From Patescibacteria group bacterium UBA926 (GTDB taxonomy: Bacteria > Patescibacteriota > Doudnabacteria > UBA920): a DNA stretch of 64,000 bases. The notes beneath the pieces are model-generated. The model saw only the letters and a list, made by a program, of their open reading frames with translations, was not told where the DNA came from and searched no databases. Within the stretch, counting starts at the first letter, position 1. The number at the start of each line of letters is the position of its first letter. This document shows positions 1 to 64,000 of this stretch, piece after piece. The stretch covers positions 34,479 to 98,478 of the forward strand of contig DBDS01000004.1 in assembly GCA_002293685.1 (NCBI GenBank). Reading direction: 5' to 3'. The position numbers and the translations under genes are program-made.

Positions 1-189
1 AGAATCCTGTTAAAACGAATTGGTTTTGTAAAGTTGCAAGCAAGCGTGTTTATTTCCCCGTTTCCAATTTCCAAAGAGGTAGTAGAGTATTTACAGATAG
101 GTGGTTTGATTAATCATATAAGGATTTTAAGAGTAGATCAGTTGGATAATGAAACAGAATTGCTAAAAAAGTATTGTTTAAAAAAGTAG
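1..189 (+). CDS. 3' fragment of PaaX-like (PaaX_C/Cas2-fold) regulator paralog
   Basis: Open frame from the window start to TAG at 187-189. The translation ...GFVKLQASVFISPFP... shares the LGF-x-x-Q-S-(W/F)-ISP motif with the C-terminus of the ORF at 284-763. Confidence 0.35.
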   Translation, partial: RILLKRIGFVKLQASVFISPFPISKEVVEYLQIGGLINHIRILRVDQLDNETELLKKYCLKK

Positions 190-191
190 TA

Positions 192-227
192 CTACCCCGA
201 TTTGTGCGGCCGCACAAATCGGGGTAG
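192..227. repeat. 36-bp perfect palindrome CTACCCCGATTTGTGCGG|CCGCACAAATCGGGGTAG with a GCGGCCGC core
   Basis: Read directly from the sequence. An identical copy lies at 21768-21803 (42-bp perfect palindrome 21765-21806). It sits between convergent genes. Confidence 0.9.
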
Positions 228-255
228 GGGCGTGTGAGAAATTTTGAAAAATTAA

Positions 256-286
256 AGCGATGAGGTTTAGCCCATCGCTATTTTTA
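256..286. terminator. intrinsic terminator hairpin (AGCGATG-N10-CATCGCT) plus T-run, between convergent genes
   Basis: GC stem 256-279 followed by a TTTTTATT run. A T-rich run also follows the hairpin on the reverse strand. Confidence 0.55.
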
Positions 287-763
287 TTCTTTAAACATTT
301 TTTCTAAATCTTCTGTAACATTGATATCTGTAGTTTTGATTAGTCTTATAAAATAATGTTTAGCTAGTTCATTTAATTCTTCTTCGATTTCTGGTGCCAT
401 TGTGTATGGAGATATCCAAATACTATTTTGCCATTTCATGAATCCTAAAGAAACTAATTTAGCACGAATTACATTTCTAACTTGACGTTGCTTCTCGGGG
501 ATATCGAAGATCACTAATTTCCAAATTCCATCCCGTTCTTTTGCTAAAGTGTGCATTAAGATATTGGCATCAGAACTGATTTCATAGCGGTCGTTTTTTA
601 ATTTGACTACACCTTGGGTGGTGAGTCGAAACATCGTATCGTAAATTTTCTTCTTATTAGCGCGGTCTTCAAACGCTTCGTAAAGTTGATGGAGCATCTG
701 AGGCCCTTTATTATTTAAAAGAAGAAGAATGTCTTGTGAAAATTTTGCTAATGGTCGAGGCAT
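284..763 (-). CDS. PaaX-like transcriptional regulator (winged-helix N-terminus, PaaX_C/Cas2-like C-terminus)
   Basis: 159-aa ORF. The motif FDIPE...R...R..L...GF...QNSIWISP is typical of the PaaX C-terminal domain. Confidence 0.5.
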   Translation of the reverse strand: MPRPLAKFSQDILLLLNNKGPQMLHQLYEAFEDRANKKKIYDTMFRLTTQGVVKLKNDRYEISSDANILMHTLAKERDGIWKLVIFDIPEKQRQVRNVIRAKLVSLGFMKWQNSIWISPYTMAPEIEEELNELAKHYFIRLIKTTDINVTEDLEKMFKE

Positions 764-975
764 AAGTACAAATTTAAGAACGTAAATTCATCATACATTT
801 TAACTCTCTGTCTCGTCAAGTATAAAAAGTTTATATGGTTCCGAAACAGTCTTGTTAAGTTATGTAAAAAAATGTTGTATTTTGTCGTAGGCCTTGACAG
901 TAAAATGTGTTATAATAATTTCAATGAACTTTTGCAAAAACCGCAGAATTCGCTGGTAGAAATAAAGATAAACGA

Positions 976-1953
976 TTGAATACACAAACTTTAGACAATC
1001 AATTCCCACATCGAATTTCGCTGTCTCAAGCGGCGGAATTAAGTGGTTATCATCAAGATTATCTTGGTCAGCTTTGCCGTCTTGGTAAGATTAAAGCTGC
1101 GAAAATTGGAAGGAATTGGTATACCACACAAAGTGAGTTACAAAACCTTTTAAATTTCACCGATGCTATTGAAGAAGAGCGTGGTCAAACTTCTGATTTT
1201 ATGGATAGCGAAGAAGACAAAGGTCTGTTCGATTTTTCTGAACCACAAGTTTCAGATGAAAGCATTGCTATGCCTTCAATGGACGCTGTTCGTCCAGCAA
1301 CCCATGCTGAATTAGCTGAGGTGTTAATCAAACAAGCTGACGCTAGGCAAGTTGAGCCAACTACAAACTCAGTTTCCATGAACGCTATCTCGCCAACACC
1401 AGTTATTGCTGATAATTATGTAATCAGTGAAGTCTCCGGAATTCCAATCAAACTCAGGGCAGATGTTGCATCAAGACAGCATCATACCATTCAGACCTTA
1501 ATTACAAAAATGAAACTTGATGCATTGCGGGGCGAAGTCCTTCAGTTATCAGATTTTATGCAAGGCGTCTCTAACGAACTTTCTGAGGTAAAGCAAATTG
1601 TTGCTCGTCACGAAGAAATTCTAAAGCATAAAAAAGATTTGGCAACAGCTTATGCAGCAAGCATTGATGTCGCTCCAAAGCTCGAGCAAGAAAAAATGAT
1701 TCTCACTTTATCAGATGACAGAGAAGAGCCAGTTCAATCTGTAATTACTGTATGGTATGCACCTGCAGTAGCATTGGCCATCGTGGTTATTGCAACCGGT
1801 TGGTTGTTATTGAGTAATCTACCAGGTACCGGTCCTCAAACCAATACTTTGGTTTATCCGGTTAATAATAGTGTAGGTCAAGTAGCGGGTGAGCAAGACT
1901 CAAACTTACCAGTTGAACAGCAGATTATTTTAAATTCAGAAATCCAGCCATAA
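976..1953 (+). CDS. hypothetical protein with N-terminal HTH (excisionase/MerR-like) and a C-terminal transmembrane helix
   Basis: TTG start. The N-terminus SLSQAAELSGYHQDYLGQLCRLGKIKAAKIGRNWY looks like a helix-turn-helix. A hydrophobic helix VWYAPAVALAIVVIATGWLLL lies near the C-terminus. Confidence 0.45.
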   Translation: MNTQTLDNQFPHRISLSQAAELSGYHQDYLGQLCRLGKIKAAKIGRNWYTTQSELQNLLNFTDAIEEERGQTSDFMDSEEDKGLFDFSEPQVSDESIAMPSMDAVRPATHAELAEVLIKQADARQVEPTTNSVSMNAISPTPVIADNYVISEVSGIPIKLRADVASRQHHTIQTLITKMKLDALRGEVLQLSDFMQGVSNELSEVKQIVARHEEILKHKKDLATAYAASIDVAPKLEQEKMILTLSDDREEPVQSVITVWYAPAVALAIVVIATGWLLLSNLPGTGPQTNTLVYPVNNSVGQVAGEQDSNLPVEQQIILNSEIQP

Positions 1954-2492
1954 TGAACAAGTTATTAAAAATTATTTTTGTCTTCGCGATTGTTTTTGGA
2001 ACAATAGGAGTTCAAAATGGAACAGTCGAAGATGTTTTCGTAGATACAACTAAACATACACCAACTACTAATCGAACAGAATTGGCTGTTGCAACAGTAG
2101 AATCAACATCTGATATTGTAGTATCAAGCTCTCCTAATAGTTGTATTTTTTCCGATTCATTTTCTCACAGACTAGATTTGTTACTCTGGAAGCCGTGTAA
2201 TTTTGATTTACAAATCGTTCAACTTGAAACACCGGAACTTATAGTAATCGATGATCCAAATCCAGATGTAACGGTTAGTGTAGCTAATCCTGCGGCAGTA
2301 AAGTTTGCTAAGCACTCAGAAATTAGCCCAAGCTATTCTATCAAGCATTTGGCTTACCAGAGCGGTCTAGTAAATGAATTAATTCAATACCAATTTAGCC
2401 ACTCAAGGCAAGAAAACCATTCAGCACTCAGCCCAGATATAATTAAGCAAAGCATGGACAATAGTCAGGCCTCTATAGTACTATTGTGCTAG
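1953..2492 (+). CDS. hypothetical secreted/membrane protein
   Basis: 179-aa ORF with an N-terminal hydrophobic segment. It overlaps the upstream stop codon (translationally coupled). Confidence 0.4.
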   Translation: MNKLLKIIFVFAIVFGTIGVQNGTVEDVFVDTTKHTPTTNRTELAVATVESTSDIVVSSSPNSCIFSDSFSHRLDLLLWKPCNFDLQIVQLETPELIVIDDPNPDVTVSVANPAAVKFAKHSEISPSYSIKHLAYQSGLVNELIQYQFSHSRQENHSALSPDIIKQSMDNSQASIVLLC

Positions 2493-2540
2493 ACTGAAAA
2501 TCAGTCACTCAATGTTTAATTAATTAATAAAAATAATCTT

Positions 2541-3191
2541 ATGTCAGAAGAAATTCGAGTTGGCCGTCCTCCAGAACGCGTCGAAGGTATGGGTATGAAC
2601 ATGTCATCACGAGCTCCACAAGGTGGACGCAACAACATGCCATGGATCATCCTAGCAGTTGTAGTTCTATTATTAGTTGTTGGTGCAGTATTGTTCCGAG
2701 ACAAATTATTTACTGGTCAGAGTGGTGACACAGCACAGCAAGTAGAAGAAAAGTTATCAGGATATCAAGCAGTTTTCCTTTCAAATGGTCAGGTATATTT
2801 TGGTAAACTTTCGGATGTGACCGCAAGCTATTCTACTTTAGTAGATATTTATTATCTTCAGGTAACACAACCTCCTTTGCAAGGATCACAGCAAGAAGAC
2901 CAGGTTTCACAACAACAGCAACCACAACTTTCTTTGGTTAAATTAGGGCAAGAATTGCACGGTCCAGTTGATGAAATGAAAATTAATCGTGAACACATTT
3001 TGTTTTACGAAGATCTTAAAGAAGATGGTCGTGTAGTACAAGCTATTCGTGACTATCAAGCTAATCCAAATGCTGGAACTCAACAGCAACAAGCACCAGC
3101 TGGACAACAGCAGGCACCAGCGGGTCAGCAACAAGCACCAGCGGGTCAGCAACAAGCACCAGCTGGACAACAGCTACAACAGAATCAATAA
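2541..3191 (+). CDS. hypothetical single-pass membrane protein with C-terminal (QQQAPAG)x4 repeat
   Basis: 216-aa ORF with a transmembrane helix WIILAVVVLLLVVGAVLF. The C-terminus is Q/P-rich and is encoded by a 21-bp tandem repeat. Confidence 0.5.
   Translation: MSEEIRVGRPPERVEGMGMNMSSRAPQGGRNNMPWIILAVVVLLLVVGAVLFRDKLFTGQSGDTAQQVEEKLSGYQAVFLSNGQVYFGKLSDVTASYSTLVDIYYLQVTQPPLQGSQQEDQVSQQQQPQLSLVKLGQELHGPVDEMKINREHILFYEDLKEDGRVVQAIRDYQANPNAGTQQQQAPAGQQQAPAGQQQAPAGQQQAPAGQQLQQNQ
3081..3164 (+). repeat. 21-bp tandem repeat (about 4 units) encoding QQQAPAG
   Basis: The unit cagcaacaagcaccagcgggt and its variants are repeated head to tail inside the ORF. Confidence 0.85.
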
Positions 3192-3206
3192 TCCTAAGTT
3201 AAATCA

Positions 3207-3236
3207 AAACTCCCTCACTTCGAGGGAGTTTTTTTG
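3207..3236 (+). terminator. intrinsic terminator AAACTCCCTC-ACTTC-GAGGGAGTTT plus T7
   Basis: Perfect GC-containing stem followed by TTTTTTT, just after the stop of the ORF at 2541-3191. Confidence 0.85.
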
Positions 3237-3244
3237 ATAAATTT

Positions 3245-3268
3245 TAAACCCGCATGATGCGGGTTTAA
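3245..3268 (-). terminator. hairpin AAACCCGCAT-GATGCGGGTTT downstream of rplT
   Basis: Perfect stem. The flanking T-run is weak in both directions. Confidence 0.5.
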
Positions 3269-3269
3269 A

Positions 3270-3617
3270 TTATTTGGAAAGATCTTTTACCATTTTATCG
3301 AAACCGGTTGGGGCTTTGATAGCCATCTCGGACAACATTTTTCGATTAACAGTAATGCCCTCAGTTTTTAGGACAGCTGCGAATTTGCTCCAAGTGGTGC
3401 CGTTTTCGCGAAGAGCTGCTCCCAAGCGCACTAGCCAAAGTGCTCGTTGATCACGCTTTTTGTTGCGTCGATCGCGGTAAGCGTAAGTTTCAGCTTTGAG
3501 TAAAGCTTCTTTAGCTTGGCGAAGGTTGGTAGAACGGCGGTTATCAAAACCTTTCGTTCGCTTTAATACATTTTTACGGCGCTTATTTCCGGAAACGCCT
3601 CGTTTGATTCTTGTCAT
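3270..3617 (-). CDS. rplT: 50S ribosomal protein L20
   Basis: 115-aa protein MTRIKRGVSGNKRRKNVLKRTKGF...RDRRNKKRDQRALWLVRLGAA, the conserved L20 sequence. Confidence 0.95.
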   Translation of the reverse strand: MTRIKRGVSGNKRRKNVLKRTKGFDNRRSTNLRQAKEALLKAETYAYRDRRNKKRDQRALWLVRLGAALRENGTTWSKFAAVLKTEGITVNRKMLSEMAIKAPTGFDKMVKDLSK

Positions 3618-3637
3618 ATATAGATAGTTAGATTAGT

Positions 3638-3673
3638 TGTCATCCTGAGTCCGCCAAAGGCGGACGAAGGATC
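3638..3673. repeat. GC-rich palindromic mini-element copy E1 (TGTCATCCTGAG-TCCGCCAAAGGCGGA-CGAAGGATC)
   Basis: TGTCATCC terminus with an internal perfect palindrome, set in AT-rich intergenic DNA between rplT and rpmI. Confidence 0.8.
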
Positions 3674-3737
3674 TAGGTTAAAGTCATGGGTTTAGAGATC
3701 CCTCGATAAGCTCTGGATAAAATTTGCTTTGCAAATT

Positions 3738-3932
3738 TTACTTGTGAACAATAAGAGCTTTGATACGGTTGTTAGCAGGGCTAAGTTTAGAATCACGGCG
3801 CTTATTTTTAACGACTTTACCGGTTTCTCTTGTGTTGAAATGATCTTGTCCGCTTGTGCGATGCATGATCTTACCAGTTTTGGTCTTGCGGAAGCGCTTG
3901 GCGGTTCCTTGATGAGTTTTTAATTTGGGCAT
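3738..3932 (-). CDS. rpmI: 50S ribosomal protein L35
   Basis: 64-aa protein MPKLKTHQGTAKRFRKTKTGKIMHR..., the conserved L35 sequence. Confidence 0.95.
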   Translation of the reverse strand: MPKLKTHQGTAKRFRKTKTGKIMHRTSGQDHFNTRETGKVVKNKRRDSKLSPANNRIKALIVHK

Positions 3933-3940
3933 AGTATTGT

Positions 3941-4008
3941 TGTCATCCCAATAGAATTAGGATTTGGTTTAATGAAAGATGGATCCCGGGTCGAGCCCGG
4001 GATGACAA
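3941..4008. repeat. GC-rich palindromic mini-element copy E2 with termini TGTCATCCC / GGGATGACA
   Basis: TGTCATCCC at 3941-3949 and GGGATGACAA at 4001-4008. An internal GGATCCCGGGTCGAGCCCGGGAT palindrome is present. Confidence 0.85.
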
Positions 4009-4024
4009 TTTGCTGCGCAAATTA

Positions 4025-4606
4025 TCACTTAGTAGGGGCGATGGTCATGCCGATTGTGTTTCCAGCTTTCTTCGGCGGTACTTCAATCCGATAGGGGGCG
4101 GTTAAAGCTGCTTTGAAAGATTCCAGTTGCTGATGAGCAACATCGAGGAACGCTTGTTCGCGACCACGCATTCTTAGTTCCAGTTTAACCCAATCGCCGT
4201 CCAATAGGAATTCGTCGGCGCGCTTTGCTTTTGTAGCAATATCGTGGGCAGCAATTTTAGCACTTAAGCGAATCGTTTTGACTTCAACTTTCTTTACGCG
4301 CTTCTTTTGTTGCTGTTCCATTTTCTTTTGCTGATACCTGAACTTGTCGAAACTAATGATTTTGACAACAGGAGGCTTAGCCTGCGGAGATACTTCTACG
4401 AGGTCTAGTCCATGCTCTTCAGCTAAAGCAATAGCTTCTTTGATTGGCAAAATGCCCAATTGTTCACCTACATCATTGAGTAGTCGAACTTCTGGTGCAG
4501 TTATTTGCCGATTGATTCGGGTTTTTTGCAAAGTCTTTTCTAATAAATTTACCTGTAACTGAGCTAAATTATAGCTTTTCTTTAAGATTTTGTCAAAGAA
4601 GGTCAA
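4025..4606 (-). CDS. infC: translation initiation factor IF-3 (true start probably internal or non-AUG)
   Basis: Contains ITAPEVRLLNDVGEQLGI...LDLVEVSPQAKPPVVKIISFDKFRYQQKK. infC-rpmI-rplT gene order is conserved. The N-terminal ~30 aa of the called ORF are probably not translated. Confidence 0.9.
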   Translation of the reverse strand: MTFFDKILKKSYNLAQLQVNLLEKTLQKTRINRQITAPEVRLLNDVGEQLGILPIKEAIALAEEHGLDLVEVSPQAKPPVVKIISFDKFRYQQKKMEQQQKKRVKKVEVKTIRLSAKIAAHDIATKAKRADEFLLDGDWVKLELRMRGREQAFLDVAHQQLESFKAALTAPYRIEVPPKKAGNTIGMTIAPTK

Positions 4607-4646
4607 AATGTGAGATAATATAGTAAAGAAATTCTAAAGAAACAAA

Positions 4647-6011
4647 ATGAAACCAAAAGACATAGTGACTCAAGTTGCAGAAGCCCCTGCGAAAGCTTTG
4701 GAGACAGCTGTTTTGGAAAGTCAGCACGCACTTCGGAGTATTAATAAACCTTGGCGTGAAGCAGAGGATTATTGGTATGCTCTGGGCCCAGGATTAACCA
4801 CTGGAGCATCGGATGACGATCCTTCTGGTATTGCCACTTATTCTCAGGCCGGAGCTTTGTACGGTTTTACTTTGCTTTGGATGGCGCCCTTAACTTTTCC
4901 GTTGATGTCGGTTGTTCAAGAGATGTGCGCTCGCATTGGCTTGGCAACCGGCCGTGGTTTGGCGAGTAATATTCGTGAACGATACTCAGTAAAAGTTTTG
5001 TATGCGCTTACTGCAATATTATTTTTCACAAATGTGATTAATATCGGAGCTGATTTAGGTGCGATGGCCGCGGCTGGCCAAATGCTGTTTCCAGCTTTTA
5101 ATTTTTATACTTTCTTAGGAATATTCACCGTGGTCAGTTTGGGTCTGCAAATTTTTATTACGTATTCTCAGTACGCTCGGTTTTTAAAGTATCTTACTTT
5201 AGTTTTGTTTTTGTATATCATCACCGCGCTGACTTTAGATAATTTACCGTGGCGAGAGATTTGGCAGAATACGATTTGGCCAAATATTACTTGGTCTAAG
5301 GGAACGATTATTATGATTTGTGCGATTCTTGGTACAACGATTTCACCGTATCTGTTTTTTTGGCAGACTGCCCAAGAAGTTGAGTCCAGAAGAGAAGAAG
5401 GCCGAATTAATCCAAAACTCAGACATCAACTTGTAACCAAACGAGAAGTTAGGCGAATGCGTTTTGATGTAATCGCAGGAATGTTCATTTCAAATTTAGT
5501 GATGTTTTTTATCATCGTGACATGTGGAGCGGTTTTATTCCCAGCTGGAATTGAAATTGAAACTGCCGAGCAGGCTGCGTTAGCATTGCAACCATTAGCG
5601 GGTGATCAAGCATATATTTTATTCGCCCTGGGAATTATTGGAACTGGTTTACTGGCGATTCCGGTTTTGGCAGGTAGTGCAGCGTATGCGTTAGCCGAAA
5701 CTTTCAAATGGTCTTCTGGTTTAAATAAAGGACTTAGTCACGCGCGTGCTTTCTACGGCGTGATAATTATCGGAATGTTCCTCGGTCTGGGTATCAACTT
5801 CCTCGGAATAAATCCCATTAAGGCATTAATTTATTCAGCTGTTTTAAATGGAATTACAGCACCAATTATTTTGTACTTCATTGTTAAGCTTAGTAGCGAT
5901 AAAGATTTGATGGGCAAATGGGTTAGTGGCAAGTTTGCGAAATCGGTTGGTTATTCGGTGATTGTGTTAATGACTGTGGCCGCAATTGGCGCTATCATCG
6001 CTTTCTTTTAG
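4647..6011 (+). CDS. NRAMP-family divalent metal cation transporter
   Basis: 454-aa polytopic membrane protein. The motif GPGLTTGASDDDPSGIATYSQAGA is typical of NRAMP/MntH-related transporters. Confidence 0.7.
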   Translation: MKPKDIVTQVAEAPAKALETAVLESQHALRSINKPWREAEDYWYALGPGLTTGASDDDPSGIATYSQAGALYGFTLLWMAPLTFPLMSVVQEMCARIGLATGRGLASNIRERYSVKVLYALTAILFFTNVINIGADLGAMAAAGQMLFPAFNFYTFLGIFTVVSLGLQIFITYSQYARFLKYLTLVLFLYIITALTLDNLPWREIWQNTIWPNITWSKGTIIMICAILGTTISPYLFFWQTAQEVESRREEGRINPKLRHQLVTKREVRRMRFDVIAGMFISNLVMFFIIVTCGAVLFPAGIEIETAEQAALALQPLAGDQAYILFALGIIGTGLLAIPVLAGSAAYALAETFKWSSGLNKGLSHARAFYGVIIIGMFLGLGINFLGINPIKALIYSAVLNGITAPIILYFIVKLSSDKDLMGKWVSGKFAKSVGYSVIVLMTVAAIGAIIAFF

Positions 6012-6066
6012 TTTTGACTTTTTTTTAGCTCAGCGGTAATATTTTCTTATCACACAGGAGGTAAAT

Positions 6067-6453
6067 ATGACTATTGCTCAAGAGTTTGAAGCTATGGGGA
6101 ATGCTGCTTCAGTATTTCGAGACATTACAGCACATCTAGAAAGATTTTTTCTTAGGGCTGGGAATAACCAATCGTTTTGGAACTACCCCATCGAAATTGT
6201 TTTTGATGACCCGCTTCAACTGAAGTTAAACCTACTCACTTCAGATGAACAAGACTATCTTGATAACATTTTAGAAGCAGTGGGTGAAAAGAGGGGAAAG
6301 AGTTTGGTGTTACATTTTCGGGGCAACTCCGACTGGTATTTAGAAATAACACCAATCTTTCCAGATAATAATCTCGATGATGGTGATGACGACACTTCCC
6401 CTAAACCATCTTTTGAAAAACCGGCACTTGTAATGGCGGCCGGCGCAAGATAG
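6067..6453 (+). CDS. hypothetical protein
   Basis: 128-aa ORF with a strong RBS AGGAGGTAAATATG. No recognisable motif. Confidence 0.45.
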   Translation: MTIAQEFEAMGNAASVFRDITAHLERFFLRAGNNQSFWNYPIEIVFDDPLQLKLNLLTSDEQDYLDNILEAVGEKRGKSLVLHFRGNSDWYLEITPIFPDNNLDDGDDDTSPKPSFEKPALVMAAGAR

Positions 6454-6458
6454 AAATA

Positions 6459-6489
6459 ACCCAACGCTTCCACGTTGGGTATCTTTTTT
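6459..6489 (+). terminator. intrinsic terminator ACCCAACG-CTTCCA-CGTTGGGT plus TCTTTTTT
   Basis: Perfect 8-bp stem plus T-run immediately after the stop at 6453. Confidence 0.8.
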
Positions 6490-6525
6490 GATGTTTCTCT
6501 TGGCGAGTAGGCGATCTTGAATGTA

Positions 6526-7554
6526 TTAATTTAAATTTGCATTAAAAAAATCAATTGTTCTTTGCATTACTGTGCCCCAATCAGGTCCGAACTCGTGACC
6601 TTCACCGGGGTATTGATGAAATACAACTTCTTTATTTGCGGCGAGGAGTGCGTTGTAGGTATCTTGGCTCCACTCAATCGGCACATCGGCGTCATTTGTT
6701 CCATGATTAATCATAATTGGAGCTGTAACTTTATCCAAAAAATTTATTGGTGACATATTATCCCAAAATTCGGGATTCGATTCTGGACTGCCGTGAGTAG
6801 CGGCGATTTGGGCAACTGCCTCGGGTCGGCTCTTTGTCCATCTATAATAACTCTCGCGAACATCCGTGGAGACCGCGGCATAGAGCATGTACGCTTGTAC
6901 TAAATCAGGCTGCGTGACCATAATTGTTTGCGCTATTCCACCACCCATTGAGTGACCAATCATCGCAATCCGATTGGTGTCAGCGTAGGGGAGGTTGGCG
7001 GCTTTTAGTGCATAAATAGAATTGATAACATCTTCAGCGTAACCTAGGCGAATGTTCTGCTCAACGTTGGGATCATTGTCTGATTGCGCGTGATTGCGGT
7101 AATCAGGGTGAATCACAATGTAACCGCGATTGGCAAAGTAATCTTGTTCGCGGCGAAGCCCGCGACCGTTTGTGTAAATCGCAGGATCAATGTAGCCGTG
7201 GTTCATTATTACAACAGGGAATGGACCGTCGCCCCTAGGCACATTCATGATTCCAGAAATTGTGAGTTCACCACTTTTGTATGTGATGAAATAGCGAGTG
7301 TAGTTAGCTGACTGGGACTGAACATCTCCAAGAACTAAATCTCGGCCGTCAAATTGTTTTTGCGAGAACGCTTGCAGTGAAACTGGGTAGACTTCTTCAG
7401 TGGAAGTTTCCTGCTCTTTGGTGGTTGAAGATGTGCTCGGAGCAGAATCCGTATTTGGATTACAACCAATCATTAGCAGAGTAGTGGTAAAAACTAAGAT
7501 AAATATATTTTTCATACTATAAATATAACATGGAATTGCGCTTATCTGTTTCAA
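6526..7554 (-). CDS. alpha/beta hydrolase (S9 peptidase/esterase-like) lipoprotein
   Basis: 342-aa ORF with a GHSMGGG nucleophile-elbow motif. The signal peptide carries a lipobox (LLMIGC). Confidence 0.75.
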   Translation of the reverse strand: MKQISAIPCYIYSMKNIFILVFTTTLLMIGCNPNTDSAPSTSSTTKEQETSTEEVYPVSLQAFSQKQFDGRDLVLGDVQSQSANYTRYFITYKSGELTISGIMNVPRGDGPFPVVIMNHGYIDPAIYTNGRGLRREQDYFANRGYIVIHPDYRNHAQSDNDPNVEQNIRLGYAEDVINSIYALKAANLPYADTNRIAMIGHSMGGGIAQTIMVTQPDLVQAYMLYAAVSTDVRESYYRWTKSRPEAVAQIAATHGSPESNPEFWDNMSPINFLDKVTAPIMINHGTNDADVPIEWSQDTYNALLAANKEVVFHQYPGEGHEFGPDWGTVMQRTIDFFNANLN

Positions 7555-7570
7555 CGAAAAAATCCCAATA

Positions 7571-7693
7571 TGTCATCCCCGCCGCTAGATATTTCCTATG
7601 TCATCCCCGCGAAGGCGGGGATCCATTAGGGCACTTATAGATTCCGGATTTCCCGCGTTCACCTTCGGTGAACTTGTAGAATCCGGAATGACG
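7571..7693. repeat. composite GC-rich palindromic element E3 (two TGTCATCCCC starts, ATCCCCGCGAAGGCGGGGAT palindrome, GTTCACC-TTC-GGTGAAC palindrome, end CCGGAATGAC)
   Basis: Read directly from the sequence. It lies between the hydrolase start and the csp terminator. Confidence 0.8.
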
Positions 7694-7699
7694 TAGCCA

Positions 7700-7727
7700 A
7701 CAAAAAAACAGCCCGGTTGAGCTGTTT
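7700..7727 (-). terminator. intrinsic terminator for the csp gene (AAACAGC-TCAACCGGG-GCTGTTT plus T7 on the minus strand)
   Basis: The stem at 7707-7727 is followed on the reverse strand by TTTTTTT (CAAAAAAA on the plus strand). Confidence 0.85.
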
Positions 7728-7735
7728 AATTTTGA

Positions 7736-7933
7736 CTAAACGCGTTGGACGTTAGTCGCGTTCTTTCCTTTAGGGGAATCCTCTTCTTCGAAAGTAACGT
7801 TGTCACCTTCTTGAATTTCGTCAAAGGTAACTCCAACGAGAGAATTGCTATGGAAGAACAGGTCTTTGTCAGAACCTTCAGGGGAGATGAATCCAAATCC
7901 CTTGTCGGTCTTTTTCTTTACTACACCGTTCAT
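7736..7933 (-). CDS. cspA: cold-shock protein, CspA family
   Basis: 65-aa protein MNGVVKKKTDKGFGFISPEGSDKDLFFH, carrying the RNP1/RNP2 motifs. Confidence 0.9.
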   Translation of the reverse strand: MNGVVKKKTDKGFGFISPEGSDKDLFFHSNSLVGVTFDEIQEGDNVTFEEEDSPKGKNATNVQRV

Positions 7934-8121
7934 GATTGCAAACTTATTGATAAAGCAAATTTATAGATTTTAGAACTTGCTTTACGCAACTGTTCTAGAT
8001 GGAGCTCGACGATTTTTCCTAAAGATAAACTTGATAACCTAAGTATGGCATGTCTGATGGATTTTGTCCAGTGTGTTAATGGGAAATAGGGTTAGGAGGG
8101 AGAGGAAATAAATAGATTCTA

Positions 8122-9390
8122 TTAGTTTGATTTAGCCGCATTTTCTCCCGCGAGATAGCCGGTAGTCCAGCAGATTTGCAAACTATACCCGCCGGAGGGT
8201 CTATCGAAGTTTAAGATATCGCCGGCGAGGTAAAGATTGCTGTAGAGTTTGGATTGCATAGTTTTGAAATCAATTTCATTTAAAACAACACCGCCAGAAG
8301 TTACCACCGCTTTTTCTTCTCCTAAGAATCCGCTCACAGACATGGGTAGTACTTTTATTAACCTAACTATTTTCATGCGGTCAGTTTTGGTTAAATTGTT
8401 AGTAGTGATTTCAGGGTTGATTCTTGTGAACTGCAAAATGGTTGAAATCATTTTAGGAGGCACGATTGAACCTAAGTTGTTTTTCACTTGTTTGTTTAAA
8501 GCTTTACCGAGGAGCTCTAGAAAATGTTTATCCAAAGTTCCCAAATCCATATCGGGGTAAAGGTCGAGTTCTAGATTTACAGGCGCGTATTTAAATAGCT
8601 CAGAGATTCCTTTGCTCATGTTCAAAACTAACGGGCCACTGATTCCAAAATGGGTAAGCAAAATTTTACCAGTGCGTGATTCTTGTTTTTCTTTGCCTTG
8701 AAAAACTGTCAGTTTGGCATTTTTAAAACTCACTCCAGAAAGTTTCTTTACCCAATCATCATGTAGCCTGATAGGAACTAAAGCCGGATCAGATTCTTCA
8801 ACTGTATGACCAAGCTCTTTCATCCATTCCATGCCTTCACCTGTGGAGCCGGTTTCTGGGCGAGACTTTCCGCCTGTTGCGATTACGTAATGCTTTGCGG
8901 TGTAAGTTTGTTTTGAGGTTTTGATTCCAGTGATTAAATTTGTCTCCTTGTTGAACAAGACTTTCTTAACAGGGGAGTCGGAGATAATTGTAACGCCTGA
9001 ATCTTTTAAGTATTTAACTAATACCTTCCAAACGTCTTCGGCTTTATTACTGACAGGGAAAGCTCGCTTTTCGGCTTCAACTTTTGTTGGCAGATTCTTA
9101 ACGTGAAAGAAGTCGAGTGTATCTTCCACACCGAAACGCGCAAAAGCGCTATACAAGGATTTGCCTTTGACGCCGTACTTTGCGATTAATTTTTTCACAT
9201 CAAATTCCGCGTTGGTGATGTTACATCGACCACCGCCAGTGATAAGTAATTTTTTGCCAAGCTTATTGTTCTTTTCGATTATGGCAACTTTTGCGCCAAG
9301 CTCAGCCGCGCGACCAGCCGCCATCATTCCTGCCGGACCGCCACCTACGACAATTACATCAAAATCGGATTTTGAAACTTTCTGATTCAT
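8122..9390 (-). CDS. HI0933-family NAD(P)/FAD-dependent flavoprotein (BaiN-like)
   Basis: Contains DVIVVGGGPAGMMAA and TGGGRCNITN signatures. Confidence 0.85.
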   Translation of the reverse strand: MNQKVSKSDFDVIVVGGGPAGMMAAGRAAELGAKVAIIEKNNKLGKKLLITGGGRCNITNAEFDVKKLIAKYGVKGKSLYSAFARFGVEDTLDFFHVKNLPTKVEAEKRAFPVSNKAEDVWKVLVKYLKDSGVTIISDSPVKKVLFNKETNLITGIKTSKQTYTAKHYVIATGGKSRPETGSTGEGMEWMKELGHTVEESDPALVPIRLHDDWVKKLSGVSFKNAKLTVFQGKEKQESRTGKILLTHFGISGPLVLNMSKGISELFKYAPVNLELDLYPDMDLGTLDKHFLELLGKALNKQVKNNLGSIVPPKMISTILQFTRINPEITTNNLTKTDRMKIVRLIKVLPMSVSGFLGEEKAVVTSGGVVLNEIDFKTMQSKLYSNLYLAGDILNFDRPSGGYSLQICWTTGYLAGENAAKSN

Positions 9391-9474
9391 GCCTATATTA
9401 TAGCCCGCCTAAGCGGTTAGTGCTAAGTGCTGAAATATCTATGCAAATTAAAAAACACCATAGAGGTGTTTTTC

Positions 9475-9860
9475 TGGTGGAGATGGCGGGAGTTAAACCC
9501 GCGTCCAAAACTAAGCAATCGAATCATTGGTCACAAGATTAGTCCGTTAAAATACCGACAGCCTCACAACGGACAACTAAGCAGTCGGGCGATATACTTA
9601 ATTTCGGTTGAATGATGTATATCAGACCATTCAACTATAGCTCCAAATAAACCAGCTGATCTACGGTCAGAGCGGACAGTAGGGCTGGGCGTTGCCTAAA
9701 GGTTAGGCGAACGCAGGTGCAAGTTGCTTGCTATTGAAAGCAGCAACGACCTTGTTCCATGCGTTTTCACGTATGATTGCTTGTAAGATTTACGAGCTTG
9801 CAAGCTGGCTCGTCTTGTATATAAAACGATTTTAAAGTCCTGTCAAAATCCGGCATCCCC
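9475..9860 (-). ncRNA. ssrA: transfer-messenger RNA (tmRNA, ssrA)
   Basis: The minus strand begins GGGGATGCCGGATTTTGAC and ends GGACGCGGGTTTAACTCCCGCCATCTCCACCA. The acceptor stem has a G3:U70 wobble pair. The candidate tag frame ...AWNKVVAAFNSKQLAPAFA ends with UAA inside a hairpin. smpB lies 2 kb away. Confidence 0.85.
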
Positions 9861-10034
9861 GACTAAATATTCCTATGATATTCACAAACCAATTGGTTCA
9901 TAAATATAACCTTTTGGCTAAGAAAATTTGGACGAACATCCCAGGTTACCCAGAAAAGGGTAGCATAATTGTACTGTATATATTGACTTTTGTCAAGATA
10001 TCGGCTAAGATTAGTATCCAAAAGGAGGAAATTA

Positions 10035-10336
10035 TGCCCAGATTGAATATGCAAGACCAGATTTCGGCAATGCTTTTCGTAGCCGGATTTTTTATTCCTT
10101 ATGATGCTTCTCAGCATCAATTGATGGTAGGAGATTTAGTTGTGGTAGATTCTCCTGAGTATGGAATCTCCTACCAGTTATTTAAGGGATTTACTCAAGA
10201 TGATTTGCTGGAGATTGGAAGCATTCAAGTCCATCCAACTCATTCGAATATACTGAAGGTGCTTGAGCCACAACTTGCACCAATCGTGACAAAGATTTTG
10301 GATGACCCATCAGTGCTGAAAACTTTGAAAGTTTAA
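10035..10336 (+). CDS. hypothetical protein (start chosen at RBS-supported internal Met)
   Basis: RBS AAAAGGAGGAAATTATG at 10021-10037. The longer upstream extension of the ORF lacks an RBS. Confidence 0.4.
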
Positions 10337-10395
10337 CATGGTAAAAATCCCTCGAATTAATTTTCTAGGGATTTTTTTAAATCTTTTGCACTACC

Positions 10396-10857
10396 TTAGC
10401 GGCGCTTGACTGTTTTTTTAACAACTTTCTTAGCTGCTTTCTTTGCAGCCTTCTTTGCCTTTGAGCCATTCACTTTAACTTTCTTAGCAACTGATTTAAC
10501 AGTTTTTGGAACAACCTTGCGGACACTGCTACTTGCAGCAGAAATTTCTTTGTTGATTACATCCCAATGTTGTTTCAGTTCACCAGCTAGGGAAGTTAAA
10601 TCTTTACTACTTACATCTTTGATGCCTTTGTAGTTCTTTGCTACTTGGTCAACAACTTTGTTGTAATGAGCTTTGGTTAACTTACTTGCTTTACCAACTT
10701 CTTTAGCAACGTCTGATTGCATATCCCTAGCCCACTTAGCAATTTTGGTACGATTCTTTGCATTCTTTCCAGTTAGGAAATATGCTGCGGTTGCAGCGGC
10801 TGCGATGGCGGCAACGCCCGCGCCAACTGCTACAGCTTTTTTTGATGATTTTTTCAT
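10396..10857 (-). CDS. hypothetical Lys/Ala-rich protein with N-terminal TM helix (YtxH-like)
   Basis: 153-aa low-complexity protein with a KKAAKK-rich C-terminus. Confidence 0.45.
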   Translation of the reverse strand: MKKSSKKAVAVGAGVAAIAAAATAAYFLTGKNAKNRTKIAKWARDMQSDVAKEVGKASKLTKAHYNKVVDQVAKNYKGIKDVSSKDLTSLAGELKQHWDVINKEISAASSSVRKVVPKTVKSVAKKVKVNGSKAKKAAKKAAKKVVKKTVKRR

Positions 10858-10858
10858 A

Positions 10859-11131
10859 TTATTTTTTCTTTCTTGTTTGCTTCGGTTTCATCCCTAGCAC
10901 AAACTTAATGAACGAACCGATTTTGAAACCCTCTGACTTTATATTTTTACTAAACTCACTAAGGTCTTCGGTAACTAATTTTACCCCACGTGTAGCTTGA
11001 TCGGCAACCATCTTTAATGCTCGCAGGAACATTATAAAATAGATGAGTGCGATAACTAAAAACGCAGTGACAAAAATAATTGCGATGCCTGTGATAATAA
11101 AAAATAAATCGACTAATGATATCATTTCCAT
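10859..11131 (-). CDS. DUF948-like small membrane protein
   Basis: 90-aa protein with an N-terminal TM helix followed by an amphipathic helix. It is adjacent to the YtxH-like gene. Confidence 0.45.
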   Translation of the reverse strand: MEMISLVDLFFIITGIAIIFVTAFLVIALIYFIMFLRALKMVADQATRGVKLVTEDLSEFSKNIKSEGFKIGSFIKFVLGMKPKQTRKKK

Positions 11132-11162
11132 GTGTTAATTATATCACATTTAACTCTCTGGA

Positions 11163-11720
11163 TTATAACGAGTATTTATAAAGGAGTGTTTCAATCACGT
11201 TTTGGTGTTTTAATCGGAGTTCCTCGTCGCGACCAATCTCGATGATTTCATCGTTGCGGTCTGTACCGCTTGCTGTCCAGTTGAAAGAACCAGTGAAATA
11301 AGATTTTTCGGTGACCAAAGTTTTCAAATGCATAATCGAACTATGATCGTTGAAGGCGATTGGGATTCCTGCTTGTTGTAAATCTTTTACAATTGATTCT
11401 TGGATATCTAAGGTGGTTGATTGTTTCTTATCCATGACCCTGCGCACTTCAACACCTCTATATTTAGCACCAATGAGAGCGTCTTTGATGTCTTGTCTGG
11501 TGAAAGTATAAATCGCGAAATACACAAACCGTTCGGCTTCGTTTATTTCGTTGATTAATAACTCGTTGCTAGCCACTTCTTTGTTGTAATACACTTCCAC
11601 TTGGCGTGCTGCACGTTCTTGCCACGCCGGTTCAACATGAAAAGAATAATAGAACTGCGCGCTCACGGCGATAAGCCCTGCTATTATAGTGACGTAGATT
11701 AAGTCTCTGTTGATTTTCAC
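11163..11720 (-). CDS. phospholipase D-family (HKD-motif) protein, Nuc-like
   Basis: HLKTLVTEKSYFTGSFNWT matches HxK(x)4D(x)6GSxN. An N-terminal TM helix is present. The GTG start lies inside the inverted-repeat module. Confidence 0.65.
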   Translation of the reverse strand: MKINRDLIYVTIIAGLIAVSAQFYYSFHVEPAWQERAARQVEVYYNKEVASNELLINEINEAERFVYFAIYTFTRQDIKDALIGAKYRGVEVRRVMDKKQSTTLDIQESIVKDLQQAGIPIAFNDHSSIMHLKTLVTEKSYFTGSFNWTASGTDRNDEIIEIGRDEELRLKHQNVIETLLYKYSL

Positions 11721-11816
11721 CCTGTTAAATTATTAATATTGATTTAGATGCTCAGATTTATGAACAACTATTCAACCTGTTGAATCTGAAAGTTAAAATG
11801 TATTTAACAGGGTGAA
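11716..11816. repeat. ORF-less inverted-repeat module TTCACCCTGTTAAAT ... ATTTAACAGGGTGAA (15-bp perfect inverted repeat, ~70-bp spacer)
   Basis: Read directly from the sequence. The repeats match the terminal repeats of the GIY-YIG cassette at 18104-18382. One repeat overlaps the start codon of the PLD-like gene. Confidence 0.8.
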
Positions 11817-11877
11817 TATTTATATTATAAAACAGGACGTTCAAACCCTGTTTAAGAAAAACTCAATTTTGATGTAA

Positions 11878-12315
11878 TTATTTGTCTGTGTGTTTTGTAG
11901 TTTCGCGTTTGTCGTCTCTGGTTTTGATGTATTCGCGCTTGTCTTGTTTCTTGCGACCACGGCCAACACCGATTTTTAGTTTCACTAAATTTTTTGGACC
12001 AATGAAAATTTCCATTGGCACAATGATAGTTCCTTTTTCTTTGCCGAGCAGTTGGTTCAACTCTTTTTTGTTTAACAAGACTTGTCGGTCTTTGGTTGGG
12101 TTGTAGTCTTCAGTTGGCGCATACTTGTAAGGTCCGATGTGCGCGTTTACAAGGGTTGCTCCTCGGGCGGAGATTTTGACGTAGCTACCCGCTAGCGAGA
12201 CGTTGCCAGTTTTGGCTGATTTAACTTCGCGACCTTCCAATACCAAACCAGCATCAAAGGTGTCTGTGATGTCGTAATCAAATTTCGCTCGTTTGTTGAA
12301 AGCTAAAGATTTCAT
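11878..12315 (-). CDS. smpB: SsrA-binding protein SmpB
   Basis: Contains KFDYDITDTFDAGLVLEGREVKS...LLNKKELNQLLGKEKGTIIVP, the conserved SmpB sequence. Confidence 0.9.
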   Translation of the reverse strand: MKSLAFNKRAKFDYDITDTFDAGLVLEGREVKSAKTGNVSLAGSYVKISARGATLVNAHIGPYKYAPTEDYNPTKDRQVLLNKKELNQLLGKEKGTIIVPMEIFIGPKNLVKLKIGVGRGRKKQDKREYIKTRDDKRETTKHTDK

Positions 12316-12386
12316 ATTGTTGTCCCTTATATTTTACCTGTAATAGACTAATAAAAAAAGCCGGAGTGGGGAGTACTCAGGCTAAG

Positions 12387-12635
12387 TTATTCTTTCCATT
12401 CTTCGAGCCAGGATTTGTCGAATAAATCATCTCCGTCGAGAATGAACAGTGGTTTATCAGTTTGACGATTGCCAAGCATGACCTTAGGGTTTTCATAAAG
12501 ACCCATTTCAGCATGGACAACCTCAAATGGTCCAGGTCCGAACTTTTTTTCCATGAGGTCTATCCAACTGCTCCGATTTTTGGAGCGCCAAGTTACTTTT
12601 GTTCCAATTTGGAAGTTCTCTGGCGTATTCTTCAT
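12387..12635 (-). CDS. hypothetical protein
   Basis: 82-aa ORF. No motif recognised. Confidence 0.35.
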   Translation of the reverse strand: MKNTPENFQIGTKVTWRSKNRSSWIDLMEKKFGPGPFEVVHAEMGLYENPKVMLGNRQTDKPLFILDGDDLFDKSWLEEWKE

Positions 12636-12733
12636 AATTAAATGCCTCCGTTTTGTTGACTTACTATAAAGTAAAACAGTGGAATTGTCAAGATTACTGC
12701 TTTCGATTTTGTGTTATAATTAAACCCATGAAC

Positions 12734-12825
12734 CCTGTTAAATATGCTAATTTCTTGAACAACAGGGAACAATTAGATTGGCTTACCAGTCTATTTTTAC
12801 TCATTAAATATTTAACAGGGTGAAA
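12734..12825. repeat. ORF-less inverted-repeat module CCCTGTTAAATAT ... ATATTTAACAGGGTGAAA overlapping the argS GTG start
   Basis: The repeats are 13/13 complementary with a ~62-bp spacer. GTG at 12820 is inside the right-hand repeat. Confidence 0.8.
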
Positions 12826-14556
12826 GCTTATATTTCCGGCTTAATTAGCGATGCTGTAAGGCAAATTTCTCCTTCCGAAGCGGAGGAGGTTTTAGGTTCG
12901 GGCAATTTCGATATCAGCTATCCAAAGAGCGGCTTTGGTGACTACGCAACCAATGTCGCGATGATGCTGTTTAAGAAGTTCAATGTTGTTCCGGCAGAAA
13001 ACCCAGTTGATTTTGCAAAACAATTAGCAGAAAAATTAGTCGAACTTGATGGTGGTTATACTTTTTCGAATATCGAAGCTCAGAACGGATTTATTAATTT
13101 CACAATTTCACCAAGAGTTTTGTTAAATACTTTGTCGGAGATAATTGAAGCCAAAGAAAATTACGGCAAAGTGGATTTAGGACAAGGTCAAAAAGTTTTG
13201 GTTGAATATTTTCAGCCGAACATCGCTAAGCCTCTTCATCTTGGTCATTTGCGCACTGCTATTATTGGTGATAGCTTATTCAAAATTTTGGGCTTTTCAA
13301 ATTATCAAACCGAGAGCGATACTCACTTAGGTGACTGGGGAACTCAATTTGGTTTGCTCATGCTTGCTTACAAAAAATGGGGCGATGCAGAAACAGTGAA
13401 GCAAGATCCAATTACAGAATTGAATAAACTTTATGTTCGTATCAATACAGAAATGGAAGCCGACCCAGAATTACGCGAACAAGGTAAGGCAGAGTTTGTG
13501 AAACTAGAACAGGGTGATTCCGAAAACGAAGAACTTTGGAAACAGTTTAAAGAATGGAGCTGGCAAGAATTTGGGATCATCTATGATGATTTAGGTGTGC
13601 GCAAAGCCGATAATGATTGGCCGGAAAGTTTTTACATGGATAAAATGCCAGCTGTTATTGAACAACTAAAGGCTAAGAATTTATTAGTTGAATCTCAGGG
13701 CGCGCAGATTGTGAATTTAGAAGATTACGGTTTAGGTGTTGCTGTGGTTGTAAAAAGCGATGGTGGAACAACATATTTGCTTCGTGATTTAGCAACTTAT
13801 ATTTTCCGAAAACAACAAGGCTTTGAAAAACAAATTTATGTTGTCGATAATCGCCAGTCTCACGCATTAGCGCAAACTTTTAAAATCTTAGAATTACTAG
13901 GAGTGATTACTTCGCCAACCGAAGCTGTTCACATTGCTTACGGTGTGTTGAGTTTGCCGGAAGGTCAGATGAGTACCCGAAAAGGCACAATGGTTGGAGC
14001 GAAAGAGTTGATTCAAAAAGCGCAAGAGAAAGCTTTAGAGATTATCAATGAAAAGAATCCTGGATTACAGAATAAAGAAGCTGTTTCCAAACAAGTAATG
14101 CAAGCGGCCTTAAAGTATTTCGATCTTTCCCATAATTACAAAAGCGATATCGTGTTCACTTGGGACAAAGCGCTTTCGTTTGAGGGGAACACCGGTCCTT
14201 ACTTGCAATACACCCATGCTCGAATCAATGGAATTTTACGAAAAACCCAAGGTATCGCAGTCGAACAAATTGATCAGAACATTGCACTCGAAGACATAGA
14301 GCAACTACTACTTCGTAAGTTGCAAAAGTTCCCGGAAATAATTACTCAAACAGCAGAAAACTTTTCACCGAATATTATTAGCAACTATCTTTTCGAACTT
14401 TCTCAGATATTCAATTCGTTCTATGAAGCCGTGCCGATTCTAAAAGAAACAGATAGCGCGAAACAAAATATTCGAATTAAAATTATTATCGGAACCGCAC
14501 AAGTATTAAAAAATGGTCTTAATCTTTTAGGCATCCCAGCACCAGAGGAAATGTGA
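12820..14556 (+). CDS. argS: arginine--tRNA ligase
   Basis: 578-aa protein with a class I HIGH motif (PLHLGHLRTA) and an MSTRKG motif. It matches ArgRS along its full length. Confidence 0.95.
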   Translation: MKAYISGLISDAVRQISPSEAEEVLGSGNFDISYPKSGFGDYATNVAMMLFKKFNVVPAENPVDFAKQLAEKLVELDGGYTFSNIEAQNGFINFTISPRVLLNTLSEIIEAKENYGKVDLGQGQKVLVEYFQPNIAKPLHLGHLRTAIIGDSLFKILGFSNYQTESDTHLGDWGTQFGLLMLAYKKWGDAETVKQDPITELNKLYVRINTEMEADPELREQGKAEFVKLEQGDSENEELWKQFKEWSWQEFGIIYDDLGVRKADNDWPESFYMDKMPAVIEQLKAKNLLVESQGAQIVNLEDYGLGVAVVVKSDGGTTYLLRDLATYIFRKQQGFEKQIYVVDNRQSHALAQTFKILELLGVITSPTEAVHIAYGVLSLPEGQMSTRKGTMVGAKELIQKAQEKALEIINEKNPGLQNKEAVSKQVMQAALKYFDLSHNYKSDIVFTWDKALSFEGNTGPYLQYTHARINGILRKTQGIAVEQIDQNIALEDIEQLLLRKLQKFPEIITQTAENFSPNIISNYLFELSQIFNSFYEAVPILKETDSAKQNIRIKIIIGTAQVLKNGLNLLGIPAPEEM

Positions 14557-14582
14557 CATCATAAACCAGAATTTGTTTATGA

Positions 14583-14740
14583 TGTCATCCCGGCAGCTAC
14601 AAGTGGTCCCCGCTTTCGCGGGGATAAACTCCGCGAGGACGAGGGCTAGCCGGGATCCATACCCTTTAAACTAATGGATTCCCACCTTCGAGCTCGCGAT
14701 GCTCGGGCTCTGCCCGAGCAAGCTCGTGTGGGAATGACAA
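14583..14740. repeat. composite GC-rich palindromic element E4 (TGTCATCCCGGCAGCTACAAG...CTAGCCGGGATCC followed by GGATTCCCAC...GTGGGAATGACAA)
   Basis: The first half is the reverse-complement homolog of elements at 26060-26150 and 57601-57679. It lies between argS and ileS and ends 9 bp before the ileS start. Confidence 0.85.
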
Positions 14741-14749
14741 CGGAAAATT

Positions 14750-17700
14750 ATGACAGAACAAACTAACAAACCACAATCAAATACTCCAAATTTTAACGAA
14801 CAAGAACTAGAAGTTTTAAAGTTTTGGGCCGAGCAAAATATTTTTGAGAAGAGCTTAGAGCAAACTAAAGATGCTAAACCTTTTGTTTTTTATGATGGAC
14901 CACCGTTTGCAACAGGAGTTCCTCACTACGGACACATTTTAATTTCGGCCGTTAAGGATGCATTCGGTCGTTATCAAACCATGAAGGGCAATTCTGTGCG
15001 TCGTGTTTGGGGATGGGATTGTCATGGGTTGCCTATTGAAAATATTGTTGAAGCCAAGCTTGGTATTTCTGGAAAGAAGCAAATTGAAGAAGTCGGTGTC
15101 GAAAAGTTCAACGCAGCTTGTCGTGAAAACGTCCTTACCTATGTAGACGAATGGGGTCGTACCATTGAGCGATTAGCACGCTGGGTTAACTTCAAGGACT
15201 CCTATAAAACTATGGACACCACCTACATGGAAAGTGTCTGGTGGGGTGTAAAGCAAGTGTGGGATAAAGATTTAATTTACCCTGACCATAAAGTTTTGCT
15301 TTACTGCAGTCGCTGTGAAACGCCATTGTCGAATTTTGAAGTGGCGATGGACAACAGTTATAAAGATGTCACAGAAGCTTCTGTTTTCGTCAAGTTCAAG
15401 TTAAATAGTGGTCAGCGAATTTTGGATTTCATGACCGACGATAAAACTTATGCTTTGGCGTGGACCACAACACCGTGGACATTACCTGGTAATACTGCGC
15501 TAAACATTGGCCCAGAAATCACTTACGTTATTGTTGAGCAAAACGGCGATAACTATATTTTAGCTAAGGACAGATTGGAAATTTTAGAAGGGCAATACGA
15601 AGTTAAGACAGAAATCAGTGCACGTTCTTTGGAGGGCTTAGCTTACGAACCATTGTATCCTGGCGTAATTTCCGATGAATCTGGTACTGCTCACAAGATA
15701 TATATAGAGGATTATGTCACAACTACTGATGGAACAGGGATAGTTCATAATGCTGCGATGTATGGGGAAGAAGATTTCGCGGCTGCCAAGGCACGCAATT
15801 TACCTCGTCAACATATGTTGGATGCGAAGGGTGAGTATCTACCATCTGCGCCTGAGAGCTTGCGCGGCGTGTTCTTTAAAGATGCTGATAAAATTGTTCT
15901 CGATGAATTGACTAGCAAAAATTTGGTTTATAAAACTCTTAACTACACTCACAGTTATCCTCACTGTTGGCGTTGTGGTACAGCGTTGTACTACTCAGCG
16001 TTACCAGCTTGGTTTATCAATATTCAAAAAGTGAAAGCGCGAATGCTCGAACTTAACGAAGGAATCAATTGGTATCCTGAACATCTTAAACACGGTCGCT
16101 TCGCGCAAGGAATTGAAAATGCGCCTGATTGGAACATTTCACGTAACCGTTATTGGGCAACGCCTTTGCCATTTTGGTTGTGTGAGAGCGAAGATTGCGA
16201 TAACAAAGTTTGTATAGGCTCAATTGATGAACTAAAAACCAGAGCTTCAAATTTCGATGAAGTTTATCCAAACTACGATCCGAACCCCTCCCTACCCTCC
16301 CCTCAGGAGGGGAGGGATAGGGAGGGGTCAATTGATTTGCATAAACCATTCATTGATAGAATCAAACTGCCTTGTGAAAAATGTAGCGGTGTAATGGCTC
16401 GCGTTCCTGAAGTAATTGATTGCTGGGTTGAATCTGCGAGCATGCCGTTTGCAGAACTCCATGCCCCGTTTGAAAACCAAGATTTGTTAGAACAGCGCTT
16501 ACCAGCAGATTTTGTATCTGAATATATTCCGCAGACCCGGGCTTGGTTCTACGTGTCGCATGTAATGAGCACGATCATTTTCGACAAAGCTCCGTTTAAA
16601 AATGTGATTACAACCGGAACAGTTTTAGCAGAAGACGGTACAAAGATGTCGAAATCAAAAAATAATTTCCCTGACCCAAATCTTGTTATTGATCAATACG
16701 GCGCAGATCCACTTCGTTTTTATCTTTTGACGAGTTCGATTGTAACCGGTGAAGACTTGAATTTCTCTGAAGCTGGCGTTTCTGAAGTAAACCGAAAGTT
16801 AAGTTTAATTCTTTGGAACACATTCCAGTTTTATAGAATGTATAGCCACGACACAATTGGCACCGAAGCGCCTCACGTAACTCACAGCCTAGATGTTTGG
16901 ATGCTGTCTAGATTGTTTGCAACACATGCTGAAGTTACAAAACAATTAGATGGTTTTAACACAGTGAAGGCAGGACGTGCTATTTCTGAATTAGTTACCG
17001 AACTTTCAACTTGGTTTGTTCGTCGCAGCCGCGATAGAATTAAATCCGGTGGGGAAGACGCTCGCACCGCGCTTCAAGTATTAGGTTTCAGTCTTGTTGA
17101 AATCAGCAAGATGCTTGCGCCATTTATGCCGTATCTCAGTGAAAAGATTTACAAAGAACTTACCGGTGAAGAATCAGTGCACTTAGCTTCTTGGAGTGAA
17201 GTTCGTGAGTATCGTCAAAGTAGTTTGGATGAAATGTCGGCTTTACGTTCAATAGTTGAAATCGGTCTAAGTCTTCGTAAAGAACACAACTTAAAAGTTC
17301 GCCAACCACTCGCAGAATTACAGTACCAAATTGCTAACGAAGAATTGAATCTAGACGAATCACTCGAGCAAATCATTGCCGAAGAAATGAATGTGAAGAA
17401 AGTGACAAACACCGAAGTAATCTCTCGCACCAACTGGGTCTCGAAAGCGGATAATGGTTTTATAGTTGCACTAAATACAGAGTTATCACAAGAATTAAAA
17501 GATGAAGGTTTGGCTCGTGATATCGAACGCGCCGTTCAAGATTTGCGAAAGAAGAGTGGTCTAAAAGTCGGACAAATTGTTGATTTGTATTTCACAACTA
17601 AGGACGACAACCTTGCCGAGATTCTTACATCATTAGTTGATCGAAAAAAGACTTTTATCAATCAAATTAAAACTAGCTTAGAGATTGAAGCTGATTACGA

Positions 17701-17755
17701 GACCCAGGCAACGATTAATGGCTCTGTGGTTTGGCTCGGCTTAGTTTTGGTGTAA
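14750..17755 (+). CDS. ileS: isoleucine--tRNA ligase
   Basis: 1001-aa protein with HYGH and KMSKS motifs. It matches IleRS throughout and carries a 45-bp palindromic in-frame insert. Confidence 0.95.
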   Translation: MTEQTNKPQSNTPNFNEQELEVLKFWAEQNIFEKSLEQTKDAKPFVFYDGPPFATGVPHYGHILISAVKDAFGRYQTMKGNSVRRVWGWDCHGLPIENIVEAKLGISGKKQIEEVGVEKFNAACRENVLTYVDEWGRTIERLARWVNFKDSYKTMDTTYMESVWWGVKQVWDKDLIYPDHKVLLYCSRCETPLSNFEVAMDNSYKDVTEASVFVKFKLNSGQRILDFMTDDKTYALAWTTTPWTLPGNTALNIGPEITYVIVEQNGDNYILAKDRLEILEGQYEVKTEISARSLEGLAYEPLYPGVISDESGTAHKIYIEDYVTTTDGTGIVHNAAMYGEEDFAAAKARNLPRQHMLDAKGEYLPSAPESLRGVFFKDADKIVLDELTSKNLVYKTLNYTHSYPHCWRCGTALYYSALPAWFINIQKVKARMLELNEGINWYPEHLKHGRFAQGIENAPDWNISRNRYWATPLPFWLCESEDCDNKVCIGSIDELKTRASNFDEVYPNYDPNPSLPSPQEGRDREGSIDLHKPFIDRIKLPCEKCSGVMARVPEVIDCWVESASMPFAELHAPFENQDLLEQRLPADFVSEYIPQTRAWFYVSHVMSTIIFDKAPFKNVITTGTVLAEDGTKMSKSKNNFPDPNLVIDQYGADPLRFYLLTSSIVTGEDLNFSEAGVSEVNRKLSLILWNTFQFYRMYSHDTIGTEAPHVTHSLDVWMLSRLFATHAEVTKQLDGFNTVKAGRAISELVTELSTWFVRRSRDRIKSGGEDARTALQVLGFSLVEISKMLAPFMPYLSEKIYKELTGEESVHLASWSEVREYRQSSLDEMSALRSIVEIGLSLRKEHNLKVRQPLAELQYQIANEELNLDESLEQIIAEEMNVKKVTNTEVISRTNWVSKADNGFIVALNTELSQELKDEGLARDIERAVQDLRKKSGLKVGQIVDLYFTTKDDNLAEILTSLVDRKKTFINQIKTSLEIEADYETQATINGSVVWLGLVLV
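16284..16328. repeat. in-frame palindromic insert in ileS: ACCCCTCCCTACCCTCCCCT|CAGGAGGGGAGGGATAGGGAGGGGT
   Basis: Near-perfect 45-bp palindrome, GC-rich, encoding PSLPSPQEGRDREGS (15 codons). Confidence 0.85.
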
Positions 17756-17773
17756 TCGTGGTATAATAATTCT

Positions 17774-18028
17774 ATGGATGCAATCTCAGGATTAAAATAC
17801 GCTTTAGTACTTGTTCTAATCGTTAGTGCTGCCTTGCTTGGCTGGACTACTTATTTAGAACGCAAAACTAATAGTCAAATTGAAGCATTTTCATCAGCCA
17901 TTAGCCAAGCTCAAAATGAAGCTCAAGCCAGACAGGTAATTCAAAACTTCCTTATTGATACCGAAAAGTTTAATCCGGCTTTATCAGCTTCAGCCGATAG
18001 CCAGCCCTGTAGTTGGCTCTGTGAGTAA
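17774..18028 (+). CDS. hypothetical small membrane protein
   Basis: 84-aa ORF with one TM helix. Confidence 0.4.
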   Translation: MDAISGLKYALVLVLIVSAALLGWTTYLERKTNSQIEAFSSAISQAQNEAQARQVIQNFLIDTEKFNPALSASADSQPCSWLCE

Positions 18029-18035
18029 ATCTTAA

Positions 18036-18072
18036 ACCTCCGTCTACATAATAGTATGACGGAGGTTTTTTC
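18036..18072 (+). terminator. intrinsic terminator ACCTCCGTC-loop-GACGGAGGT plus TTTTTT
   Basis: Perfect 9-bp stem plus a T6 run. Confidence 0.85.
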
Positions 18073-18103
18073 ATATTAATCACAGCTTGTTTGATATAAT
18101 TAA

Positions 18104-18382
18104 CCCTGTTAAATAATTTCAAATTTAAACATGCACTATGTTTATGTACTGTGTTCAGAGAAGGATAAAAAATGGTATACTGGTTATACTAGAAATTTGA
18201 AATTAAGATTTGAGCAACATAGGTTAGGTAAAGTAGTTTCTACTAAGCATCGCAGGCCTTTGAAGCTAATTTATTATGAAGCCTGTTTGAACCAACAAGA
18301 TGCAACTCACCGAGAAAAGTATTTAAAAACTTTTCATAGTAAAGTATTTATCAAACGTAGGCTCAAATCTTATTTAACAGGG
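18104..18382 (+). mobile_element. minimal GIY-YIG cassette: 84-aa nuclease gene bounded by inverted repeats CCCTGTTAAATAA / TATTTAACAGGG
   Basis: The inverted repeats abut the ORF, whose last codons YLTG* are encoded by the right-hand repeat. ORF-less repeat pairs occur at 11716-11816, 12734-12825 and 57209-57313. Confidence 0.6.
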
Positions 18383-18385
18383 TAA
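18131..18385 (+). CDS. GIY-YIG nuclease family protein (COG2827-like)
   Basis: MHYVYVLCSEKDKKWYTGYTRNLKLRFEQHRLG, carrying the GIY...YIG motif. Confidence 0.8.
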   Translation: MHYVYVLCSEKDKKWYTGYTRNLKLRFEQHRLGKVVSTKHRRPLKLIYYEACLNQQDATHREKYLKTFHSKVFIKRRLKSYLTG

Positions 18386-18387
18386 AC

Positions 18388-19095
18388 ATGCTAGCTAGAG
18401 ATTTAATGACAAAAAAGGTAATCACTGTTACTCCCGAAACACTCGTAAGTGAGGTAGCGGATCTTCTTCATAAGTATCATTTCACTGGCGTCCCTGTTGT
18501 AAATGATGAAGGTCGTGTTTTGGGTACTATTTCGGAACGAGATTTCATTACCGCCGATTCAAACTTGTATTTACCTACATATATTCATATGCTTTCGAAT
18601 CTAGATTATGTGAGAGGTTCGAACAAGCAACTTCCTCATGTGGTTGAGCAAGTGGTGAATGCAAAAGCAAAAGATATTATGAACCAAACCATTCCTTTTG
18701 CCCGACCTGATACTTCGATTGAAGAAATTGCCCGCATGTTCGCAGAGCAACGCGTGAACCCAGTGCCTGTCACCGACAGCACAAATAAATTACTAGGCGT
18801 AATTGCTCGTAGTGATTTAATTAAATTCTTTTCTCCTGGAATGGTTCGCTCTTCATATATTCCCCAGCAGGAAACTGTGCCTCGTGCACGGATGATTGAT
18901 TCTCAAGTTGCATACACACAATCCCATTTCTCTTCGACTTTTGCTTATGTTGCAAAAGCTAGGGCAAATATTTGGATAACCACAGCTGTTGTATTATTTT
19001 TGGTAGGTTTTATCGGGGGAATAATTTATGTTGCTGACCCGAATGTGTTTCGTGGTAAAATGAGCCCACAGTATTTACCAACTCAGGAAGAATAA
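18388..19095 (+). CDS. CBS-domain pair protein with C-terminal TM helix
   Basis: Two CBS-like segments (VITVTPETLVSEVADLL... and GVIARSDLIKF). Confidence 0.75.
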   Translation: MLARDLMTKKVITVTPETLVSEVADLLHKYHFTGVPVVNDEGRVLGTISERDFITADSNLYLPTYIHMLSNLDYVRGSNKQLPHVVEQVVNAKAKDIMNQTIPFARPDTSIEEIARMFAEQRVNPVPVTDSTNKLLGVIARSDLIKFFSPGMVRSSYIPQQETVPRARMIDSQVAYTQSHFSSTFAYVAKARANIWITTAVVLFLVGFIGGIIYVADPNVFRGKMSPQYLPTQEE

Positions 19096-19098
19096 TCA

Positions 19099-19821
19099 AT
19101 GTCTCGAGAATATAAATTAACAGGTTTCGTAATCAAGTCACAAGACTTAGGTGAGGCAGATTTGCTCCTCACTTTTTTTTCATTGTCGGAAGGAAAAATT
19201 CGCGCAGTTGTGAAATCGGCAAAAAAACTCACAAGTAGATTAGCAGGGAGAATTCAACCTGCTGCAGAAATCGAAATTAATTTGGCAGGAAATAATAGTT
19301 TACCAAAGTTGATTGGCGCGCAGGTTATGAATGCTTATTCTTCAGTTTTGGATTTTGAGGATAGCATGGCCACGCTTGTTGCCATGCAGGAATTTGTCAA
19401 TCGATCACTTCCTGATGGACAGCCAAACGAACAATTATTTGAGATCTATAGATCTTCACTCATAGAACTGGCAAAACATTCCGAATTATCCGGGTTGATA
19501 CTGGCAAGATTTTTTGCTCAAGGTTTGTCTGCACTGGGATTCGCGCCAATGGAACTAGATAAAAATTCAGAACTTGAATCCGAAATCTATTTTAGTAAAC
19601 AGGAAGGAAGATTTTCCAAAAATTCAATTAGTACTGATGATGTAAAAATATCTCCGGAGCTCCATAAATTATACATTCATCTACTATCTGGCGATTCTTT
19701 TAATGAAGCAATTGAACTAGGCTTGCAAAAACAAATTCTTTTCTTTTTGAATAATTTTATTAGCTACCAACTAGAAAGACCACTCCATGGTGCACAATAC
19801 TTTTTTAGCCAAAAGCCGTGA
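19099..19821 (+). CDS. recO: DNA repair protein RecO
   Basis: 240-aa protein with the RecO N-terminal OB-fold pattern (LTGFVIKSQDLGEADLLLTFFSLSEGKIRAVVKSAKK). Confidence 0.7.
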   Translation: MSREYKLTGFVIKSQDLGEADLLLTFFSLSEGKIRAVVKSAKKLTSRLAGRIQPAAEIEINLAGNNSLPKLIGAQVMNAYSSVLDFEDSMATLVAMQEFVNRSLPDGQPNEQLFEIYRSSLIELAKHSELSGLILARFFAQGLSALGFAPMELDKNSELESEIYFSKQEGRFSKNSISTDDVKISPELHKLYIHLLSGDSFNEAIELGLQKQILFFLNNFISYQLERPLHGAQYFFSQKP

Positions 19822-19836
19822 TATAATTAAGTTATT

Positions 19837-21663
19837 ATGGAAGATTTTAAACCTCAAGAAGTTAAAGGTCCGGATAAAAATGGACCATTAGAACCGCAAA
19901 GCATTCCTCCCGAAAACGTTTTAGTACCAGAACAACCTCCAGAATCAGGCGGAATTATGAACTTTTTATCAAACAATAAATGGTATGTAATTGCCATTGT
20001 TGCAGGATTGTTCATTATCGGCGCTTTGGCGGCGTTTGCATTCTGGCCACGATCCGAGCCGAGAACTCAAGAGGCGAAAGTACAACTTAGTATTGAAGCT
20101 CCTCAAACCACTCAAGCAGGAGGGGAGGTGATTTACAGAATTCAAGTTTTGAATGAAGACTCAGCTTCACTCACTGGAATGAATTTGGAATTGGTATATG
20201 ATGACGGAATGTCTTATGTTTCTAGCTCTCCTAAGGCAGAAAATATTTCTGGAACAAGTTTTAGCGTTCCAGATTTAGCTCCAGGTCAAAATGCAATACT
20301 TTTAGTAAAAACACTTGCTCAAGGAAATGTCAATGATAATAAGCGATTAGTTGCTAGACTTCGATATAAATTCGACAATTTTAGTTCTACGTTTACTGCT
20401 GAAACTAATCACACGACTAGGTTGATTGCCGCAAATGTTATTTTAGATATTAGTGGTAAGCAGCAAGTTAATAGTGGTGAATCATTGACTTATAACATTT
20501 CTTATAGAAACACCTCAACACGCCCTATTGATAATGGACGTATTCAGGTCAAATATCCAGAAGGATTTGAGTTTTCTAACAGCAGCCCAGCTACTTCATT
20601 AGCGAATAATATTTGGAATCTAAGTAGTTTAACTCCAAATCAATCGGGGCAGATTAGTTTCCAAGGAACTATGGGCTCAGCGAGGGTGGGGCAAAGTCAA
20701 AGTTTTATAGTTGAATTTTTGGTACCAGACGACTCAGGAAATTACTTCACCCAATCCAGTGTAACTTATGATATTGAAATTGCAACTCAGCCGCTGTCCG
20801 TGGATGCTAGGGTGACTTCTGGTGGAGTTGCAGGGGGAATCGTTCGACCAGGAAGTCAAGTTGCTATTGAGATCCGATATCAAAACAACACTCAAGTGGT
20901 GAATACTGGTTTACAACTTTTGGCGGAAATTGATTCTAGTAGTATTGTGAATGGTTCTATTCAGACCGAAGCAGGTTTTGTTCAAGATCAAGTTGTAAAT
21001 TGGAATGCTTCGTCGCGGCCTACACTCGAGCAATTGAACGTAGGGCAGTCAGGCACAGTCACTGTTCGATTCACAATCGCTAATCCTGCAACTACATCTG
21101 AAAACAAAGATTTAACAGTTGTGATTAGGCCGCGAATAAAATCCAATCAAAACGCACAATTTTTGAGCGGTGGTGAAGTGGTTCTAAAAATCGCTAGCCC
21201 TTCCGAATTAACTGGTGGAGTTACTCATGCCGGTGGTTCGCTACCTCCAAAAGTTGGTACTCAGAGTAGTTTCAGAGTACGATTAGCCCTGAAGAACAGC
21301 TCTAATGATTATCGAGAAGGTGTTCTCATCGGCTATGTTCCTGTGGGGGTCAATCTAGATACTAACAGTATTACTCAGTTAGAACGTAGTTCGGTACAGT
21401 TTGATGTATCTACTGGAAAGTTAACTTGGAGTGTTGGTCAACTGGTGGCACACGCGGGAAGATTAAGGCCAGAGCGGGTGCTGGAGTTCACAGTAAGCAC
21501 TACACCAGGAGCTTCTCAGGTCGGACAAGCTATTAGTTTGTTCCGCGATATAGATTTCACAGCAACAGATAGCTTTACTTCAGAAAGCATTCAATTAGAT
21601 ACCTCCGACCTTTCATCTGCTAACCTTCCTGAAGGCAGTAATCAAGGAAGAGTAACGCCATAA
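19837..21663 (+). CDS. membrane-anchored surface protein with DUF11-like repeats
   Basis: 608-aa ORF with an N-terminal TM helix and Ser/Thr/Asn/Gln-rich beta-type repeats. Confidence 0.45.
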   Translation: MEDFKPQEVKGPDKNGPLEPQSIPPENVLVPEQPPESGGIMNFLSNNKWYVIAIVAGLFIIGALAAFAFWPRSEPRTQEAKVQLSIEAPQTTQAGGEVIYRIQVLNEDSASLTGMNLELVYDDGMSYVSSSPKAENISGTSFSVPDLAPGQNAILLVKTLAQGNVNDNKRLVARLRYKFDNFSSTFTAETNHTTRLIAANVILDISGKQQVNSGESLTYNISYRNTSTRPIDNGRIQVKYPEGFEFSNSSPATSLANNIWNLSSLTPNQSGQISFQGTMGSARVGQSQSFIVEFLVPDDSGNYFTQSSVTYDIEIATQPLSVDARVTSGGVAGGIVRPGSQVAIEIRYQNNTQVVNTGLQLLAEIDSSSIVNGSIQTEAGFVQDQVVNWNASSRPTLEQLNVGQSGTVTVRFTIANPATTSENKDLTVVIRPRIKSNQNAQFLSGGEVVLKIASPSELTGGVTHAGGSLPPKVGTQSSFRVRLALKNSSNDYREGVLIGYVPVGVNLDTNSITQLERSSVQFDVSTGKLTWSVGQLVAHAGRLRPERVLEFTVSTTPGASQVGQAISLFRDIDFTATDSFTSESIQLDTSDLSSANLPEGSNQGRVTP

Positions 21664-21764
21664 ATTTTAGTTACTCAAGCTAGTTTAAAAGTAGTAAATA
21701 AATAATTTGAGATGGTTGCCCAAGTTTATCTAGGAAAACCATCTTTTTATTTTTGCATTTAACA

Positions 21765-21806
21765 ACTCTACCCCGATTTGTGCGGCCGCACAAATCGGGG
21801 TAGAGT
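21765..21806. repeat. 42-bp perfect palindrome (second copy of the GCGGCCGC-core hairpin) between convergent genes
   Basis: ACTCTACCCCGATTTGTGCGG|CCGCACAAATCGGGGTAGAGT. Its 36-bp core is identical to 192-227. Confidence 0.9.
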
Positions 21807-21853
21807 AAGTGACAATACAAAAACCACCAGTTTTACACTGGTGGCTAGTTTAC

Positions 21854-22888
21854 TTATGGGTGAATGATTGCTAATACTTTAGGATCACTCATATCTAGAG
21901 TTCGAACTGTACGGACTCCTAGTCCAGCATAATTGTGTTCGCTGAAAGTGACTTTGGTACCTTCAACTTTTTCAATGTAACCAACGTGTCCATAGCGACT
22001 GTTTTCACTAGTTTGGATAATTGATCCAACTTTTGGTGTTTTGTTAACTGTCGCTCCTGCGCTCCTTGCGTTTTTAGCCCACATATTTGCGTTACCTCGC
22101 CAGTAGACTTTTACCTTACTCGCAACGTAGGCTGTACAATGCCCACGAGCAAACTTGTTACTACCAACGAATGCAGCTCTTGGTACAGATGGAGTGATTG
22201 CAGCAACTCTAGTTGAATTAGTCGGTGCTGGTTTAGGTGGTTCAGGAAGCTGACCACCTGGAACGATTAGGTAGCTACCTTTTTCCAGCACTGCATCAGG
22301 ACCATCTAGTCCGTTGTATGCAATCATTTTTTCTAGACTTGCCTGGTACTTACCAGCAACGTCATCAAGGGAAAGATCTGGGTTGCTAACATGGATTACA
22401 ATACCATCTACTGGTGGAATAATTAGATCCCAACCTGCTAGTAGAGCATTGTTTGGTAAACTATTTGTTTCGCGAATCGTTTTTGTTGAAACACCAAATT
22501 TTTCGGAAACAGTGTAAACTGTATCAAATGGCTGGGTCTTATAGATAGTAACTTGTCGCTCTACTAAACTTTTAACACTGTCCGGATTAGATTTGGTGAT
22601 ACCTGTATCATCAATTTGAATTTCTTCAGAATTAGGCAGATCTGTCTGGTCCCCAAGAACGCGAGGAGTCAATTGATCGAAGCTATTGGCATTAGCTTGA
22701 GAGAAAATACTATTATTAGCCACTTTAGTGCTAATGGTATTTTGTCGATCAGCTAACTGTGGGTTTAGATTGCTGTGATTGCGAAGTAATTGACTAGCTA
22801 AGCTACCGTCTTTGTGCTTGTAATCTGCTGATAAGGGATTAAAGATTATTACATTAATCGCTGCCGCTGTAATTACCACAATTCCCAC
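21854..22888 (-). CDS. CHAP-domain peptidoglycan hydrolase with LysM-like region and N-terminal TM helix
   Basis: The C-terminus ...ARGHCTAYVASKV...GHVGYIEKV shows a CHAP Cys/His arrangement. Confidence 0.65.
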   Translation of the reverse strand: MGIVVITAAAINVIIFNPLSADYKHKDGSLASQLLRNHSNLNPQLADRQNTISTKVANNSIFSQANANSFDQLTPRVLGDQTDLPNSEEIQIDDTGITKSNPDSVKSLVERQVTIYKTQPFDTVYTVSEKFGVSTKTIRETNSLPNNALLAGWDLIIPPVDGIVIHVSNPDLSLDDVAGKYQASLEKMIAYNGLDGPDAVLEKGSYLIVPGGQLPEPPKPAPTNSTRVAAITPSVPRAAFVGSNKFARGHCTAYVASKVKVYWRGNANMWAKNARSAGATVNKTPKVGSIIQTSENSRYGHVGYIEKVEGTKVTFSEHNYAGLGVRTVRTLDMSDPKVLAIIHP

Positions 22889-23476
22889 TAAAATTTCACT
22901 TGAGAAATTAACACTATATTGCCAACCATTCAGTTTCTGGTTTAGTTGAACTGAAGGGTGGTGGTCAGTGTAGTGCTTGGATAGGTGAGGGTATTGAGCC
23001 TTTAAGCTGTGAAGTAATTTTTTAAAGAAGTATTGGCTAATGAACCAATATCTTTTTAGTTTTTTAAGTAAATATTGCGTTAAATGCGAAGCGGGTATAT
23101 GAGTGCCTTTGGCAGAATGCCAACACCAAATTTCCGATCAGCCCCAGTTCAGACGTTTGTATTCCAAACTTCCCTCCAGAAGCCACCAAAAACTTGGGTT
23201 AATTGTTTTTAAATAGTGTAATTTATTGGGATTTTTCTCCAAAATCGACTGATTGGAGTGATTACTTAGCAAGTTTAACAAGGGTCTGAACTGAATACAA
23301 GTCAGGTTGGGGATTAGTGATAAATTGACCACAATTTAAGCCATTTTTTTTCCACAACCCGCATAAATAAAAGGAAAATCACGACTAAATCACAATATTT
23401 TTAGGGCCTCTATTTTTGGGTTGTATTCAACACAAATCAGATTGGAAATTATAATAATGCTATAATTTCTGTAGAT

Positions 23477-25606
23477 ATGGAACTTAATCATCTCAATCAA
23501 GCACAACGTACAGCCGTGACCGCTCCGCTCGGTCCGGTTTTGGTTTTGGCCGGTGCAGGAAGCGGGAAGACTCGCGTTTTAACTTACCGAATCGCTCATA
23601 TTATAGAGCAGGGGCTTTACCGCCCTGATCAAATATTGGCAGTGACTTTTACAAATAAAGCGGCTAAGGAAATGCAAAGTCGTATTGCGAAATTACTTGC
23701 CGAAGGTGGCAACCAGAAGTTGGTGAGTCAGCCAGTTCTTGGAACTTTCCATTCCATTGGTGTTCGAATTCTCAGAAAATATATTTCTAAGCTCGGTTAT
23801 AACCCAAGTTTCTCGATTGCCGACAGCGACGATCAGTTAAAAATTATTAAGGATATTTTAAAAGATTTAGCTGTGCCGAAGCAGTTCGGAGCACCGTTAT
23901 TTAGAGCTTACATCTCTTCGGCGAAGAACTTGTTGCAAACCCCTGCCCAAATGGACTTAGGTTTGGATGGTCATATCCGTGATTTAGCGGCTCAGGTCTA
24001 CGGGCGTTATCAAGACTTTCTATTTAAGCAGAACAATGTTGATTTTGATGATTTGTTAATGCTACCAATCATTTTGTTTCAGAATTTCCCTGAAGTACTA
24101 AGATCTTTCCAAGAGCGATGGCAGTATATATTAGTAGACGAGTATCAGGACACCAACCAAGCTCAGTATATGTTCCTTCATTTATTGGCAAAATCAGGAA
24201 ATATTTTTGTGGTTGGTGACGACGCTCAAAGTATTTATGGTTTTCGTGGTAGTAATATTGCTAATATCTTAAATTTTGAAAAGGACTTTCCAAACGCCCA
24301 AGTGATTAAACTTGAACAAAATTATCGTTCTACTAAGAATATTTTAGCGGCTGCACAAAAAGTTATTGAGTTGAATAGTGAGCAAAAACCAAAAACGTTA
24401 TGGACCGATAATGATGATGGCGATAAGGTTATGATTAAAGAGGTTTATGATGGTCACACTGAAGCTGTGTTTGTCGCCAAAAAGATTGTTAGTCTTTCCT
24501 CAGGGGTAGAAGACGAATGGGAATATGAACTAGATGATGATGAACAACCTCAAACCTTCTCTATATTAGATACTTTTTTAGCACAGCAAAAGCGACGAGG
24601 CGGTTCTGGTAAATCATGGTCTGGAGCAATTGGCATTCCGCAGCTGCCAAAAAACCATGGACCATTAAATGAGTTTGCTGTTTTGTATCGCACTCATGCG
24701 CAGAGTCGTCAGATTGAAGAAGTTTTCATAACAGCAGGAATCCCATATCACATTGTTGGCGGTGTGAAGTTCTATGAACGAAAAGAAATCAAAGATGTTT
24801 TAGCATATCTTAGATTGTTGATTAATCCGCTCGATATCTTAGCTTTAGATAGAGTTATTAATTTGCCACCACGAGGAATTGGTGAAAAATCATTCGAGCA
24901 AATCCGAAAGTATGTACTTGCTTTGCCAAAAGGTTTGTCGGTTGAGGAAGTCGCTACAAAATTAGGACAATTAGCATTACCCCCAAAGCAGCGAGCTGGT
25001 TTAAATCAGTTCTGGGGAATTTTGAAAAAAGCTGCTTTGGTTCCGGAAGAAGTGACTCTTTCGGAATTACTTAAAGTTGTTGTCAAGCTTTCGGGAATCG
25101 ATGATTTGTTAAATGATGGTACTGACATAGGTGAAGTTCGTCGCGAAAACGTTCGTGAATTGTTTAACGTGACTGCAAAATTTGATAACACGGCTTGGCA
25201 TGAAGGCCTTCAGTTGTTTTTAGAGGAAGTCGCCTTAATCACTGATTTAGACAACTTAACTGATGAACGCAACTCTGTAACATTGATGACACTTCATGCT
25301 GCAAAAGGTTTGGAGTTCGATACTGTGTTTTTTGTAGGCTTAGAAGAAGGGATTTTGCCTCATACTAATAGTTTGTTTGATCCAAAAGAATTGGCAGAAG
25401 AGGTTAGATTGGCCTACGTTGGCTTGACTCGTGCCCGTAAGAGATTATTTTTATTATATGCGCAAGGCCGTCAGATGTACGGCAGTTTTCAGAATAATGC
25501 TCCTTCACGTATTTTACACGCGCTACCTAAAGAAGTTATTAATGCAGCAGCGGGTACTAAGCTCGCAGCTCAGGATGGCGATTATTCCTACGAACCATTT
25601 GAGTAA
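23477..25606 (+). CDS. pcrA: ATP-dependent DNA helicase, UvrD/PcrA family
   Basis: 709-aa protein with Walker A VLAGAGSGKTRVLTYR and helicase motifs (DEYQDTN, VGDDAQSIYGFRG). Confidence 0.9.
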   Translation: MELNHLNQAQRTAVTAPLGPVLVLAGAGSGKTRVLTYRIAHIIEQGLYRPDQILAVTFTNKAAKEMQSRIAKLLAEGGNQKLVSQPVLGTFHSIGVRILRKYISKLGYNPSFSIADSDDQLKIIKDILKDLAVPKQFGAPLFRAYISSAKNLLQTPAQMDLGLDGHIRDLAAQVYGRYQDFLFKQNNVDFDDLLMLPIILFQNFPEVLRSFQERWQYILVDEYQDTNQAQYMFLHLLAKSGNIFVVGDDAQSIYGFRGSNIANILNFEKDFPNAQVIKLEQNYRSTKNILAAAQKVIELNSEQKPKTLWTDNDDGDKVMIKEVYDGHTEAVFVAKKIVSLSSGVEDEWEYELDDDEQPQTFSILDTFLAQQKRRGGSGKSWSGAIGIPQLPKNHGPLNEFAVLYRTHAQSRQIEEVFITAGIPYHIVGGVKFYERKEIKDVLAYLRLLINPLDILALDRVINLPPRGIGEKSFEQIRKYVLALPKGLSVEEVATKLGQLALPPKQRAGLNQFWGILKKAALVPEEVTLSELLKVVVKLSGIDDLLNDGTDIGEVRRENVRELFNVTAKFDNTAWHEGLQLFLEEVALITDLDNLTDERNSVTLMTLHAAKGLEFDTVFFVGLEEGILPHTNSLFDPKELAEEVRLAYVGLTRARKRLFLLYAQGRQMYGSFQNNAPSRILHALPKEVINAAAGTKLAAQDGDYSYEPFE

Positions 25607-25614
25607 GGAATAAA

Positions 25615-25693
25615 CAGTAATCAGTAAGAAGTAAATAGTAGTAAGTAAGAAGGGTAAATACATTTTACTTATTACTCTTTACTTTCTACTTAA
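25615..25693. repeat. AT-rich GTAAG/CTTAC imperfect long hairpin just upstream of rsmA
   Basis: AGTAAGAAGTAAATAGTAGTAAGTAAGAAGG...CATTTTACTTATTACTCTTTACTTTCTACTT. A similar element lies at 35795-35888. Confidence 0.6.
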
Positions 25694-25700
25694 TAATAAA

Positions 25701-26654
25701 ATGACAATAGATACTCTTAAAAGTTTATTAAAACACTATGGTCTAAATCCTAACAAGACATACGGTCAGCATTTTTTAATGGACGAAACAATTCTTGAAG
25801 ACATGGCTGATGTTGCTGATGTTAAAGCGGGGGATATGGTTGTAGAAATCGGACCAGGGATTGGTAACTTGACTGAAATTTTGTTAAAGCGAGAAGCAAC
25901 TGTTTTATCAATTGAAAAAGATGAACAGTTTATAAGAGTTCTTCGCACGCTTTCAAAGCAATACAAAAATTTTGAGTATGAGTTAATTGATGCATTGAAA
26001 TTTAATTTCTCCTCTTTCCTGTCATCCCCGGGCGAGCGTAGTGAGAACCGGGGATCCACTAGTGGGTCCCGGCTAGCCCGCGCGACTTCGTCCGCCAAAA
26101 TCTCTACGAGATTTAGGCGGACTTCGTCGCTTGTAGCTGCCGGGAAGACACCACAGTATAAAGTTGTCGCCAACATTCCTTACTACATCACTGGGAAAAT
26201 TGTTCAATTGTTTTTGAAGCAGGAGCATAAACCAAAAAGCATGACATTGCTTATGCAGAAAGAAGTTGCTAACAATATTGTTGCGAAAGTTGGACAACTA
26301 AACTTGTTAGCAATTTCTGTACAACTATATGGCGACGCAAAATTAGTTACAAAAGTTCCTGCTTTTAAATTTCATCCGGCTCCAAAAGTTGAGAGCGCAG
26401 TTATTCATATCGAATTATTTTCCAAACCAAAATATAAATTGAAAGACGAGCAAAAGTTTTTTCGAGTGTTGCGCGCTTGCTTTGCAGGGAAGCGAAAGCA
26501 AATCCATAACACACTGACAAATAATTTAGGACTAGAAAAAACTGTTGCATTGCAAAGTTTGGAAAATATAAATGTTGACCCAACGGCAAGACCACAGCAA
26601 CTAACAATCGAACAATGGATTAAGTTAGTAGACTCAATTGAATTGCCAAATTAA
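25701..26654 (+). CDS. rsmA: 16S rRNA (adenine1518/1519-N6)-dimethyltransferase RsmA/KsgA with ~44-codon in-frame GC-rich insert
   Basis: Contains GQHFLMDE, VVEIGPGIGNLT and YKVVANIPYYITG motifs. It is 317 aa versus ~270 for typical KsgA. The insert lies between FNF and YKVVANIPY. Confidence 0.9.
   Translation: MTIDTLKSLLKHYGLNPNKTYGQHFLMDETILEDMADVADVKAGDMVVEIGPGIGNLTEILLKREATVLSIEKDEQFIRVLRTLSKQYKNFEYELIDALKFNFSSFLSSPGERSENRGSTSGSRLARATSSAKISTRFRRTSSLVAAGKTPQYKVVANIPYYITGKIVQLFLKQEHKPKSMTLLMQKEVANNIVAKVGQLNLLAISVQLYGDAKLVTKVPAFKFHPAPKVESAVIHIELFSKPKYKLKDEQKFFRVLRACFAGKRKQIHNTLTNNLGLEKTVALQSLENINVDPTARPQQLTIEQWIKLVDSIELPN
26019..26150. repeat. GC-rich palindromic element E6 inserted in frame in rsmA
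   Basis: TGTCATCCCCGGGCGAGCGTAGTGAGAACCGGGGATCCACTAGTGGGTCCCGGCTAGCCCGCGCGACTTCGTCCGCCAAAATCTCTACGAGATTTAGGCGGACTTCGTCGCTTGTAGCTGCCGGGAAGACA. It is homologous to 53002-53039, 57601-57679 and 14583-14657. Confidence 0.9.
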
Positions 26655-26667
26655 AATTTATTCCTGT

Positions 26668-26782
26668 TGTCATCCTGAGCGTAGCGAATGATCTAGTTCC
26701 GAGATTCTTCGGCTTTGCCTCAGAATGACATTTGGCACTCCGCATTTGAGTTAAAAATGATCCCGGGTCTCAGCCCGGGATT
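26668..26782. repeat. GC-rich palindromic element E7 (12-bp termini TGTCATCCTGAG / CTCAGAATGACA) plus GATCCCGGGTCTCAGCCCGGGATTT hairpin
   Basis: The element sits in the convergent intergenic region and probably doubles as a bidirectional terminator. Its reverse complement is homologous to the gatB insert at 60733-60822. Confidence 0.85.
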
Positions 26783-26797
26783 TCTTTATGTTTTGTT

Positions 26798-27286
26798 TTA
26801 GAACTGAATCGTGTCACCAACTTTAATTTGATTTCTTTGCGACCAACCAGCAATAACTTCTAGAACGTGAGTGATATCACCTGGCGGAGGATAAGATGGA
26901 AGGCTCTCGTTAGAAGTCGGTGCTGGAACATTCGGTGTAATCCCAATTATTTTATTGTCAGCGATCCAAATTATGTCGATATTGAATTTCATATCCTTCA
27001 TCCAAAAACTTGGTTGTCTGATAGTTGTGTTTGTAAAATCAAAAAGCATTCCTTGTTGTTCTGTTAATGGATCTCGTCCAGATAATCCCTGGGCACGAGT
27101 TTCATCAGTCGCTACAACTTCAACTAATAAACTTGCGTCGCCAACAGTAATCGGAATATCGTATGCAGTTGAAATTGTGGATTCACTTTGAACATTTGGA
27201 CGCTGTGGTTCTGCGAAAGTTGGCTCATTACAACCTGCAAATAGGAACAGGGGAGAGAGTAATAAAATATAAATCTGAATCCGTTT
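26798..27286 (-). CDS. DUF192-family lipoprotein
   Basis: Start taken at MKRIQIY with lipobox LFAGC. The called ORF extends further upstream without support. Confidence 0.55.
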   Translation of the reverse strand, partial: KRIQIYILLLSPLFLFAGCNEPTFAEPQRPNVQSESTISTAYDIPITVGDASLLVEVVATDETRAQGLSGRDPLTEQQGMLFDFTNTTIRQPSFWMKDMKFNIDIIWIADNKIIGITPNVPAPTSNESLPSYPPPGDITHVLEVIAGWSQRNQIKVGDTIQF

Positions 27287-27373
27287 CATAGCTATTGCCA
27301 AAATGGTTAATTTCTGATATAATAATAACAAAGTTACTGAATTTCCGAAACAAAAATCAAAATAAAACTTAAT

Positions 27374-27739
27374 ATGTCTAATCAATTTGTACAAAAAATC
27401 GCTTCGGTGGTTTTAATTCTTGGGATATTTGTGAGCCTTTTTATGGCAGCGCAAACCGCGCGTGCACAAACCCAATCGCTGCCAATCACTCAACCATTTG
27501 GTGGAGCAATTTTATTTTCTGTTCCTCCATCACCTACTTGTGGAACAGCGCATACAATTATCTTTGATTTTAGATCAATGTCAGTTAGAGCAGTGGCACC
27601 TGTACCTTCTAGTAGAATTTATGAAAATCGGAATTTAACCACTCCTGGGACTTTTGTTTTGGGAAATTATACGAACACCCCGATACCTTGCTTGCTTCCA
27701 TATCCAATTTTTCCAATTTCTCAAGTAGGTACATCATAA
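27374..27739 (+). CDS. hypothetical secreted protein (signal peptide), first gene of the T4SS-like region
   Basis: 121-aa ORF with an N-terminal hydrophobic segment and AQTARA cleavage-like site. Confidence 0.4.
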   Translation: MSNQFVQKIASVVLILGIFVSLFMAAQTARAQTQSLPITQPFGGAILFSVPPSPTCGTAHTIIFDFRSMSVRAVAPVPSSRIYENRNLTTPGTFVLGNYTNTPIPCLLPYPIFPISQVGTS

Positions 27740-27740
27740 A

Positions 27741-28442
27741 ATGAAATTCGTTAAAACAAAAATACAACAGTACGGATTTACTGTTAACCACATCGCGTTA
27801 TTGGCTGTGGCTGTTTTGATTTTTGGAGCATTAGTCATTCCAAAGACAGGGCTTTCAATCACATCTGTATTCGGGAATGATGAACAACAACCGATGCTTA
27901 CTTACGATCAGATTCGTGGCGAGGTCTATGCTCAGATGGGCGTTGGTTCAGAAGATGCTTATATCCAAGAACTAGAAAACCAATTTGCATTATTAGATCG
28001 TGGTAGTACTGATGGTGCGGTGCTTGGAGAGATTATTGGTGTTGGTGAATTACCTGATCCCAACTCGTTGCATTTACCTGAGGTTGATGCCAAGTATCCA
28101 GCTCGTGTAATCAACGACAACTCTCCAACTTCCATCAGTGATTACCAAGATGCTGTAGCAGCTATCGAAACTCGAAATGGAGGAGCTCGTTTGTTCGCAC
28201 AACTTAGCACAGCAGATACAAACTTGCTAAATCAAAGCGTAGCTGGATTCAGCACAATCCTAAGTGAGATTTCACAATTGAACGTCCCAAGTAGCCAGCT
28301 TGAGATGCACAAGGTTCACTTATCTTATTATTACTCAATCATGAAGATGGCAGAAATTTACGCAGGTAGTGGAGATGAATCACAGCTACAGTTTTTCCTA
28401 ACTGTGATGATGAGCACTGGTAATAAGTTAAATTCATTTTAA
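27741..28442 (+). CDS. hypothetical membrane-anchored protein
   Basis: 233-aa ORF with an N-terminal TM helix, translationally coupled to the upstream gene. Confidence 0.4.
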   Translation: MKFVKTKIQQYGFTVNHIALLAVAVLIFGALVIPKTGLSITSVFGNDEQQPMLTYDQIRGEVYAQMGVGSEDAYIQELENQFALLDRGSTDGAVLGEIIGVGELPDPNSLHLPEVDAKYPARVINDNSPTSISDYQDAVAAIETRNGGARLFAQLSTADTNLLNQSVAGFSTILSEISQLNVPSSQLEMHKVHLSYYYSIMKMAEIYAGSGDESQLQFFLTVMMSTGNKLNSF

Positions 28443-28445
28443 AGT

Positions 28446-30422
28446 ATGAAATCTTTTTTTCTAAAAATTTCATCAGGAATTACTTTAACGGCGTTAATCG
28501 CTGCTTCTTTAATTTCTCCACAAACAGCTATTGCACAATTCTCTGGCACGGGACCAACCGTTCCTGTGAATGATTCACAGGTACTTGATTCTCTGGGATA
28601 CAACACTTCTTTATCGATCACAGGGGTGGTTTCGGAAGTGCAAACTGCGATCGCAGAAATCGCATCCTTGTGTAATGACATACTAGATACAGTTGAAGAC
28701 ACAGAAAATATTGCAAATTCCGTGAGTCGTTTTGAACAAGTGCTCAATGTAGCTATGAGCGTTATCGGCGGTAGTCCGGTAGAAGCAACAAAAGCATCTG
28801 TTCAGGCAGAACTCACACAAAGAAAGATCGATTGTGGTTATGCCTACCTCGAGGCATTAAATGAAATTGAACCAACCAGTTTAAATGATGCCAACCAATT
28901 GCAAAAAGCTGTGACTGAGGTTGCTACAGAATTAAATGCTCTTGAAACAAATTTAAAAAATCTGCAAGCACAGGCTAATGCAGGATGGAAAGATGTTGCA
29001 AAAGCGGTGATGGTAAGAACTTTACTTACAGTAAATAAGAACATCACCACAAAATTAGCCAATGAGTTAATCAATCGATATAAAATTGATGATTACTTGG
29101 CTTATGGCGATGCCGTGGCAACGCAAATTTATGCGATGAAGTATATCGATCAGAATTATCAGGGTGATGCTCGTACGCAAATGATGATGCGCTCGTTAAT
29201 TCAAAGCCCAAAAGCTCCAGAAAAAGCTCGGATAGCAGCGAACTTTGCAAATCAGCAAGCTAGAGAGTATATCGCTAATAGTTGTGGTAGTGCTGGGTCT
29301 TTAGATTCATCAAACAGAACTTCGCTAAATTGTTTAGCTGCTTATGGCGATGTTCAAGCTAGTCCAATGTTCAAGTATATGAACGCTTTGGACACAGCTA
29401 GTCAGATTAAGCTGCAAGCAGATAAAACAGCTCAAGCTGAGATAGCACAAAGCGCTGGTTATGCTCCGCCTCGTGACTGTAGTGGTTCTTTGTCTCAGCA
29501 ACAACAATTAGATTCGAGAATTCAAGCTGTATCGGCAGAGCGCGATGCTGCCGAAGCAGTACTAGTGAGATTACAACAAGCCTTGAAGCAAGGTCAGACA
29601 ACTCAAGCTGAAGTCGATAAAGCAGAAGCAGCTTTCTTTGCGGCAGACACAAAGTTAGTAGAATTACCGCAAGAGGTAAACTCCCCGGTAATTGATATTT
29701 GTAAAGCTATTGATTCACCGGCGTCATATTTGGGAAATCAGGTGAATGAATGGGTAAGTAATTTAACCAAACAATCTACAGACTTAAAGCAGGACAACTT
29801 ACCTTTCTACGCGAACTTTATCAGTGACATAGCAAGTAACTTCTTAACAAATTTATTGACTGGTGGTAAAAGTACTTCCCAAGTGTTTAAAGAAGCAGGG
29901 CTTCAAGCGATGGGTGCGGGGGTTGTCAGCTTGGGAAGTTTAACAAATAATAATAGCTCAGGCGGTGGACCTCTTACTTCACAAAGTTTAAGTGAGGGCG
30001 ATGTTCAAATTTATGCTCGTAGTGCAAACAGCACAGAGCGCATTAACGTGTTAATGAGCGGACAGTCTTATGTGTTAGTGATAGACTTCGCTGGGTTGAT
30101 AGCACGACCTGGTACAAATGAAGATCCTGTGTTCAATCCAGTGCGAGCAGTGGTTTCGGGTGGTAACTTTGAGGGAAGTAATAACTTCCAATTATCTCCA
30201 GCCGAATTAGCAGCTGGTCGCATTGAGTTAGATCTCACGAATGTAACGCAGTCATTTTCTATCAATGCTCAATTCTATGCTCGCGTGCAAGGTTCTGACA
30301 CCCCGTTGCGTGGTGGTGGGTGGACTCAATCGTTTGTAGTTGGAACGGTAGGTGGTGCAAAGACAGTGTTCTTCAATCCTCGAGGGGAAATGCCGAACAC
30401 AAGCACGTTCCGCATCCGATAA
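28446..30422 (+). CDS. hypothetical large secreted protein
   Basis: 658-aa ORF with a signal peptide and Ala/Gln-rich coiled-coil-like segments. Confidence 0.45.
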   Translation: MKSFFLKISSGITLTALIAASLISPQTAIAQFSGTGPTVPVNDSQVLDSLGYNTSLSITGVVSEVQTAIAEIASLCNDILDTVEDTENIANSVSRFEQVLNVAMSVIGGSPVEATKASVQAELTQRKIDCGYAYLEALNEIEPTSLNDANQLQKAVTEVATELNALETNLKNLQAQANAGWKDVAKAVMVRTLLTVNKNITTKLANELINRYKIDDYLAYGDAVATQIYAMKYIDQNYQGDARTQMMMRSLIQSPKAPEKARIAANFANQQAREYIANSCGSAGSLDSSNRTSLNCLAAYGDVQASPMFKYMNALDTASQIKLQADKTAQAEIAQSAGYAPPRDCSGSLSQQQQLDSRIQAVSAERDAAEAVLVRLQQALKQGQTTQAEVDKAEAAFFAADTKLVELPQEVNSPVIDICKAIDSPASYLGNQVNEWVSNLTKQSTDLKQDNLPFYANFISDIASNFLTNLLTGGKSTSQVFKEAGLQAMGAGVVSLGSLTNNNSSGGGPLTSQSLSEGDVQIYARSANSTERINVLMSGQSYVLVIDFAGLIARPGTNEDPVFNPVRAVVSGGNFEGSNNFQLSPAELAAGRIELDLTNVTQSFSINAQFYARVQGSDTPLRGGGWTQSFVVGTVGGAKTVFFNPRGEMPNTSTFRIR

Positions 30423-30546
30423 AAATTTAAAAATACCGTCGTTCGAAGCAATTCGGGCGGCGGTTTTTTGTTCACAGATTTAGCTTGGAGTTTGAGATGT
30501 GTATGTGGTATAATATTTACAAGATTTAGCGGTTAAAACACATTCT

Positions 30547-33500
30547 GTGACCACGAAACAAACATCAAATTTCCTCAATTTTTTGCTTAAATTTTTGAAA
30601 CAAAACCTACATAAAAGAAGCAAGCGGATTGTTCTCGCTTTCGACAAGTTGAGGCGGATTGTTCTAGCATCCCTCGTTGCTTTTTTGTTTGTTCCGGTCG
30701 TTGGTTATGCTCAAGGACCCTTACCACCATCACAAACACCTCCAATCAATCCAACTCCAACCAATAGTTCTACTTGTGATTTGACCAGATTATCTGATGC
30801 GAATGCCAAGGCTGATTATGTGTTTGCGCCATCTGAAAACACTCCAATCAATCCAGAACAGGTTTTTCAAATTGGTGTGAAAATTAGCAATATTACAGAC
30901 CAACAACTAGCAGCAGCTTGTTACCAGAGCCAAAATTTAAAAATTTCAGCTAAATTTTATTTGTATCAATGTCTTCCTCTTCTTGATTATATAGCCTGCA
31001 GTCAAGCTACTGGTCCTGCTCTATCTGAAGGGATTTTAGAAGGAACTGGAAAGGTGATCAAAGACTCGAGCGGTACAGCTATTGGAATCGGTGGTGTTTT
31101 TGCTCCCATGAAGCTTACGGACATAATGAAAACCAGAATTACTGGCGCTCCTTTTGATTTTTCTATCACCAATACCATTCTGAATAATTATTATGTATAT
31201 GTATATCCAGAAGTTTTAATTTCGGATATGAATAAGGTTGAAGTTCCGTTCAATGATACTTATGCATTTTGGAGACAAGTGACTGTGAGTGCACCAGTTG
31301 GTTCACCGGGCGCAGTTCCCCCGGAGTTTGCACCTGAGACTGAGAATACAGCAAATCCTGGAGCAGCTGGCACACTTTTCAACTTCATCCGAAGTGTAAT
31401 CGCTTACATTGTTTTATTATTGACCAGCTTTATTTATTACATATTTTCAATTATTTTAGTTCCGGTTTTGGTCGCACTGTTGCAGATTCAGGCGTACAAA
31501 GATAACTTTGTAAACTTTATTTACCCAGGTTGGGTTATCATCAGAAACATCTCGAATATCTTGTTCATAATCGCGCTGTTATGGATTGGGCTTCGTACTC
31601 TTTTCCAAGTTGATGACGCAAGCAAGAGTCGTAGCTTTATAGTTCGATTAATTTTAATGGCGTTGCTCGTTAACTTCAGTTTGGTAATTGGTCAAGCCAT
31701 TGTTGGTATAGCTGATACTGTTCAAGCCCAGTTTTTACCGAAAGATAGTAGGGTTGTTGAAGCTTTGGGTCATAAGTTGATGGTTGACCCGATTATCACT
31801 TTCCGTGGTGGTGCAGATCTTGATGCAAGCGGCAACTTCACCAGCAACTCGTTCGCAAGTGATTTACCAAAAGCAATTATCTTACTTGTTCTTGCGGTTG
31901 CAGCATTTTTTGCTTTCGTTGCACTAATAGCATTTATTTTTGTGCGACTAGGAATGTTATGGCTTTTATATATGTTGTCGCCGCTGGCGTATGTGGCGCA
32001 AATATTACCTGAAACTAAAGAGTATGGTAAAAAATGGTTTACCGAGTTTCTTCGCTATGCATTTGTTGTACCTATTTTAGCGTTTTTCTTAAATATGACC
32101 GCTCTAATAGCAGTTACTTTTTCTAGAACAAGTGGTGATCAGGTTCAAGTTGAAGGCTCTGGTACGACTGCGCTGGGAGGGTTAGTTCCTACGGGCGATG
32201 CGGCAGCGGGAATAGTAGAGTTTGCAGTCACTGTAATGTCTCACTTCATCGTTCTAGTTTTCTTGTTTGGCGGAATGGCCTTCGCTCAAAAATTTGGTGG
32301 TGTTGGTTCAAAACAAATTGTTTCATTCGCGAAGAAGGGCTTTGATGCTGTTACTAAGAGACCAGCAATGTGGGCAGCGCGAGGCGCTGGGAATTTGGCT
32401 AAAAGTTATGGAAAAGAACAGTATGAACGAAAAATTGCTGGTGGATTGTTAGATCCAAAAGCATGGAAAGAGGGTTGGAAAGGTAGAATTAGTACAGAGA
32501 CTAACACTCAGAAATCTAATCGTTTACTTAAGAAAGATGGTAAACTGAATCCCGGTATTGCGACCCAGTATATGGGAACTTCCTTAAAATATTTGTTTCA
32601 TAAAATGACCTTCGGTGCACCTCATCGATTACTCTCAGAAGCTGATAGACTAAAAGAGCAGGCAAGTATTTTTACTGAGAACGAGAGATTAGCCAAGGAA
32701 GTCAAGTTGGGAGAAAATCAATCTGTTAAGCAAATTTATGATGCATTTAAAACTGGAATACCGGAAACAGGGCCAATCAATGTTGCTGGATTATTGGGTA
32801 GTTTAGGAACCCAAATAACTGATTTTGAAAATCAAGGCAATTTAAAAGCAGATAATCTAGAGATAGAAGCCAATACCTTGGAGGCGAATGGAAATATGTC
32901 TGGAGCTGCAGCAAAAAGAGCAGAAGCAGCTTCAGTTTTACAAGAATATGAGGATAAAGTAAAAGAGTTAAATAAAGTTAAAGATAAACTTGATCCTGCG
33001 ACTAATGGTGGGGTAGATGTAAACTCTGATCCAGGTTTGCGTAAACAAATTTCCAATGACTTGGAAAAAAGTATTGAGGAGCTTGCAAAAAATATTGAGG
33101 ATTCTCAGAAACAAATTAAGGACAATAATGTTCTTAAGCAAAAGTACGGCGTAACGGGTGATTTACCTGAGTCAGAAAGAGAGAGATTAAGGAAACAGGC
33201 CGAGTCGTTAGAACAAAAAGCCAGTGAACGAAAACTTCCAGAATCTCTGGCAATAAGGGCTTTATTGAGAGAAGGGCAAAAGAAGGAAATGGAAAAATAT
33301 GATGGTGTTGATGACCCAGATGAACTAATTGCTATTCATAAAAAGGCTATGAAAGATAATAATCTTTTGTTAGCAACGGCAATTCAAAAAAAGTTAGCTA
33401 AGGAAGGCTTCTTTAAAGATCTTCTACAAAGTGAAGGTGGGCGAAATAATATTGAATCGATGCAGGCATTCTTTGCGAAGAATTTAAAGGGAATGGCTCC

Positions 33501-33930
33501 TAATGTTCGCATGCAGGTTATGTCAGAGGTAAGTTATCTTAATAAACAAAGCAATAACTTGGCGTTATCCAATGCCACCAAAATGGATGCTGAAACAGGT
33601 AGTCTGAGATTAGCCACCTTAGAAGAACAAGCCAAAAAGGTAAATGGATTCTTAGAGTCAAGAAATCCTAATGATTTATCAAATCTTAAAGCTGATCAGG
33701 TAGTTAGGGAAAGAGAAGATGGTAAGAATGAAATTTTTGGTGGTTATGTAAATGCAATGAAAAAGCATATGGAAAGTTTGTCTGCCATAGAATTCGATAA
33801 ATATGTTCCTAAAATTCCTACCAATGTAGCAAAAAAGGTGGCTAATGCTACTAACTTTGGAGATTTTAATCCACAAGGCACTGCGATAGGAAATAAGATT
33901 CAACAAGCTTTTAAGGATCGTGGGAAATAA
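30547..33930 (+). CDS. giant polytopic membrane protein, VirB6/TrbL-like candidate with long charged C-terminal tail
   Basis: 1127-aa ORF with about 7 TM helices in residues 280-560 and a K/E-rich coiled-coil C-terminus. It lies next to the VirB3/VirB4-like genes. Confidence 0.4.
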   Translation: MTTKQTSNFLNFLLKFLKQNLHKRSKRIVLAFDKLRRIVLASLVAFLFVPVVGYAQGPLPPSQTPPINPTPTNSSTCDLTRLSDANAKADYVFAPSENTPINPEQVFQIGVKISNITDQQLAAACYQSQNLKISAKFYLYQCLPLLDYIACSQATGPALSEGILEGTGKVIKDSSGTAIGIGGVFAPMKLTDIMKTRITGAPFDFSITNTILNNYYVYVYPEVLISDMNKVEVPFNDTYAFWRQVTVSAPVGSPGAVPPEFAPETENTANPGAAGTLFNFIRSVIAYIVLLLTSFIYYIFSIILVPVLVALLQIQAYKDNFVNFIYPGWVIIRNISNILFIIALLWIGLRTLFQVDDASKSRSFIVRLILMALLVNFSLVIGQAIVGIADTVQAQFLPKDSRVVEALGHKLMVDPIITFRGGADLDASGNFTSNSFASDLPKAIILLVLAVAAFFAFVALIAFIFVRLGMLWLLYMLSPLAYVAQILPETKEYGKKWFTEFLRYAFVVPILAFFLNMTALIAVTFSRTSGDQVQVEGSGTTALGGLVPTGDAAAGIVEFAVTVMSHFIVLVFLFGGMAFAQKFGGVGSKQIVSFAKKGFDAVTKRPAMWAARGAGNLAKSYGKEQYERKIAGGLLDPKAWKEGWKGRISTETNTQKSNRLLKKDGKLNPGIATQYMGTSLKYLFHKMTFGAPHRLLSEADRLKEQASIFTENERLAKEVKLGENQSVKQIYDAFKTGIPETGPINVAGLLGSLGTQITDFENQGNLKADNLEIEANTLEANGNMSGAAAKRAEAASVLQEYEDKVKELNKVKDKLDPATNGGVDVNSDPGLRKQISNDLEKSIEELAKNIEDSQKQIKDNNVLKQKYGVTGDLPESERERLRKQAESLEQKASERKLPESLAIRALLREGQKKEMEKYDGVDDPDELIAIHKKAMKDNNLLLATAIQKKLAKEGFFKDLLQSEGGRNNIESMQAFFAKNLKGMAPNVRMQVMSEVSYLNKQSNNLALSNATKMDAETGSLRLATLEEQAKKVNGFLESRNPNDLSNLKADQVVREREDGKNEIFGGYVNAMKKHMESLSAIEFDKYVPKIPTNVAKKVANATNFGDFNPQGTAIGNKIQQAFKDRGK

Positions 33931-34972
33931 AAACCTTATGCAATCAATAGATATGAGCACAATCAAAGATATTATCGCAACAAATGATGTCAGGGAGGCT
34001 GTCAGATTGTTGGTATTTTTAAAAAAATCTCCAAAGATTGAAATTGATCAAAATTTATTGATGCAACTTCAGTATGTACGAATGAATAGCTTAACCCCAT
34101 CTCGCCTATTAGATTTATTAAGAGCATCTGTATTAGCTTGTTATTCAATCCCAAATTCATTGCTTAGTGAGAAATTGAAGGAATACTTAATTCAACTTGA
34201 TAGTGTTCCAGAAGAAATTGATTTTTTTGAAAAATTTATAAAGTTATTGGAAACTGACGAAGAGTTGATTGCTAATTCAAAACTGGTTGTAAAAGGTCAG
34301 CCATTTATACCGTCAATTAAGAATTTTATTGCGGACTTTAATTCTTCTACAAATGATTTTTCAAATAAAGATGCTTTGGTGGAAATTCGATACTTCTCTA
34401 ATTCTCCTTATATCAATTCTTTGCCTGAGGAAAGAAAGTTCATAGCAAGGGATATTATAAAAAGTTATAATTATGCTAAATCATCATTGCAAGAGTGGAA
34501 TAGTATTCCTGAAATAAAATCTCCCGAAGAGAAAGCCAATATATTAAAGAACTTTGATTTATACAAGGCAATTCCGTGGTTAGAAGAATATTTAGAGGAA
34601 GAGATAGAAAATGAATCACAGACAGTCGCTCCGAAAACAATTTTTCAAACATCTCAGCCTACACAATCAACTCAAGTTACTCAACCTGTACAATCACAGC
34701 GGGTTATCCGAAATAACACACCACCTGTGGGGACAGACACTCAACAAGCAAAAATCGACCGTAATTTACAAGTGGGTTCAGATGAGAATGAATTTAAAAT
34801 CCCGCAACAACGAGATTTAGACTTGTCCCGTCAAGCAAAACGAGGATTAGTGTTTGATGAGCCAACTAATGTCGATTTAACGGAAGTCGCGAAACGTCGA
34901 GAAGAGGAACTAAAAAAACAAAGAGCTATCGATGAAAAATTAAACGCTCTTAAACAGCGTAAGCAGAAATAA
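33920..34972 (+). CDS. hypothetical protein
   Basis: 350-aa ORF overlapping the upstream stop. No motif recognised. Confidence 0.4.
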   Translation: MGNKNLMQSIDMSTIKDIIATNDVREAVRLLVFLKKSPKIEIDQNLLMQLQYVRMNSLTPSRLLDLLRASVLACYSIPNSLLSEKLKEYLIQLDSVPEEIDFFEKFIKLLETDEELIANSKLVVKGQPFIPSIKNFIADFNSSTNDFSNKDALVEIRYFSNSPYINSLPEERKFIARDIIKSYNYAKSSLQEWNSIPEIKSPEEKANILKNFDLYKAIPWLEEYLEEEIENESQTVAPKTIFQTSQPTQSTQVTQPVQSQRVIRNNTPPVGTDTQQAKIDRNLQVGSDENEFKIPQQRDLDLSRQAKRGLVFDEPTNVDLTEVAKRREEELKKQRAIDEKLNALKQRKQK

Positions 34973-34973
34973 T

Positions 34974-35780
34974 ATGTCAGATCCAGTAAAAATTCAAAAG
35001 CTTACAAACTTGGTGGAAACCTCTACTATACTAAATGCTCAGGAAAAATCCGAGTGGCTTGCTTTGATGCAACTGATGAACGATAAGCAACTCTCAGAGC
35101 TTGAAGAAATTTTGAAGCCTGCCGCACCGAGCGTTACACCTGTTAGTAACAATAATCAAACTCAAGGTGTGAGCACACCTCCTTTGTCGCACATTAGCAA
35201 TCTACCTAGTCAGATGGTCGACCCGAGAATTAAGGCACGGCCTTTGGAGATGTTTCATTCCTCACAACCGGCTAAGCCAGCTGTGAAAACTCCAGTTCAA
35301 TCACCTCGCGTTCCTGAGCCACGACCACAGCCTAGAGTTCAAGCACCATCTCCTGTTATCTCTAAAGCTCAACCAATTACTCAACCAGTGCCTGTTGTTA
35401 GCTCACCTCAGAAACCACTTCAGACAGTTGCACCAAAGCCTGCATTTAACCCGGAGCCTGTAACCCCACCTACTCATGGACAAGTCAAAGTGGCACCGAC
35501 AATTCAATTAAGCTCGCTGGATGAAGCAAGTACATTAACATCCGCCGCGCTTCACGAGCAAACCAGGGAAGGTTTTTATAAGGCCATTATTGGTCTGGCA
35601 GAACAATTCGGTTATTTTCAAGTTTTATCCCAATTAGAACTAAGTCCTCTATATAAAGATTATTTGGTTTATGGAAAAGTAAGATTAAATGGTGGTCCGG
35701 ATGATAATTTACCTCTTTCACAAGAGGAGTTTGAGTTTGTTGCAGATTTGTTGACGGCGTTAAAAATTAACCGCGTTTAG
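34974..35780 (+). CDS. hypothetical proline-rich protein
   Basis: 268-aa ORF with a P/Q/V-rich central region. Confidence 0.4.
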   Translation: MSDPVKIQKLTNLVETSTILNAQEKSEWLALMQLMNDKQLSELEEILKPAAPSVTPVSNNNQTQGVSTPPLSHISNLPSQMVDPRIKARPLEMFHSSQPAKPAVKTPVQSPRVPEPRPQPRVQAPSPVISKAQPITQPVPVVSSPQKPLQTVAPKPAFNPEPVTPPTHGQVKVAPTIQLSSLDEASTLTSAALHEQTREGFYKAIIGLAEQFGYFQVLSQLELSPLYKDYLVYGKVRLNGGPDDNLPLSQEEFEFVADLLTALKINRV

Positions 35781-35794
35781 TTTGGTATAATTTG

Positions 35795-35888
35795 AGTTAG
35801 GAAGTAAGCAGTAGAAAGTAGTGAGTAAGACTCTACTGATCCGAACCTGGCTAAAATTACTTCTTACTTCTTACTATTTATTTCTTAG
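35795..35888. repeat. AT-rich GTAAG/CTTAC imperfect hairpin upstream of the VirB3-like gene
   Basis: GGAAGTAAGCAGTAGAAAGTAGTGAGTAAG...TTACTTCTTACTTCTTACTATTT. An extended -10 TGGTATAAT at 35782-35790 precedes it. Confidence 0.55.
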
Positions 35889-35893
35889 TTTCA

Positions 35894-36349
35894 ATGCAAT
35901 TTCCTGTCCCACAATTTACCGACGTCGAAGATAAAATTATCGCAGGTCTAACCTTTAAACAATTCGCGATAGTTTTTGGGGCAGCTGTTTTCACTTTCAT
36001 AATTTATACAATCAGCAAAAACTTACCAATTACTATCGGAGTAGCAGTTTTTACAGGCATACCAGCACTCGCATTAGTGTTTGGAAAGTTGAATGGCCGC
36101 CCTTTATACTCTAGTGCTGGAAATTTTGTTCAATATCTTTTTGGCCCCAAAGTTTATATTTACCATAAAGAGGGAAAAGATTTTGGCTCAGAGTATACTC
36201 CAATTATAGTTGAGGAAAAAGTTGCACCTAAAGACTTGAAACAAACTGCTGTGAAAATCAAAGAACTAAATTATGTTTTGCAACAACAACAATCTGAGCA
36301 ATCAAAGTTAATAGATATGATTAAGCAAAACCGCGAACAATCTAAATAA
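35894..36349 (+). CDS. small two-TM membrane protein, PrgI/VirB3-like candidate
   Basis: 151-aa ORF with two adjacent TM helices, immediately upstream of the VirB4 N-domain gene. Confidence 0.4.
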   Translation: MQFPVPQFTDVEDKIIAGLTFKQFAIVFGAAVFTFIIYTISKNLPITIGVAVFTGIPALALVFGKLNGRPLYSSAGNFVQYLFGPKVYIYHKEGKDFGSEYTPIIVEEKVAPKDLKQTAVKIKELNYVLQQQQSEQSKLIDMIKQNREQSK

Positions 36350-36357
36350 ATAGTTCC

Positions 36358-37041
36358 ATGGAAACCAAAAGCAAAAAAACAGTCGGCTCACCAACTCAGC
36401 AATTTCTAAAGCTCTCAGAGATTAGAGATGATTTAATCGTGATGAACGATGGAACATTGCGCGCGGTACTCGCTGTTTCTTCAACGAACTTTGACTTGAA
36501 GAGCGAAGAAGAACAGAACGCTCTAATCTATAGTTATCAAAGATTTTTGAATTCTTTAGAGTTTCATATTCAAATTGTTGTTCAATCTAGAAAAATGGAT
36601 ATTGCCGAGTACATGAGCAAGCTAAAAGTTTTAGCCGAAAAGCAAACCAATGAGTTACTTCGAATGCAAACCCAGGAGTACATCGAGTTCATTGATCGTT
36701 TGGTTGAATCGGCCAACGTAATGAACAAAGATTTCTACGTAATCGTTCCTTATACTACCAGCATTACCCCAGCGTCCACTGGAATATTTGGAAAGTTATT
36801 TGGTACAGGCCAATCTAAGCAAGTAGCCGATAGGGAAGCTAATCTAGCAAACGGTCGCAAGCAACTTGATGAGCGAGCAAATACTGTAGCCGCATCCTTA
36901 TCTAGTAGCGGTTTGCGCGTGGTTAGACTGGGAACTGATCAATTAATCGAACTTGTTTATAATTCTTATAATTTTGCAGCTGGCCCAAGCATAGATGCTA
37001 GTCAATTAGAAAAAGTTACTATTAAAGACTTACGAAATTAA
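36358..37041 (+). CDS. VirB4/TrbE/CagE N-terminal domain protein (first part of a split VirB4)
   Basis: The pattern LSEIRDDLIVMNDGTLRAVLAVSSTNFDLKSEEEQ resembles the VirB4 N-terminal domain. The stop at 37041 is followed 2 nt later by the ATG of the ATPase ORF. Confidence 0.5.
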   Translation: METKSKKTVGSPTQQFLKLSEIRDDLIVMNDGTLRAVLAVSSTNFDLKSEEEQNALIYSYQRFLNSLEFHIQIVVQSRKMDIAEYMSKLKVLAEKQTNELLRMQTQEYIEFIDRLVESANVMNKDFYVIVPYTTSITPASTGIFGKLFGTGQSKQVADREANLANGRKQLDERANTVAASLSSSGLRVVRLGTDQLIELVYNSYNFAAGPSIDASQLEKVTIKDLRN

Positions 37042-37043
37042 TT

Positions 37044-38891
37044 ATGTCTTTATTTTCAATCAATAAATCAGAATTAGATAAGAAAAAGTCCGAACTCGAG
37101 CATCTTAAAGGTCAAATTTCTGCTGACAGTAAGCTAGTTGAAGTTGAAAAGCAGTACCGTGAAGGTGTTACAACTCTGCGTGATTTACTCGCACCTGCTT
37201 CACTAAAATTTACTAATTCTTATTTCGAACTTAACGGCAAATTTGGTCGTAGCTTTTTTGTACTCGCATATCCACGATTCCTATCCTCAAACTGGCTTTC
37301 ATTTATTATCAATTCCGAGAGTGCTTTAGACGTTTCGATGTACATTTATCCAATTGATTCTGGGATGGTACTAAAAAAGCTTAAGAGTAAGATTGGAGAA
37401 ATTGGTTCACAGATTACGATTGAGCAAGAAAAAGGCCTTGCTCGAAATCCACTTTTAGAAACTGCTTATCACGACGTAGAAGAACTTCGAGATGAACTTC
37501 AGCAAGGCACAGAGCACTTCTTCCGTTTTGCATTGTACTTCACTTTGTATTCAGATTCTTTGGATGAGTTAGATAAAAACTCGAAAATTTTAGAAAGCGC
37601 ATTGGGTGCAAAGTTAGTTGTGACTAAACGCGCATTGTTAGCTGTTGAAGCAGGATTTAATTCTACTTTACCTTTAGGTGTAGACGAATTAGATGTGGCG
37701 AGTAATTTAAACACCAGTCCGTTGTCGAGCACTTTTCCATTCGTGTCTTCAGATTTAACTGGAAACGACGGAATCCTTTATGGAATCAATCGTCATAACA
37801 ACAGTTTGATTTTGTTTGATAGATTCCAAATGGAGAATGCTAATTTTGTGATTTTTGCAAAATCTGGAGCAGGAAAATCTTATGCTGTTAAATTAGAAAT
37901 CCTTCGTTCGTTGATGGTCGGCATTGATGTAATAGTCATTGATCCAGAAAATGAGTATCAGCATTTGGCAGAAGCTGTTGGGGGTACTTATATTAATATT
38001 TCTCTTAACTCAGATTTCCGAATTAATCCTTTTGATTTACCGATTGGCATGGAAGATGAAGACAAAGCAGATATTTTACGCAGCGCCGTTATTAATTTAG
38101 TGGGTTTGATGGGATTGGTTTTAGGTAAACTCGATCCAACCGAAGAAGCGATACTAGACAAAGCTCTCTGGGCAACATATGCCAAAAAAGATATCACTGA
38201 AAATTCTGATTACGCCACCGTTGAAATGCCAATTATGAGTGATCTAATCGAAGTTTTAGCAGGAATGGTTGGGGGTGAGAGCTTGGCGCAACGCTTAGGT
38301 AAATTTACCGAAGGAACTTTTGCAGGATTGCTTAACAATCAAACCAACGTAGTTTTAAAAAATCAATTGTTAGTATTTTCGATTCGAGATTTAGAAGATT
38401 CGCTTCGCCCAATCGCGATGTATATTATCCTTGGTCATATATGGAATGTGGTTCGTAGTGAACTTAAAAAACGAATTATGGTTTTGGACGAAGCTTGGAT
38501 CATGATGCAACATGAAGACTCAGCTCGTTTCGTATTTGGTATCGCTAAGCGTGCGCGTAAGTATTACTTGGGTCTTACCACAATCACTCAGGACGTCGCT
38601 GATTTTATGGCCAGTCCATATGGAAAACCAATTGTGACTAATTCTTCAATTCAATTGCTTCTTAAACAAAGCCCTGCCGCAATTGAAATTGTGCAAGAAA
38701 CTTTTTTCCTTACTGAAGGAGAAAAATATTTGTTGCTCGAAAGTGATGTGGGAGAAGGAATTTTCTTCGCTGGATTAAAGCACGCTGCAATAAAAATTTA
38801 TGCATCGTATGTTGAAGACCAAATTATTACAACCGACCCGAAACAATTATTAGAAATCGAACAAAGTAAGGAAGAATTATCTGAGCAGTAA
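37044..38891 (+). CDS. virB4: VirB4-family type IV secretion ATPase (C-terminal/ATPase part)
   Basis: Walker A FAKSGAGKSY, Walker B VLDEAW, and VirB4-specific regions. Confidence 0.8.
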   Translation: MSLFSINKSELDKKKSELEHLKGQISADSKLVEVEKQYREGVTTLRDLLAPASLKFTNSYFELNGKFGRSFFVLAYPRFLSSNWLSFIINSESALDVSMYIYPIDSGMVLKKLKSKIGEIGSQITIEQEKGLARNPLLETAYHDVEELRDELQQGTEHFFRFALYFTLYSDSLDELDKNSKILESALGAKLVVTKRALLAVEAGFNSTLPLGVDELDVASNLNTSPLSSTFPFVSSDLTGNDGILYGINRHNNSLILFDRFQMENANFVIFAKSGAGKSYAVKLEILRSLMVGIDVIVIDPENEYQHLAEAVGGTYINISLNSDFRINPFDLPIGMEDEDKADILRSAVINLVGLMGLVLGKLDPTEEAILDKALWATYAKKDITENSDYATVEMPIMSDLIEVLAGMVGGESLAQRLGKFTEGTFAGLLNNQTNVVLKNQLLVFSIRDLEDSLRPIAMYIILGHIWNVVRSELKKRIMVLDEAWIMMQHEDSARFVFGIAKRARKYYLGLTTITQDVADFMASPYGKPIVTNSSIQLLLKQSPAAIEIVQETFFLTEGEKYLLLESDVGEGIFFAGLKHAAIKIYASYVEDQIITTDPKQLLEIEQSKEELSEQ

Positions 38892-38898
38892 AACCTTA

Positions 38899-39055
38899 GT
38901 CATTCTGAACAAAGCAACTTCATCATTCTGAGCTCTTCGAAGAATCTACCTCTGTCATTCTGAAGCCGTAGGCTGAAGAATCCAATAATTAGAGATCCTT
39001 CGCTTCGCCCGCCAAAATCCCTTTGAGATTTAGGCGGATTACGCTCAGGATGGCA
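38899..39055. repeat. GC-rich element E8: three tandem GTCATTCTGA(A/G) sub-units plus a CGCCAAAATCCCTTTGAGATTTAGGCGGA module
   Basis: Read directly from the sequence. The CGCCAAAATC...GAGATTTAGGCGGA module also occurs inside the rsmA insert at 26085-26125. Confidence 0.85.
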
Positions 39056-40015
39056 TCTCCTAACATGTTACTTCTAGACTCCACAAACTTTAATGCATCC
39101 GATTCAAACGAATCTCTCTCAGACGAGAGAGATTCTTTTGTTGGTAATGATCAAGAACAAGACGGGGATCGTGAAGAGTTAAAAGCAAAAGCTAAGCAAA
39201 ATGCACTGTCCCGGTTGAGCGCACCTAAACCATTAAATTTGAATCAGCGTGTGCCAGGTTCGCAAGGTTCAAGTAGTTCGATGGGTGGCGTTGGTAAACC
39301 AGGAATTGCTAAACAAAAACTTGGCCGTGACCCACAGAAACTTTCTGGATATGGTGGAGCTGGAGGCCCTTCTGCAATGAAATCTTCAGGAGTAGGTAAT
39401 ACCAAGTCTTCGATGGGAAAAGCAAAGACTTCATCTGTGAAAAAGGGTGGTAAGGGTGATGCAGTCAATGCTGTTAAAGATGTGGCAAATCAGGTGCCTG
39501 TTATTGGTCAAAAAGTTTCTGCAAAAATTGCAAGCTTGCAAGAAGACGAGGGACGCTTGATAGGATTTTTGCTCTGGGTTATTTGGGGATTGCTATCAAT
39601 TGCTGGATTGATTGTTTCCATTAGTATAGTTGGGATAGTTATTGCGGCCCCAGTCATTTTAATCTTTAATTTATTATTGATTTCACCTCGGCTAGTTTAT
39701 AGACTCACGGTCTGGATATTAGATTTATTTGGGATTGGTGAATTCCTGCAAGGAGCTGAAAAGTCAGGAATTATTGATAAACATACAATTAGAATCGGTG
39801 GTTTCGAAAAAACCACTATAATTTTATTTGATATCTTGCTCTTCATCGGAATTGTCCTGATGTTGGTGATGTTTGTTTACTTCTCATGTTGGTTAGGTGA
39901 GCAGACAGGAGTATTGGGTACAGGTTTTGCAAAGGTGGTATTAACCGGTTATGACTGGTGGAATGGAACTGAATACGCATCTATAGTAGATCAAGTCTGC
40001 GGGCTTGTAAATTAA
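39023..40015 (+). CDS. hypothetical membrane protein (G/S/K-rich N-terminus, 4-5 TM helices at C-terminus); start uncertain
   Basis: The called TTG start lies inside element E8. Alternative ATG starts are at 39048 and 39066. Confidence 0.4.
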   Translation: MRFRRITLRMASPNMLLLDSTNFNASDSNESLSDERDSFVGNDQEQDGDREELKAKAKQNALSRLSAPKPLNLNQRVPGSQGSSSSMGGVGKPGIAKQKLGRDPQKLSGYGGAGGPSAMKSSGVGNTKSSMGKAKTSSVKKGGKGDAVNAVKDVANQVPVIGQKVSAKIASLQEDEGRLIGFLLWVIWGLLSIAGLIVSISIVGIVIAAPVILIFNLLLISPRLVYRLTVWILDLFGIGEFLQGAEKSGIIDKHTIRIGGFEKTTIILFDILLFIGIVLMLVMFVYFSCWLGEQTGVLGTGFAKVVLTGYDWWNGTEYASIVDQVCGLVN

Positions 40016-40074
40016 CGCAAAATATGATATTATTAAATTAATAAAAGTCTTCTTAGATACAAAAATATAAATTA

Positions 40075-41238
40075 ATGAATAAAAAAGCAATTGCGATATT
40101 AGGTGGGATATTTATCCTTATTGTCGGTACTTTAGGGGTAATTATTTATTTACGCTCAACAGGTGATGATGAGCCAACTACTCCAGTGGAAACTCCACCT
40201 GTGGTTATTCAAGAACCTGTGATAGATTTTCCGGATTTTGAAGAACCGGAGCCAACTCCAGTTACAGGTTCTGGGGCTACTCGATTAACAGATGAAGCAG
40301 TGATTACGCCTGCCTTGTTTTTCCAAGGAAATGGCATCGCTTATTTTAACAGACAGGGTCAGTTATTCAGAACTGATATGGCCATTTCAGGTTCCACTGT
40401 CTTACTAAGTAATAAAACTGAGATCACCATTCCTCCTAAAAGTGGTATTTCAAAAATATTATGGCCTCTAGTTGGACAAAGTTTTATAGCTGAATCTGGA
40501 GTCGGTTTGGCACGTCAGTGGAGTTACTATAACCCAGAAACTGGGGTGTACGTTGAATTGCCAAGACAGGTGAAAAGTCTAAGCTGGATGCCTGATGGTA
40601 CAAAAATTGTGTTCGTGTGGGTAGACGATAATGGAAATGCTACTTTAAATCTGGCTAACCCAGACACGACTGGGTACCAATTACTGTCTGAGCTATATGA
40701 TAGTGATATTGAAATTATGGTTTCCCCTGATGGGCGGACCATTGCTTATTACAGAAATCAAAACACCAATTTAAGTGAGAATGGTTTGTTTACAGTATCA
40801 GCAGATGGCCAGACATGGGGGACAATCACTCGTGAAGGTTATAACCGCGGAGTATTATGGAGTCCAGATAGCCGTAAGTTGTTATTCAGTAAGCGGGATA
40901 GTTCAGGTTCATCAACTCTTTGGATGGCCGATCTTACAACTTCGCAAGTGAAAAGTCTGGGCGTGAGCTCAAGTGAAACCAAAGCTGTGTGGAGTCGCGA
41001 CAGTCAAAGCGTTGTTGTTGCGGTGCCAAGTTCGGGTGGTGTCGGCAGTGGTTTAACATCTGATTCAATTGCTAAAATAGATGTGATGTCTGGTTCTAAA
41101 ACCGATTTCAGCTTAGGAAGCGGTGTGGATGCGCAAGAATTATTCTTGAACCTTGAAGAAAATATATTATTCTTCCGTAACGCTCAAGACGGATCTCTTT
41201 ACTATTTGTTCCTATCCTCACCTAGTTCTTCGTTTTAA
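40075..41238 (+). CDS. membrane-anchored beta-propeller protein (TolB/PD40-like repeats)
   Basis: N-terminal TM helix plus repeated WxPDG / SPDGR motifs. Confidence 0.5.
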   Translation: MNKKAIAILGGIFILIVGTLGVIIYLRSTGDDEPTTPVETPPVVIQEPVIDFPDFEEPEPTPVTGSGATRLTDEAVITPALFFQGNGIAYFNRQGQLFRTDMAISGSTVLLSNKTEITIPPKSGISKILWPLVGQSFIAESGVGLARQWSYYNPETGVYVELPRQVKSLSWMPDGTKIVFVWVDDNGNATLNLANPDTTGYQLLSELYDSDIEIMVSPDGRTIAYYRNQNTNLSENGLFTVSADGQTWGTITREGYNRGVLWSPDSRKLLFSKRDSSGSSTLWMADLTTSQVKSLGVSSSETKAVWSRDSQSVVVAVPSSGGVGSGLTSDSIAKIDVMSGSKTDFSLGSGVDAQELFLNLEENILFFRNAQDGSLYYLFLSSPSSSF

Positions 41239-41283
41239 AAATACTATACACAAAATTTTATATTATCCTTGGCTTAACTAAGT

Positions 41284-41376
41284 ATCCCCGGCGAAGGCCG
41301 GGGCCTACATCACAGATCCCGGATCGCCTTTGGCGTCCGGGAATACTTTTTTTGTCATCTCAGCGTCTGGGAATAC
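41284..41376. repeat. GC-rich palindromic element E9 (ATCCCCGGCGAAGGCCGGGG ... ATCCCGGATCGCCTTTGGCGTCCGGGAAT ... TGTCATCTCAGCGTCTGGGAAT)
   Basis: Homologous to the segment at 62717-62790 inside miaA. Confidence 0.85.
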
Positions 41377-41491
41377 TTCTCATATCAACCCGCAAATAAT
41401 TTAATCTGCCGGGTTTTTAATTTTCAAAATCTTATTGCAACTTTGAGATTTTCTTAATCTGGATTTTAAAGCAATAAGGTATAATATCTTT

Positions 41492-42787
41492 ATGGCCATA
41501 AAAACAGTTTATACATGTGAAAATTGTGCTTTTCAAAGCCCTCGCTGGCAAGGAAAATGTCCATCCTGCGGGGAATGGAATTCATTTCAGGAGCAAACTA
41601 TTCAAACTACCAAAAAGAGCGTTGGTTCTATTTCTTTCGGATCAGCGGTTAAGCCTGTTCAATTATCAGAGGTAAGGCAGAACAAGGTACCGCGAATTCT
41701 TACTGGAATAGGTGAGTTGGACTTGGTATTAGGCGGAGGTATAGTACCGGGTTCTGTAATTCTTCTTGGTGGCGATCCAGGGATTGGTAAATCGACTTTA
41801 GCACTACAGTTAGCCAATCTTCTGGAAAAGGCCAATCAGAGCGTTTTATACGTGTCTGGTGAGGAATCTGCCCAGCAAATCGCGATGCGAAACCAACGCC
41901 TGACCTTAAAAGAGGATATTTTAGTTTTAGCAGAAACAGATTTGGAATTAGCTATCGCAACAATCGAGCAATTTAAACCTACAGCTGTAATTATCGACTC
42001 CATCCAGACGATGAGTTCGTCAGAAGCAGGTGGTGTTACCGGTGGTGTAGCTCAGTTATCTTATGTTACGAATCAACTTATTCGTTTAGCTAAACGACTT
42101 CATGTAGCAATTATTTTAATTGGTCACGTTACTAAAGAAGGAATGTTGGCTGGTCCAAAAACTATTGAACATATGGTGGATTGTGTTTTATATTTAGAAG
42201 GTGAGCGTCTTGGTAATTTGCGAATTTTACGTAGTTCCAAGAATCGTTTCGGAAGCATCGGCGAAGTTGGAGTTTTCGAAATGCACGACACAGGTTTAGT
42301 AGAGGTTGCGAACGCTTCCAGTATGTTTTTGGAAAATACCGAAACCCCGATGTCGGGGAGTTGTGTGACAGCGTTAATGGAAGGTAATAAAACTTTACTT
42401 ATAGAAATTCAAGCCTTAACAAACACTTCCAGCGCAAGTTACCCAAGGCGCGTTGCTTCTGGGTTTGATGCAAACCGACTTCAGTTACTATTAGCTATTA
42501 TGCAAAAGACTTTAGGAATCAATCTTGGTAATCAAGATGTGTACGTAAACGTAGCAGGTGGTTTTAAAGTTAGCGAACGGGCCGCTGATTTACCAGTCGT
42601 GATGGCGATTTTATCTTCTTACTATGGAAAGGCTTGGCCAAAAGGAACTATTGCGTATGGTGAAGTTGGTTTGCTAGGCGAAGTTAGGCTAGTTTCTCAG
42701 GCACAGAAACGGGACAAAGAGGCCAAGAAATTAGGTTTCAATAATTTAGTCAAAGTGAAATCGATTAAGAATTTGAATTTAAAATAA
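41492..42787 (+). CDS. radA: DNA repair protein RadA/Sms
   Basis: Zn-finger CENCAFQSPRWQGKCPSCGEW, Walker A GGDPGIGKST, and KNRFG motif. Confidence 0.9.
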   Translation: MAIKTVYTCENCAFQSPRWQGKCPSCGEWNSFQEQTIQTTKKSVGSISFGSAVKPVQLSEVRQNKVPRILTGIGELDLVLGGGIVPGSVILLGGDPGIGKSTLALQLANLLEKANQSVLYVSGEESAQQIAMRNQRLTLKEDILVLAETDLELAIATIEQFKPTAVIIDSIQTMSSSEAGGVTGGVAQLSYVTNQLIRLAKRLHVAIILIGHVTKEGMLAGPKTIEHMVDCVLYLEGERLGNLRILRSSKNRFGSIGEVGVFEMHDTGLVEVANASSMFLENTETPMSGSCVTALMEGNKTLLIEIQALTNTSSASYPRRVASGFDANRLQLLLAIMQKTLGINLGNQDVYVNVAGGFKVSERAADLPVVMAILSSYYGKAWPKGTIAYGEVGLLGEVRLVSQAQKRDKEAKKLGFNNLVKVKSIKNLNLK

Positions 42788-42827
42788 AAAACCATGGTTA
42801 GTATGTTGGTTTTTAGCGAAATGAAAA

Positions 42828-42859
42828 CCTGCAAGTGGGAGACTTGCAGGGTGTTTTTT
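42828..42859 (+). terminator. intrinsic terminator CCTGCAAGT-GGGAG-ACTTGCAGG plus GTGTTTTTT
   Basis: Perfect 9-bp stem plus T-run after radA. Confidence 0.8.
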
Positions 42860-43070
42860 AATGCTTGCGACTTCTTCGGGAGACCCGTTCGTGTCGATGG
42901 CGAATGACCTCCCCGTAAGGAAACCATTTTTTTCCGTCTTGACTTACTTCGGTGATGGTTACATTGTAACCATTAATGACTTCTCTCCGAATTCTCCGCA
43001 CATGATTGACTTCTATGTCTGTCATTTCTCTCTCCTCTAGATTTTTGTATTTGTACCACTGGACGTTCAT
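42858..43070 (-). CDS. hypothetical small basic protein
   Basis: 70-aa ORF. No motif recognised. Confidence 0.3.
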   Translation of the reverse strand: MNVQWYKYKNLEEREMTDIEVNHVRRIRREVINGYNVTITEVSQDGKKWFPYGEVIRHRHERVSRRSRKH

Positions 43071-43123
43071 CTCATCGAGTGAATACTAAGTCTTTATACC
43101 AAATTTAAGGTAATTTGTCAATT

Positions 43124-45178
43124 TTACTCAATATGGAGAGTTTCTAGGTAGCTAGTTGATAGTGATTTTAAGTGTTGGTGATTCGCTAGGTTTTCATCGT
43201 TGCTCAAAATCTCTCCTGCAATTTGGTTAGCAGTTTTCAAAGCTTCGAGAGTTATGAATTTTGGGAATTTAAAATTGAAACCTGATTGATTTTCACCAAA
43301 CAAATCTCCATAACCACGTTGTTCTAAATCGTGCTCTGCAAGAATAAATCCGTCAGAAATTTTCTCAAACACTTTTAGTCGCTCAGACTCGGTATGGTTA
43401 TCATTGGTTGTGAATAGGTAACAGTAGCTTGGATGTTCACCACGACCGACTCGGCCTCGAAGTTGATGCAACTGGGCTAATCCAAAGTTTTCCGCCCCTT
43501 CGATTAAAATTACGGTTGCGTTTGGGATGTCTATACCGATTTCAATGACAGTGGTCGCTACTAAAATATCAAATTTATGAGCGGCGAAGTCATTCATGAC
43601 TTGTTCTTTTTCAGCGCTTTTCAACCCACCATAAATTAGTCCAATTCGAAAATTTGGAAACAGTTTTTTTAATCTATCGAACTCTGCCTTTACAGATTTT
43701 GTTTCAGACTCACTTTCTTCAACTTTTGGTGTGATAATGAAAACTTGTCTGCCTGCCGTAATTTCGGATGAGATTTTTTGATAAGCAATTTTTCTTTCTG
43801 ATTCGGAACAGAGTTTAGTTGTAATCGGGAGACGATTCTTTGGCATTGATTTGAGTTGAGAAATTTTCAAACTCCCGAATAAAGACAAAGCTAAGGTTCT
43901 AGGAATCGGTGTGGCAGACATCGATAAGAAGTGTGGAACTAGATCTTGTTGGTGAGCTTTTGATAGGAACGCCCTTTGTCCTACACCAAACCTATGTTGT
44001 TCATCGATTATGATCAATCCTAAATCTCCTAGTTCAACTGAACCGGAAAGAACGGCATGAGTGCCGATAAGGATTTTAATTTTATTATTTGCGACTTGGG
44101 TCAAAAACTTTGCTTTAGATACCTGTTCTCCTTCTATTGTCGAGAAACTTTTAGTAAGTAATCCGATTTCTGAATCATGGTCCTTAGCAAACTTTCGAAA
44201 AGATTCATAATGTTGCTGCGCAAGAATTTCTGTTGGGGCAAGCACAACCGTTTGATAATTAGATTTGGCAGTCATCAATGATGCGAGAATCGCCACAATA
44301 GTTTTACCACTACCCACATCTCCTTCAAGTAAACGATTCATCGGTTTTCCTGTTTCTAAGTCTTGTAGAATATCCCAAGTTGCCCGTTTCTGGCTGTTAG
44401 TTAAATCAAATGGAAGTAGGGAGAGTTGTTTCTTAACATATTCAATGTCGGTTGCGATTTTCGGAGACGAACTATTTTCTAGCTGTTTTTGCTTAATTTG
44501 TGCAGCTAATTGTTGCGGCAATACATCATCAATTGCAACTCTAAATCGAGCTGAGTTTATTGCCTGAGTATTTTCAGGAAAATGCAAAGTCGTAATTGCC
44601 TTTTCGATTGGGAGTAATTTGAACTTGGATAGAACCTCCTTACTTAAAAACTCAGTGAACTTTTTTTCGGTTCCTTCCCATGCAATTTTTATCAACTTAG
44701 CTAAACGCAGATTGGTGATTCCCGAAGTAAGGGGATAGACTGGCAAGATTTTCCCAGAAGCAACTGCGTCATCACTTAGGATTTCAAAGTAAGGATTAGT
44801 AAGTTGGTTTTGCCGGTAAAATTCTACTTTACCTGCTACTATTATTCTTGAGCCTTCGGTTAGCTGTTTTGCGATGTATGGCTGGTTAAACCACATCAGA
44901 CGAATTTCTCCCGAACTATCTTCTAAAGTAGCCTCAGTGAAAGCCAAGCGACTGCGGAAAGATCGTCGCGCTTTGATATCGATGATCTGACCTTCTAGTG
45001 TAACTAGTTGTCCAACTTCAGTTTCTCCAATTGGAATCTTCTGAGAAAAATCTATGTATCTAAACGGAAGATGATAGAACAAATCGAGAATATAAAAAAT
45101 CCCCAATTTGTTTAGGGTTTTTTTTAAAGCAGGCCCAACACTAGATAGCCTTTCAATTTTGGTGTTAAGTGTCAGCAT
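43124..45178 (-). CDS. recG: ATP-dependent DNA helicase RecG
   Basis: Wedge domain, Walker A GDVGSGKT, and DEQHRFGV motif. Confidence 0.9.
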   Translation of the reverse strand: MLTLNTKIERLSSVGPALKKTLNKLGIFYILDLFYHLPFRYIDFSQKIPIGETEVGQLVTLEGQIIDIKARRSFRSRLAFTEATLEDSSGEIRLMWFNQPYIAKQLTEGSRIIVAGKVEFYRQNQLTNPYFEILSDDAVASGKILPVYPLTSGITNLRLAKLIKIAWEGTEKKFTEFLSKEVLSKFKLLPIEKAITTLHFPENTQAINSARFRVAIDDVLPQQLAAQIKQKQLENSSSPKIATDIEYVKKQLSLLPFDLTNSQKRATWDILQDLETGKPMNRLLEGDVGSGKTIVAILASLMTAKSNYQTVVLAPTEILAQQHYESFRKFAKDHDSEIGLLTKSFSTIEGEQVSKAKFLTQVANNKIKILIGTHAVLSGSVELGDLGLIIIDEQHRFGVGQRAFLSKAHQQDLVPHFLSMSATPIPRTLALSLFGSLKISQLKSMPKNRLPITTKLCSESERKIAYQKISSEITAGRQVFIITPKVEESESETKSVKAEFDRLKKLFPNFRIGLIYGGLKSAEKEQVMNDFAAHKFDILVATTVIEIGIDIPNATVILIEGAENFGLAQLHQLRGRVGRGEHPSYCYLFTTNDNHTESERLKVFEKISDGFILAEHDLEQRGYGDLFGENQSGFNFKFPKFITLEALKTANQIAGEILSNDENLANHQHLKSLSTSYLETLHIE

Positions 45179-45204
45179 GAGCGGGTGATTCTGGAAAAGT
45201 GACT

Positions 45205-45678
45205 CTAAAACTTAAACCGGTGAGCGATTTTTTGCGCACTGGTTGGTTCGATTTCTGAGTGCTCAGGTAGAATGTCGATTAAGAATTCACGAATTTCATC
45301 TGCATCTTCATCTTCTAATTCAATTGCAAGTTGATGATTAAGATATGCAGTTGTTTCAATATTTAAAACTTTATGTTCATGATCATCGATAATCCAAAAA
45401 TGTTTGATTCTATTGTAAGGAATTAAATCGCCACTAATATGAATTCCTTGATCAGAAATTTCCATTTCGACATGCTTGGGGGTTTGTCGGGCAAAGAAAG
45501 AAATAATAATACCAAGTATGATTAACGAAACAGCTCCAAACCAGTCACCTAAAATAATTTGATAGGCGATTAGCAATCCAACAACAATGAACATAGTGAT
45601 GTACCAAGCTGGGTTTTTTGGGTAGTGACGGAATTCCGGCGCTTCCCATTTAAAAACTGATAGAGGTGCTTTTGCCAT
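45205..45678 (-). CDS. hypothetical two-TM membrane protein
   Basis: 157-aa ORF. Confidence 0.4.
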   Translation of the reverse strand: MAKAPLSVFKWEAPEFRHYPKNPAWYITMFIVVGLLIAYQIILGDWFGAVSLIILGIIISFFARQTPKHVEMEISDQGIHISGDLIPYNRIKHFWIIDDHEHKVLNIETTAYLNHQLAIELEDEDADEIREFLIDILPEHSEIEPTSAQKIAHRFKF

Positions 45679-45915
45679 TTAAATTAGATGTCTGTTTCTA
45701 AACCCTTGTCCAGAACCAGACTTTAAGTATTTTTCAAAATTAAGAGCATCTTGCCTCTTAGAGAATGCACAGTACCATATTAATTTAACTGGTAGAAAAT
45801 TTTTAGTAGCATTCACTGACCCTTCGGTGTGTCGGTTCAATCTTTCTTTTACGTCTTTACTACTACCTGTATAGATTTTACCATTTATTAGTTTTAGTAG
45901 ATACACGTAATGCAT
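45679..45915 (-). CDS. GIY-YIG nuclease family protein (second copy), adjacent to tRNA-Ser
   Basis: MHYVYLLKLINGKIYTGSSKDVKERLNRH. The start is taken at the internal Met. The upstream extension of the called ORF overlaps a hairpin. Confidence 0.7.
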   Translation of the reverse strand: MHYVYLLKLINGKIYTGSSKDVKERLNRHTEGSVNATKNFLPVKLIWYCAFSKRQDALNFEKYLKSGSGQGFRNRHLI

Positions 45916-46023
45916 GTTTATTTTGCAACCCTTCGCTAAAGCTATGGGTTGCACACTTCGCTATTGTGATTTATTGGCTTGCCACACGAAGCCTTCTTGC
46001 CATCCGAAGGATGGGGCGAAGTG

Positions 46024-46111
<88 letters not shown>

Positions 46112-46550
46112 ACGTCGTACTTGTCTCCGAGCTTTCGGTACAGGCTAAAGCCTGTCCCTTACGCTCTCCATCAAGTACTCCTCTCACATTCACGCTTAAC
46201 CTCGCTATCGCTCGGCCCAAGTGTGAATGTGGTAAACTCACTTTCTTGGTCGCGGATACGGCAAGCCGTCCCGCTCCTTGTTCGCACTGGCGAAGCCAGA
46301 CGCTCACATGCTAAAGAATATTGTTGCCCTACGGGCATCTAAGATAAATCTAAATTGTGGATACTGTAAGTAGGACCTCCCTAACTACACTGTCTAAATG
46401 ACTCTACTATTATAACATTTTACCAAACTAAATCAAAAACGAGCCGTACTCTAGAATTGGCTCGTTTTTTGTTGGGTTTCGATTTCTGGTAGTACTATCA
46501 TTTCTGGATGGACGCCCACTTGGACTCAACTGGGCGTAGACCAAAAAGGA

Positions 46551-47708
46551 TTATTGAGGATATTGGCTTTCGGCTGGTTCAACTATGAAACCAGTAGTAG
46601 CTTGGCTTGGTTTTTGAACTGATGTATCTTCAGGTTCTGGGGTTACTGGTTCGGTTGGGGTGGTTGGTTGAGCTGGTGTTGTAGTTGTGGAAGTGGTAGC
46701 TCCTTGAACGCTCGCAGTTGTAGGTGCGATTGGGGTAGGCAATACCGCCAATGGGTCAAGTACAATTATCTTTTTCGCAATAAGGGAATTGTTTTCACGA
46801 GTTCCGATTACAGCAATTTTTCCGTTTAGACTATCCAGCTCGGTGATAGGCTCACCGTCCTGACTCATCATAATGGTCTCAGGATTGATTATAAAGGCAT
46901 TTTTTTCTACAGTGACTGTGGTTCTACTGCGATTACTAATAATTCCTGTGACAGAAATTTTGTTTGGAAGATCGAGCAAACTTTGTTCATTTACCGCGGC
47001 AATAAGTCTGGCTAAGTTCTTGTCAGTTTCTTTGATTGTGTCGAGAGCTTTAGCAAGTTTTTCACCATCTGGTAATTTCGCAGCACTCTCTATAACAGTT
47101 TTCTTTTCTTTATTTAAAGCAACTAAGTTATTTAATAAACTGGAATCATTTTGTGAAGCTTTCGTTGCAGCTAACTGAGAAGTTACTTCAAAAGTTTTTT
47201 CAGTTTGCTTTGCGAGAGCATCCAAAGCGATTGCTTCCTGGTCCGGGTTACTTAGTGCGATAACTAACTTAGTTTCCGAGAGTCGCTTCTTTGCTAATTC
47301 TAAGTGAATTTCTGCCTTCTTTTCGTTATCTAAAGCAAGTTTTAAGCGAAGTTGTTCCTTAGAGATTTTCACTCCGTATAGACGATCGCCAGGAAGGCTG
47401 TCTTCGGAAGCTTGAATTGTTCCGTACCCACCAACTAATAACATCGCTAGTGCCAAAGGGATAGTTGCAAGTTTGTAAGTTTGAAAAGTATTAACCAGCT
47501 TTTGCCAAACTCCGACTTTCTGAGCATATGCGTGACGCATGGTAGGGGAAGGAGCTTTACTAACCGGGATTGAGTTTAAAGTTTGTGCCAACTTTAACAT
47601 CTCCACCAATTCTTCAGATTGGAAGTGCTGAGCGATTGATTCAATACTTTCGCCTTGATTTAGTCTGGCAAGAGCTTGATCTAAGATGTCGTCTGAACTT
47701 AATTTCAT
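46551..47708 (-). CDS. putative anti-sigma factor (membrane-anchored)
   Basis: Its start lies 4 nt after the ECF sigma stop. One TM helix is followed by an extracytoplasmic Thr/Pro-rich tail. Confidence 0.5.
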   Translation of the reverse strand: MKLSSDDILDQALARLNQGESIESIAQHFQSEELVEMLKLAQTLNSIPVSKAPSPTMRHAYAQKVGVWQKLVNTFQTYKLATIPLALAMLLVGGYGTIQASEDSLPGDRLYGVKISKEQLRLKLALDNEKKAEIHLELAKKRLSETKLVIALSNPDQEAIALDALAKQTEKTFEVTSQLAATKASQNDSSLLNNLVALNKEKKTVIESAAKLPDGEKLAKALDTIKETDKNLARLIAAVNEQSLLDLPNKISVTGIISNRSRTTVTVEKNAFIINPETIMMSQDGEPITELDSLNGKIAVIGTRENNSLIAKKIIVLDPLAVLPTPIAPTTASVQGATTSTTTTPAQPTTPTEPVTPEPEDTSVQKPSQATTGFIVEPAESQYPQ

Positions 47709-47712
47709 TGAT

Positions 47713-48297
47713 TTATAATTTTCTGATGTTGTTGTCGAACAGTTCTTTAAGTTTACTGATAGCACGGTGTTGGATAACTCTGATCGCGCCTTCGGTCTTG
47801 TTTAAGATTTGAGCAATAGTTGAGTTGTCGAGTTCTTCGAGGAACTTCATTTTGATTACCGTTTGCTGTTCATCATTTAACTCTTTGAGAAGTTTAATTA
47901 AGATACTTTGTTCAATTTGTAGATTTATGATTTCTACAACATTAGTTTCGTATTCAAGGGTATTCTCTATTGCATCCAACGGAACCAATTGCTTTTTTTT
48001 GCGGTAATAATCAATTACTAGGTTTCTGGCTATTTGGAATAACCAACCTTCGAAAGCTTCAATCTTTTCTAAGTTTTTTAAACTATTGAAAGCTTTTATG
48101 AAAGTGTCTTCCGTGATGTCTTCAGCGGTTTCTCTATGAGAAACACGATAGTAAACAAAGCGATAAACTCTCATAAAGTAAGCCTCGTAAATATCCGAAA
48201 GAGCTTCTTGCTTACCAGCCTGGGCTTGTGTGATGAGTCTTGTGAGACTGCCAGCTGGCAAATCCGTCATATTACTGATGTTGGTTTGAGAGTTCAT
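47713..48297 (-). CDS. ECF-type RNA polymerase sigma-70 family factor
   Basis: Region 2 (YRFVYYRVSHRETAEDITEDTFIKAF) and region 4 HTH (LNDEQQTVIKMKFLEELDNSTIAQIL). Confidence 0.85.
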   Translation of the reverse strand: MNSQTNISNMTDLPAGSLTRLITQAQAGKQEALSDIYEAYFMRVYRFVYYRVSHRETAEDITEDTFIKAFNSLKNLEKIEAFEGWLFQIARNLVIDYYRKKKQLVPLDAIENTLEYETNVVEIINLQIEQSILIKLLKELNDEQQTVIKMKFLEELDNSTIAQILNKTEGAIRVIQHRAISKLKELFDNNIRKL

Positions 48298-48505
48298 GAT
48301 TATAGACGTGGGTTTAGTTGTTTTGTTACAGAAGGTCCTGAAACACTGCTGATTATGTATATTTTATCACAAAGCAGTAGTATTTAGGCAAAATAAAAAC
48401 CCTTTTGGGATTGTTTTAGATTTCTGGATTTAAAGCGAAGGATTCTTTGAATCCCTCTACAAAACCGAAAGAGGTTTTTCATCCACAAAGTGAATAAAAA
48501 ACCTC

Positions 48506-48598
<93 letters not shown>

Positions 48599-48810
48599 TC
48601 GTCGCAACAACCTCCATCCGTTCAAATTTGGCTAAAGCCAAATTTTCACTAGTTCCGGTGTTGCTCCTCTCACATTCACGCTTAACCTCACTACGCTCGG
48701 CCCAAGTGTGAATGTGTCAAATTATTAATACAGTCGCGGATGCTGCAAGCGGCCCCGCAGATATGTATCAATAACTCACTCATTTTACTGCAAAAGTGGT
48801 CATTGGTCAA

Positions 48811-49497
48811 TTAGTCTTGAGCAATAGCGATACACCAAACAGATTTTACGCCTGCGCGCTTTAAAACAATAGTTGCTTCTAAAAAAGTTGAGCCTGTGGT
48901 TGTGATGTCATCAACCAAAATCACTTGCTTTGGGATTGGTCCCAAACTGACACTGAAAGCACTTCTCAAATTGGAAGCCCTTTGTTCTTTATTTAATTCT
49001 TTTTGTTGGCGAGTGGCTTTGGGTTTTACCAGAATATTATCTACAGCTAAACTGAAATGTTTGGATAACACTCTGGCGATTAACTCAGCTTGATTGAAAC
49101 CTCGCCATCTAGCTTTACTTTTAGTTTGGGGAATAGGGCATAGTATGTATTTCCAAATCTGCTCATCACGTATTTTTATTTTACGAGCTGCTATAAAAGC
49201 CAAATCAGAAAAAATTTCAGGAACCAAACCAGACTTCCCGGTGTTGATTAAGCTACTTACCACTTTGGAGTGGTAATCAAAAATTGAAATTAAGCGTTCA
49301 GGTGCATACCTCTTTTTGCATTTTGGATGAGTCCATCCACTTAAACTAGGTTTTTGGCACACAATACATCTTTGAAAAGTTTGAACTTTCAAACCACTTT
49401 CACACTCACTACAGATAAAATTCCCCCAAGTTCTGCAACTGAAGCATTGTTTTGGGAATATTAAATCCTTAATCATGATTTCAATTTCATCAAACAT
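48811..49497 (-). CDS. comFC: ComF-family protein (double zinc-ribbon plus phosphoribosyltransferase domain)
   Basis: N-terminal Cys clusters, and VILVDDITTTGSTFLEA PRT motif. Confidence 0.75.
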   Translation of the reverse strand: MFDEIEIMIKDLIFPKQCFSCRTWGNFICSECESGLKVQTFQRCIVCQKPSLSGWTHPKCKKRYAPERLISIFDYHSKVVSSLINTGKSGLVPEIFSDLAFIAARKIKIRDEQIWKYILCPIPQTKSKARWRGFNQAELIARVLSKHFSLAVDNILVKPKATRQQKELNKEQRASNLRSAFSVSLGPIPKQVILVDDITTTGSTFLEATIVLKRAGVKSVWCIAIAQD

Positions 49498-49565
49498 GAT
49501 TAATTATAATCTAACCTTGATAAAATCACGTTTAAGTTTTTTTCAAAGTTGAACTAAGTTTTGGA

Positions 49566-49673
49566 TGTCATTCCTGGGCGCGAGCGGAGTGGGCGAACCG
49601 GGAATCTATTAAAGTGACAAGCTGATTTAGTGGATCCCCGGTTCTCACCCTACGGGTGAGCCCAGGGATGACA
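49566..49673. repeat. GC-rich palindromic element E10 with 13-bp termini TGTCATTCCTGGG / CCCAGGGATGACA
   Basis: 108-bp unit in AT-rich intergenic DNA, with internal palindromes CCGGTTCTCACCCTACGGGTGAGCCCAGG. Confidence 0.9.
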
Positions 49674-49723
49674 AAAAGTAAAACCCTCCTACGTCAACCT
49701 AGCGGTGGACTTCGCAGGGCAAG

Positions 49724-49750
49724 TAAAACCCCGCCTTTAAGCGGGGTTTG
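49724..49750 (-). terminator. terminator hairpin AAACCCCGC-TTAAAG-GCGGGGTTT plus T-run, downstream of clpC
   Basis: Perfect 9-bp stem followed by TTTT on the minus strand. Confidence 0.7.
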
Positions 49751-49760
49751 AACTTATAGA

Positions 49761-52301
49761 TTATGCAGGAACAGGAGCAGGTTTTTTATTATCGGATTTG
49801 AATGTAACCTTGTCTGCTTCAAGACCTATAGTTATAGTCGTACCTTCTTTTAAGCCGTCACTGATAATCTGTTCAGCCAAAGGGTCGCTGATGTAATCCT
49901 GAATGTTCTTACGAATATAGCGAGCTCCTTGCAGAGGATCGTAACTCTTTTCGGTTATAAATTTAATAACCGCTGGAGTAATCTTTAAGGTGGTTTTTTG
50001 TGGTTCTAGTCGTGATTGAAGATCTGCGAATTGAAGTTGCGTGATCTTTTTTAGTTCCGCAGCTGCAAGCGGTCGGAAGATAATTACTTTGTCGATACGG
50101 TTTAAGAATTCCGGTCGCAAATCCTTTTTTAGTTTTTCTACCAAACCTTCTTTGATGCGGTCGTATTCTTTATCGAGCTTAACTTTTTCCGAATCGTTTT
50201 CGTCTCTATCGGTGAATCCCATTTTCACGCTTGCCGCATTAAGTTCTTGCATACCTAAGTTGGAAGTCATGATGATTACCGTGTTGGCAAAGTTTACTTT
50301 TTTACCTTGCGCGTCTGTTAGTTGACCATCTTCTAAAATCTGCAGAAGAATGTTGAATACTTCAGGATGAGCTTTTTCGATCTCATCGAACAGAACAACT
50401 GAATACGGTTTGCGGCGAACAGCTTCGGTAAGACGACCACCTTCTTCGTAGCCAACATATCCTGCAGGAGCACCGATTAATCTAGCAACATTATGACGTT
50501 CCATAAACTCCGACATATCTACGCGAATTAAAGCATCGATGTCTTCGAATACTTCTTGAGCAATCATTTTAGCTGTTTCTGTTTTACCAACTCCTGTTGG
50601 TCCAAGGAACATGAAAGAACCGATTGGACGCTTTGGATCTGCTAAGCCTGCGCGAGAACGGCGAATAGTCTTTGCGATTTCTGAAAGTGCTTCGTCTTGA
50701 CCGACGATTCTGGTCTTCAGAGTTTTTTCTAGATTGGTAAGTTTGCCAATTTCGCTTTGTGCTAATTTTTTGAGAGGGATTTTGGTCATTAAAGAAACAG
50801 TGTGTGCGATATCTTCAGCTGTTAGGGAATAAACAGGACCAGTATCTTCCTTCGCCATGGATTCTAATTCTTTTTTCTGAGCGAGCAACCTTTCTTCTTG
50901 GCTGCGCAAATGCAAAGCAGTGGTGAAATCCTGAGACATCACAGCTTTAGTTTTTTCTTCTTCTAATTGTTCGAGCTCTAATTCGACTTTGCGCTTTGTT
51001 TTCGCAAGTTTAGAGTTGCTGTGAATACTTCGAAGAAAAGCAGCAGTTTCATCTACTAAATCGACAGCTTTGTCGGGAAGGAAGTGGTCTTGAATATAAC
51101 GGTCGGATAGATCTACAGCAGCTTGAATGGCCTCATCAGTAATCTGAACGTTGTGATGTTTTTCGTAATTAGGGCGAATACCTTTAAGAATGGCAACGGA
51201 TTCTTCTTTGCTTGGTTCTTCAACTAAAATTGGTTGAAAACGTCGTTCGAGGGCCGCGTCGTGTTCGATGTGCTTTTTGTATTCTGCTAAAGTTGTCGCG
51301 CCGATTGTGCTTAACTCACCGCGCGCTAACGCTGGTTTGAAAATATTTGCAGCATCAAGACTTCCAGTGGTTGCTCCCGCACCCATCATGGTGTGAAGTT
51401 CATCGATGAACAAGATAATATTTGGATTAGCTTTCACTTCGTCGATGATTTGCTTTAAGCGGTTTTCAAATTCACCTCGGAACATCGAACCTGCTACTAC
51501 CAAAGCTAAATCTAAAGATAAAATCTTTTTATCTAATAGAGTGTCTGGTACTTCGCGGTTAGCGATAGCAAGAGCGAGACCTTCAACGATAGCAGTTTTA
51601 CCGACACCTGCTTCGCCAATTAACACAGGATTATTTTTGGTACGACGGCCTAGAATGCTGACTAGCCGTTCAATTTCTTTTTTACGGCCAATAACAGGAT
51701 CGATGCCGCCTTGCGCAGCTTTCTTAGTTAAGTCAGTTGTAAAGTATTCCAATGGATTTCCTTTTTGGGCGTTTGGGTTAGGGGATTGATGAGAGTGATT
51801 TTCTGGTCCCATGTTTCCTGGTTGATCTTGAGGCATGTCTGGGAATTTAGAAATGTTTTCGAATACGGTAACAAGATTATGTTCAAGTTCACCGATGTCG
51901 ACCCCAATCTTAGAAAGAATGACGCGAGCTTTATTGTGTTCGGTTGTAATTAGTCCGTATAGAAAATGTTCGGTGCCGATAAACTGATAACCGTACTGGC
52001 TGGCAATAATGGCAGATTTTTCGATAGCGGTTTTTAAGTTTGCGGATAGAATTGGTTTCCAAACAGCGACTTCGTTGTTTTGATTAACCATGGTTAATTC
52101 AGCTTTCACGAGTTCGGAGGAAATTTTTGCTTTATTTAATATTTCGCCTGCAAAGCTGGATTTCTCGGCAACAACGCCAAACAATAAATGCTCCGTCCCG
52201 ATGTGATCGTGGTGGAGTTCTTCAGAAACCATTTGTGCTGCGATGAGAGCGTTTTTTGCTCTACTCGACAGGCGTTCTAATATAAAGGCGAAGTTGTTCA
52301 T
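49761..52301 (-). CDS. clpC: Clp/Hsp100 ATPase, ClpC-like (two Clp-N repeats, two AAA+ modules, short M-domain)
   Basis: 846-aa protein with GEAGVGKTAIVEGLA, GPTGVGKTETAK and sensor motifs. Confidence 0.85.
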   Translation of the reverse strand: MNNFAFILERLSSRAKNALIAAQMVSEELHHDHIGTEHLLFGVVAEKSSFAGEILNKAKISSELVKAELTMVNQNNEVAVWKPILSANLKTAIEKSAIIASQYGYQFIGTEHFLYGLITTEHNKARVILSKIGVDIGELEHNLVTVFENISKFPDMPQDQPGNMGPENHSHQSPNPNAQKGNPLEYFTTDLTKKAAQGGIDPVIGRKKEIERLVSILGRRTKNNPVLIGEAGVGKTAIVEGLALAIANREVPDTLLDKKILSLDLALVVAGSMFRGEFENRLKQIIDEVKANPNIILFIDELHTMMGAGATTGSLDAANIFKPALARGELSTIGATTLAEYKKHIEHDAALERRFQPILVEEPSKEESVAILKGIRPNYEKHHNVQITDEAIQAAVDLSDRYIQDHFLPDKAVDLVDETAAFLRSIHSNSKLAKTKRKVELELEQLEEEKTKAVMSQDFTTALHLRSQEERLLAQKKELESMAKEDTGPVYSLTAEDIAHTVSLMTKIPLKKLAQSEIGKLTNLEKTLKTRIVGQDEALSEIAKTIRRSRAGLADPKRPIGSFMFLGPTGVGKTETAKMIAQEVFEDIDALIRVDMSEFMERHNVARLIGAPAGYVGYEEGGRLTEAVRRKPYSVVLFDEIEKAHPEVFNILLQILEDGQLTDAQGKKVNFANTVIIMTSNLGMQELNAASVKMGFTDRDENDSEKVKLDKEYDRIKEGLVEKLKKDLRPEFLNRIDKVIIFRPLAAAELKKITQLQFADLQSRLEPQKTTLKITPAVIKFITEKSYDPLQGARYIRKNIQDYISDPLAEQIISDGLKEGTTITIGLEADKVTFKSDNKKPAPVPA

Positions 52302-52495
52302 TTAGTGACTTTCTAGACCGCCATCTGGCAGTCTGGAGCAAGTCCAGACTTGAGATGGCTTAGACCAATTTCTTTGTCGCCAGCTCCACTCCTTGCTCAG
52401 CGTACCTTTAGTACGCTTCGCTCGGTGCTCGCTGGCTTCTCGAACTTGGTCAATCTAGGAAGCCACTCAATTGGATTGCTATTGCTGTGTATTAT

Positions 52496-52522
52496 TTAGC
52501 ACTCTCAAAGTTAGACTGCTAA
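52496..52522. promoter_or_regulatory. CIRCE-like inverted repeat TTAGCACTC-N9-GACTGCTAA (HrcA operator candidate)
   Basis: Matches the consensus TTAGCACTC-N9-GAGTGCTAA with one mismatch. It lies ~195 bp upstream of clpC and ~110 bp upstream of the divergent recX-like gene. Confidence 0.55.
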
Positions 52523-52631
52523 TTATTTTATATCGGATTTATGAGTGAATGTCAACTCTATATATAACTACCGATATCTATTATAATTGTAACACGCATC
52601 GAAATTTTGTTATCTATTATTTCTCAAAGTT

Positions 52632-53144
52632 ATGTTTAAGAAAGCTCGACCACTGAAAGATCCTTCCGATTACGACCACGGCTATCAATATGCCTTATTC
52701 TTGCTCAATTTAAGCATGCGGACTGTTGGCGAAGTAAGAGACAAAATGACTAGTCGCGGATACACTTCTACTGTAATAAACGAAGTTATAAACAATCTGT
52801 TACAAGAAAAATACTTGAACGACTCAAATTATGCCGAAGTTTTTATAAATAGTATGAAAAACTATAAAACTTGGGGTCGGTTCATGATGAAAAAGAAGAT
52901 GTATGAGAAAAAATTACCGAAAGAATTAATTGACGAAAGCTTAAATGAATTTTTAAGTACCAAAGAAGAGAAGGAAATTGCTATGAGGTATCTATCTTCC
53001 ATGTCATCCTCGGTCGAGCGAAGCGAGAACCGGGGATCCATTGAATGGATTAAATCCCTGCCTTACGACGAAAAACAAAAACTAATGAGAAAGTTATTAT
53101 CACGCGGGTTTGGGATGGACATAGTAACAAAACTAATAAAATAA
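52632..53144 (+). CDS. recX: RecX-family regulatory protein with short in-frame GC-rich insert
   Basis: 170-aa ORF with a three-helical-repeat pattern (YALFLLNLSMRTVGEVRDKM...). Confidence 0.6.
   Translation: MFKKARPLKDPSDYDHGYQYALFLLNLSMRTVGEVRDKMTSRGYTSTVINEVINNLLQEKYLNDSNYAEVFINSMKNYKTWGRFMMKKKMYEKKLPKELIDESLNEFLSTKEEKEIAMRYLSSMSSSVERSENRGSIEWIKSLPYDEKQKLMRKLLSRGFGMDIVTKLIK
53002..53039. repeat. truncated copy of the rsmA-type GC-rich element inside recX (TGTCATCCTCGGTCGAGCGAAGCGAGAACCGGGGATCC)
   Basis: ~85% identical to 26021-26055. It is translated in the same frame (ERSENRGS). Confidence 0.85.
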
Positions 53145-53188
53145 AAAACTGCAGGACGGGGAGCCCTGCAGGTGATCTCGGATAGAGA

Positions 53189-53737
53189 TCATTTTTTGGT
53201 GTTTGCGTTTGCCGCCGCTTTGGGTGCGGTCGGTGGTGACGCAACTGTTTCATTGGTTGGTGAGATCGGCGGCGAAGTTTCCGCTGGGGGCATAGCCTTA
53301 CCGTCAATCTGATTTTTCATTAAAATCGCCATCTTGTCAGCTGCCTTGGGCAGCAAGCCGATCCCTACTGTATCTGGGACGCCAGTTTCCGTGCTAGACA
53401 CAGACACACACCCTCCGGGGAGTAGACTGTCTGATTTGTCCAATGACCTGTAGTCCTCAGCCGTGACACAGAGCGTTACGGATCGTTTGTCCTCCGACCA
53501 TTTTGCTTTGGCTTCGTACCTGATCCAGCTTTCGGAGCTGTTGGTGAAGCCATTAGCTGCCATCGCTTGCTGCAGGGTGGCTTGAACCTGGTGGCTCAAG
53601 TTTTCTGCGTTTATATGACCACTACCAGAAAGGCTCCGGTAGTTTAGCGCTGCTTTACCAGTAGCGCTTGCGTCATTGCATGCCATCGAAGCAAAGCCTA
53701 AACCGATAACTACCATCAAAACTAGTAACTTTTTCAT
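53189..53737 (-). CDS. hypothetical lipoprotein
   Basis: Start taken at MKKLLVLMVVIGLGFASMAC (lipobox). Confidence 0.4.
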   Translation of the reverse strand: MKKLLVLMVVIGLGFASMACNDASATGKAALNYRSLSGSGHINAENLSHQVQATLQQAMAANGFTNSSESWIRYEAKAKWSEDKRSVTLCVTAEDYRSLDKSDSLLPGGCVSVSSTETGVPDTVGIGLLPKAADKMAILMKNQIDGKAMPPAETSPPISPTNETVASPPTAPKAAANANTKK

Positions 53738-53825
53738 AATATATTGTCCCTCACTATCAGATTTTCGAACTTGCCCAGTATACCAAAAACAGGCACTTTT
53801 GTCAATACCTGTTTTATGAATTATA

Positions 53826-54146
53826 TTAGTGTATTCTTTCACCAGTATTGATGACACCATCATCATCTGGCAAACCTTCTTTACTAGTTCTGATGTATCT
53901 ATTCAACTCTCTTGCTATGTTGTTCAAAGTTTGGATTTCTTCTAATTGCTTGCCTGTCGGTGCTGGGTGCTCATCTAATTTAGTCGAGAGCTCTTCTTGA
54001 ATTGTTCGGTAAAGAGACTCAACTTCTGTTGCTGATAATTCTTTTTCTGATATTTTTTGATAAATTTTCGAAACTATTTCATCGTTAAAATACCATTCTT
54101 GAGGAAGTGAAGATTCAAAATTGAAATTTGGTTTATATTTTTCCAT
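53826..54146 (-). CDS. hypothetical protein
   Basis: 106-aa acidic ORF. Confidence 0.35.
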   Translation of the reverse strand: MEKYKPNFNFESSLPQEWYFNDEIVSKIYQKISEKELSATEVESLYRTIQEELSTKLDEHPAPTGKQLEEIQTLNNIARELNRYIRTSKEGLPDDDGVINTGERIH

Positions 54147-54147
54147 T

Positions 54148-55053
54148 TTATTTATCCATCCCTCTAAGGCGCTTGATACGTTCTTCTATTGGTGGGTGAG
54201 TGTTGAATAATCCTGCAAACCAACTTTGTCCGTCGCCTTCGTGATCTTTGAGCGGATTGGAAATATATAAGTGAGCAGTTGCTTTATTGGCAGTTTCCAG
54301 TGGTTCATGATCGGCTGCAATTTTTTCTAAAGCAGAAGCTAAACCTTCAGGGTAACGAGTCATCAATGCGCCGGTTGCATCGGCAAGATACTCGCGTTGT
54401 CTGGAGACAGCTAACTGAATTAACATTCCAACTATTGGTGAAAGAATTGCTAAGCCAATTCCAATAAGCAGGAATACTCCGTTATTCCCACCGCCTTCAC
54501 TATTCTTTCTATTGCCACCAAAAAATGACATTCTTAACATCCAATCGGCGAGAAGTGTAATGATTCCAACTAAGACAACCACTAAAGCCATGAAGCGGAT
54601 ATCGTAGTTGCCGATATGTGAAAGTTCGTGAGCGAGAACACCTTCGAGTTCGGTTTTATCTAGTTTTTGAAGTAAACCTGTAGTTACAGCAATGACGGCA
54701 TTGTCGGGATTACGACCGGTTGCGAAAGCATTTAAGGCTGAGTCTTCTATTATATAGACACGTGGCATCGGGAGACCTGCAGCAATTGAAAGATTTTCAA
54801 CAATTCTATAGAGTTCAGGATTAGCATTCAAATCAATTTGGGTTGCTCCAGACATTGAAAGTGCAATTTGATCGGAGAAAAAATATGAAATAATAGCTGA
54901 TACAGAACTAAACACAACTGCTAGCAGTAAAATTTCTGGTGCTCCGTACGCTTGCGAGAATACAAAACCAAGCCCGATGATTACGAGAAGGAATACCATT
55001 ATGAGCAAAACCGAATAGGTTTTATTTTTACTAATTTGGGTGTATGTAAGCAT
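54148..55053 (-). CDS. htpX: M48-family zinc metalloprotease HtpX
   Basis: HELSH motif inside HAHELSHIGN, with TM helices flanking. Confidence 0.85.
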   Translation of the reverse strand: MLTYTQISKNKTYSVLLIMVFLLVIIGLGFVFSQAYGAPEILLLAVVFSSVSAIISYFFSDQIALSMSGATQIDLNANPELYRIVENLSIAAGLPMPRVYIIEDSALNAFATGRNPDNAVIAVTTGLLQKLDKTELEGVLAHELSHIGNYDIRFMALVVVLVGIITLLADWMLRMSFFGGNRKNSEGGGNNGVFLLIGIGLAILSPIVGMLIQLAVSRQREYLADATGALMTRYPEGLASALEKIAADHEPLETANKATAHLYISNPLKDHEGDGQSWFAGLFNTHPPIEERIKRLRGMDK

Positions 55054-55055
55054 GA

Positions 55056-55571
55056 TTAACTAACAGGTCCACATTTAGCTGGTTCAATAATTCTATCCAC
55101 TTTTTCCAACCGAACTGAACCGCCGCCAGTGTTGTAATAACCTTCTTTGAAGCTTGAGTAAACTATAGAAGCTTTTCCTGAAATTTGTTCGCACTTATCT
55201 CCATCTAATTTGCCAGCACTGTTAGTGTTGAGCATTAGTTTAGCCTCAGCTTGGTTTTCAAAACAGTAGGTTGGATTTCCTGCATCAGGGGTAAAGCATA
55301 ATGTGTCTGGTGCGATTCCAATAGCATACATACTAAATGTTCCAGAAATTCGAGTGTGTCCTGTAGGTAGTACTGCTTCTGTGTTATCGGGTTTTGCTTG
55401 CTCTGGTTCAGGTGTGGTGCTCTCATTTTCGTTGTCCGGAGTTTTGTCTTGCACTGTTTCGTTAGACGAGTTGATTTCGCTTTGGTTTTTATCTTTTAAA
55501 ACTAGTGACCACACCAGTAATATTGAAAGAGCGACAACTGCAATTATTGCAACAATGATTTTTGTATTCAT
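55056..55571 (-). CDS. hypothetical secreted protein
   Basis: 171-aa ORF with an N-terminal TM/signal segment. Confidence 0.4.
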   Translation of the reverse strand: MNTKIIVAIIAVVALSILLVWSLVLKDKNQSEINSSNETVQDKTPDNENESTTPEPEQAKPDNTEAVLPTGHTRISGTFSMYAIGIAPDTLCFTPDAGNPTYCFENQAEAKLMLNTNSAGKLDGDKCEQISGKASIVYSSFKEGYYNTGGGSVRLEKVDRIIEPAKCGPVS

Positions 55572-55575
55572 ATTA

Positions 55576-56124
55576 TTAGAACTTTACTTCAACTGGTTGC
55601 TGCTCTGGCCCATTATCATCAATATCGAAGAATGCCCGCTTAGTGAAACCGAGCATCTGAGCAAATAAGTTAGTCGGGAACACTTCAATTTTAGTGTTGA
55701 AGTCACGAACATTACCATTATAGAAACGACGTGCGGCCTGAATCTTGTTTTCTGTATCCGTTAAATCATTTTGCAATTGCAAAAAGTTTTGGTTGGACTT
55801 TAAGTCTGGGTAGTTTTCAGCAACAGCAAACAAACTTTTCAAAGTTCCTGAAAGCATGTTTTCATCTTGCTGATGTTCTTGCACAGTCTGTGCGCCCATG
55901 GCTCGAGTACGAGCCTCAGTGACGCGTTCCAAAACACCAGATTCTTGTGCCGCGAAACCTTTAACAGTGTTTACAAGGTTTGGGATTAAGTCATAGCGAC
56001 GTTTAAGTTGAACCTCAATGTCTGCCCATGCTTCTTCCACACGATTGCGAGAACGAATTAAAGAGTTGTATACACCAACACCTATAATAAGTACCGCTAC
56101 GATAATTATTACAAAAATTAACAT
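55576..56124 (-). CDS. lemA: LemA family protein
   Basis: N-terminal TM helix and the conserved LemA core (YNSLIRSRNRVEEAWADIEVQLKRRYDLIPNLV). Confidence 0.85.
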   Translation of the reverse strand: MLIFVIIIVAVLIIGVGVYNSLIRSRNRVEEAWADIEVQLKRRYDLIPNLVNTVKGFAAQESGVLERVTEARTRAMGAQTVQEHQQDENMLSGTLKSLFAVAENYPDLKSNQNFLQLQNDLTDTENKIQAARRFYNGNVRDFNTKIEVFPTNLFAQMLGFTKRAFFDIDDNGPEQQPVEVKF

Positions 56125-56296
56125 AATTTCCTTTCTATTATTTATTACCGAAATTGGTTTGATAGTAACATTAGTATAGCAAAACCACTAGCTCAATTCT
56201 AGTTAAAATAGCACCTACTTTAATATGCTTTCGTCTGATAAGGTGCCTGCACTGCGAAGTCCACCAGTGGCGGACGTAGGGGTGTGGATAGCTGGA

Positions 56297-56325
56297 TTGA
56301 CACAGAGCGAGAAATTCAATATAAT
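56297..56325 (+). promoter_or_regulatory. consensus sigma70-type promoter TTGACA-N17-TATAAT
   Basis: Exact -35 and -10 hexamers with a 17-bp spacer. Confidence 0.55.
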
Positions 56326-56445
56326 TGCTCATATGAATTTATATCTGCACACAACCTGCGCAAACATTACTAAGGCGATTCGTTTTGCCTTTTTGCCTTT
56401 TGCGTTTTCAGGCGTCAGATATAGAGCATAATTTTTCTAGGAATT

Positions 56446-56482
56446 AACTCGCTATCTGGTCCGCCGGGTAGCGAGTTTTAAT
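56446..56482 (+). terminator. leader hairpin AACTCGCTA-loop-TAGCGAGTT plus TTTAATTTT (attenuator-like), 25 nt upstream of a strong RBS
   Basis: Read directly from the sequence. It sits ~120 nt downstream of the consensus promoter. Confidence 0.45.
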
Positions 56483-56505
56483 TTTAATTAGCAACGGAGG
56501 AAAAA

Positions 56506-56709
56506 ATGAAAAAGGATGAAGTTGAAAATTCTGACCCAAAAGTAGGTTTGGTTCAAACGATCAATTCCCACGGGTTTTTGGATAAAGGTGACGACTGTGA
56601 TCGCGCCATGATACTACAAGGCATCAGAGAACGCACATCCCAGCGTTTAGTGAGGAGATTCGCGGGCAAAGGGTTAAGACGAAGAATTCACACTCAGGAG
56701 GGTCAGTAA
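56506..56709 (+). CDS. hypothetical small protein 1 of a GC-rich three-gene cluster
   Basis: RBS AACGGAGGAAAAAATG. Local GC is ~50% versus ~38% in the flanks. Confidence 0.4.
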   Translation: MKKDEVENSDPKVGLVQTINSHGFLDKGDDCDRAMILQGIRERTSQRLVRRFAGKGLRRRIHTQEGQ

Positions 56710-56921
56710 TGGAAGGTAATTCTTGCGGCAAGGGCCATGTTGGCAATTCACGCTTACGCTTTACTAAGGAGCAGGCGGAGTCGGAAGCTGTTAAGCATCC
56801 AGCGGTCAATGATCATGGATTGTTAACAAAGCGATATCGGTTACAGAGTCGCTATGGGTTAGAGGTTGGAAAGAACAGCAAACAGGAGGTTGAAAATGAG
56901 CATTCGTCGAGAGAGTGGTAG
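56709..56921 (+). CDS. hypothetical small protein 2
   Basis: RBS AGGAGGGTCAGTAATG overlapping the upstream stop. Confidence 0.4.
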   Translation: MEGNSCGKGHVGNSRLRFTKEQAESEAVKHPAVNDHGLLTKRYRLQSRYGLEVGKNSKQEVENEHSSREW

Positions 56922-57135
56922 GCCGGGATTTGTTCGAAGTTCTGGCATGGAAGACTTGGTTGCCAAACCTGCCCAAGGTGTGGTCGGTATTGGTATCGAA
57001 GGATTAAGTCCGAGCGAAGTACAGGACATAGTAAATAGTCCAAATCGGATCGGACCGGATGAAGTGCGTCGTTACACCGATGAAGAAATACACCAATCAT
57101 GGGGTGCGGAGCGCAACTTCGGGGCATTGAAGTGA
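56896..57135 (+). CDS. hypothetical small protein 3
   Basis: RBS ACAGGAGGTTGAAAATG. It overlaps the 3' end of protein 2 in another frame. Confidence 0.4.
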   Translation: MSIRRESGRPGFVRSSGMEDLVAKPAQGVVGIGIEGLSPSEVQDIVNSPNRIGPDEVRRYTDEEIHQSWGAERNFGALK

Positions 57136-57155
57136 ACTTATGTTCATTGCATTAT

Positions 57156-57186
57156 AGCGCAGACTTTGTTCTGCGCTTTTCTATTT
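57156..57186 (+). terminator. intrinsic terminator AGCGCAG-ACTTTGTT-CTGCGCT plus TTTCTATTTT
   Basis: Perfect 7-bp stem plus T-run after the small-ORF cluster. Confidence 0.8.
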
Positions 57187-57208
57187 TATTTATTCCCTCT
57201 ATAATTTA

Positions 57209-57313
57209 CCCTGTTAAATATAGCTGAAATTAGCTAGTTTAGAAGACGTGTTTTGGTTTCGTAAAAGTGTTATAATTAACACATAAATCATAAATAATTT
57301 AACAAGGTAAATG
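57209..57313. repeat. ORF-less inverted-repeat module CCCTGTTAAATA ... ATTTAACAAGGTAAATG abutting the gatC start, with internal extended -10 TGTTATAAT
   Basis: Same half-sites as the GIY-YIG cassette. The right-hand half-site is degenerate by one base. TATAAT at 57271-57276. Confidence 0.7.
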
Positions 57314-57592
57314 TTAACCCCTGAAGAAGTAAGAAAAATCGCTCAATTAGCCCGAATTGAACTCCGTGAAGGAGAAGTTGAAAAGTTTCAGAAGGACTTG
57401 TCGTCAATTTTGGATTATGTTGAAGAGTTGAAAGCGGTTGATACCGACGGTTTGGATATTGTTTCCTCGGTGACAGGTTTAGAAAACGTTCAGCGACCAG
57501 ATAAAGCAGTGTTAATCGATTATCAAGAAGGCATTATGACAAATGCCCCTGAGCGAAAAGATCGTTATTATAAAGTGAAATCAATTTTGTAA
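57311..57592 (+). CDS. gatC: Asp/Glu-tRNA amidotransferase subunit C
   Basis: MLTPEEVRKIAQLARIELREGEVEKFQKDLSSILDYVEEL. Confidence 0.9.
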   Translation: MLTPEEVRKIAQLARIELREGEVEKFQKDLSSILDYVEELKAVDTDGLDIVSSVTGLENVQRPDKAVLIDYQEGIMTNAPERKDRYYKVKSIL

Positions 57593-57600
57593 TCTTAAGT

Positions 57601-57679
57601 ATCCTCGGGCAAAGACCCGGGGTCTGGATCCCGGCTAGCTCGCGCCCCGCTTCACGGGACTTGTAGCTGCCGGGATGAC
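57601..57679. repeat. GC-rich element E12 ending CCGGGATGAC, which overlaps the gatA ATG
   Basis: GGATCCCGGCTAGCTCGCGCCCCGCTTCACGGGACTTGTAGCTGCCGGGATGAC. It is homologous to 26060-26150 and to the reverse complement of 14583-14657. Confidence 0.85.
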
Positions 57680-59195
57680 TTATAGCATGAACTACGAAGA
57701 ATTATCTCTCGCTGAGTTGCGGGAAAAATTGGATAACAAAGAAGTTTCGTCAGTCGAACTGACGAACTATTTTTTGGCGCGAATCAAAGAGCAGAATCCG
57801 GAGCTCAATGCGTTCATTACAATTACTGAACAAGAAGCGTTAGAACAAGCAAAAGAAGCTGATGAATTTATAAACTCACCAGGCGACAACTTTCCACTAA
57901 CAGGAATTCCTTTTGCAGCGAAAGATTTATTTTTAACTAAGGGTATTCGTACAACAGCAGCTTCAAAAATTTTAGATAACTATATCCCGCCGTACGACGC
58001 AACTGTAATTGCAAAACTGAAAGAGCAGAAAGCAGTGTTGCTTGGTAAAGCGAACATGGATCAGTTTGCGCATGGCTCATCGGGTGAAACATCTGCTTAT
58101 GGCGCAACCAAAAATCCGTGGGACAAAACTCGTATGCCTGGCGGTTCTTCTTCGGGTAGTGCTGCTGCAGTGGCTGCGGGGCTTGCTCCTTGGGCTTTAG
58201 CTACAGAAACAGGCGGCAGTATTCGCCAACCTGCTTCGTTAACCGGCGTAAGTGGTTGGAAACCAACTTATGGCCGTGTTTCGCGATATGGAGTAGCGGC
58301 GATGGCTTCAAGTTTGGACAGCATGGGCGCTATGGCTACAAGCGTAAAAGATTTGGCAATGATTGCCGAAAGTATTTCTGGTCATGATCCAAAAGATGGC
58401 ACAACTGGAGAGCGTGAAGTTCCTGCTTACTCAAAATTACTGGACGCAAATATCAAAGGAATGAAAATCGGTGTGCCTAAAGAATATTTTGTTGATGGAA
58501 TGGAAGCAGGGGTGCGGGAAGCTGTCGAGAAGGCAATTGAAGAAATAAAAAACTTAGGTGCAGAAATTGTTGAGGTTAGTTTACCAAACACAAAGTACGG
58601 TTCGCTTGTTTACGCAATCGTATGTCCAAGCGAAGTATCTTCAAACCTAGCTCGTTACGATGGAATTCGTTACGGCCATTCCACATCTGAAGGCGGCAGT
58701 TTATTAGATGTGTACCAGAAAAGCCGCGCGGAGGGCTTTGGTGACGAAGCCAAACGCAGAATTATGACAGGTACTTACGTTCTTAGCGCGGGCTATTACG
58801 ATGCTTATTACAAAAAAGCGCAGCGCGTGCGTCGTAAGATTTTAAATGAATTCGAAGAAGTTTTTAAGCGGGTAGATATTTTACTTGCACCATCAAGTCC
58901 GAATGTTGCTCAGCCTTTGGGGAACGCCGCGAGTGATCCATTGTTTGGATATATCGCCGATCAATTAAACATCCCAGCTTCATTGGCAGGTTTGCCTGCA
59001 TTGTCGTTGCCGTGTGGTTTTGCTTCCCCTCCTTTCCAAGGAGGGGTGGCCGAGTCCGCGACAGCGGGCGAGGACGGGGTGCTACTTCCAGTTGGACTTC
59101 AAATCATCGGTCCGCAATGGGGCGAACAAAAAGTTTTTAATGTTGGATACGCTTATCAGCAAGCAACTGATTGGCATACTAAGAAAGCAAAATAA
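57675..59195 (+). CDS. gatA: Glu-tRNA(Gln) amidotransferase subunit A with ~18-codon in-frame hairpin insert
   Basis: Amidase signature GGSSSGSAAAVAAGL, with catalytic Ser/Lys context. The true start may be Met at 57687. Confidence 0.95.
   Translation: MTYSMNYEELSLAELREKLDNKEVSSVELTNYFLARIKEQNPELNAFITITEQEALEQAKEADEFINSPGDNFPLTGIPFAAKDLFLTKGIRTTAASKILDNYIPPYDATVIAKLKEQKAVLLGKANMDQFAHGSSGETSAYGATKNPWDKTRMPGGSSSGSAAAVAAGLAPWALATETGGSIRQPASLTGVSGWKPTYGRVSRYGVAAMASSLDSMGAMATSVKDLAMIAESISGHDPKDGTTGEREVPAYSKLLDANIKGMKIGVPKEYFVDGMEAGVREAVEKAIEEIKNLGAEIVEVSLPNTKYGSLVYAIVCPSEVSSNLARYDGIRYGHSTSEGGSLLDVYQKSRAEGFGDEAKRRIMTGTYVLSAGYYDAYYKKAQRVRRKILNEFEEVFKRVDILLAPSSPNVAQPLGNAASDPLFGYIADQLNIPASLAGLPALSLPCGFASPPFQGGVAESATAGEDGVLLPVGLQIIGPQWGEQKVFNVGYAYQQATDWHTKKAK
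59037..59090. repeat. in-frame CCCCTCCTTTCCAAGGAGGGG hairpin element in gatA
   Basis: Perfect 8-bp stem. The insert encodes ASPPFQGGVAESATAGEDG between the conserved CGF and LPVGLQIIG. It is homologous to 62155-62215 in miaA. Confidence 0.85.
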
Positions 59196-59669
59196 ATGAA
59201 CAAGCCTTCAGCGATTACTAAAGGTATATTTATAATCTTAATGCTACTAATTGCAGCGTTTGCTTTATTGCCTTTATACTTGATTAAGCAAAACGTAACT
59301 GCTTTGGTTGATGGTCGTCAAATAGTAGGCGAAGTCATGAATGTTCAGACCCAGATTACTGGCAGTTGTTTTTCAGAAGTTGACTGCCGTTCAGATGTGA
59401 TTAAGCAGATAAAGTATTTTGATGATAATGGGAATGAACAGTTTTTTACAACTTCAGCTTATAGTAGTGTTTCTTTTCTGGGATTGTTTGATGAGGGTGA
59501 TAAAGTGAATTTAGTGGTGATTAATGAGGATTTTAGTAGTATTCAAGTGTATCTACCTTTTGTAACATGGGCTTACATTTTTCTACTTCTTGTGATTGTT
59601 GCTCTGGCTGTTAAAGGAGCAATTGCATTTTTACATCACAACAAGAACATACAAGGTAATCAAATATGA
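59196..59669 (+). CDS. hypothetical two-TM membrane protein inserted between gatA and gatB
   Basis: Overlapping stop/start codons on both sides (translationally coupled). Confidence 0.45.
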   Translation: MNKPSAITKGIFIILMLLIAAFALLPLYLIKQNVTALVDGRQIVGEVMNVQTQITGSCFSEVDCRSDVIKQIKYFDDNGNEQFFTTSAYSSVSFLGLFDEGDKVNLVVINEDFSSIQVYLPFVTWAYIFLLLVIVALAVKGAIAFLHHNKNIQGNQI

Positions 59670-61252
59670 ACTTAAACGGATACAAACCAGTTATCGGACT
59701 CGAAATCCACGTACAGCTTGCAACCAAAAGCAAGATGTTTTCTAGCGCGCCTAATAATCCTGACGAAAAACAGCCAAATACTAATATAGACGAAGTCGTT
59801 ACGGCGGAACCGGGAACTTTGCCGGTGCTTAATAAAGAAGCGGTTCGTCTTGGGGTGATGGTGGGTTTGGCTTTAAATTGCGAAATTCCTGAATACTCAA
59901 AATTTGATCGGAAACATTATTTCTATCCAGATTTACCGAAAGGTTATCAGATTTCTCAGTACGATGAACCAATTGCCTTAAACGGTTGGGTAGAAATTTT
60001 GGTACCAACAAATGGGGAACGCGATGCTTACACTAAACGCATCCGCATCACCCGCGCACACTTGGAAGAAGATGCTGGTAAAAACATGCACCCAGAAGGT
60101 TTGCCATATTCGCTCGTTGATTACAATCGAGCCGGTAGTCCGCTTTTAGAAATTGTCACCGAACCAGATATAGAAACTGCCGAAGAGGCGCGCATCTTCT
60201 TGCAGGAATTACAAAGAATTGTTCGCTATGTCGGAGCGAGCTCTGCTGATATGGAAAAAGGCACAATGCGTTGTGAGCCAAACATTTCAGTTCGCAAACC
60301 CGGAGAAGAAAGCTTGCCAAAATACAAGGTTGAAGTGAAAAACATCAACAGTTTTAAATTTGCGGAAGCAGCAATCAATTACGAAATTCCTCGTCACATC
60401 GAAATGCTTGAAGCAGGTGGCATGCCAAAGCAAGTCACGATGGGTTGGAATGAGAAAACTAACAAGACTGTTGAACAACGCAGTAAGGAAGAAGCAAATG
60501 ATTATCGCTATTTCCCCGAACCAGATTTAGCGCCAATGCGTTTTACAAAAGAATTTCTTGATGAACTGCGGGGAGATTTACCTGAATTGCCATCACAAAA
60601 GCGCGTGCGTTTCAAACAAGAGTTTGCTCTTGATGAATCTGTAATCGAAACTTTACTAAATTGGAAAGACCTCAATGAATATTTTGAGGATGTTGTTAGT
60701 GAGATTGACGCTTGGATAATTACTGACTCCAGTGTCATTCTGAGTGATAGCGAAGAATCTCAATCATCAGATCCTTCGGCTTCGCCTCAGGATGACGGGA
60801 AAGAGATCTCTCAGGATGACGGAAAAAGAGCGAGATTAATCAAAGCGGCGGCGAATTGGTGCATTCAAGAATTTTCAGCTTTACTAAATGCCGACTTGGC
60901 AAACCCAAGTGACTCAAAAGTTTCAGCAGAAAATATGGCTGAACTTGTAAAGCTAATTGACGCTGGAAAAATTTCTGGTTCAGCAGCGAAGCAAGTATTT
61001 AAAAAGATGTATGAAACTGGCGGTGAGCCAGACCATATAGTAGAAGAACTTGGCTTGTCACAGGTTAGTGATGAAGGAGCAATTGAAACTGCAGTAGACG
61101 AAATCATCGCTGCAAATCCGAAAGCCGTAGAGGATTACAAAGCTGGTCAACAAAAATCGTTCGGCTTCTTGGTAGGGCAAGTGATGGCGGCCATGAAAGG
61201 AAAAGCTAATCCACAAGTGGTTAACGAAATTTTAAAAGAGAAATTATCATAA
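59666..61252 (+). CDS. gatB: Asp/Glu-tRNA amidotransferase subunit B with ~30-codon in-frame insert before the C-terminal YqeY-like domain
   Basis: Conserved N-terminus MNLNGYKPVIGLEIHVQL and the GatB/GatE catalytic core. Confidence 0.95.
   Translation: MNLNGYKPVIGLEIHVQLATKSKMFSSAPNNPDEKQPNTNIDEVVTAEPGTLPVLNKEAVRLGVMVGLALNCEIPEYSKFDRKHYFYPDLPKGYQISQYDEPIALNGWVEILVPTNGERDAYTKRIRITRAHLEEDAGKNMHPEGLPYSLVDYNRAGSPLLEIVTEPDIETAEEARIFLQELQRIVRYVGASSADMEKGTMRCEPNISVRKPGEESLPKYKVEVKNINSFKFAEAAINYEIPRHIEMLEAGGMPKQVTMGWNEKTNKTVEQRSKEEANDYRYFPEPDLAPMRFTKEFLDELRGDLPELPSQKRVRFKQEFALDESVIETLLNWKDLNEYFEDVVSEIDAWIITDSSVILSDSEESQSSDPSASPQDDGKEISQDDGKRARLIKAAANWCIQEFSALLNADLANPSDSKVSAENMAELVKLIDAGKISGSAAKQVFKKMYETGGEPDHIVEELGLSQVSDEGAIETAVDEIIAANPKAVEDYKAGQQKSFGFLVGQVMAAMKGKANPQVVNEILKEKLS
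60733..60822. repeat. GC-rich element E14 inside gatB (TGTCATTCTGAG...CCTCAGGATGACGG...CTCAGGATGACGG)
   Basis: Homologous to the reverse complement of the intergenic element at 26668-26730. It encodes SVILSDSEESQSSDPSASPQDDGKEISQDDG. Confidence 0.85.
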
Positions 61253-61258
61253 AATAAA

Positions 61259-61295
61259 GACGCGACAGCTAGGAGGGCTGTCGCGTTTTTTTTTG
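61259..61295. terminator. bidirectional intrinsic terminator GACGCGACAGC-TAGGAGG-GCTGTCGCGT plus T9
   Basis: Perfect 11-bp stem plus TTTTTTTTT. It lies between convergent gatB and the minus-strand ORF. Confidence 0.9.
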
Positions 61296-61307
61296 TCTTG
61301 AACTTAG

Positions 61308-61760
61308 CTAAGCAGATTTCACTACTGATCGTGCCAAGCTGAACTTGTAAGTCAGTTCATAGGGTTTCCCCCAAAACTCGGTCGTCTGATAATCAGTCAC
61401 AGGCTTTGTTTCTTCTTTCATCCTTTCAAATTTTTGTGGGCCGCACATTACGGCTTTATCAAAGATCTTCGCCTGGAGTTCTTCATTAATACGCTTAGGG
61501 TACTCACTAAGCTTCATTCCGCTTGAAATGATTGGCGACGCTTCGCAGGAAAATTGGACGGTTTCACCTTGGTGAGGGAAGCTACCTTCGCTGTAAAGCG
61601 GAGTGACGATGTGTAACTGGTAACCTTCACCCTTGTTCGGTGGGTCGAGTTTCATGAACTGGCCACTGCCAAGTTCCAGTAGTATCAAGGCGCTGCTTGG
61701 AATGGAAGTGGAAAAACTTGTTCCTCCAATTCCGTTTTGGGGTGTAGAAAGTTCTGACAT
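61308..61760 (-). CDS. hypothetical protein
   Basis: 150-aa ORF. No motif recognised. Confidence 0.4.
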   Translation of the reverse strand: MSELSTPQNGIGGTSFSTSIPSSALILLELGSGQFMKLDPPNKGEGYQLHIVTPLYSEGSFPHQGETVQFSCEASPIISSGMKLSEYPKRINEELQAKIFDKAVMCGPQKFERMKEETKPVTDYQTTEFWGKPYELTYKFSLARSVVKSA

Positions 61761-61814
61761 TAATTATTTTCTCCTTCAAGTTGTATTTTCGTTTTTCAAC
61801 GAAAAATTATTCTA

Positions 61815-62975
61815 TCACCTTAGGAGCTTTTTGGCAAGGGTGATTAACTCGTCTGGTGAATCGGACCAATGAATATCTTTATTCCGTTTCCACCAAGTTA
61901 GTTGACGTTTGGCGTATTGTCTAATGGATATCACTGACAGTTCCTGCATTTGTTTGGCAGTAATTTTATTCTGCAAAAACTGAGCTGTATATTTATATTC
62001 TAATCCGAAGCTTTCAAATCTTTTCCAAGATACACCATTTTTGTGAAGCGAACTTACTTCATCGATCATACCGCGCTTTAACCAAGACTTCATTCGTTTA
62101 CTGATTTTACCTTCTAATACTTCCATGGATGGGTTTATTCCTAACCAAAGTGTCGACCACCCCGTCTTCGCCTTCGGCGAATCCACCCCTCCTTGAAAAG
62201 GAGGGGAGAGCAAAGGCACAGGTTTGCCAGTTGATTTAACAATTTCAATTGCTCGTATCAGACGGTGAGGATTTTTTTCATCAATAGTTTTTGCACGTTC
62301 CGGGTCTAGCTTCATAAGCATCTTAAACATCTCAGTAGTGCTGAGTTTAGATAATTTTGCTCGGAGTTTCAAATCAGGTTTGACTTTTGGAAATTGTTGA
62401 TTGAATGCAACTGAATCAATCCAGTGCATAGTGCCGCCGCAGAGGATTGGTAGCTTACCGCGTTTTAAAATATCCGAAATTATTTTATGTGCCTTTCGCT
62501 GAAATTTCTCTGCGGAATATTGTAGCTTTGGATTAGCTTCATCAATTAAGTAGTGGGGAATTGATTTGTAAATAAAGACTTTTTTGGAAATAGATCCTTC
62601 GACTCGCTTCGCTCGCTCAGGATGACGTGGAGTAGATCCTTCGACTCGCTTCGCTCGCTCAGGATGACGTGGAGTAGATCCTTCGACTCGCTTCGCTCGT
62701 CCGTGAATACTAGATGGGATAGCAGTATCCCCGGCGAATGCCGGGGTCTGTAATGTAGATCCCGGATAGCCCTGCGGGCTTCCGGGATGACTGGAAAATG
62801 GAACTGTCATCCATTTTCCAGTCACTTTCCCGCTTCCAATATCTAGCCCACGATAAATTTGTCGGCTGTCTGCCGAAATAATTTCACCATTAAATTTCTT
62901 GGCTAATTTAACAGCCAATTCACTTTTTCCACTAGCTGTTGGACCGACAACAATTACGAGCTTTGGTTTGTTCAT
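61815..62975 (-). CDS. miaA: tRNA dimethylallyltransferase MiaA carrying two in-frame GC-rich inserts (~85 extra codons)
   Basis: P-loop VIVVGPTASGKSELAVKLA and ISADSRQIYRGLDIGSGK, then a long insert before the conserved SIPHYLID. It is 386 aa versus ~300 aa for typical MiaA. Confidence 0.9.
   Translation of the reverse strand: MNKPKLVIVVGPTASGKSELAVKLAKKFNGEIISADSRQIYRGLDIGSGKVTGKWMTVPFSSHPGSPQGYPGSTLQTPAFAGDTAIPSSIHGRAKRVEGSTPRHPERAKRVEGSTPRHPERAKRVEGSISKKVFIYKSIPHYLIDEANPKLQYSAEKFQRKAHKIISDILKRGKLPILCGGTMHWIDSVAFNQQFPKVKPDLKLRAKLSKLSTTEMFKMLMKLDPERAKTIDEKNPHRLIRAIEIVKSTGKPVPLLSPPFQGGVDSPKAKTGWSTLWLGINPSMEVLEGKISKRMKSWLKRGMIDEVSSLHKNGVSWKRFESFGLEYKYTAQFLQNKITAKQMQELSVISIRQYAKRQLTWWKRNKDIHWSDSPDELITLAKKLLR
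62155..62215. repeat. in-frame CCCCTCCTTGAAAAGGAGGGG hairpin element in miaA (homolog of the gatA insert)
   Basis: Its reverse complement CCCCTCCTTTTCAAGGAGGGGTGG...GACGGGGTGG aligns with 59037-59090. It encodes LSPPFQGGVDSPKAKTG. Confidence 0.85.
62591..62823. repeat. complex GC-rich insert in miaA: 42-bp tandem repeat x2.4, a homolog of intergenic E9, and a GACTGGAAAATGG...CCATTTTCCAGTC hairpin
   Basis: TAGATCCTTCGACTCGCTTCGCTCGCTCAGGATGACGTGGAG is repeated head to tail (62591-62700). The next segment, 62717-62790, is ~80% identical to 41284-41344. Confidence 0.9.
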
Positions 62976-62996
62976 ATATTCATATGATACAATAGA

Positions 62997-63554
62997 ATGA
63001 AGAAAATTAAACTATATATTATGAGTAAACAAGCAATGTACGGCATTATTGCCTTAGTAGTTCTGCTAATTGTTGGTGGAATTATCTACGCACAGTCAAA
63101 CAACTCTACGACAGACGAAGCTAACACAACCGAATCACAGCTTCAACAAGACACAGAATCTGATACTAATAATGGATCAGATTTACTCCCAGTTGATGGA
63201 GAGCCATCAACTCCTGCCACCCCGGGTGCTCAAATGGAAGGTCGATTTAGCGGTGAAGGAGATATTATGGCTCCTGACGTGACCGTTCATGAGATTAACT
63301 TCAGTGGTTCTGCTTTTTCACCATCAAATCTTACAATTAAGAACGGTGATATCGTTGTATTCAAAAATAACAGTAATAAAGATTTCTGGCCAGCATCGGC
63401 TCCTCATCCACAGCATACAGATTATCCCGAGTTTGATTCAAAGCAAGGCTTAGCACCAGGTGAAACTTTTCAGTTCAAGTTCACAAAAACAGGTTCCTGG
63501 GGTTTTCATGACCACATCACACCAAGTGCGTTCGGTCGAATTATTGTAGAATAA
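62997..63554 (+). CDS. hypothetical membrane-anchored protein, possible cupredoxin-like fold
   Basis: N-terminal TM helix, a Ser/Thr/Asp-rich linker, and a C-terminal beta-rich domain with several His residues. Confidence 0.35.
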   Translation: MKKIKLYIMSKQAMYGIIALVVLLIVGGIIYAQSNNSTTDEANTTESQLQQDTESDTNNGSDLLPVDGEPSTPATPGAQMEGRFSGEGDIMAPDVTVHEINFSGSAFSPSNLTIKNGDIVVFKNNSNKDFWPASAPHPQHTDYPEFDSKQGLAPGETFQFKFTKTGSWGFHDHITPSAFGRIIVE

Positions 63555-63639
63555 GTGCTAATTGAACATATATCTGAAGATTTTTAAAGAACCTCCAAGA
63601 GAGGTTCTTTTCATCTATAATATGATATAATTTATCTGT

Positions 63640-64000
63640 GAAAGCCACTGAAAAAACGGCAAATTTGGATATTTGGAACACTTCTGGACAGTTTGGTGCG
63701 AAACGCCTGTTGTCTAGCTTTTTGACTTTCCCAGATGCATCTACATTGCCTCATGCGTTCATTTTTTTAGGACCGAGTGGTGTTGGAAAATTTAAACTAG
63801 CTCAAGAGTTCGCTGTTAAGATAGCCGAAACATGGAATAATCAATCCGAGAAATATGTGTTCGACTTTTTGGAAGACAATGGCTTAGATGAACTTCGAGA
63901 GTTAATAAAATTATCTAGCTTAACTTCAGTGGGAGATGGGAGAAAAATTTTCATACTTAAGAATTTTGAACTCGCTCCAAATAGTAGTTTAAATGCTTTG
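63640..64000 (+). CDS. holB: DNA polymerase III delta-prime subunit (5' partial; runs off the window end)
   Basis: GTG start. AAA+ Walker A PHAFIFLGPSGVGKFKLA. No stop before the window end. Confidence 0.55.

Follow-up and report, generated by a model that had tools for sequence, protein, structure and literature searches.

The CGTC-tagged superfamily of REPs described by Di Nocera et al. (2013), which includes RPE-4/-6 of Rickettsia and dRS3 of Neisseria, is characterised by the tag CGTC, often TGTC, a stem of 8-9 bp with A/T at positions one and two, and a tail of about CCA (PMC3733652). Head-to-head dimers predominate, and the repeats are found 3' of ORFs between unidirectional or convergent genes, with some intragenic copies and no dedicated transposase (PMC3733652). 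The peptide VIPAKAGI is listed for the CGTC-1 REPs of R. conorii, S. wittichii and C. chlorochromatii (Di Nocera supplement).

The 64,000-nt stretch of Patescibacteria DNA analysed here (the window) contains one repeat family at 13 loci, nine intergenic and four intragenic, which together occupy ~1.5 kb or 2.4% of the window (Table 1). The family falls within the CGTC-tagged superfamily of REP-type hairpin repeats, with TGTC as its prevailing tag, and brings CGTC/TGTC-tagged REPs for the first time to an ultra-small Patescibacteria (CPR) genome. The best explanation of these loci, which we hold to be probable, is that they are such REP hairpins, likely spread by a trans-acting enzyme on ssDNA.

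A family of hairpin repeats

A dispersed, modular family in intergenic DNA had been proposed in a preliminary description, and members are present in all nine of the intergenic intervals it listed (9/9). Its three modules are real: CCGCCAAAATC...GAGATTTAGGCGG at 26086 and 39003 (repeat D10, 85% identity), GGCAGCTACAAG.../...CTAGCCGGGATCC at 14583, 26130 and 57620 (I10 and I25), and GATCCCGGG-N-CCCGGGATC at 3981 and 26760. Modules common to different copies are 81-92% identical, the copies are highly heterogeneous outside ~12 nt at either end, and no two are identical, one 42-nt tandem duplication excepted. What was then listed as one copy comprises 1-4 clustered hairpin units. A covariance model trained on 16 simple units, with which the window was scanned with filters off, matches 21 units at E<0.02, five of them (5/21) outside the training set, and additionally 4 or 5 weaker variants. 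An Rfam search returned no family at the elements. The GC content of the nine intervals, previously given as 55-70%, measures 0.45-0.67 (below 0.50 in three), set in a window of 0.401 and 50-nt flanks of 0.26-0.45.

GC-rich hairpins 3' of genes in an AT-rich genome could be unrelated terminators or chance palindromes in AT-rich spacers that are merely alike, but the unpaired tag and tail are kept in 19-21 of 21 units, the modules are shared, and TGTCATCC has 11 occurrences where 1.33 are expected, an 8-fold enrichment reached in 0/100 shuffles. Moreover, the T-run is missing from most copies, some copies lie inside ORFs, and true terminator-like hairpins adjoin some copies. The statistics of the covariance model and of the motif refute such a chance likeness, to which we give almost no credence.

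Table 1 Repeat-family loci in the window (HH, head-to-head; fold values in kcal/mol)
Locus	Arrangement	Units (strand)	Position	Covariance-model bits	DNA fold
3638..3722	HH dimer	intact G·A-type 3638-3676 (+); degenerate 3694-3722 (-)	rpmI (L35) stop to rplT (L20) start, minus-strand infC-rpmI-rplT operon	37.5 (E=1.4e-6), 11.9	-11.2, z=-4.9
3941..4008	HH dimer	AT-rich degenerate 3941-3966 (+); TGTCATCCCGGGCTCGACCCGGGATCCAT 3979-4007 (-)	infC stop to rpmI start	34.3 (E=8e-6)	z=-3.6
7571..7693	cluster	truncated 7571-7598; HH dimer 7599-7626 (+), 7637-7693 (-)	43 nt 3' of cold-shock gene stop	30.0, 24.9	
14583..14740	HH dimer	long composite 14583-14660 (+), 14674-14739 (-), both with nested inner hairpins	ArgRS stop (14556) to IleRS start (14750)	22.2, 20.0 (both units outside training set)	-22.7, z=-4.0; -22.2, z=-6.1
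26013..26153	HH dimer, in frame	26020-26059 (+); 26062-26150 (-)	RsmA/KsgA		
26668..26782	HH dimer + extra hairpin	G·A-type 26668-26696 (+), 26700-26730 (-); headless hairpin GATCCCGGGTCTCAGCCCGGGAT 26759-26781	convergent stops of RsmA (26654) and DUF192 gene (26798)	32.6, 34.0, 16.4	
38899..39056	four-unit cluster	truncated 38899-38920 (+); 38921-38949 (+); 38953-38985 (+); composite, head TGCC, 38991-39055 (-)	begins 8 nt 3' of VirB4-like gene stop	29.4, 36.7, 21.5	
41283..41380	HH dimer, GTATYCC heads	41283-41310 (+); 41312-41350 (-); right end partly duplicated	45 nt 3' of ORF ending at 41238	9.6 (weak)	
49566..49673	HH dimer	49566-49609 (+); 49630-49673 (-)	3' of ClpB, past its terminator-like hairpin (~49727-49750)	33.5, 35.2	
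52995..53041	single unit, in frame	(+); peptide MSSSVERSENRGS	RecX	33.4	
57600..57680	HH heterodimer	GTATCC-headed 57600-57627 (+); composite 57624-57680 (-)	whole GatC-GatA spacer; head overlaps first candidate GatA start codon	21.7	z=-3.9
60733..60821	HH dimer, in frame	60733-60762 (+); 60767-60797 (-); peptide VILSDSEESQSSDPSASPQDDGKEISQDDG; partial third head 60802-60821	GatB		
62590..62830	cluster (-), ~81 extra residues; repeats D2, D8	in coding-strand order: hairpin of host flank + inverted copy of host flank; 62755-62792; GTATCC-headed 62724-62751; 42-nt tandem G·A-type units, 1 partial + 2 complete, 62590-62716	MiaA		

Unit anatomy and folding

The repeat unit is a single hairpin rather than a MITE bounded by terminal inverted repeats (TIRs). 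It begins with an unpaired 4-nt 5' tag, NGTC (TGTC in 13, CGTC in 4 and AGTC in 2 of 21 units), followed by an 8-bp basal stem, ATYCYNNN/NNNRGRAT, whose first pairs, A-T and T-A, are present in 21/21 covariance-model matches. Above the stem lies a variable and often nested apex, often built of 1-3 more stacked helices that finish in a C-G-closed 3-nt loop, and the unit closes with an unpaired tail of 3-4 nt (CCA in 9 and CTA in 8 of 21). The modules of the preliminary description are successive helices of these extended hairpins, common to several subfamilies. In one variant, seen in the 41284-41376 units and in the left-hand unit at both 57600 and 62724, the head GTATYCC replaces GTCATCC, and direct repeat D8 links the 41283..41380 locus to 62724-62771 at 81% identity.

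Stem positions covary, with 85% of cells paired against 13-52% in slid controls, and 16 double-sided changes against 6.5 in shuffles, the observed score being reached in 0/500 shuffles. When folded as DNA the basal hairpin forms in 19/20 units, the exception being 26668-26696 with an unfolded MFE; all 19 folds leave the tag and ~4 tail nucleotides unpaired, and z is -2.2 or lower in 13/20 units. A tandem G·A mismatch (CTGAG/CGAAG) is found in about half of the units, in the YGAR context in which sheared G·A pairs in tandem would be stable in DNA. By nearest-neighbour folding, units of the G·A type and intragenic units are barely stable (z -1.7 to +1.2), and the case for a DNA hairpin in these units would rest on the sheared-G·A literature, not on computation here.

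Units occur mainly as HH dimers, and the placing of two units head to head makes TGTCATCC...GGATGACA look like terminal inverted repeats. The terminal sequences reported earlier are real, but they are the tag and basal stem of two independent units, and the claimed 9-13 bp inverted termini hold where two units stand head to head and fail elsewhere. The preliminary description had called the elements MITE/REP-like; in a classical MITE reading each 40-160-bp block is a non-autonomous transposon with TIRs TGTCATCC(Y)/(R)GGATGACA, cut and pasted by a DDE transposase whose gene lies elsewhere. In its favour, inverted termini of 9-13 nt do bound six of the nine intergenic blocks, and the blocks are short, structured and without coding content, with no transposase nearby. 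However, none of the 11 cluster boundaries has a target-site duplication, and a ±3 nt offset yields only 2-4 nt matches there. Furthermore, a single unit (RecX, 53002) and same-orientation tandems (38921 and 38953; 62590 and 62632) exist, a block usually pairs units of different subfamilies as its arms (e.g. 14583-14740 and 57600-57680), other phyla hold the unit alone as well as paired, and block sizes and interiors are too varied for copies of one master element. A MITE origin is therefore improbable, even allowing for the dimer of the RRF-RseP spacer, which is present or absent in its entirety as a single block.

Positions between and within genes

By gene calls, the genes on either side of the nine intergenic loci (9/9) are unidirectional at eight and convergent at one, never divergent, and the loci sit 3' of ORFs, at 8-88 nt from a stop. 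In-frame insertions are found in five housekeeping genes, MiaA, GatB, RecX, RsmA and RseP. Units read in frame are also tolerated at positions that vary in housekeeping proteins. Residues 108-151 of RsmA (identified by Pfam RrnaAD) have only ~8 counterparts in the solved KsgA of B. subtilis (6ifs), residues 346-392 of GatB ~5 in Aquifex GatB (3h0l), and residues 56-136 of MiaA ~2 in 3d3q. The second RsmA unit (26062-26150), headed GTCTTCC, forms a nested hairpin of three levels with the CCGCCTAAATCTC module, and the RecX unit is 87% identical to RsmA unit 26013-26058 (repeat D9). The GatB copy (60733-60821) was missing from the preliminary description.

Occupied and empty sites in relatives

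The family extends past this locus: the 9 kb beyond the window end hold three more units, and related Doudnabacteria-like contigs also carry it. A 21-kb region of the same genome (L001) gives 10 matches, and the syntenic contigs L007 and L009 (~80% and ~78% nucleotide identity) give none at E<=0.05. Compared with relatives there are block indels at MiaA, GatB, RecX, RseP and the RRF-RseP spacer. The RecX segment and the GatB insertion are missing from L007 and L009, and the MiaA insertion from P0002 and P0003, the closest relatives. Wherever the two closest syntenic relatives allow comparison, they have no in-frame insertions. At orthologous sites whole units or dimers are either there or missing, with no target-site duplications, which shows that they were gained or lost unit by unit. 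The MiaA, GatB and GatC-GatA sites are occupied in the more distant relatives L133 and L134, whose GatC-GatA spacers also hold family units, so the difference from L007 and L009 could be loss and not gain.

Between the window and a 98%-identical strain no insertion polymorphism was found over ~15.6 kb and three loci, which, together with the lack of identical copies, gives no sign of recent activity. The 38899..39056 cluster keeps its position in this strain (L132), its last unit differing by 8 substitutions, some of them pair-breaking.

Distribution across phyla

The exact G·A subtype (CTGAG/CGAAG) is found in at least 120 genomes from ~20 phyla, with GC of 0.29-0.69, and in at least 120 viral contigs. 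A cross-phylum sample of 120 loci holds 176 exact units, single or paired, adjacent pairs being HH in 20 cases, TT in 4 and HT in 1. The apex is GCGNAGC in 84/176 of these units, a motif for which PMC13037366 uses the words "extraordinarily stable mini-hairpin DNA", and d(GNA) triloops are described in PMC3201870; these apices hint at a hairpin at the DNA level.

Alternatively, the elements could be selected RNA structures, functional in 3'-UTRs or between cistrons as mRNA stabilisers or as processing sites or sites where a tandem G·A motif binds protein; selection would keep them, and recombination or horizontal transfer, not transposition, would spread them. Proteins often recognise RNA through tandem G·A pairs, and all intergenic copies lie just 3' of ORF stops or within the infC-rpmI-rplT, ArgRS-IleRS and gatC-gatA operons. 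Stem covariation and conservation of the subtype over so many phyla would also fit, and many REPs have been suggested to act as RNA (PMC3733652). However, in-frame copies in five housekeeping genes are hard to reconcile with UTR signals, units are missing from the closest relatives at all orthologous sites compared, apical 3-nt GNA loops with a C-G closing pair form a stability motif of DNA and not RNA, copy 49566-49673 sits past the ClpB terminator-like hairpin, and pairing is broken in one unit between 98%-identical strains. We consider selected RNA elements unlikely.

Putative mode of spread

For REP hairpins spread in trans, the conservation of only the tag, hairpin foot and tail is as a protein recognising a folded ssDNA hairpin would constrain. 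Propagation would be by a trans-acting enzyme encoded away from the repeats, acting on ssDNA during replication; inserted copies are probably passive 3'-UTR hairpins or neutral peptide insertions, and probably decay by point mutation. As previously noted for the window, no transposase family is among the Pfam matches of its gene calls, and no mobilising enzyme was found in ~73 kb of this genome. The hairpin recognition proposed here may be likened to that of RAYT/IS200-type HUH tyrosine transposases on GTAG REPs.

Comparison with CGTC-tagged REPs

The preliminary description was right to call the elements REP-like, since the units match the CGTC-tagged superfamily in tag, stem and tail, and share with it the HH dimers and the position 3' of ORFs, with neither target-site duplications nor a neighbouring transposase. 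Most window units differ in having interiors much longer than the 4-5-nt loops of CGTC-1 to -4. Unit 3979-4007 (8-bp stem, 5-nt loop CTCGA) resembles the published family CGTC-3, and unit 7599-7626 (8-bp stem, loop GAAG) resembles CGTC-1 and, in frame 1, would encode VIPAKAGI, the signature peptide of CGTC-tagged REPs.

Identity and anatomy of the repeat unit

The dispersed repeats of this window are REP dimers of the known CGTC superfamily, occurring here in a new phylum and built from variant units. All nine intergenic intervals that a preliminary description, made by a model from the sequence, had grouped together contain the same motif family, and TGTCATCC occurs 11 times in the window against 1.33 expected, a count reached in none of 100 shuffles; the nine do constitute one repeat family. 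The three recurring modules of that description are also real, being recovered by repeat finding as 81–92% identical copies (direct repeats D8, D9 and D10, inverted repeats I10 and I25). The same search uncovers intragenic copies in RsmA, RecX and MiaA, to which a scan for unit heads added one in GatB (see table). The intervals are GC-rich relative to background (0.45–0.67, against 0.26–0.45 in the flanks and 0.401 for the window), the range of 55–70% first proposed being too high for three of them.

Read in one orientation, the copies resolve into one hairpin, rather than a block bounded by terminal inverted repeats, with an unpaired NGTC tag, an 8-bp basal stem, a variable apex and an unpaired tail. 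Sixteen simple units were aligned with the 8-bp helix imposed (alignment A2), and the helix was then tested for pairing: 85% of its cells are paired, against 13–52% in slid controls, and double-sided changes number 16, where shuffles give 6.5, the observed score being reached in none of 500 shuffles, with compensatory changes at four of the eight helix positions. From this alignment a covariance model (R1) was made, which, run with filters off at E<0.02, finds 21 units in the window, five of them long composite units outside the training set; its weaker matches fall on variant or degenerate units. The A-T and T-A basal pairs are present in all 21 units, and 19 open with NGTC (TGTC in 13, CGTC in four and AGTC in two, the remaining two having other tags), with tails reading CCA (nine), CTA (eight), CTC (three) or CTG (one). 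Two stem subtypes are about equally frequent, one perfect (CCCGG-like) and the other a CTGAG...CGAAG stem with a tandem G·A/A·G mismatch; the CCA tail is found mostly on perfect-stem units, and CTA or CTC on G·A-type units.

DNA folding leaves the 4-nt tag and ~4 nt of tail unpaired wherever the hairpin forms (19 of 20 units), the sole exception having an unfolded minimum free energy state. The unit interior often comprises one to three extra stacked helices, and most apical loops have 3 nt (GAA, GTA, GCA, AAA or AGA) and a closing C-G pair. The "modules" are successive helices of such extended hairpins, as where TCCGCC...GGCGGA encloses TAAATCTC...GAGATTT, each helix being common to a few units only. 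Since these inner hairpins carry neither a GTC tag nor an ATC tail of their own, nested transposition of whole units into the loops of other units was rejected. The inverted termini noted previously arise because units mostly lie head to head, as they do at 11 of the 13 loci; seen where two units are so arranged, they are the heads of independent hairpins. One unit stands alone, and same-orientation tandems are confined to one intergenic pair (see table) and a 42-nt tandem in MiaA. Intragenic units fold less well (fold z −1.7 to +1.1) than intergenic perfect-stem units (−3.6 to −6.5), scores that for G·A units are to be read with the caveat that nearest-neighbour parameters give no credit to sheared G·A pairs. 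Rfam, searched at gathering thresholds and at E≤0.5, returned no family at any element, its only matches being tmRNA, two tRNA-Ser genes and spurious overlaps.

Genomic setting and search for a transposase

The window comes from a metagenome-assembled genome of the Patescibacteria (CPR) and corresponds to positions 121134–57135, reversed, of JGI contig Ga0119928_1000004 (155.7 kb). An identical MiaA protein is encoded on ENA, JGI and NCBI contigs, including GCA_003446815.1, and the nearest named relatives are Candidatus Doudnabacteria. Eight of the nine intergenic loci lie between unidirectional genes and one between convergent genes, with none between divergent genes, and their distance from an ORF stop is 8–88 nt. 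In the infC-rpmI-rplT operon both spacers are occupied by REP loci. On the same side of both of these dimers stands a small AT-rich hairpin, AATTTGC-NNN-GCAAATT, abutting the stop codon of the upstream gene, and its recurrence after both dimers suggests a shared composite subfamily.

Unit density is approximately one per 3 kb across the 64-kb window. Three further units lie in the 9 kb past its end, none in the 5.4 kb before its start, and kin are found in other genomes, so the family is not restricted to this locus. The genes of the window and of 14 kb of flanking sequence are ordinary housekeeping genes and a type-IV-secretion-like cluster; a Pfam scan of these gene calls matched no transposase family, bearing out the initial reading on this point, and no RAYT/Y1 transposase (Y1_Tnp, PF01797) is seen in the window. 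A neighbour-gene screen by all-against-all clustering covered 3408 ORFs at most 1.5 kb from units, drawn from 240 loci elsewhere, in further genomes and in viral contigs. No recurrent nuclease or transposase stood beside the units of these 240 loci; apart from one HTH protein, the only clusters were phage structural families (adaptor, terminase, capsid and portal) belonging to related viral contigs. By inspection, the ORFs between unit clusters in two sequences (L074 and L050) include nothing transposase-like.

In-frame copies and comparison with relatives

The two closest syntenic relatives (L007 and L009, with ~80% and ~78% nucleotide identity) were aligned with L001, which is from the same genome. 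Block indels coincide precisely with REP clusters, at MiaA (222+ nt), GatB (~87 nt), RecX, RseP/M50 (48 nt) and the spacer between RRF and RseP, the last being empty in L007 and occupied in L009 by a diverged dimer lacking the inner helix. R1 finds ten units in L001, none at E≤0.05 in L007 or L009, and four, at conserved positions, in a 98%-identical strain (L132). The extra segments amount to 81 residues in MiaA, ~29 to 47 in GatB, 44 in RsmA, ~9 in RecX and 16 in RseP, and correspond to gaps in the closest relatives (where compared) and in solved homologues; the insertions in all five keep the frame, and those in MiaA, RsmA and GatB contain no stop codons. In a minimal genome, REP clusters lengthen five housekeeping proteins by 9–81 residues, and those who annotate CPR genomes or predict their protein structures should expect REP-derived peptide inserts, for example RHPERSEGS, VILSE... 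and SSPGERSENRGS.

The units and dimers are gained or lost as blocks without target-site duplication. At 11 boundaries, allowing a ±3-nt offset, only 0–4-nt matches of inconsistent length and sequence were seen, and comparison of empty sites in related genomes with filled ones revealed no duplication. There is no insertion sequence in the window, single and tandem units exist and the block interiors are unrelated, and the MITE reading first put forward therefore gives way to one of REP dimers; the correct name for the elements is tagged REP hairpins instead of MITEs.

Two more distant related contigs (L133 and L134), whose MiaA is 58% identical to that of the window, carry same-family units at the same MiaA site. 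The gatB product of L134 (522 residues) contains a head-to-head dimer, at a position not aligned to the window's GatB site, and the GatC-GatA spacer carries units in both contigs. As the MiaA site is filled in L133 and L134, the difference from L007 and L009 may reflect either repeated insertion at a hot spot or precise loss of old insertions in the L007/L009 lineage, and for the MiaA, GatB and spacer differences both are possible. At closer range, L001–L006 share at least 99.9% identity with the window, and no insertion polymorphism was found relative to them or to L132, which has the same elements. No two copies are identical except within the MiaA tandem. One intergenic unit differs from its L132 counterpart (positions 8917–8981) by eight substitutions (~12%), several of which break stem pairs, between strains ~98% identical overall; its head changes from TGCCATCC to TGTTATCC, with hardly any change in the units beside it.

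At its left junction the MiaA cluster opens with an inverted copy of the host flank that precedes it. The flank is a different sequence in each of the three species compared, and the inverted copy changes accordingly. This arrangement was not evident at the other junctions, and it may represent a selected hairpin or a fold-back insertion scar.

Positions of the intragenic copies, individual units, MiaA junctions and other repeats. Coordinates are those of the window unless a contig is named.
Feature	Position	Sequence or structure	Remark
RsmA intragenic copy	26013-26153; insert at residues 108-151		~8 residues in solved homologue 6ifs
RecX intragenic copy	52995-53041		
GatB intragenic copy	60733-60821; insert at residues 346-392		~5 residues in solved homologue 3h0l
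MiaA intragenic copy	62590-62830; insert at residues 56-136		~2 residues in solved homologue 3d3q
MiaA junction, window	62792-62830	flank ACTGGAAAATGGA; loop TGACAG; inverted copy TTCCATTTTCCAGT	13-bp arms
MiaA junction, L133	~375-400	flank ATGGCAA; loop AGA; inverted copy TTGCCAT	7-bp arms
MiaA junction, L134	~8155-8185	flank ATTGGC; loop AAGCATG; inverted copy GCCAAT	6-bp arms
Unit resembling CGTC-3	3979-4007	loop CTCGA	
CGTC-1-like unit	7599-7626	GTC ATC CCC GCG AAG GCG GGG ATC; loop GAAG	would encode VIPAKAGI
Unit with unfolded minimum free energy state	26668-26696		
Same-orientation tandem	38921/38953		
Unit diverged in L132	38991-39055		
Single unit	53002		
Variant units	41283, 57600, 62724	GTATYCC head	
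AT-rich hairpin	3723-3745, 4009-4030	AATTTGC-NNN-GCAAATT	infC-rpmI-rplT operon
Second palindromic repeat, GatA	59025-59083 (+)		in frame
Second palindromic repeat, MiaA	62150-62210 (-)		in frame
Perfect palindromes, 36 nt	192-227, 21768-21803	CTACCCCGATTTGTGCGGCCGCACAAATCGGGGTAG	21.5 kb apart
Spacer motif	11709-11737, 11790-11817, 18092-18121, 57204-57231, 57290-57318	TTAACAGGGTGAAT / ATTCACCCTGTTAA	I2, I13, I16, I24
tRNA-Ser(TGA) and following segment	46024-46236	segment at 46178-46236	D4, D5, D16, D20
tRNA-Ser(GCT) and following segment	48506-48721	segment at 48664-48721	D4, D5, D16, D20
Purine-rich tracts	25604-25652, 35857-35887; L001 2983-3150	AGTAAG-type	I4, I8, I18
Tandem coding repeat	3063-3188	21-nt period, QQQAPAG-like	3' end of ORF 2541-3191; D1

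Distribution of the tandem G·A subtype

We scanned 185,579 species-representative genomes (596 Gb) for the exact pattern GTCATYCYGAGN{3,12}CGAAGRATC. At least 120 loci were found, in roughly 20 phyla, against ~0.3 chance matches estimated from 21 fixed bases, three twofold-degenerate positions, 10 gap lengths and two strands over 596 Gb. Hosts among the matches listed include Nitrospirota, Chloroflexota, Acidobacteriota, Bacteroidota, Bacillota, several classes of Pseudomonadota, Planctomycetota, Verrucomicrobiota, Omnitrophota, Gemmatimonadota and Melainabacteria, together with Saccharibacteria, Gracilibacteria, Paceibacterota and Komeilibacteria. The base before GTC in the 176 exact units among the matches listed is T in 133, C in 29, A in seven and G in seven, and 84 of these units have the apex GCGNAGC; adjacent exact pairs among the same matches are head to head in 20 cases, tail to tail in four and head to tail in one, and locus GC ranges from 0.29 to 0.69. 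The exact unit is also found in at least 120 IMG/VR viral contigs (L135–L254), again with head-to-head dimers, and several of these units have a capsid, portal, terminase or adaptor ORF no more than 1.5 kb away. A metagenome scan with a subfamily 20-mer present in the window (GTCWTCCCGGCAGCTACAAG) gave 0 matches, the collection evidently being without this organism, and the result has no bearing on copy number.

The published survey of CGTC REPs applied a pruning rule that rejected any palindrome whose stem had two or more mismatches (PMC3733652), and the G·A subtype would therefore have been removed from its catalogue. The subtype is very widely distributed and was probably missed there.

Possible mode of propagation

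Conservation within the unit is confined to the tag, the hairpin foot and the tail, with the apex varying freely, the pattern that would be predicted if a folded single strand were recognised by an enzyme of the kind that RAYT/IS200 HUH proteins represent for GTAG REPs. The tandem G·A pair stands in a YGAR context, which would also favour DNA. The apex GCGNAGC is named an "extraordinarily stable mini-hairpin DNA" motif (PMC13037366), and d(GNA) triloops closed by C-G are described as a DNA-specific stability motif (PMC3201870). Taken with the conserved foot, tag and tail, these motifs favour a model in which the units would propagate at the level of single-stranded DNA by means of a trans-acting enzyme. 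An RNA-level role for the resident copies is possible.

A more far-reaching proposal, which we regard as improbable, would make the tandem-G·A subtype (TGTCATYCTGAG-C(GNA)G-CGAAGRATCT) a single uncatalogued, pan-bacterial and phage-borne REP family, its conservation across 29–69% GC reflecting recognition as an ultra-stable single-stranded DNA hairpin by a non-RAYT mobilising or excising enzyme, and the inverted flank in MiaA being the scar of a fold-back or template-switch insertion. If this were true, the abundance of units in a ~0.85-Mb CPR genome with under ~900 genes would make the non-RAYT enzyme identifiable. No follow-up on the mobilisation of CGTC-type REPs was found in the literature after 2013, and a genome as small and REP-rich as this one is well suited to a search for what moves them. 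Literature searches also found no relevant pairing of MITEs with Patescibacteria and, with the element sequence as query, primer coincidences only.

Other repeats in the window

A second, unrelated palindromic repeat lies in frame in GatA and MiaA. It reads TCCCCTCCTT(T/TT)CAAGGAGGGGTGG, then a short GC hairpin, then ACGGGGTG, and encodes the peptide SPPFQGGV...; the MiaA copy is missing from L007 and L009, and other relatives have LPSPxEGRVREG at the same site. Two identical 36-nt perfect palindromes are both downstream of ORF 3' ends and have ends reading CTAC/GTAG, recalling GTAG-tagged REPs. The motif TTAACAGGGTGAAT / ATTCACCCTGTTAA recurs in AT-rich spacers upstream of genes and may be a promoter or operator. 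A near-identical non-tRNA segment of ~60 nt comes after each of two genes, those for tRNA-Ser(TGA) and tRNA-Ser(GCT), the two segments being 93–97% identical and 2.49 kb apart. Purine-rich AGTAAG-type tracts stand in spacers just before genes, those of L001 being missing from L007 and L009, and a 21-nt tandem coding repeat lies at the 3' end of one ORF.

Comparison with known repeat systems

Bacterial MITEs such as Correia/NEMIS, Nezha, Chunjie and Coxiella QMITE1/2 resemble the window's repeats in being small, non-coding, structured and dispersed between genes, sometimes overlapping ORFs. They are defined, however, by terminal inverted repeats matching an insertion sequence and by target-site duplications (TA, or the 2–11-nt direct repeats of QMITEs), neither of which was found in the window. 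Closer in form are the GTAG REPs, REPINs and BIMEs that RAYTs (TnpA-REP) mobilise in bacteria such as E. coli and Pseudomonas. These share the hairpin with an unpaired 5' tetranucleotide, the inverted doublets, the position after ORFs and the absence of target-site duplication. The window tag is (T/C)GTC rather than GTAG (or GTGG), with no RAYT/Y1 protein seen in the window. By analogy, the RAYT-GTAG REP system, in which an HUH enzyme reads a tetranucleotide and the foot of a single-stranded DNA hairpin, offers the best available guide to mechanism.

It is the CGTC-tagged REP superfamily, with families CGTC-1 to -4 (Di Nocera, De Gregorio & Rocco, BMC Genomics 2013; PMC3733652), that the window's repeats match most fully. 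CGTC REPs have a tag that is often TGTC (CCTC variants also occur), an 8–9-bp stem with A/T at the first two positions and a ~CCA tail; head-to-head dimers predominate, tail-to-tail pairs are rare and head-to-tail pairs negligible (PMC3733652). They sit after ORFs between unidirectional or convergent genes and "apparently lack a dedicated transposase", RAYTs being flanked by CGTC units in no species of the survey (PMC3733652). Intragenic copies encode up to 82 residues, in hosts including tRNA/rRNA-modification enzymes and aminoacyl-tRNA synthetases (PMC3733652). The window's repeats share the tag, the 8-bp stem with its A-T/T-A foot, the CCA-type tail, the head-to-head dimers, the position after ORFs, the in-frame intragenic copies and the lack of an adjacent transposase.

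Rickettsia RPE-4 (= CGTC-4) and RPE-6 (= CGTC-1) belong to the superfamily, as does Neisseria dRS3 (PMC3733652). The RPEs parallel the present case as selfish palindromes in a reduced genome, lying in frame in housekeeping genes and tolerated as extra peptide, with presence or absence varying between related species and the CGTC tag in common. They differ in that their host is an intracellular alphaproteobacterium, as opposed to a free-living or episymbiotic member of the CPR, and the units of the window are more heterogeneous. RPE-1 measures ~100–150 bp. This classic element is a longer one with its own consensus (PMC3733652).

Correspondence with the individual published families is more limited. 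Their loop measures 4 nt in CGTC-1 and 5 nt in CGTC-2 to -4, and their 8- or 9-bp stem has no more than one mismatch (PMC3733652); only two window units fit this pattern. One would encode VIPAKAGI, which the survey also gives as the peptide of CGTC-1 insertions in R. conorii, S. wittichii and C. chlorochromatii (PMC3733652), and the other resembles CGTC-3 (GTCATGCCCGGGCTTGACCCGGGCATC, back-translated from the listed peptides). In the remaining units, unlike CGTC-1 to -4, either nested helices occupy an interior of 11–70 nt or there are two G·A mismatches. R1 gave no matches in 50 kb of S. meliloti pSymB, a listed CGTC-3 host, a result that is uninformative because CGTC-3 is sparse there (15 singles and 8 dimers in 1.68 Mb; PMC3733652) and differs from R1. 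Reported hosts fall in five phyla, Proteobacteria, Chlorobi, Bacteroidetes, Spirochaetes and Thermotogae, with the CPR absent (PMC3733652). The window's repeats depart from published CGTC REPs in their host phylum (Patescibacteria/CPR), in the GTATYCC-headed variant and in that about half of the units combine the tandem G·A with a CTA or CTC tail. They nevertheless belong to the CGTC superfamily, most of them outside its four published families, and extend this CGTC/TGTC REP superfamily to the Candidate Phyla Radiation.

Follow-up and report, generated by a model that had tools for sequence, protein, structure and literature searches.

Probable insertions of a very small inverted-repeat element family, including a GIY-YIG nuclease cassette, at four gene starts in a Doudnabacteria genome

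Four genes in the window (the whole stretch of Doudnabacteria DNA that was analyzed, 64,000 nucleotides) are immediately preceded by modules bounded by short inverted repeats. Quite probably, these modules are not regulatory sites but inserted members of a single family of very small mobile elements with terminal inverted repeats (TIRs) at their ends. Related genomes have the same promoters and start codons without interruption, one repeat of the only coding module doubles as the end of its GIY-YIG gene, the two repeats co-vary, and the arrangement is found far beyond the Patescibacteria.

Inverted-repeat modules in the window

The 11-mer CCCTGTTAAAT is present in seven exact copies on the two strands of the window, against 0.03 expected (the mean of 100 dinucleotide-preserving shuffles, none of which reached seven). 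All are confined to inverted pairs at four gene-proximal places: at a gene whose product matches the Pfam family PLDc_2 (the PLD-like gene), at argS, at gatC, and around a GIY-YIG cassette that precedes a CBS-domain gene (Table 1). The original prediction of such pairs at these four genes is borne out, as is its spacing of 60-75 bp, with the 12-mers of the ORF-less modules lying 69, 64, and 75 nt apart. The TIRs of 12 nt are perfect in two modules, with one mismatch in one arm of the PLD module and two in one arm of the gatC module.

Table 1. Positions of the modules, their arms, and the adjoining promoters and start codons in the window
Feature	Position	Strand	Remarks
ORF-less PLD module	11716..11816	minus	core CCCTG...CAGGG 11720-11812, 93 nt
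PLD module flanks	11813-11816 and 11716-11719		TTCA (gene strand) and TGAA
PLD gene GTG start	11718-11720	minus	core's last G + TG of former ATG
Arm pair, PLD-like gene	11720/11812		exact 11-mers
Native -10 box TATAAT, PLD gene	11824-11829	minus	outside module; kept in empty-site relatives
Native TATAAT, argS	12715-12720	plus	outside module
uORF MNPVKY...KYLTG*	12728..12823	plus	31 codons; spans whole argS module
ORF-less argS module	12729..12824	plus	core 12733-12820, 88 nt
TGAA duplication flanking argS core	12729-12732 and 12821-12824		direct
Arm pair, argS	12733/12820		exact 11-mers
argS GTG start	12820-12822	plus	last G from arm
Native -10 box TG-A-TATAAT, CBS-gene operon	18095..18100	plus	upstream of cassette
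Full GIY-YIG cassette	18104..18382	plus	left arm 18104-18115, right arm 18371-18382
Arm pair, cassette before CBS gene	18104/18382		exact 11-mers
Conserved leader ATAATTTCAAATTT			after left arm of full cassette
GIY-YIG ORF	18131-18385	plus	84 residues; PF01541 E = 3.7e-15
Stop TAA of GIY-YIG ORF	18383-18385		in flanking TAAAC
CBS gene ATG	18388	plus	5 nt past arm
Native TATAAT, gatC	57200-57205	plus	outside module
ORF-less gatC module	57209..57307	plus	core 99 nt; right arm degenerate (AATTTAACAAGG)
Arm pair, gatC	57209 and 57296-57307		degenerate partner, 2 mismatches
Internal hairpin with TATAAT, gatC module	57271-57276
gatC ATG	57311	plus	3 nt past arm

The ORF-less cores (88-99 nt) hold no transposase gene, and the sole ORF within these modules is a 31-codon read-through frame at argS. 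The similarity of the three interiors to the cassette or to one another is not above chance. The filled modules fold far better than shuffles (RNA z = -4.6 to -6.4), and a stem of 14-15 bp has the GTG start codon at its base; the PLD module forms a 15-bp outer stem with inner hairpins (RNA z = -6.4). A third, internal copy of AACAGG in the argS and PLD modules makes an alternative pairing possible, and the argS module has, at 12774-12793, a hairpin with a T-run after it that resembles a terminator.

Empty sites, native promoters, and start codons

Sites without the element were found at all four loci in syntenic, related Doudnabacteria, and a search for arm pairs in 57 kb of the syntenic DNA of these relatives found none. 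The promoters without a module have a native TATAAT, spaced 6-7 nt from the ATG. The empty site at the PLD-like gene (L128/L129) reads TTTTATAATATAAAT ATG AAA ATC AAC, that is TATAAT-ATAAAT-ATGAAAATC, with the box 6 nt from the ATG; that at argS (L128, L130, L215) reads TTATAATTAA(N4)ATGAAAGCTTATATT, or TATAAT-N7-ATGAAAGCT. Those at the CBS gene (L128, L130) have the form TATAAT-N6-ATG, and the TAAAC that flanks the cassette in the window is also found in the L130 empty site. At gatC (L212, L213, L214) the form is TATAAT-N6-ATGTTA, and the module in the window splits the 6-nt spacer between the native TATAAT and the ATG as TTA^TAA.

At all four loci the relevant TATAAT is not part of the module but precedes its distal arm by 3-12 nt. 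The view that the modules donate promoters therefore fails, as the boxes are native and present in the empty sites; an exact TATAAT internal to a module occurs at gatC only and not in two modules, and a two-hexamer promoter scan inside the modules found nothing. Donation of Shine-Dalgarno sequences must likewise be given up, since the motif is found in only 4 of 54 ORFs and the AGGG of the arm is merely 3-5 nt from the ATG, a distance that had been put at 6-8 nt.

Donation of start codons holds in part. The GTG codons of argS and the PLD-like gene are indeed built with the last G of the arm, while their TG is left over from the original ATG. These are the sole usable starts, as homologues all begin MKAYIS or MKIN: the ArgRS N-terminus reads VKAYIS in the window versus MKAYIS in all homologues, and residue 8 is already the first of the Pfam Arg_tRNA_synt_N domain. 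The original ATG of argS is itself retained, 7 nt past the native TATAAT, as the start of the upstream ORF (uORF), which is identical in L121. The uORF ends in a TGA that overlaps the argS GTG (GTGA), an arrangement that may provide translational coupling.

The junctions at the four loci share one rule, insertion 5' of T(G/A)AA, adjoining or within the ATG. Outside the core, the added sequence amounts to 0 nt at gatC, about 3 nt (TAA) at the CBS gene, 4 nt of duplicated TGAA at argS, and 4 nt at the PLD-like gene, where TTCA is not duplicated. As the four junctions differ, a single target-duplication or cut-and-paste rule was rejected.

The presence of the modules varies with lineage. The window has an intact cassette together with the three ORF-less modules; L215 has an orthologous cassette in decay and L128 has none, and no modules were found in the syntenic 15 kb of either. 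This pattern fits a dependence of the modules on an intact GIY-YIG gene, as a correlation only. The modules are unchanged between genomes 97-98% identical, and the empty-site relatives have 77-89% ArgRS identity. A search for polymorphism within the species found none, as L121, L127, and the five places where an identical GatC was found (gatC module present in 5/5) all carry the modules; an apparent 234-nt indel in L127 proved to be merely a run of N.

The folding beyond shuffles, the GTG at the foot of the stem, the terminator-like hairpin and T-run of argS, the internal AACAGG copies, and the constancy among the closest genomes would also suit cis-regulatory leaders, in which the start codon would be hidden in the arm stem of the transcript and the stem would work as an attenuator or translational switch. 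That the modules are, or have become, such leaders is nonetheless very unlikely, as they are missing upstream of the same genes in the empty-site relatives, nothing is common to the three interiors, and the same arms lie elsewhere between convergent genes and inside a gene. Rfam returned nothing at the modules at gathering score across the whole window, nothing at E <= 10 for 11600-18500 (the PLD, argS, and cassette elements, the gatC module being searched at gathering score only), and no match on 17 loci from other lineages. A T-box or other aminoacyl-tRNA leader, considered for argS and gatC, was rejected because orthologues lack the modules and only two of the four genes have to do with tRNA. 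A regulatory effect, if any, would be a by-product of insertion.

The GIY-YIG cassette and its relatives in other genomes

The right arm of the full cassette consists of the final codons of its own ORF, TAT TTA ACA GGG (YLTG). The Pfam GIY-YIG match spans residues 1-70 of the 84, comprising the catalytic domain only; a separate DNA-binding domain is absent, and the cassettes adjoin many different genes. Residues Y3, Y5, Y16, G18, R26, H30, and E62 are invariant among 19 sequences, and a C-terminal KSYLTG is found in 106 of 120 homologues. The protein has 7188 relatives at E <= 0.001. Solved relatives found by sequence are only of the UPF0213 type, PDB 1zg2 (BH0048, E = 9e-9) and 1ywl (EF2693, E = 4e-7), and defence-system and NCBIfam models gave no match.

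The same 12-bp ends occur in many bacterial phyla, and the arrangement is found at 120 loci or more (Patescibacteria, Desulfobacterota, Planctomycetota, Gammaproteobacteria, Cloacimonadota, Zixibacteria, KSB1, Bacteroidota, and others), and ORF-less arm pairs are found in at least ten phyla. Of 83 cassette matches from 80 metagenome loci, nearly all have TTYA-CCCTGTTAAATA upstream and TATTTAACAGGG-TRAA at the end. In the cassette form of the element the left repeat is the right one inverted, placed some 15-25 nt ahead of the GIY-YIG ATG. All 64 distinct arm pairs picked for a stop codon immediately 3' of GGG have A as the base after that stop. The arms co-vary: in 65 metagenome cassettes the score is 0.091 versus 0.065 when shuffled (0/500 shuffles reach 0.091), with arm pair 13/34 being UA in 55, CG in 6, GC in 4, and never unpaired, and pair 7/40 being CG in 63 and UA in 2. 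Variant arms, CCCCGTTAGATAA/TTATCTAACGGGG, are found at L104, and a divergent GIY-YIG subfamily (L167/L172) has an arm pair of its own, CCCTGTGTAAT/ATTACACGGGG. An inverted repeat reaching into TTYA/TRAA was rejected, the Y/R position being unpaired in 38 of 65 cassettes. Among the cassette flanks, TTCA occurs together with TAAA and TTTA with TGAA.

Derivatives are found in several forms. An ORF-less module at L104 lies within another GIY-YIG gene, which it splits at ...TATTA^T(G/A)AAGC, deletion derivatives in L145 and L147 keep the cassette leader, part of the ORF, and the 3' end, and some interiors in other genomes belong to multicopy families with as many as 15 copies; tandem and nested arms are also seen. 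The proposal that the ORF-less modules are decay products resembling miniature inverted-repeat transposable elements (MITEs) is thus upheld as to MITE-like kinship, given the empty sites, common arms, families, and derivatives. It is not upheld as to decay of this particular cassette: for the three modules, whose interiors are at chance similarity, descent by recent deletion from the genome's own cassette was rejected, although such derivatives occur elsewhere.

The surroundings of the elements are varied. A downstream gene starts within 12 nt of the stop in 38 of 71 cassettes, 13 of them as TAA|ATG and 7 overlapping as in argS, and in 17 of 68 an upstream ORF enters the left arm and is ended by the TAA there. 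Of 73 cassettes, 5 have an exact TATAAT no more than 22 nt upstream, versus 0.5% of random positions, an enrichment and no rule, and a -10 box was accordingly rejected as a general target feature. Nor is a preference for gene starts general, because only about 10% of arm ends outside cassettes abut an ORF start across phyla, below the random control. Phage carriage was rejected, as the cassette pattern and the protein gave 0 matches in 2.9 million viral contigs.

These distributions also bear on the alternative that the repeats were a palindromic operator pair for some regulator, later invaded by the GIY-YIG gene. Four gene-proximal inverted pairs beside -10 boxes in one 64-kb window are what such operators might look like. 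The orthologous promoters lack the half-sites, however, and in other genomes the genes on either side of an arm pair stand in every orientation, with 17 cases convergent. Moreover, the right half-site is GIY-YIG coding sequence in every cassette, the half-site spacing ranges from about 50 to 255 nt, and, along with the nuclease gene, the sites are spread over at least ten phyla, so that this alternative is scarcely credible.

A rather less remote alternative, but still an improbable one, is that the arms belong to a mobile element in which the GIY-YIG gene is a mere passenger or accessory, movement being due to a transposase or recombinase encoded elsewhere or to host recombination. The restriction of the protein to a catalytic domain and the heterogeneous junctions agree with this. 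So do the larger repeats (at least 270 nt) of which the arm pair is one part in Desulfobacterota and Pseudomonadota, and the arm pair that flanks a tRNA-Met gene at L042. Against it, the right arm is the gene's own last four codons in nearly all 83 cassette matches, synonymous changes in those codons are matched by changes in the left arm, the divergent subfamily has different arms of its own, and no other candidate gene travels with the ~290-bp cassette.

A proposed minimal mobile element

In the preferred reading, that of insertions of one TIR-bounded family, the autonomous form would be the ~290-bp cassette (18104-18382), with the 84-residue GIY-YIG nuclease as its sole gene and a stop codon supplied by the T(G/A)AA always 3' of the element. 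The three ORF-less copies would be non-autonomous, MITE-like relatives made up of the arms and a hairpin-rich interior of 64-75 nt. In this Doudnabacteria lineage the elements landed directly 5' of TRAA, with the native -10 box on one side and the start codon on the other, in genes whose promoter geometry is of the leaderless type, TATAAT-N6/7-ATG. The argS and PLD-like genes came to have GTG starts because the TGAA of ATGAA served there as the TRAA; gatC and the CBS gene keep their ATG 3-5 nt downstream of the element.

Movement would begin with cutting by the GIY-YIG nuclease at the arms, as a duplex or as a hairpin/cruciform, and would be completed by host repair; the modules would be mobilized in trans by the same nuclease. 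Because GIY-YIG enzymes are, to our knowledge, hydrolytic nucleases with no known strand-transfer activity, the protein is at most a putative transposase. After insertion, the arm stem in the transcript and the overlap or proximity of stop and start codons (the argS uORF; TAA-N2-ATG at the CBS gene) may maintain downstream expression.

Somewhat more tentatively, these elements could possibly constitute an unrecognized class, a minimal autonomous element of ~290 bp in which the 84-residue GIY-YIG protein is the mobility enzyme, with MITE-like derivatives in many phyla. The gene would end inside its own inverted repeat and borrow its stop from the TRAA target, and the preferred landing places in Patescibacteria would be promoter/start or stop/start codon junctions. 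Essential genes would survive because the arms give stops to what lies upstream and a G to the GTG downstream. The smallest known insertion sequences are roughly 700 bp, and we know of no insertion-sequence family that uses a GIY-YIG nuclease. A description of the family was not found in Rfam, NCBIfam, PADLOC, or the searchable literature, where searches on the motif, or on GIY-YIG with MITE, TIR, REP, Patescibacteria, COG2827, or UPF0213, gave nothing relevant.

Should the proposed mobility hold, it would give a role to a large gene family annotated as "GIY-YIG nuclease family protein" (the 7188 relatives) and would add a nuclease type to those of known insertion-sequence families. The insertions explain a recurrent oddity of Patescibacteria, essential genes with GTG starts after a hairpin of ~90 nt, and show that a streamlined genome with leaderless-type promoter geometry tolerates insertions at start codons. 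For annotators, chimeric start codons and small read-through ORFs are to be expected at such sites. A 12-bp arm kept across phyla and an 84-residue protein also make up a compact candidate pair for DNA recognition and cleavage.

Comparison with known systems

Integron attC sites share with the modules imperfect inverted repeats, variable centers, and conserved 7-nt cores, and the GTTAAAT and ATTTAAC of the arms fit the attC GTTRRRY and RYYYAAC. In attC (RYYYAAC...GTTRRRY) the order is the reverse of that found here, where GTTRRRY comes first on both strands; the neighboring genes scanned include no integrase, and there is no cassette array. An attC identity was rejected on these grounds, and the fit to a degenerate consensus is taken to be coincidence.

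Proteins of the UPF0213/COG2827 type (1zg2, 1ywl) have the same size as the 84-residue protein and likewise consist of the catalytic domain only; in the searchable literature no reports of flanking inverted repeats or mobility were found for them. Free-standing GIY-YIG homing endonucleases, such as those of the T4 seg genes and the I-TevI family, are selfish and spread by breaks that the host repairs. They resemble the cassette in their catalytic domain and as small genes between host genes. Unlike them, the protein here has 84 residues with no DNA-binding domain, has co-varying inverted repeats and ORF-less derivatives, and is associated with many different sites in place of one long cognate site.

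REPIN/REP-RAYT systems are similar in that a small nuclease-type gene lies between inverted short repeats, repeat and gene co-evolve, and ORF-less inverted doublets are dispersed in intergenic DNA. Here, in contrast, the flanked gene is GIY-YIG (PF01541) and not an HUH/Y1 RAYT, the end of its coding sequence lies within the repeat, and the spread covers many phyla and is not lineage-specific.

The Correia elements of Neisseria (CREE) and the RUP elements of pneumococcus are non-coding, intergenic MITEs of ~100 bp, bounded by TIRs, that are co-transcribed as hairpins, vary in presence among relatives, and are presumed to be moved in trans. The modules described here are likewise ~100 bp long, TIR-bounded, hairpin-forming, and variably present. 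They differ in that their arms are common to a 290-bp GIY-YIG cassette and not to a DDE transposase, in the lack of a fixed TA-type target duplication, in a 12-bp arm kept across phyla with unrelated interiors, and in insertions that rebuild the start codons of the genes they precede.

Insertions at Four Genes

Seven exact copies of the 11-mer CCCTGTTAAAT lie in the window on its two strands, where shuffled sequences lead one to expect 0.03, and they are confined to inverted pairs at four sites, as the original prediction had described, with the partner of one copy being degenerate (Table). The genes that adjoin these elements encode a PLDc_2 protein, ArgRS, a CBS-domain protein, and GatC (PF02686); database matches for ArgRS and GatC place the organism in Candidatus Doudnabacteria (Patescibacteria). 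In the ORF-less modules the two 12-mers are separated by spacers of 69, 64, and 75 nt, and on the gene strand a TATAAT box stands outside every one of the four elements, 3–12 nt upstream of the distal arm.

Positions of arm pairs, other repeats, and associated genes in the window
Feature	Position	Remark
Arm pair, PLD gene module	11720/11812	
Arm pair, argS module	12733/12820	
Hairpin inside argS module	12774-12793	TAGATTGGCTTACCAGTCTA TTTTT
Arm pair, GIY-YIG cassette	18104/18382	encloses 84-residue ORF matching Pfam GIY-YIG
Arm pair, gatC module	57209 and 57296-57307	second arm degenerate
ileS	14750-17755	
Palindrome inside ileS	16281-16330	CCCCTCCCTACCCTCCCCTCAGGAGGGGAGGGATAGGGAGGGG, GC-rich, in frame
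Palindromes similar to the ileS one	59025-59049, 62183-62207	GGAGGGG
Perfect 36-nt palindromes	192-227, 21768-21803	CTACCCCGATTTGTGCGGCCGCACAAATCGGGGTAG, identical, 21.5 kb apart
Second GIY-YIG ORF	45685-45915 (minus)	77 residues
ATG of gene following second GIY-YIG ORF	45678	
tRNA-Ser adjoining second GIY-YIG ORF	46024-46111	
tRNA-Ser genes with duplicated flank	46024-46236, 48506-48721	anticodons tga, gct
Short GC-rich repeat families	26013-26149, 39003-39043, 41281-41328, 52995-53040, 57620-57679, 60786-60808, 62591-62771	e.g. TCATCCCCGG...CCGGGGATCCA
42-nt tandem repeat	62591-62716	

Syntenic relatives, retrieved via their ArgRS and GatC proteins, reveal the corresponding sites without the elements. 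At argS the empty site reads TTATAATTAA-N4-ATGAAAGCTTAT and the filled site ...CCCA TGAA[core]TGAA AGCTTAT, in which the core (the sequence from arm to arm) is bounded by a 4-bp direct duplication; the ArgRS N-terminus is VKAYIS in the window versus MKAYIS in every homologue. At the PLD gene, TATAAT ATAAAT ATG AAA ATC has become ...ATAAATA[TTCA+core]TGAAAATC, so that the original ATG is divided by the insert into A and TG. Three relatives carry TATAAT-N6-ATGTTA at gatC, where the window has TATAAT TTA[core]TAA ATGTTA, the core alone thus occupying the 6-nt spacer. At the CBS gene, comparison of TATAAT TTAAAC ATG in a more distant relative (L130) with TATAAT TAA[cassette]TAAAC ATG in the window places the nuclease stop codon in the flanking TAAAC, which is likewise present in the empty site.

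The four elements are insertions. Because the TATAAT boxes are found in the empty sites, the promoters are native, and the proposal that the modules donate them does not hold. Donation of start codons survives in part: the GTG starts are rebuilt as chimeras in which the G is the last base of the arm and the TG is left over from the old ATG. The same empty sites, which are the orthologous promoters of the relatives, contradict the other option raised originally, that the half-sites form an operator pair invaded by the nuclease gene, and leave it with next to no credibility.

The insertion target is T(G/A)AA (TRAA), which lies immediately 3' of the element at all five reconstructable junctions. 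On the other side the added sequence varies from nothing to about 3 nt, 4 duplicated nt, or 4 nt that are not duplicated; no single chemical rule can be derived from these junctions, and imprecise, repair-mediated joining would account for them.

Given how far a –10 box usually lies from the transcription start, the 6–7 nt that separate it from the ATG here imply transcripts that are leaderless or nearly so, and the scarcity of Shine-Dalgarno-like motifs (4 of 54 long ORFs in the window) agrees with this. Several operon-first genes of the window also have TATAAT 5–10 nt from the ATG, which suggests, from sequence, that leaderless or short-leader transcripts may be widespread in this organism. 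At argS, an ATG at 12728, 7 nt past the outside TATAAT, opens a 31-codon frame that spans the whole module and whose stop, TGA at 12821, overlaps the argS GTG. The interior of this module holds a terminator-like hairpin with a T-run on its 3' side, upstream of what is an essential gene.

Arms and Nuclease as One Unit

In the cassette, the right arm (the 3' arm on the gene strand) is itself coding, with TAT TTA ACA GGG specifying the four C-terminal residues of the nuclease and the stop codon supplied by the TRA directly 3' of it. The C-terminus KSYLTG recurs in 106 of the 120 best relatives of the window nuclease. A metagenome scan guided by the protein and based on a Patescibacteria query yielded 83 cassette matches at 80 loci. 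In almost every match TTYA-CCCTGTTAAATA-ATTTTAAATTT stands upstream and the end reads TATTTAACAGGG-TRAA. Where the right arm has undergone synonymous or near-synonymous change (TTA to TTG or TTC, GGG to GGA), a corresponding alteration is found in the left arm, which is non-coding. Arm pair position 13/34, for example, is UA in 55 cases, CG in 6, GC in 4, and unpaired in none, and the covariation score exceeds those of all 500 shuffles and all slid controls. The arms and the nuclease gene form one co-evolving unit in which arm complementarity has been selected. That the nuclease is only a passenger, with a different enzyme moving the arms, is unlikely, as such a role is hard to square with an arm that is located in the gene's last codons and co-varies with them.

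A scan of one genome per species with the pattern CCCTGTTAAAT-N50-80-ATTTAACAGGG, whose 50–80 nt spacer sets the apparent range of module sizes, found at least 120 loci. The matches listed come from Patescibacteria, Desulfobacterota, Planctomycetota (Scalindua), Gammaproteobacteria, Cloacimonadota, Zixibacteria, KSB1, Aminicenantes, Bacteroidota, and others. The interiors of 130 modules fall into 79 clusters that are unrelated between lineages, whereas inside a lineage an interior can belong to a multicopy family, the largest with 15 copies. The modules of the window have no interior in common and are missing from orthologues, which makes it very improbable that they are exapted regulatory leaders, although such a role is possible as a by-product.

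More divergent nucleases (at L104 and at L167/L172) each have their own matching arm pair. Direct signs of movement include a module that interrupts another GIY-YIG gene at ...TATTA^T(G/A)AAGC (L104), deletion derivatives in which the leader of the cassette, part of the ORF, and the 3' end survive (L145 and L147), and arms in tandem and nested arrangements. Searches of 2.9 million viral contigs found neither the arm pattern nor the nuclease protein.

Several variants deserve mention. In a Saccharibacteria locus (L042, 5856-5957), a tRNA-Met gene sits exactly between two perfect arms, CCCTGTTAAAT...ATTTAACAGGG, so that arms can enclose cargo other than the nuclease. In the Pseudomonadota MAG CSMAG_2168, which has at least 10 copies (L012, L026, L034, L035, L068, L085, L086, L102, L116, L118), and in related Desulfobacterota loci, the arm pair lies at the center of a longer conserved repeat, which measures at least 270 nt, has outer inverted repeats of its own, GACGGCAAAG.../...CTTTTTACGAAGCCGTCA, and has no Rfam match. 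In the 4-nt flanks of the metagenome cassettes (L132-L211), the Y/R position is unpaired when these are read as an inverted repeat: TTCA occurs with TAAA in 31 and TTTA with TGAA in 15, the complementary combinations being rare (2 and 4), a coupling that may reflect two sub-lineages. Two of these loci (L185 and L196) have an arm variant ending ...CAGGA, whose junction with TGAA gives ATGA; in L185 the left arm has the matching change (TCCTG) and the downstream start looks like a junction-made ATG.

Genomic Position and History

Among the genome-scan matches listed, 125 of 127 arm pairs across phyla are intergenic on gene maps composed of long ORFs. Their flanking genes have every orientation, including convergent (n = 17), and only some 10% of ends abut an ORF start, so that the arms are not, in general, parts of promoters or operators. 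On gene maps of the same kind the metagenome cassettes differ from these cross-phylum pairs: the next gene starts within 12 nt of the stop in 38 of 71 (as TAA/ATG in 13 of these and as an argS-like overlap in 7). The upstream gene runs into the left arm and ends at an arm TAA triplet in 17 of 68. The typical place of the element is thus a gene junction, where its sequence offers stops in two frames on entry and, on exit, a G ahead of the TG of the target.

Judged by ArgRS and IleRS identity, the window genome has its closest relative in L128, with L215 outside this pair and L130 more distant still. At the CBS gene, L215 has a cassette with a broken frame at the identical site and in the same register; it is 77% identical to the window cassette and nearer to it than to any metagenome cassette. 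The cassette, intact in the window lineage, decayed in L215, and cleanly gone from L128, thus looks old. The ORF-less modules are probably younger, judging from the failure to find those of argS and the PLD gene in L128, L215, and L130 and that of gatC in L212-L214. In this clade, ORF-less modules were found only in the lineage with the intact nuclease, within a small sample of 15 kb per relative.

A Possible Mechanism

The GIY-YIG nuclease most likely recognizes the arms and cuts at the boundary between core and TRAA, and host repair would complete both excision and insertion. As the protein is a catalytic domain alone, its solved relatives being UPF0213 proteins, the form in which it recognizes the arms may be a snapped-back hairpin or a cruciform. 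R26 and E62, both invariant in 19 sequences, are candidate catalytic residues by analogy with other GIY-YIG enzymes. Modules are predicted to fold into 14–15 bp stems that contain inner hairpins (RNA z = –4.6 to –6.4). The elements are probably transcribed from the native promoters, and host expression would continue by stop/start coupling, at argS through the upstream ORF and its GTGA overlap and at the CBS gene through TAA-AC-ATG. Processing of the stem by an RNase III-type enzyme, of the kind reported for Correia elements, could instead recreate a short-leader mRNA.

Other Repeats and a Second GIY-YIG Gene

The window holds further repeats. The palindrome within ileS replaces about 6 codons, so that IleRS has 1001 residues here versus 990 in a genome of the same species (L121) and in L128; it has weak Pab91/miRNA-like Rfam matches, and palindromes of its type may represent a second family of small palindromic insertions. 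Exactly at the 36-nt palindrome, the assembly of another such genome (strain L127) has a run of N. The short GC-rich repeat families, unrelated to the CCCTG arms, lie in some cases just 3' of genes, also between gatC and gatA. The two tRNA-Ser genes have in common a duplicated flank of ~200 nt at 85–100% identity. Adjoining one of them is the second, divergent GIY-YIG ORF, 44% identical to the first, which weakly matches a group I intron endonuclease, has no CCCTG arms, and ends in a TAA that directly abuts the start codon (ATG) of the gene after it.

Relation to Known Systems

Searches of Rfam, NCBIfam, PADLOC, and full texts brought up no account of these arms, nor one of a bacterial GIY-YIG gene with inverted repeats. 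The arms match the degenerate core consensus of integron attC sites, but in the wrong order. In behavior the elements are comparable to bacterial MITEs that lie near genes, for example Correia elements and RUP, and in architecture they resemble REPIN/RAYT systems; here, however, the partner gene encodes a GIY-YIG protein and not a DDE or HUH enzyme. Unlike GIY-YIG homing endonucleases, this protein has neither a DNA-binding domain nor a single cognate site. There is a substantial chance that the elements constitute a new class of minimal autonomous element.
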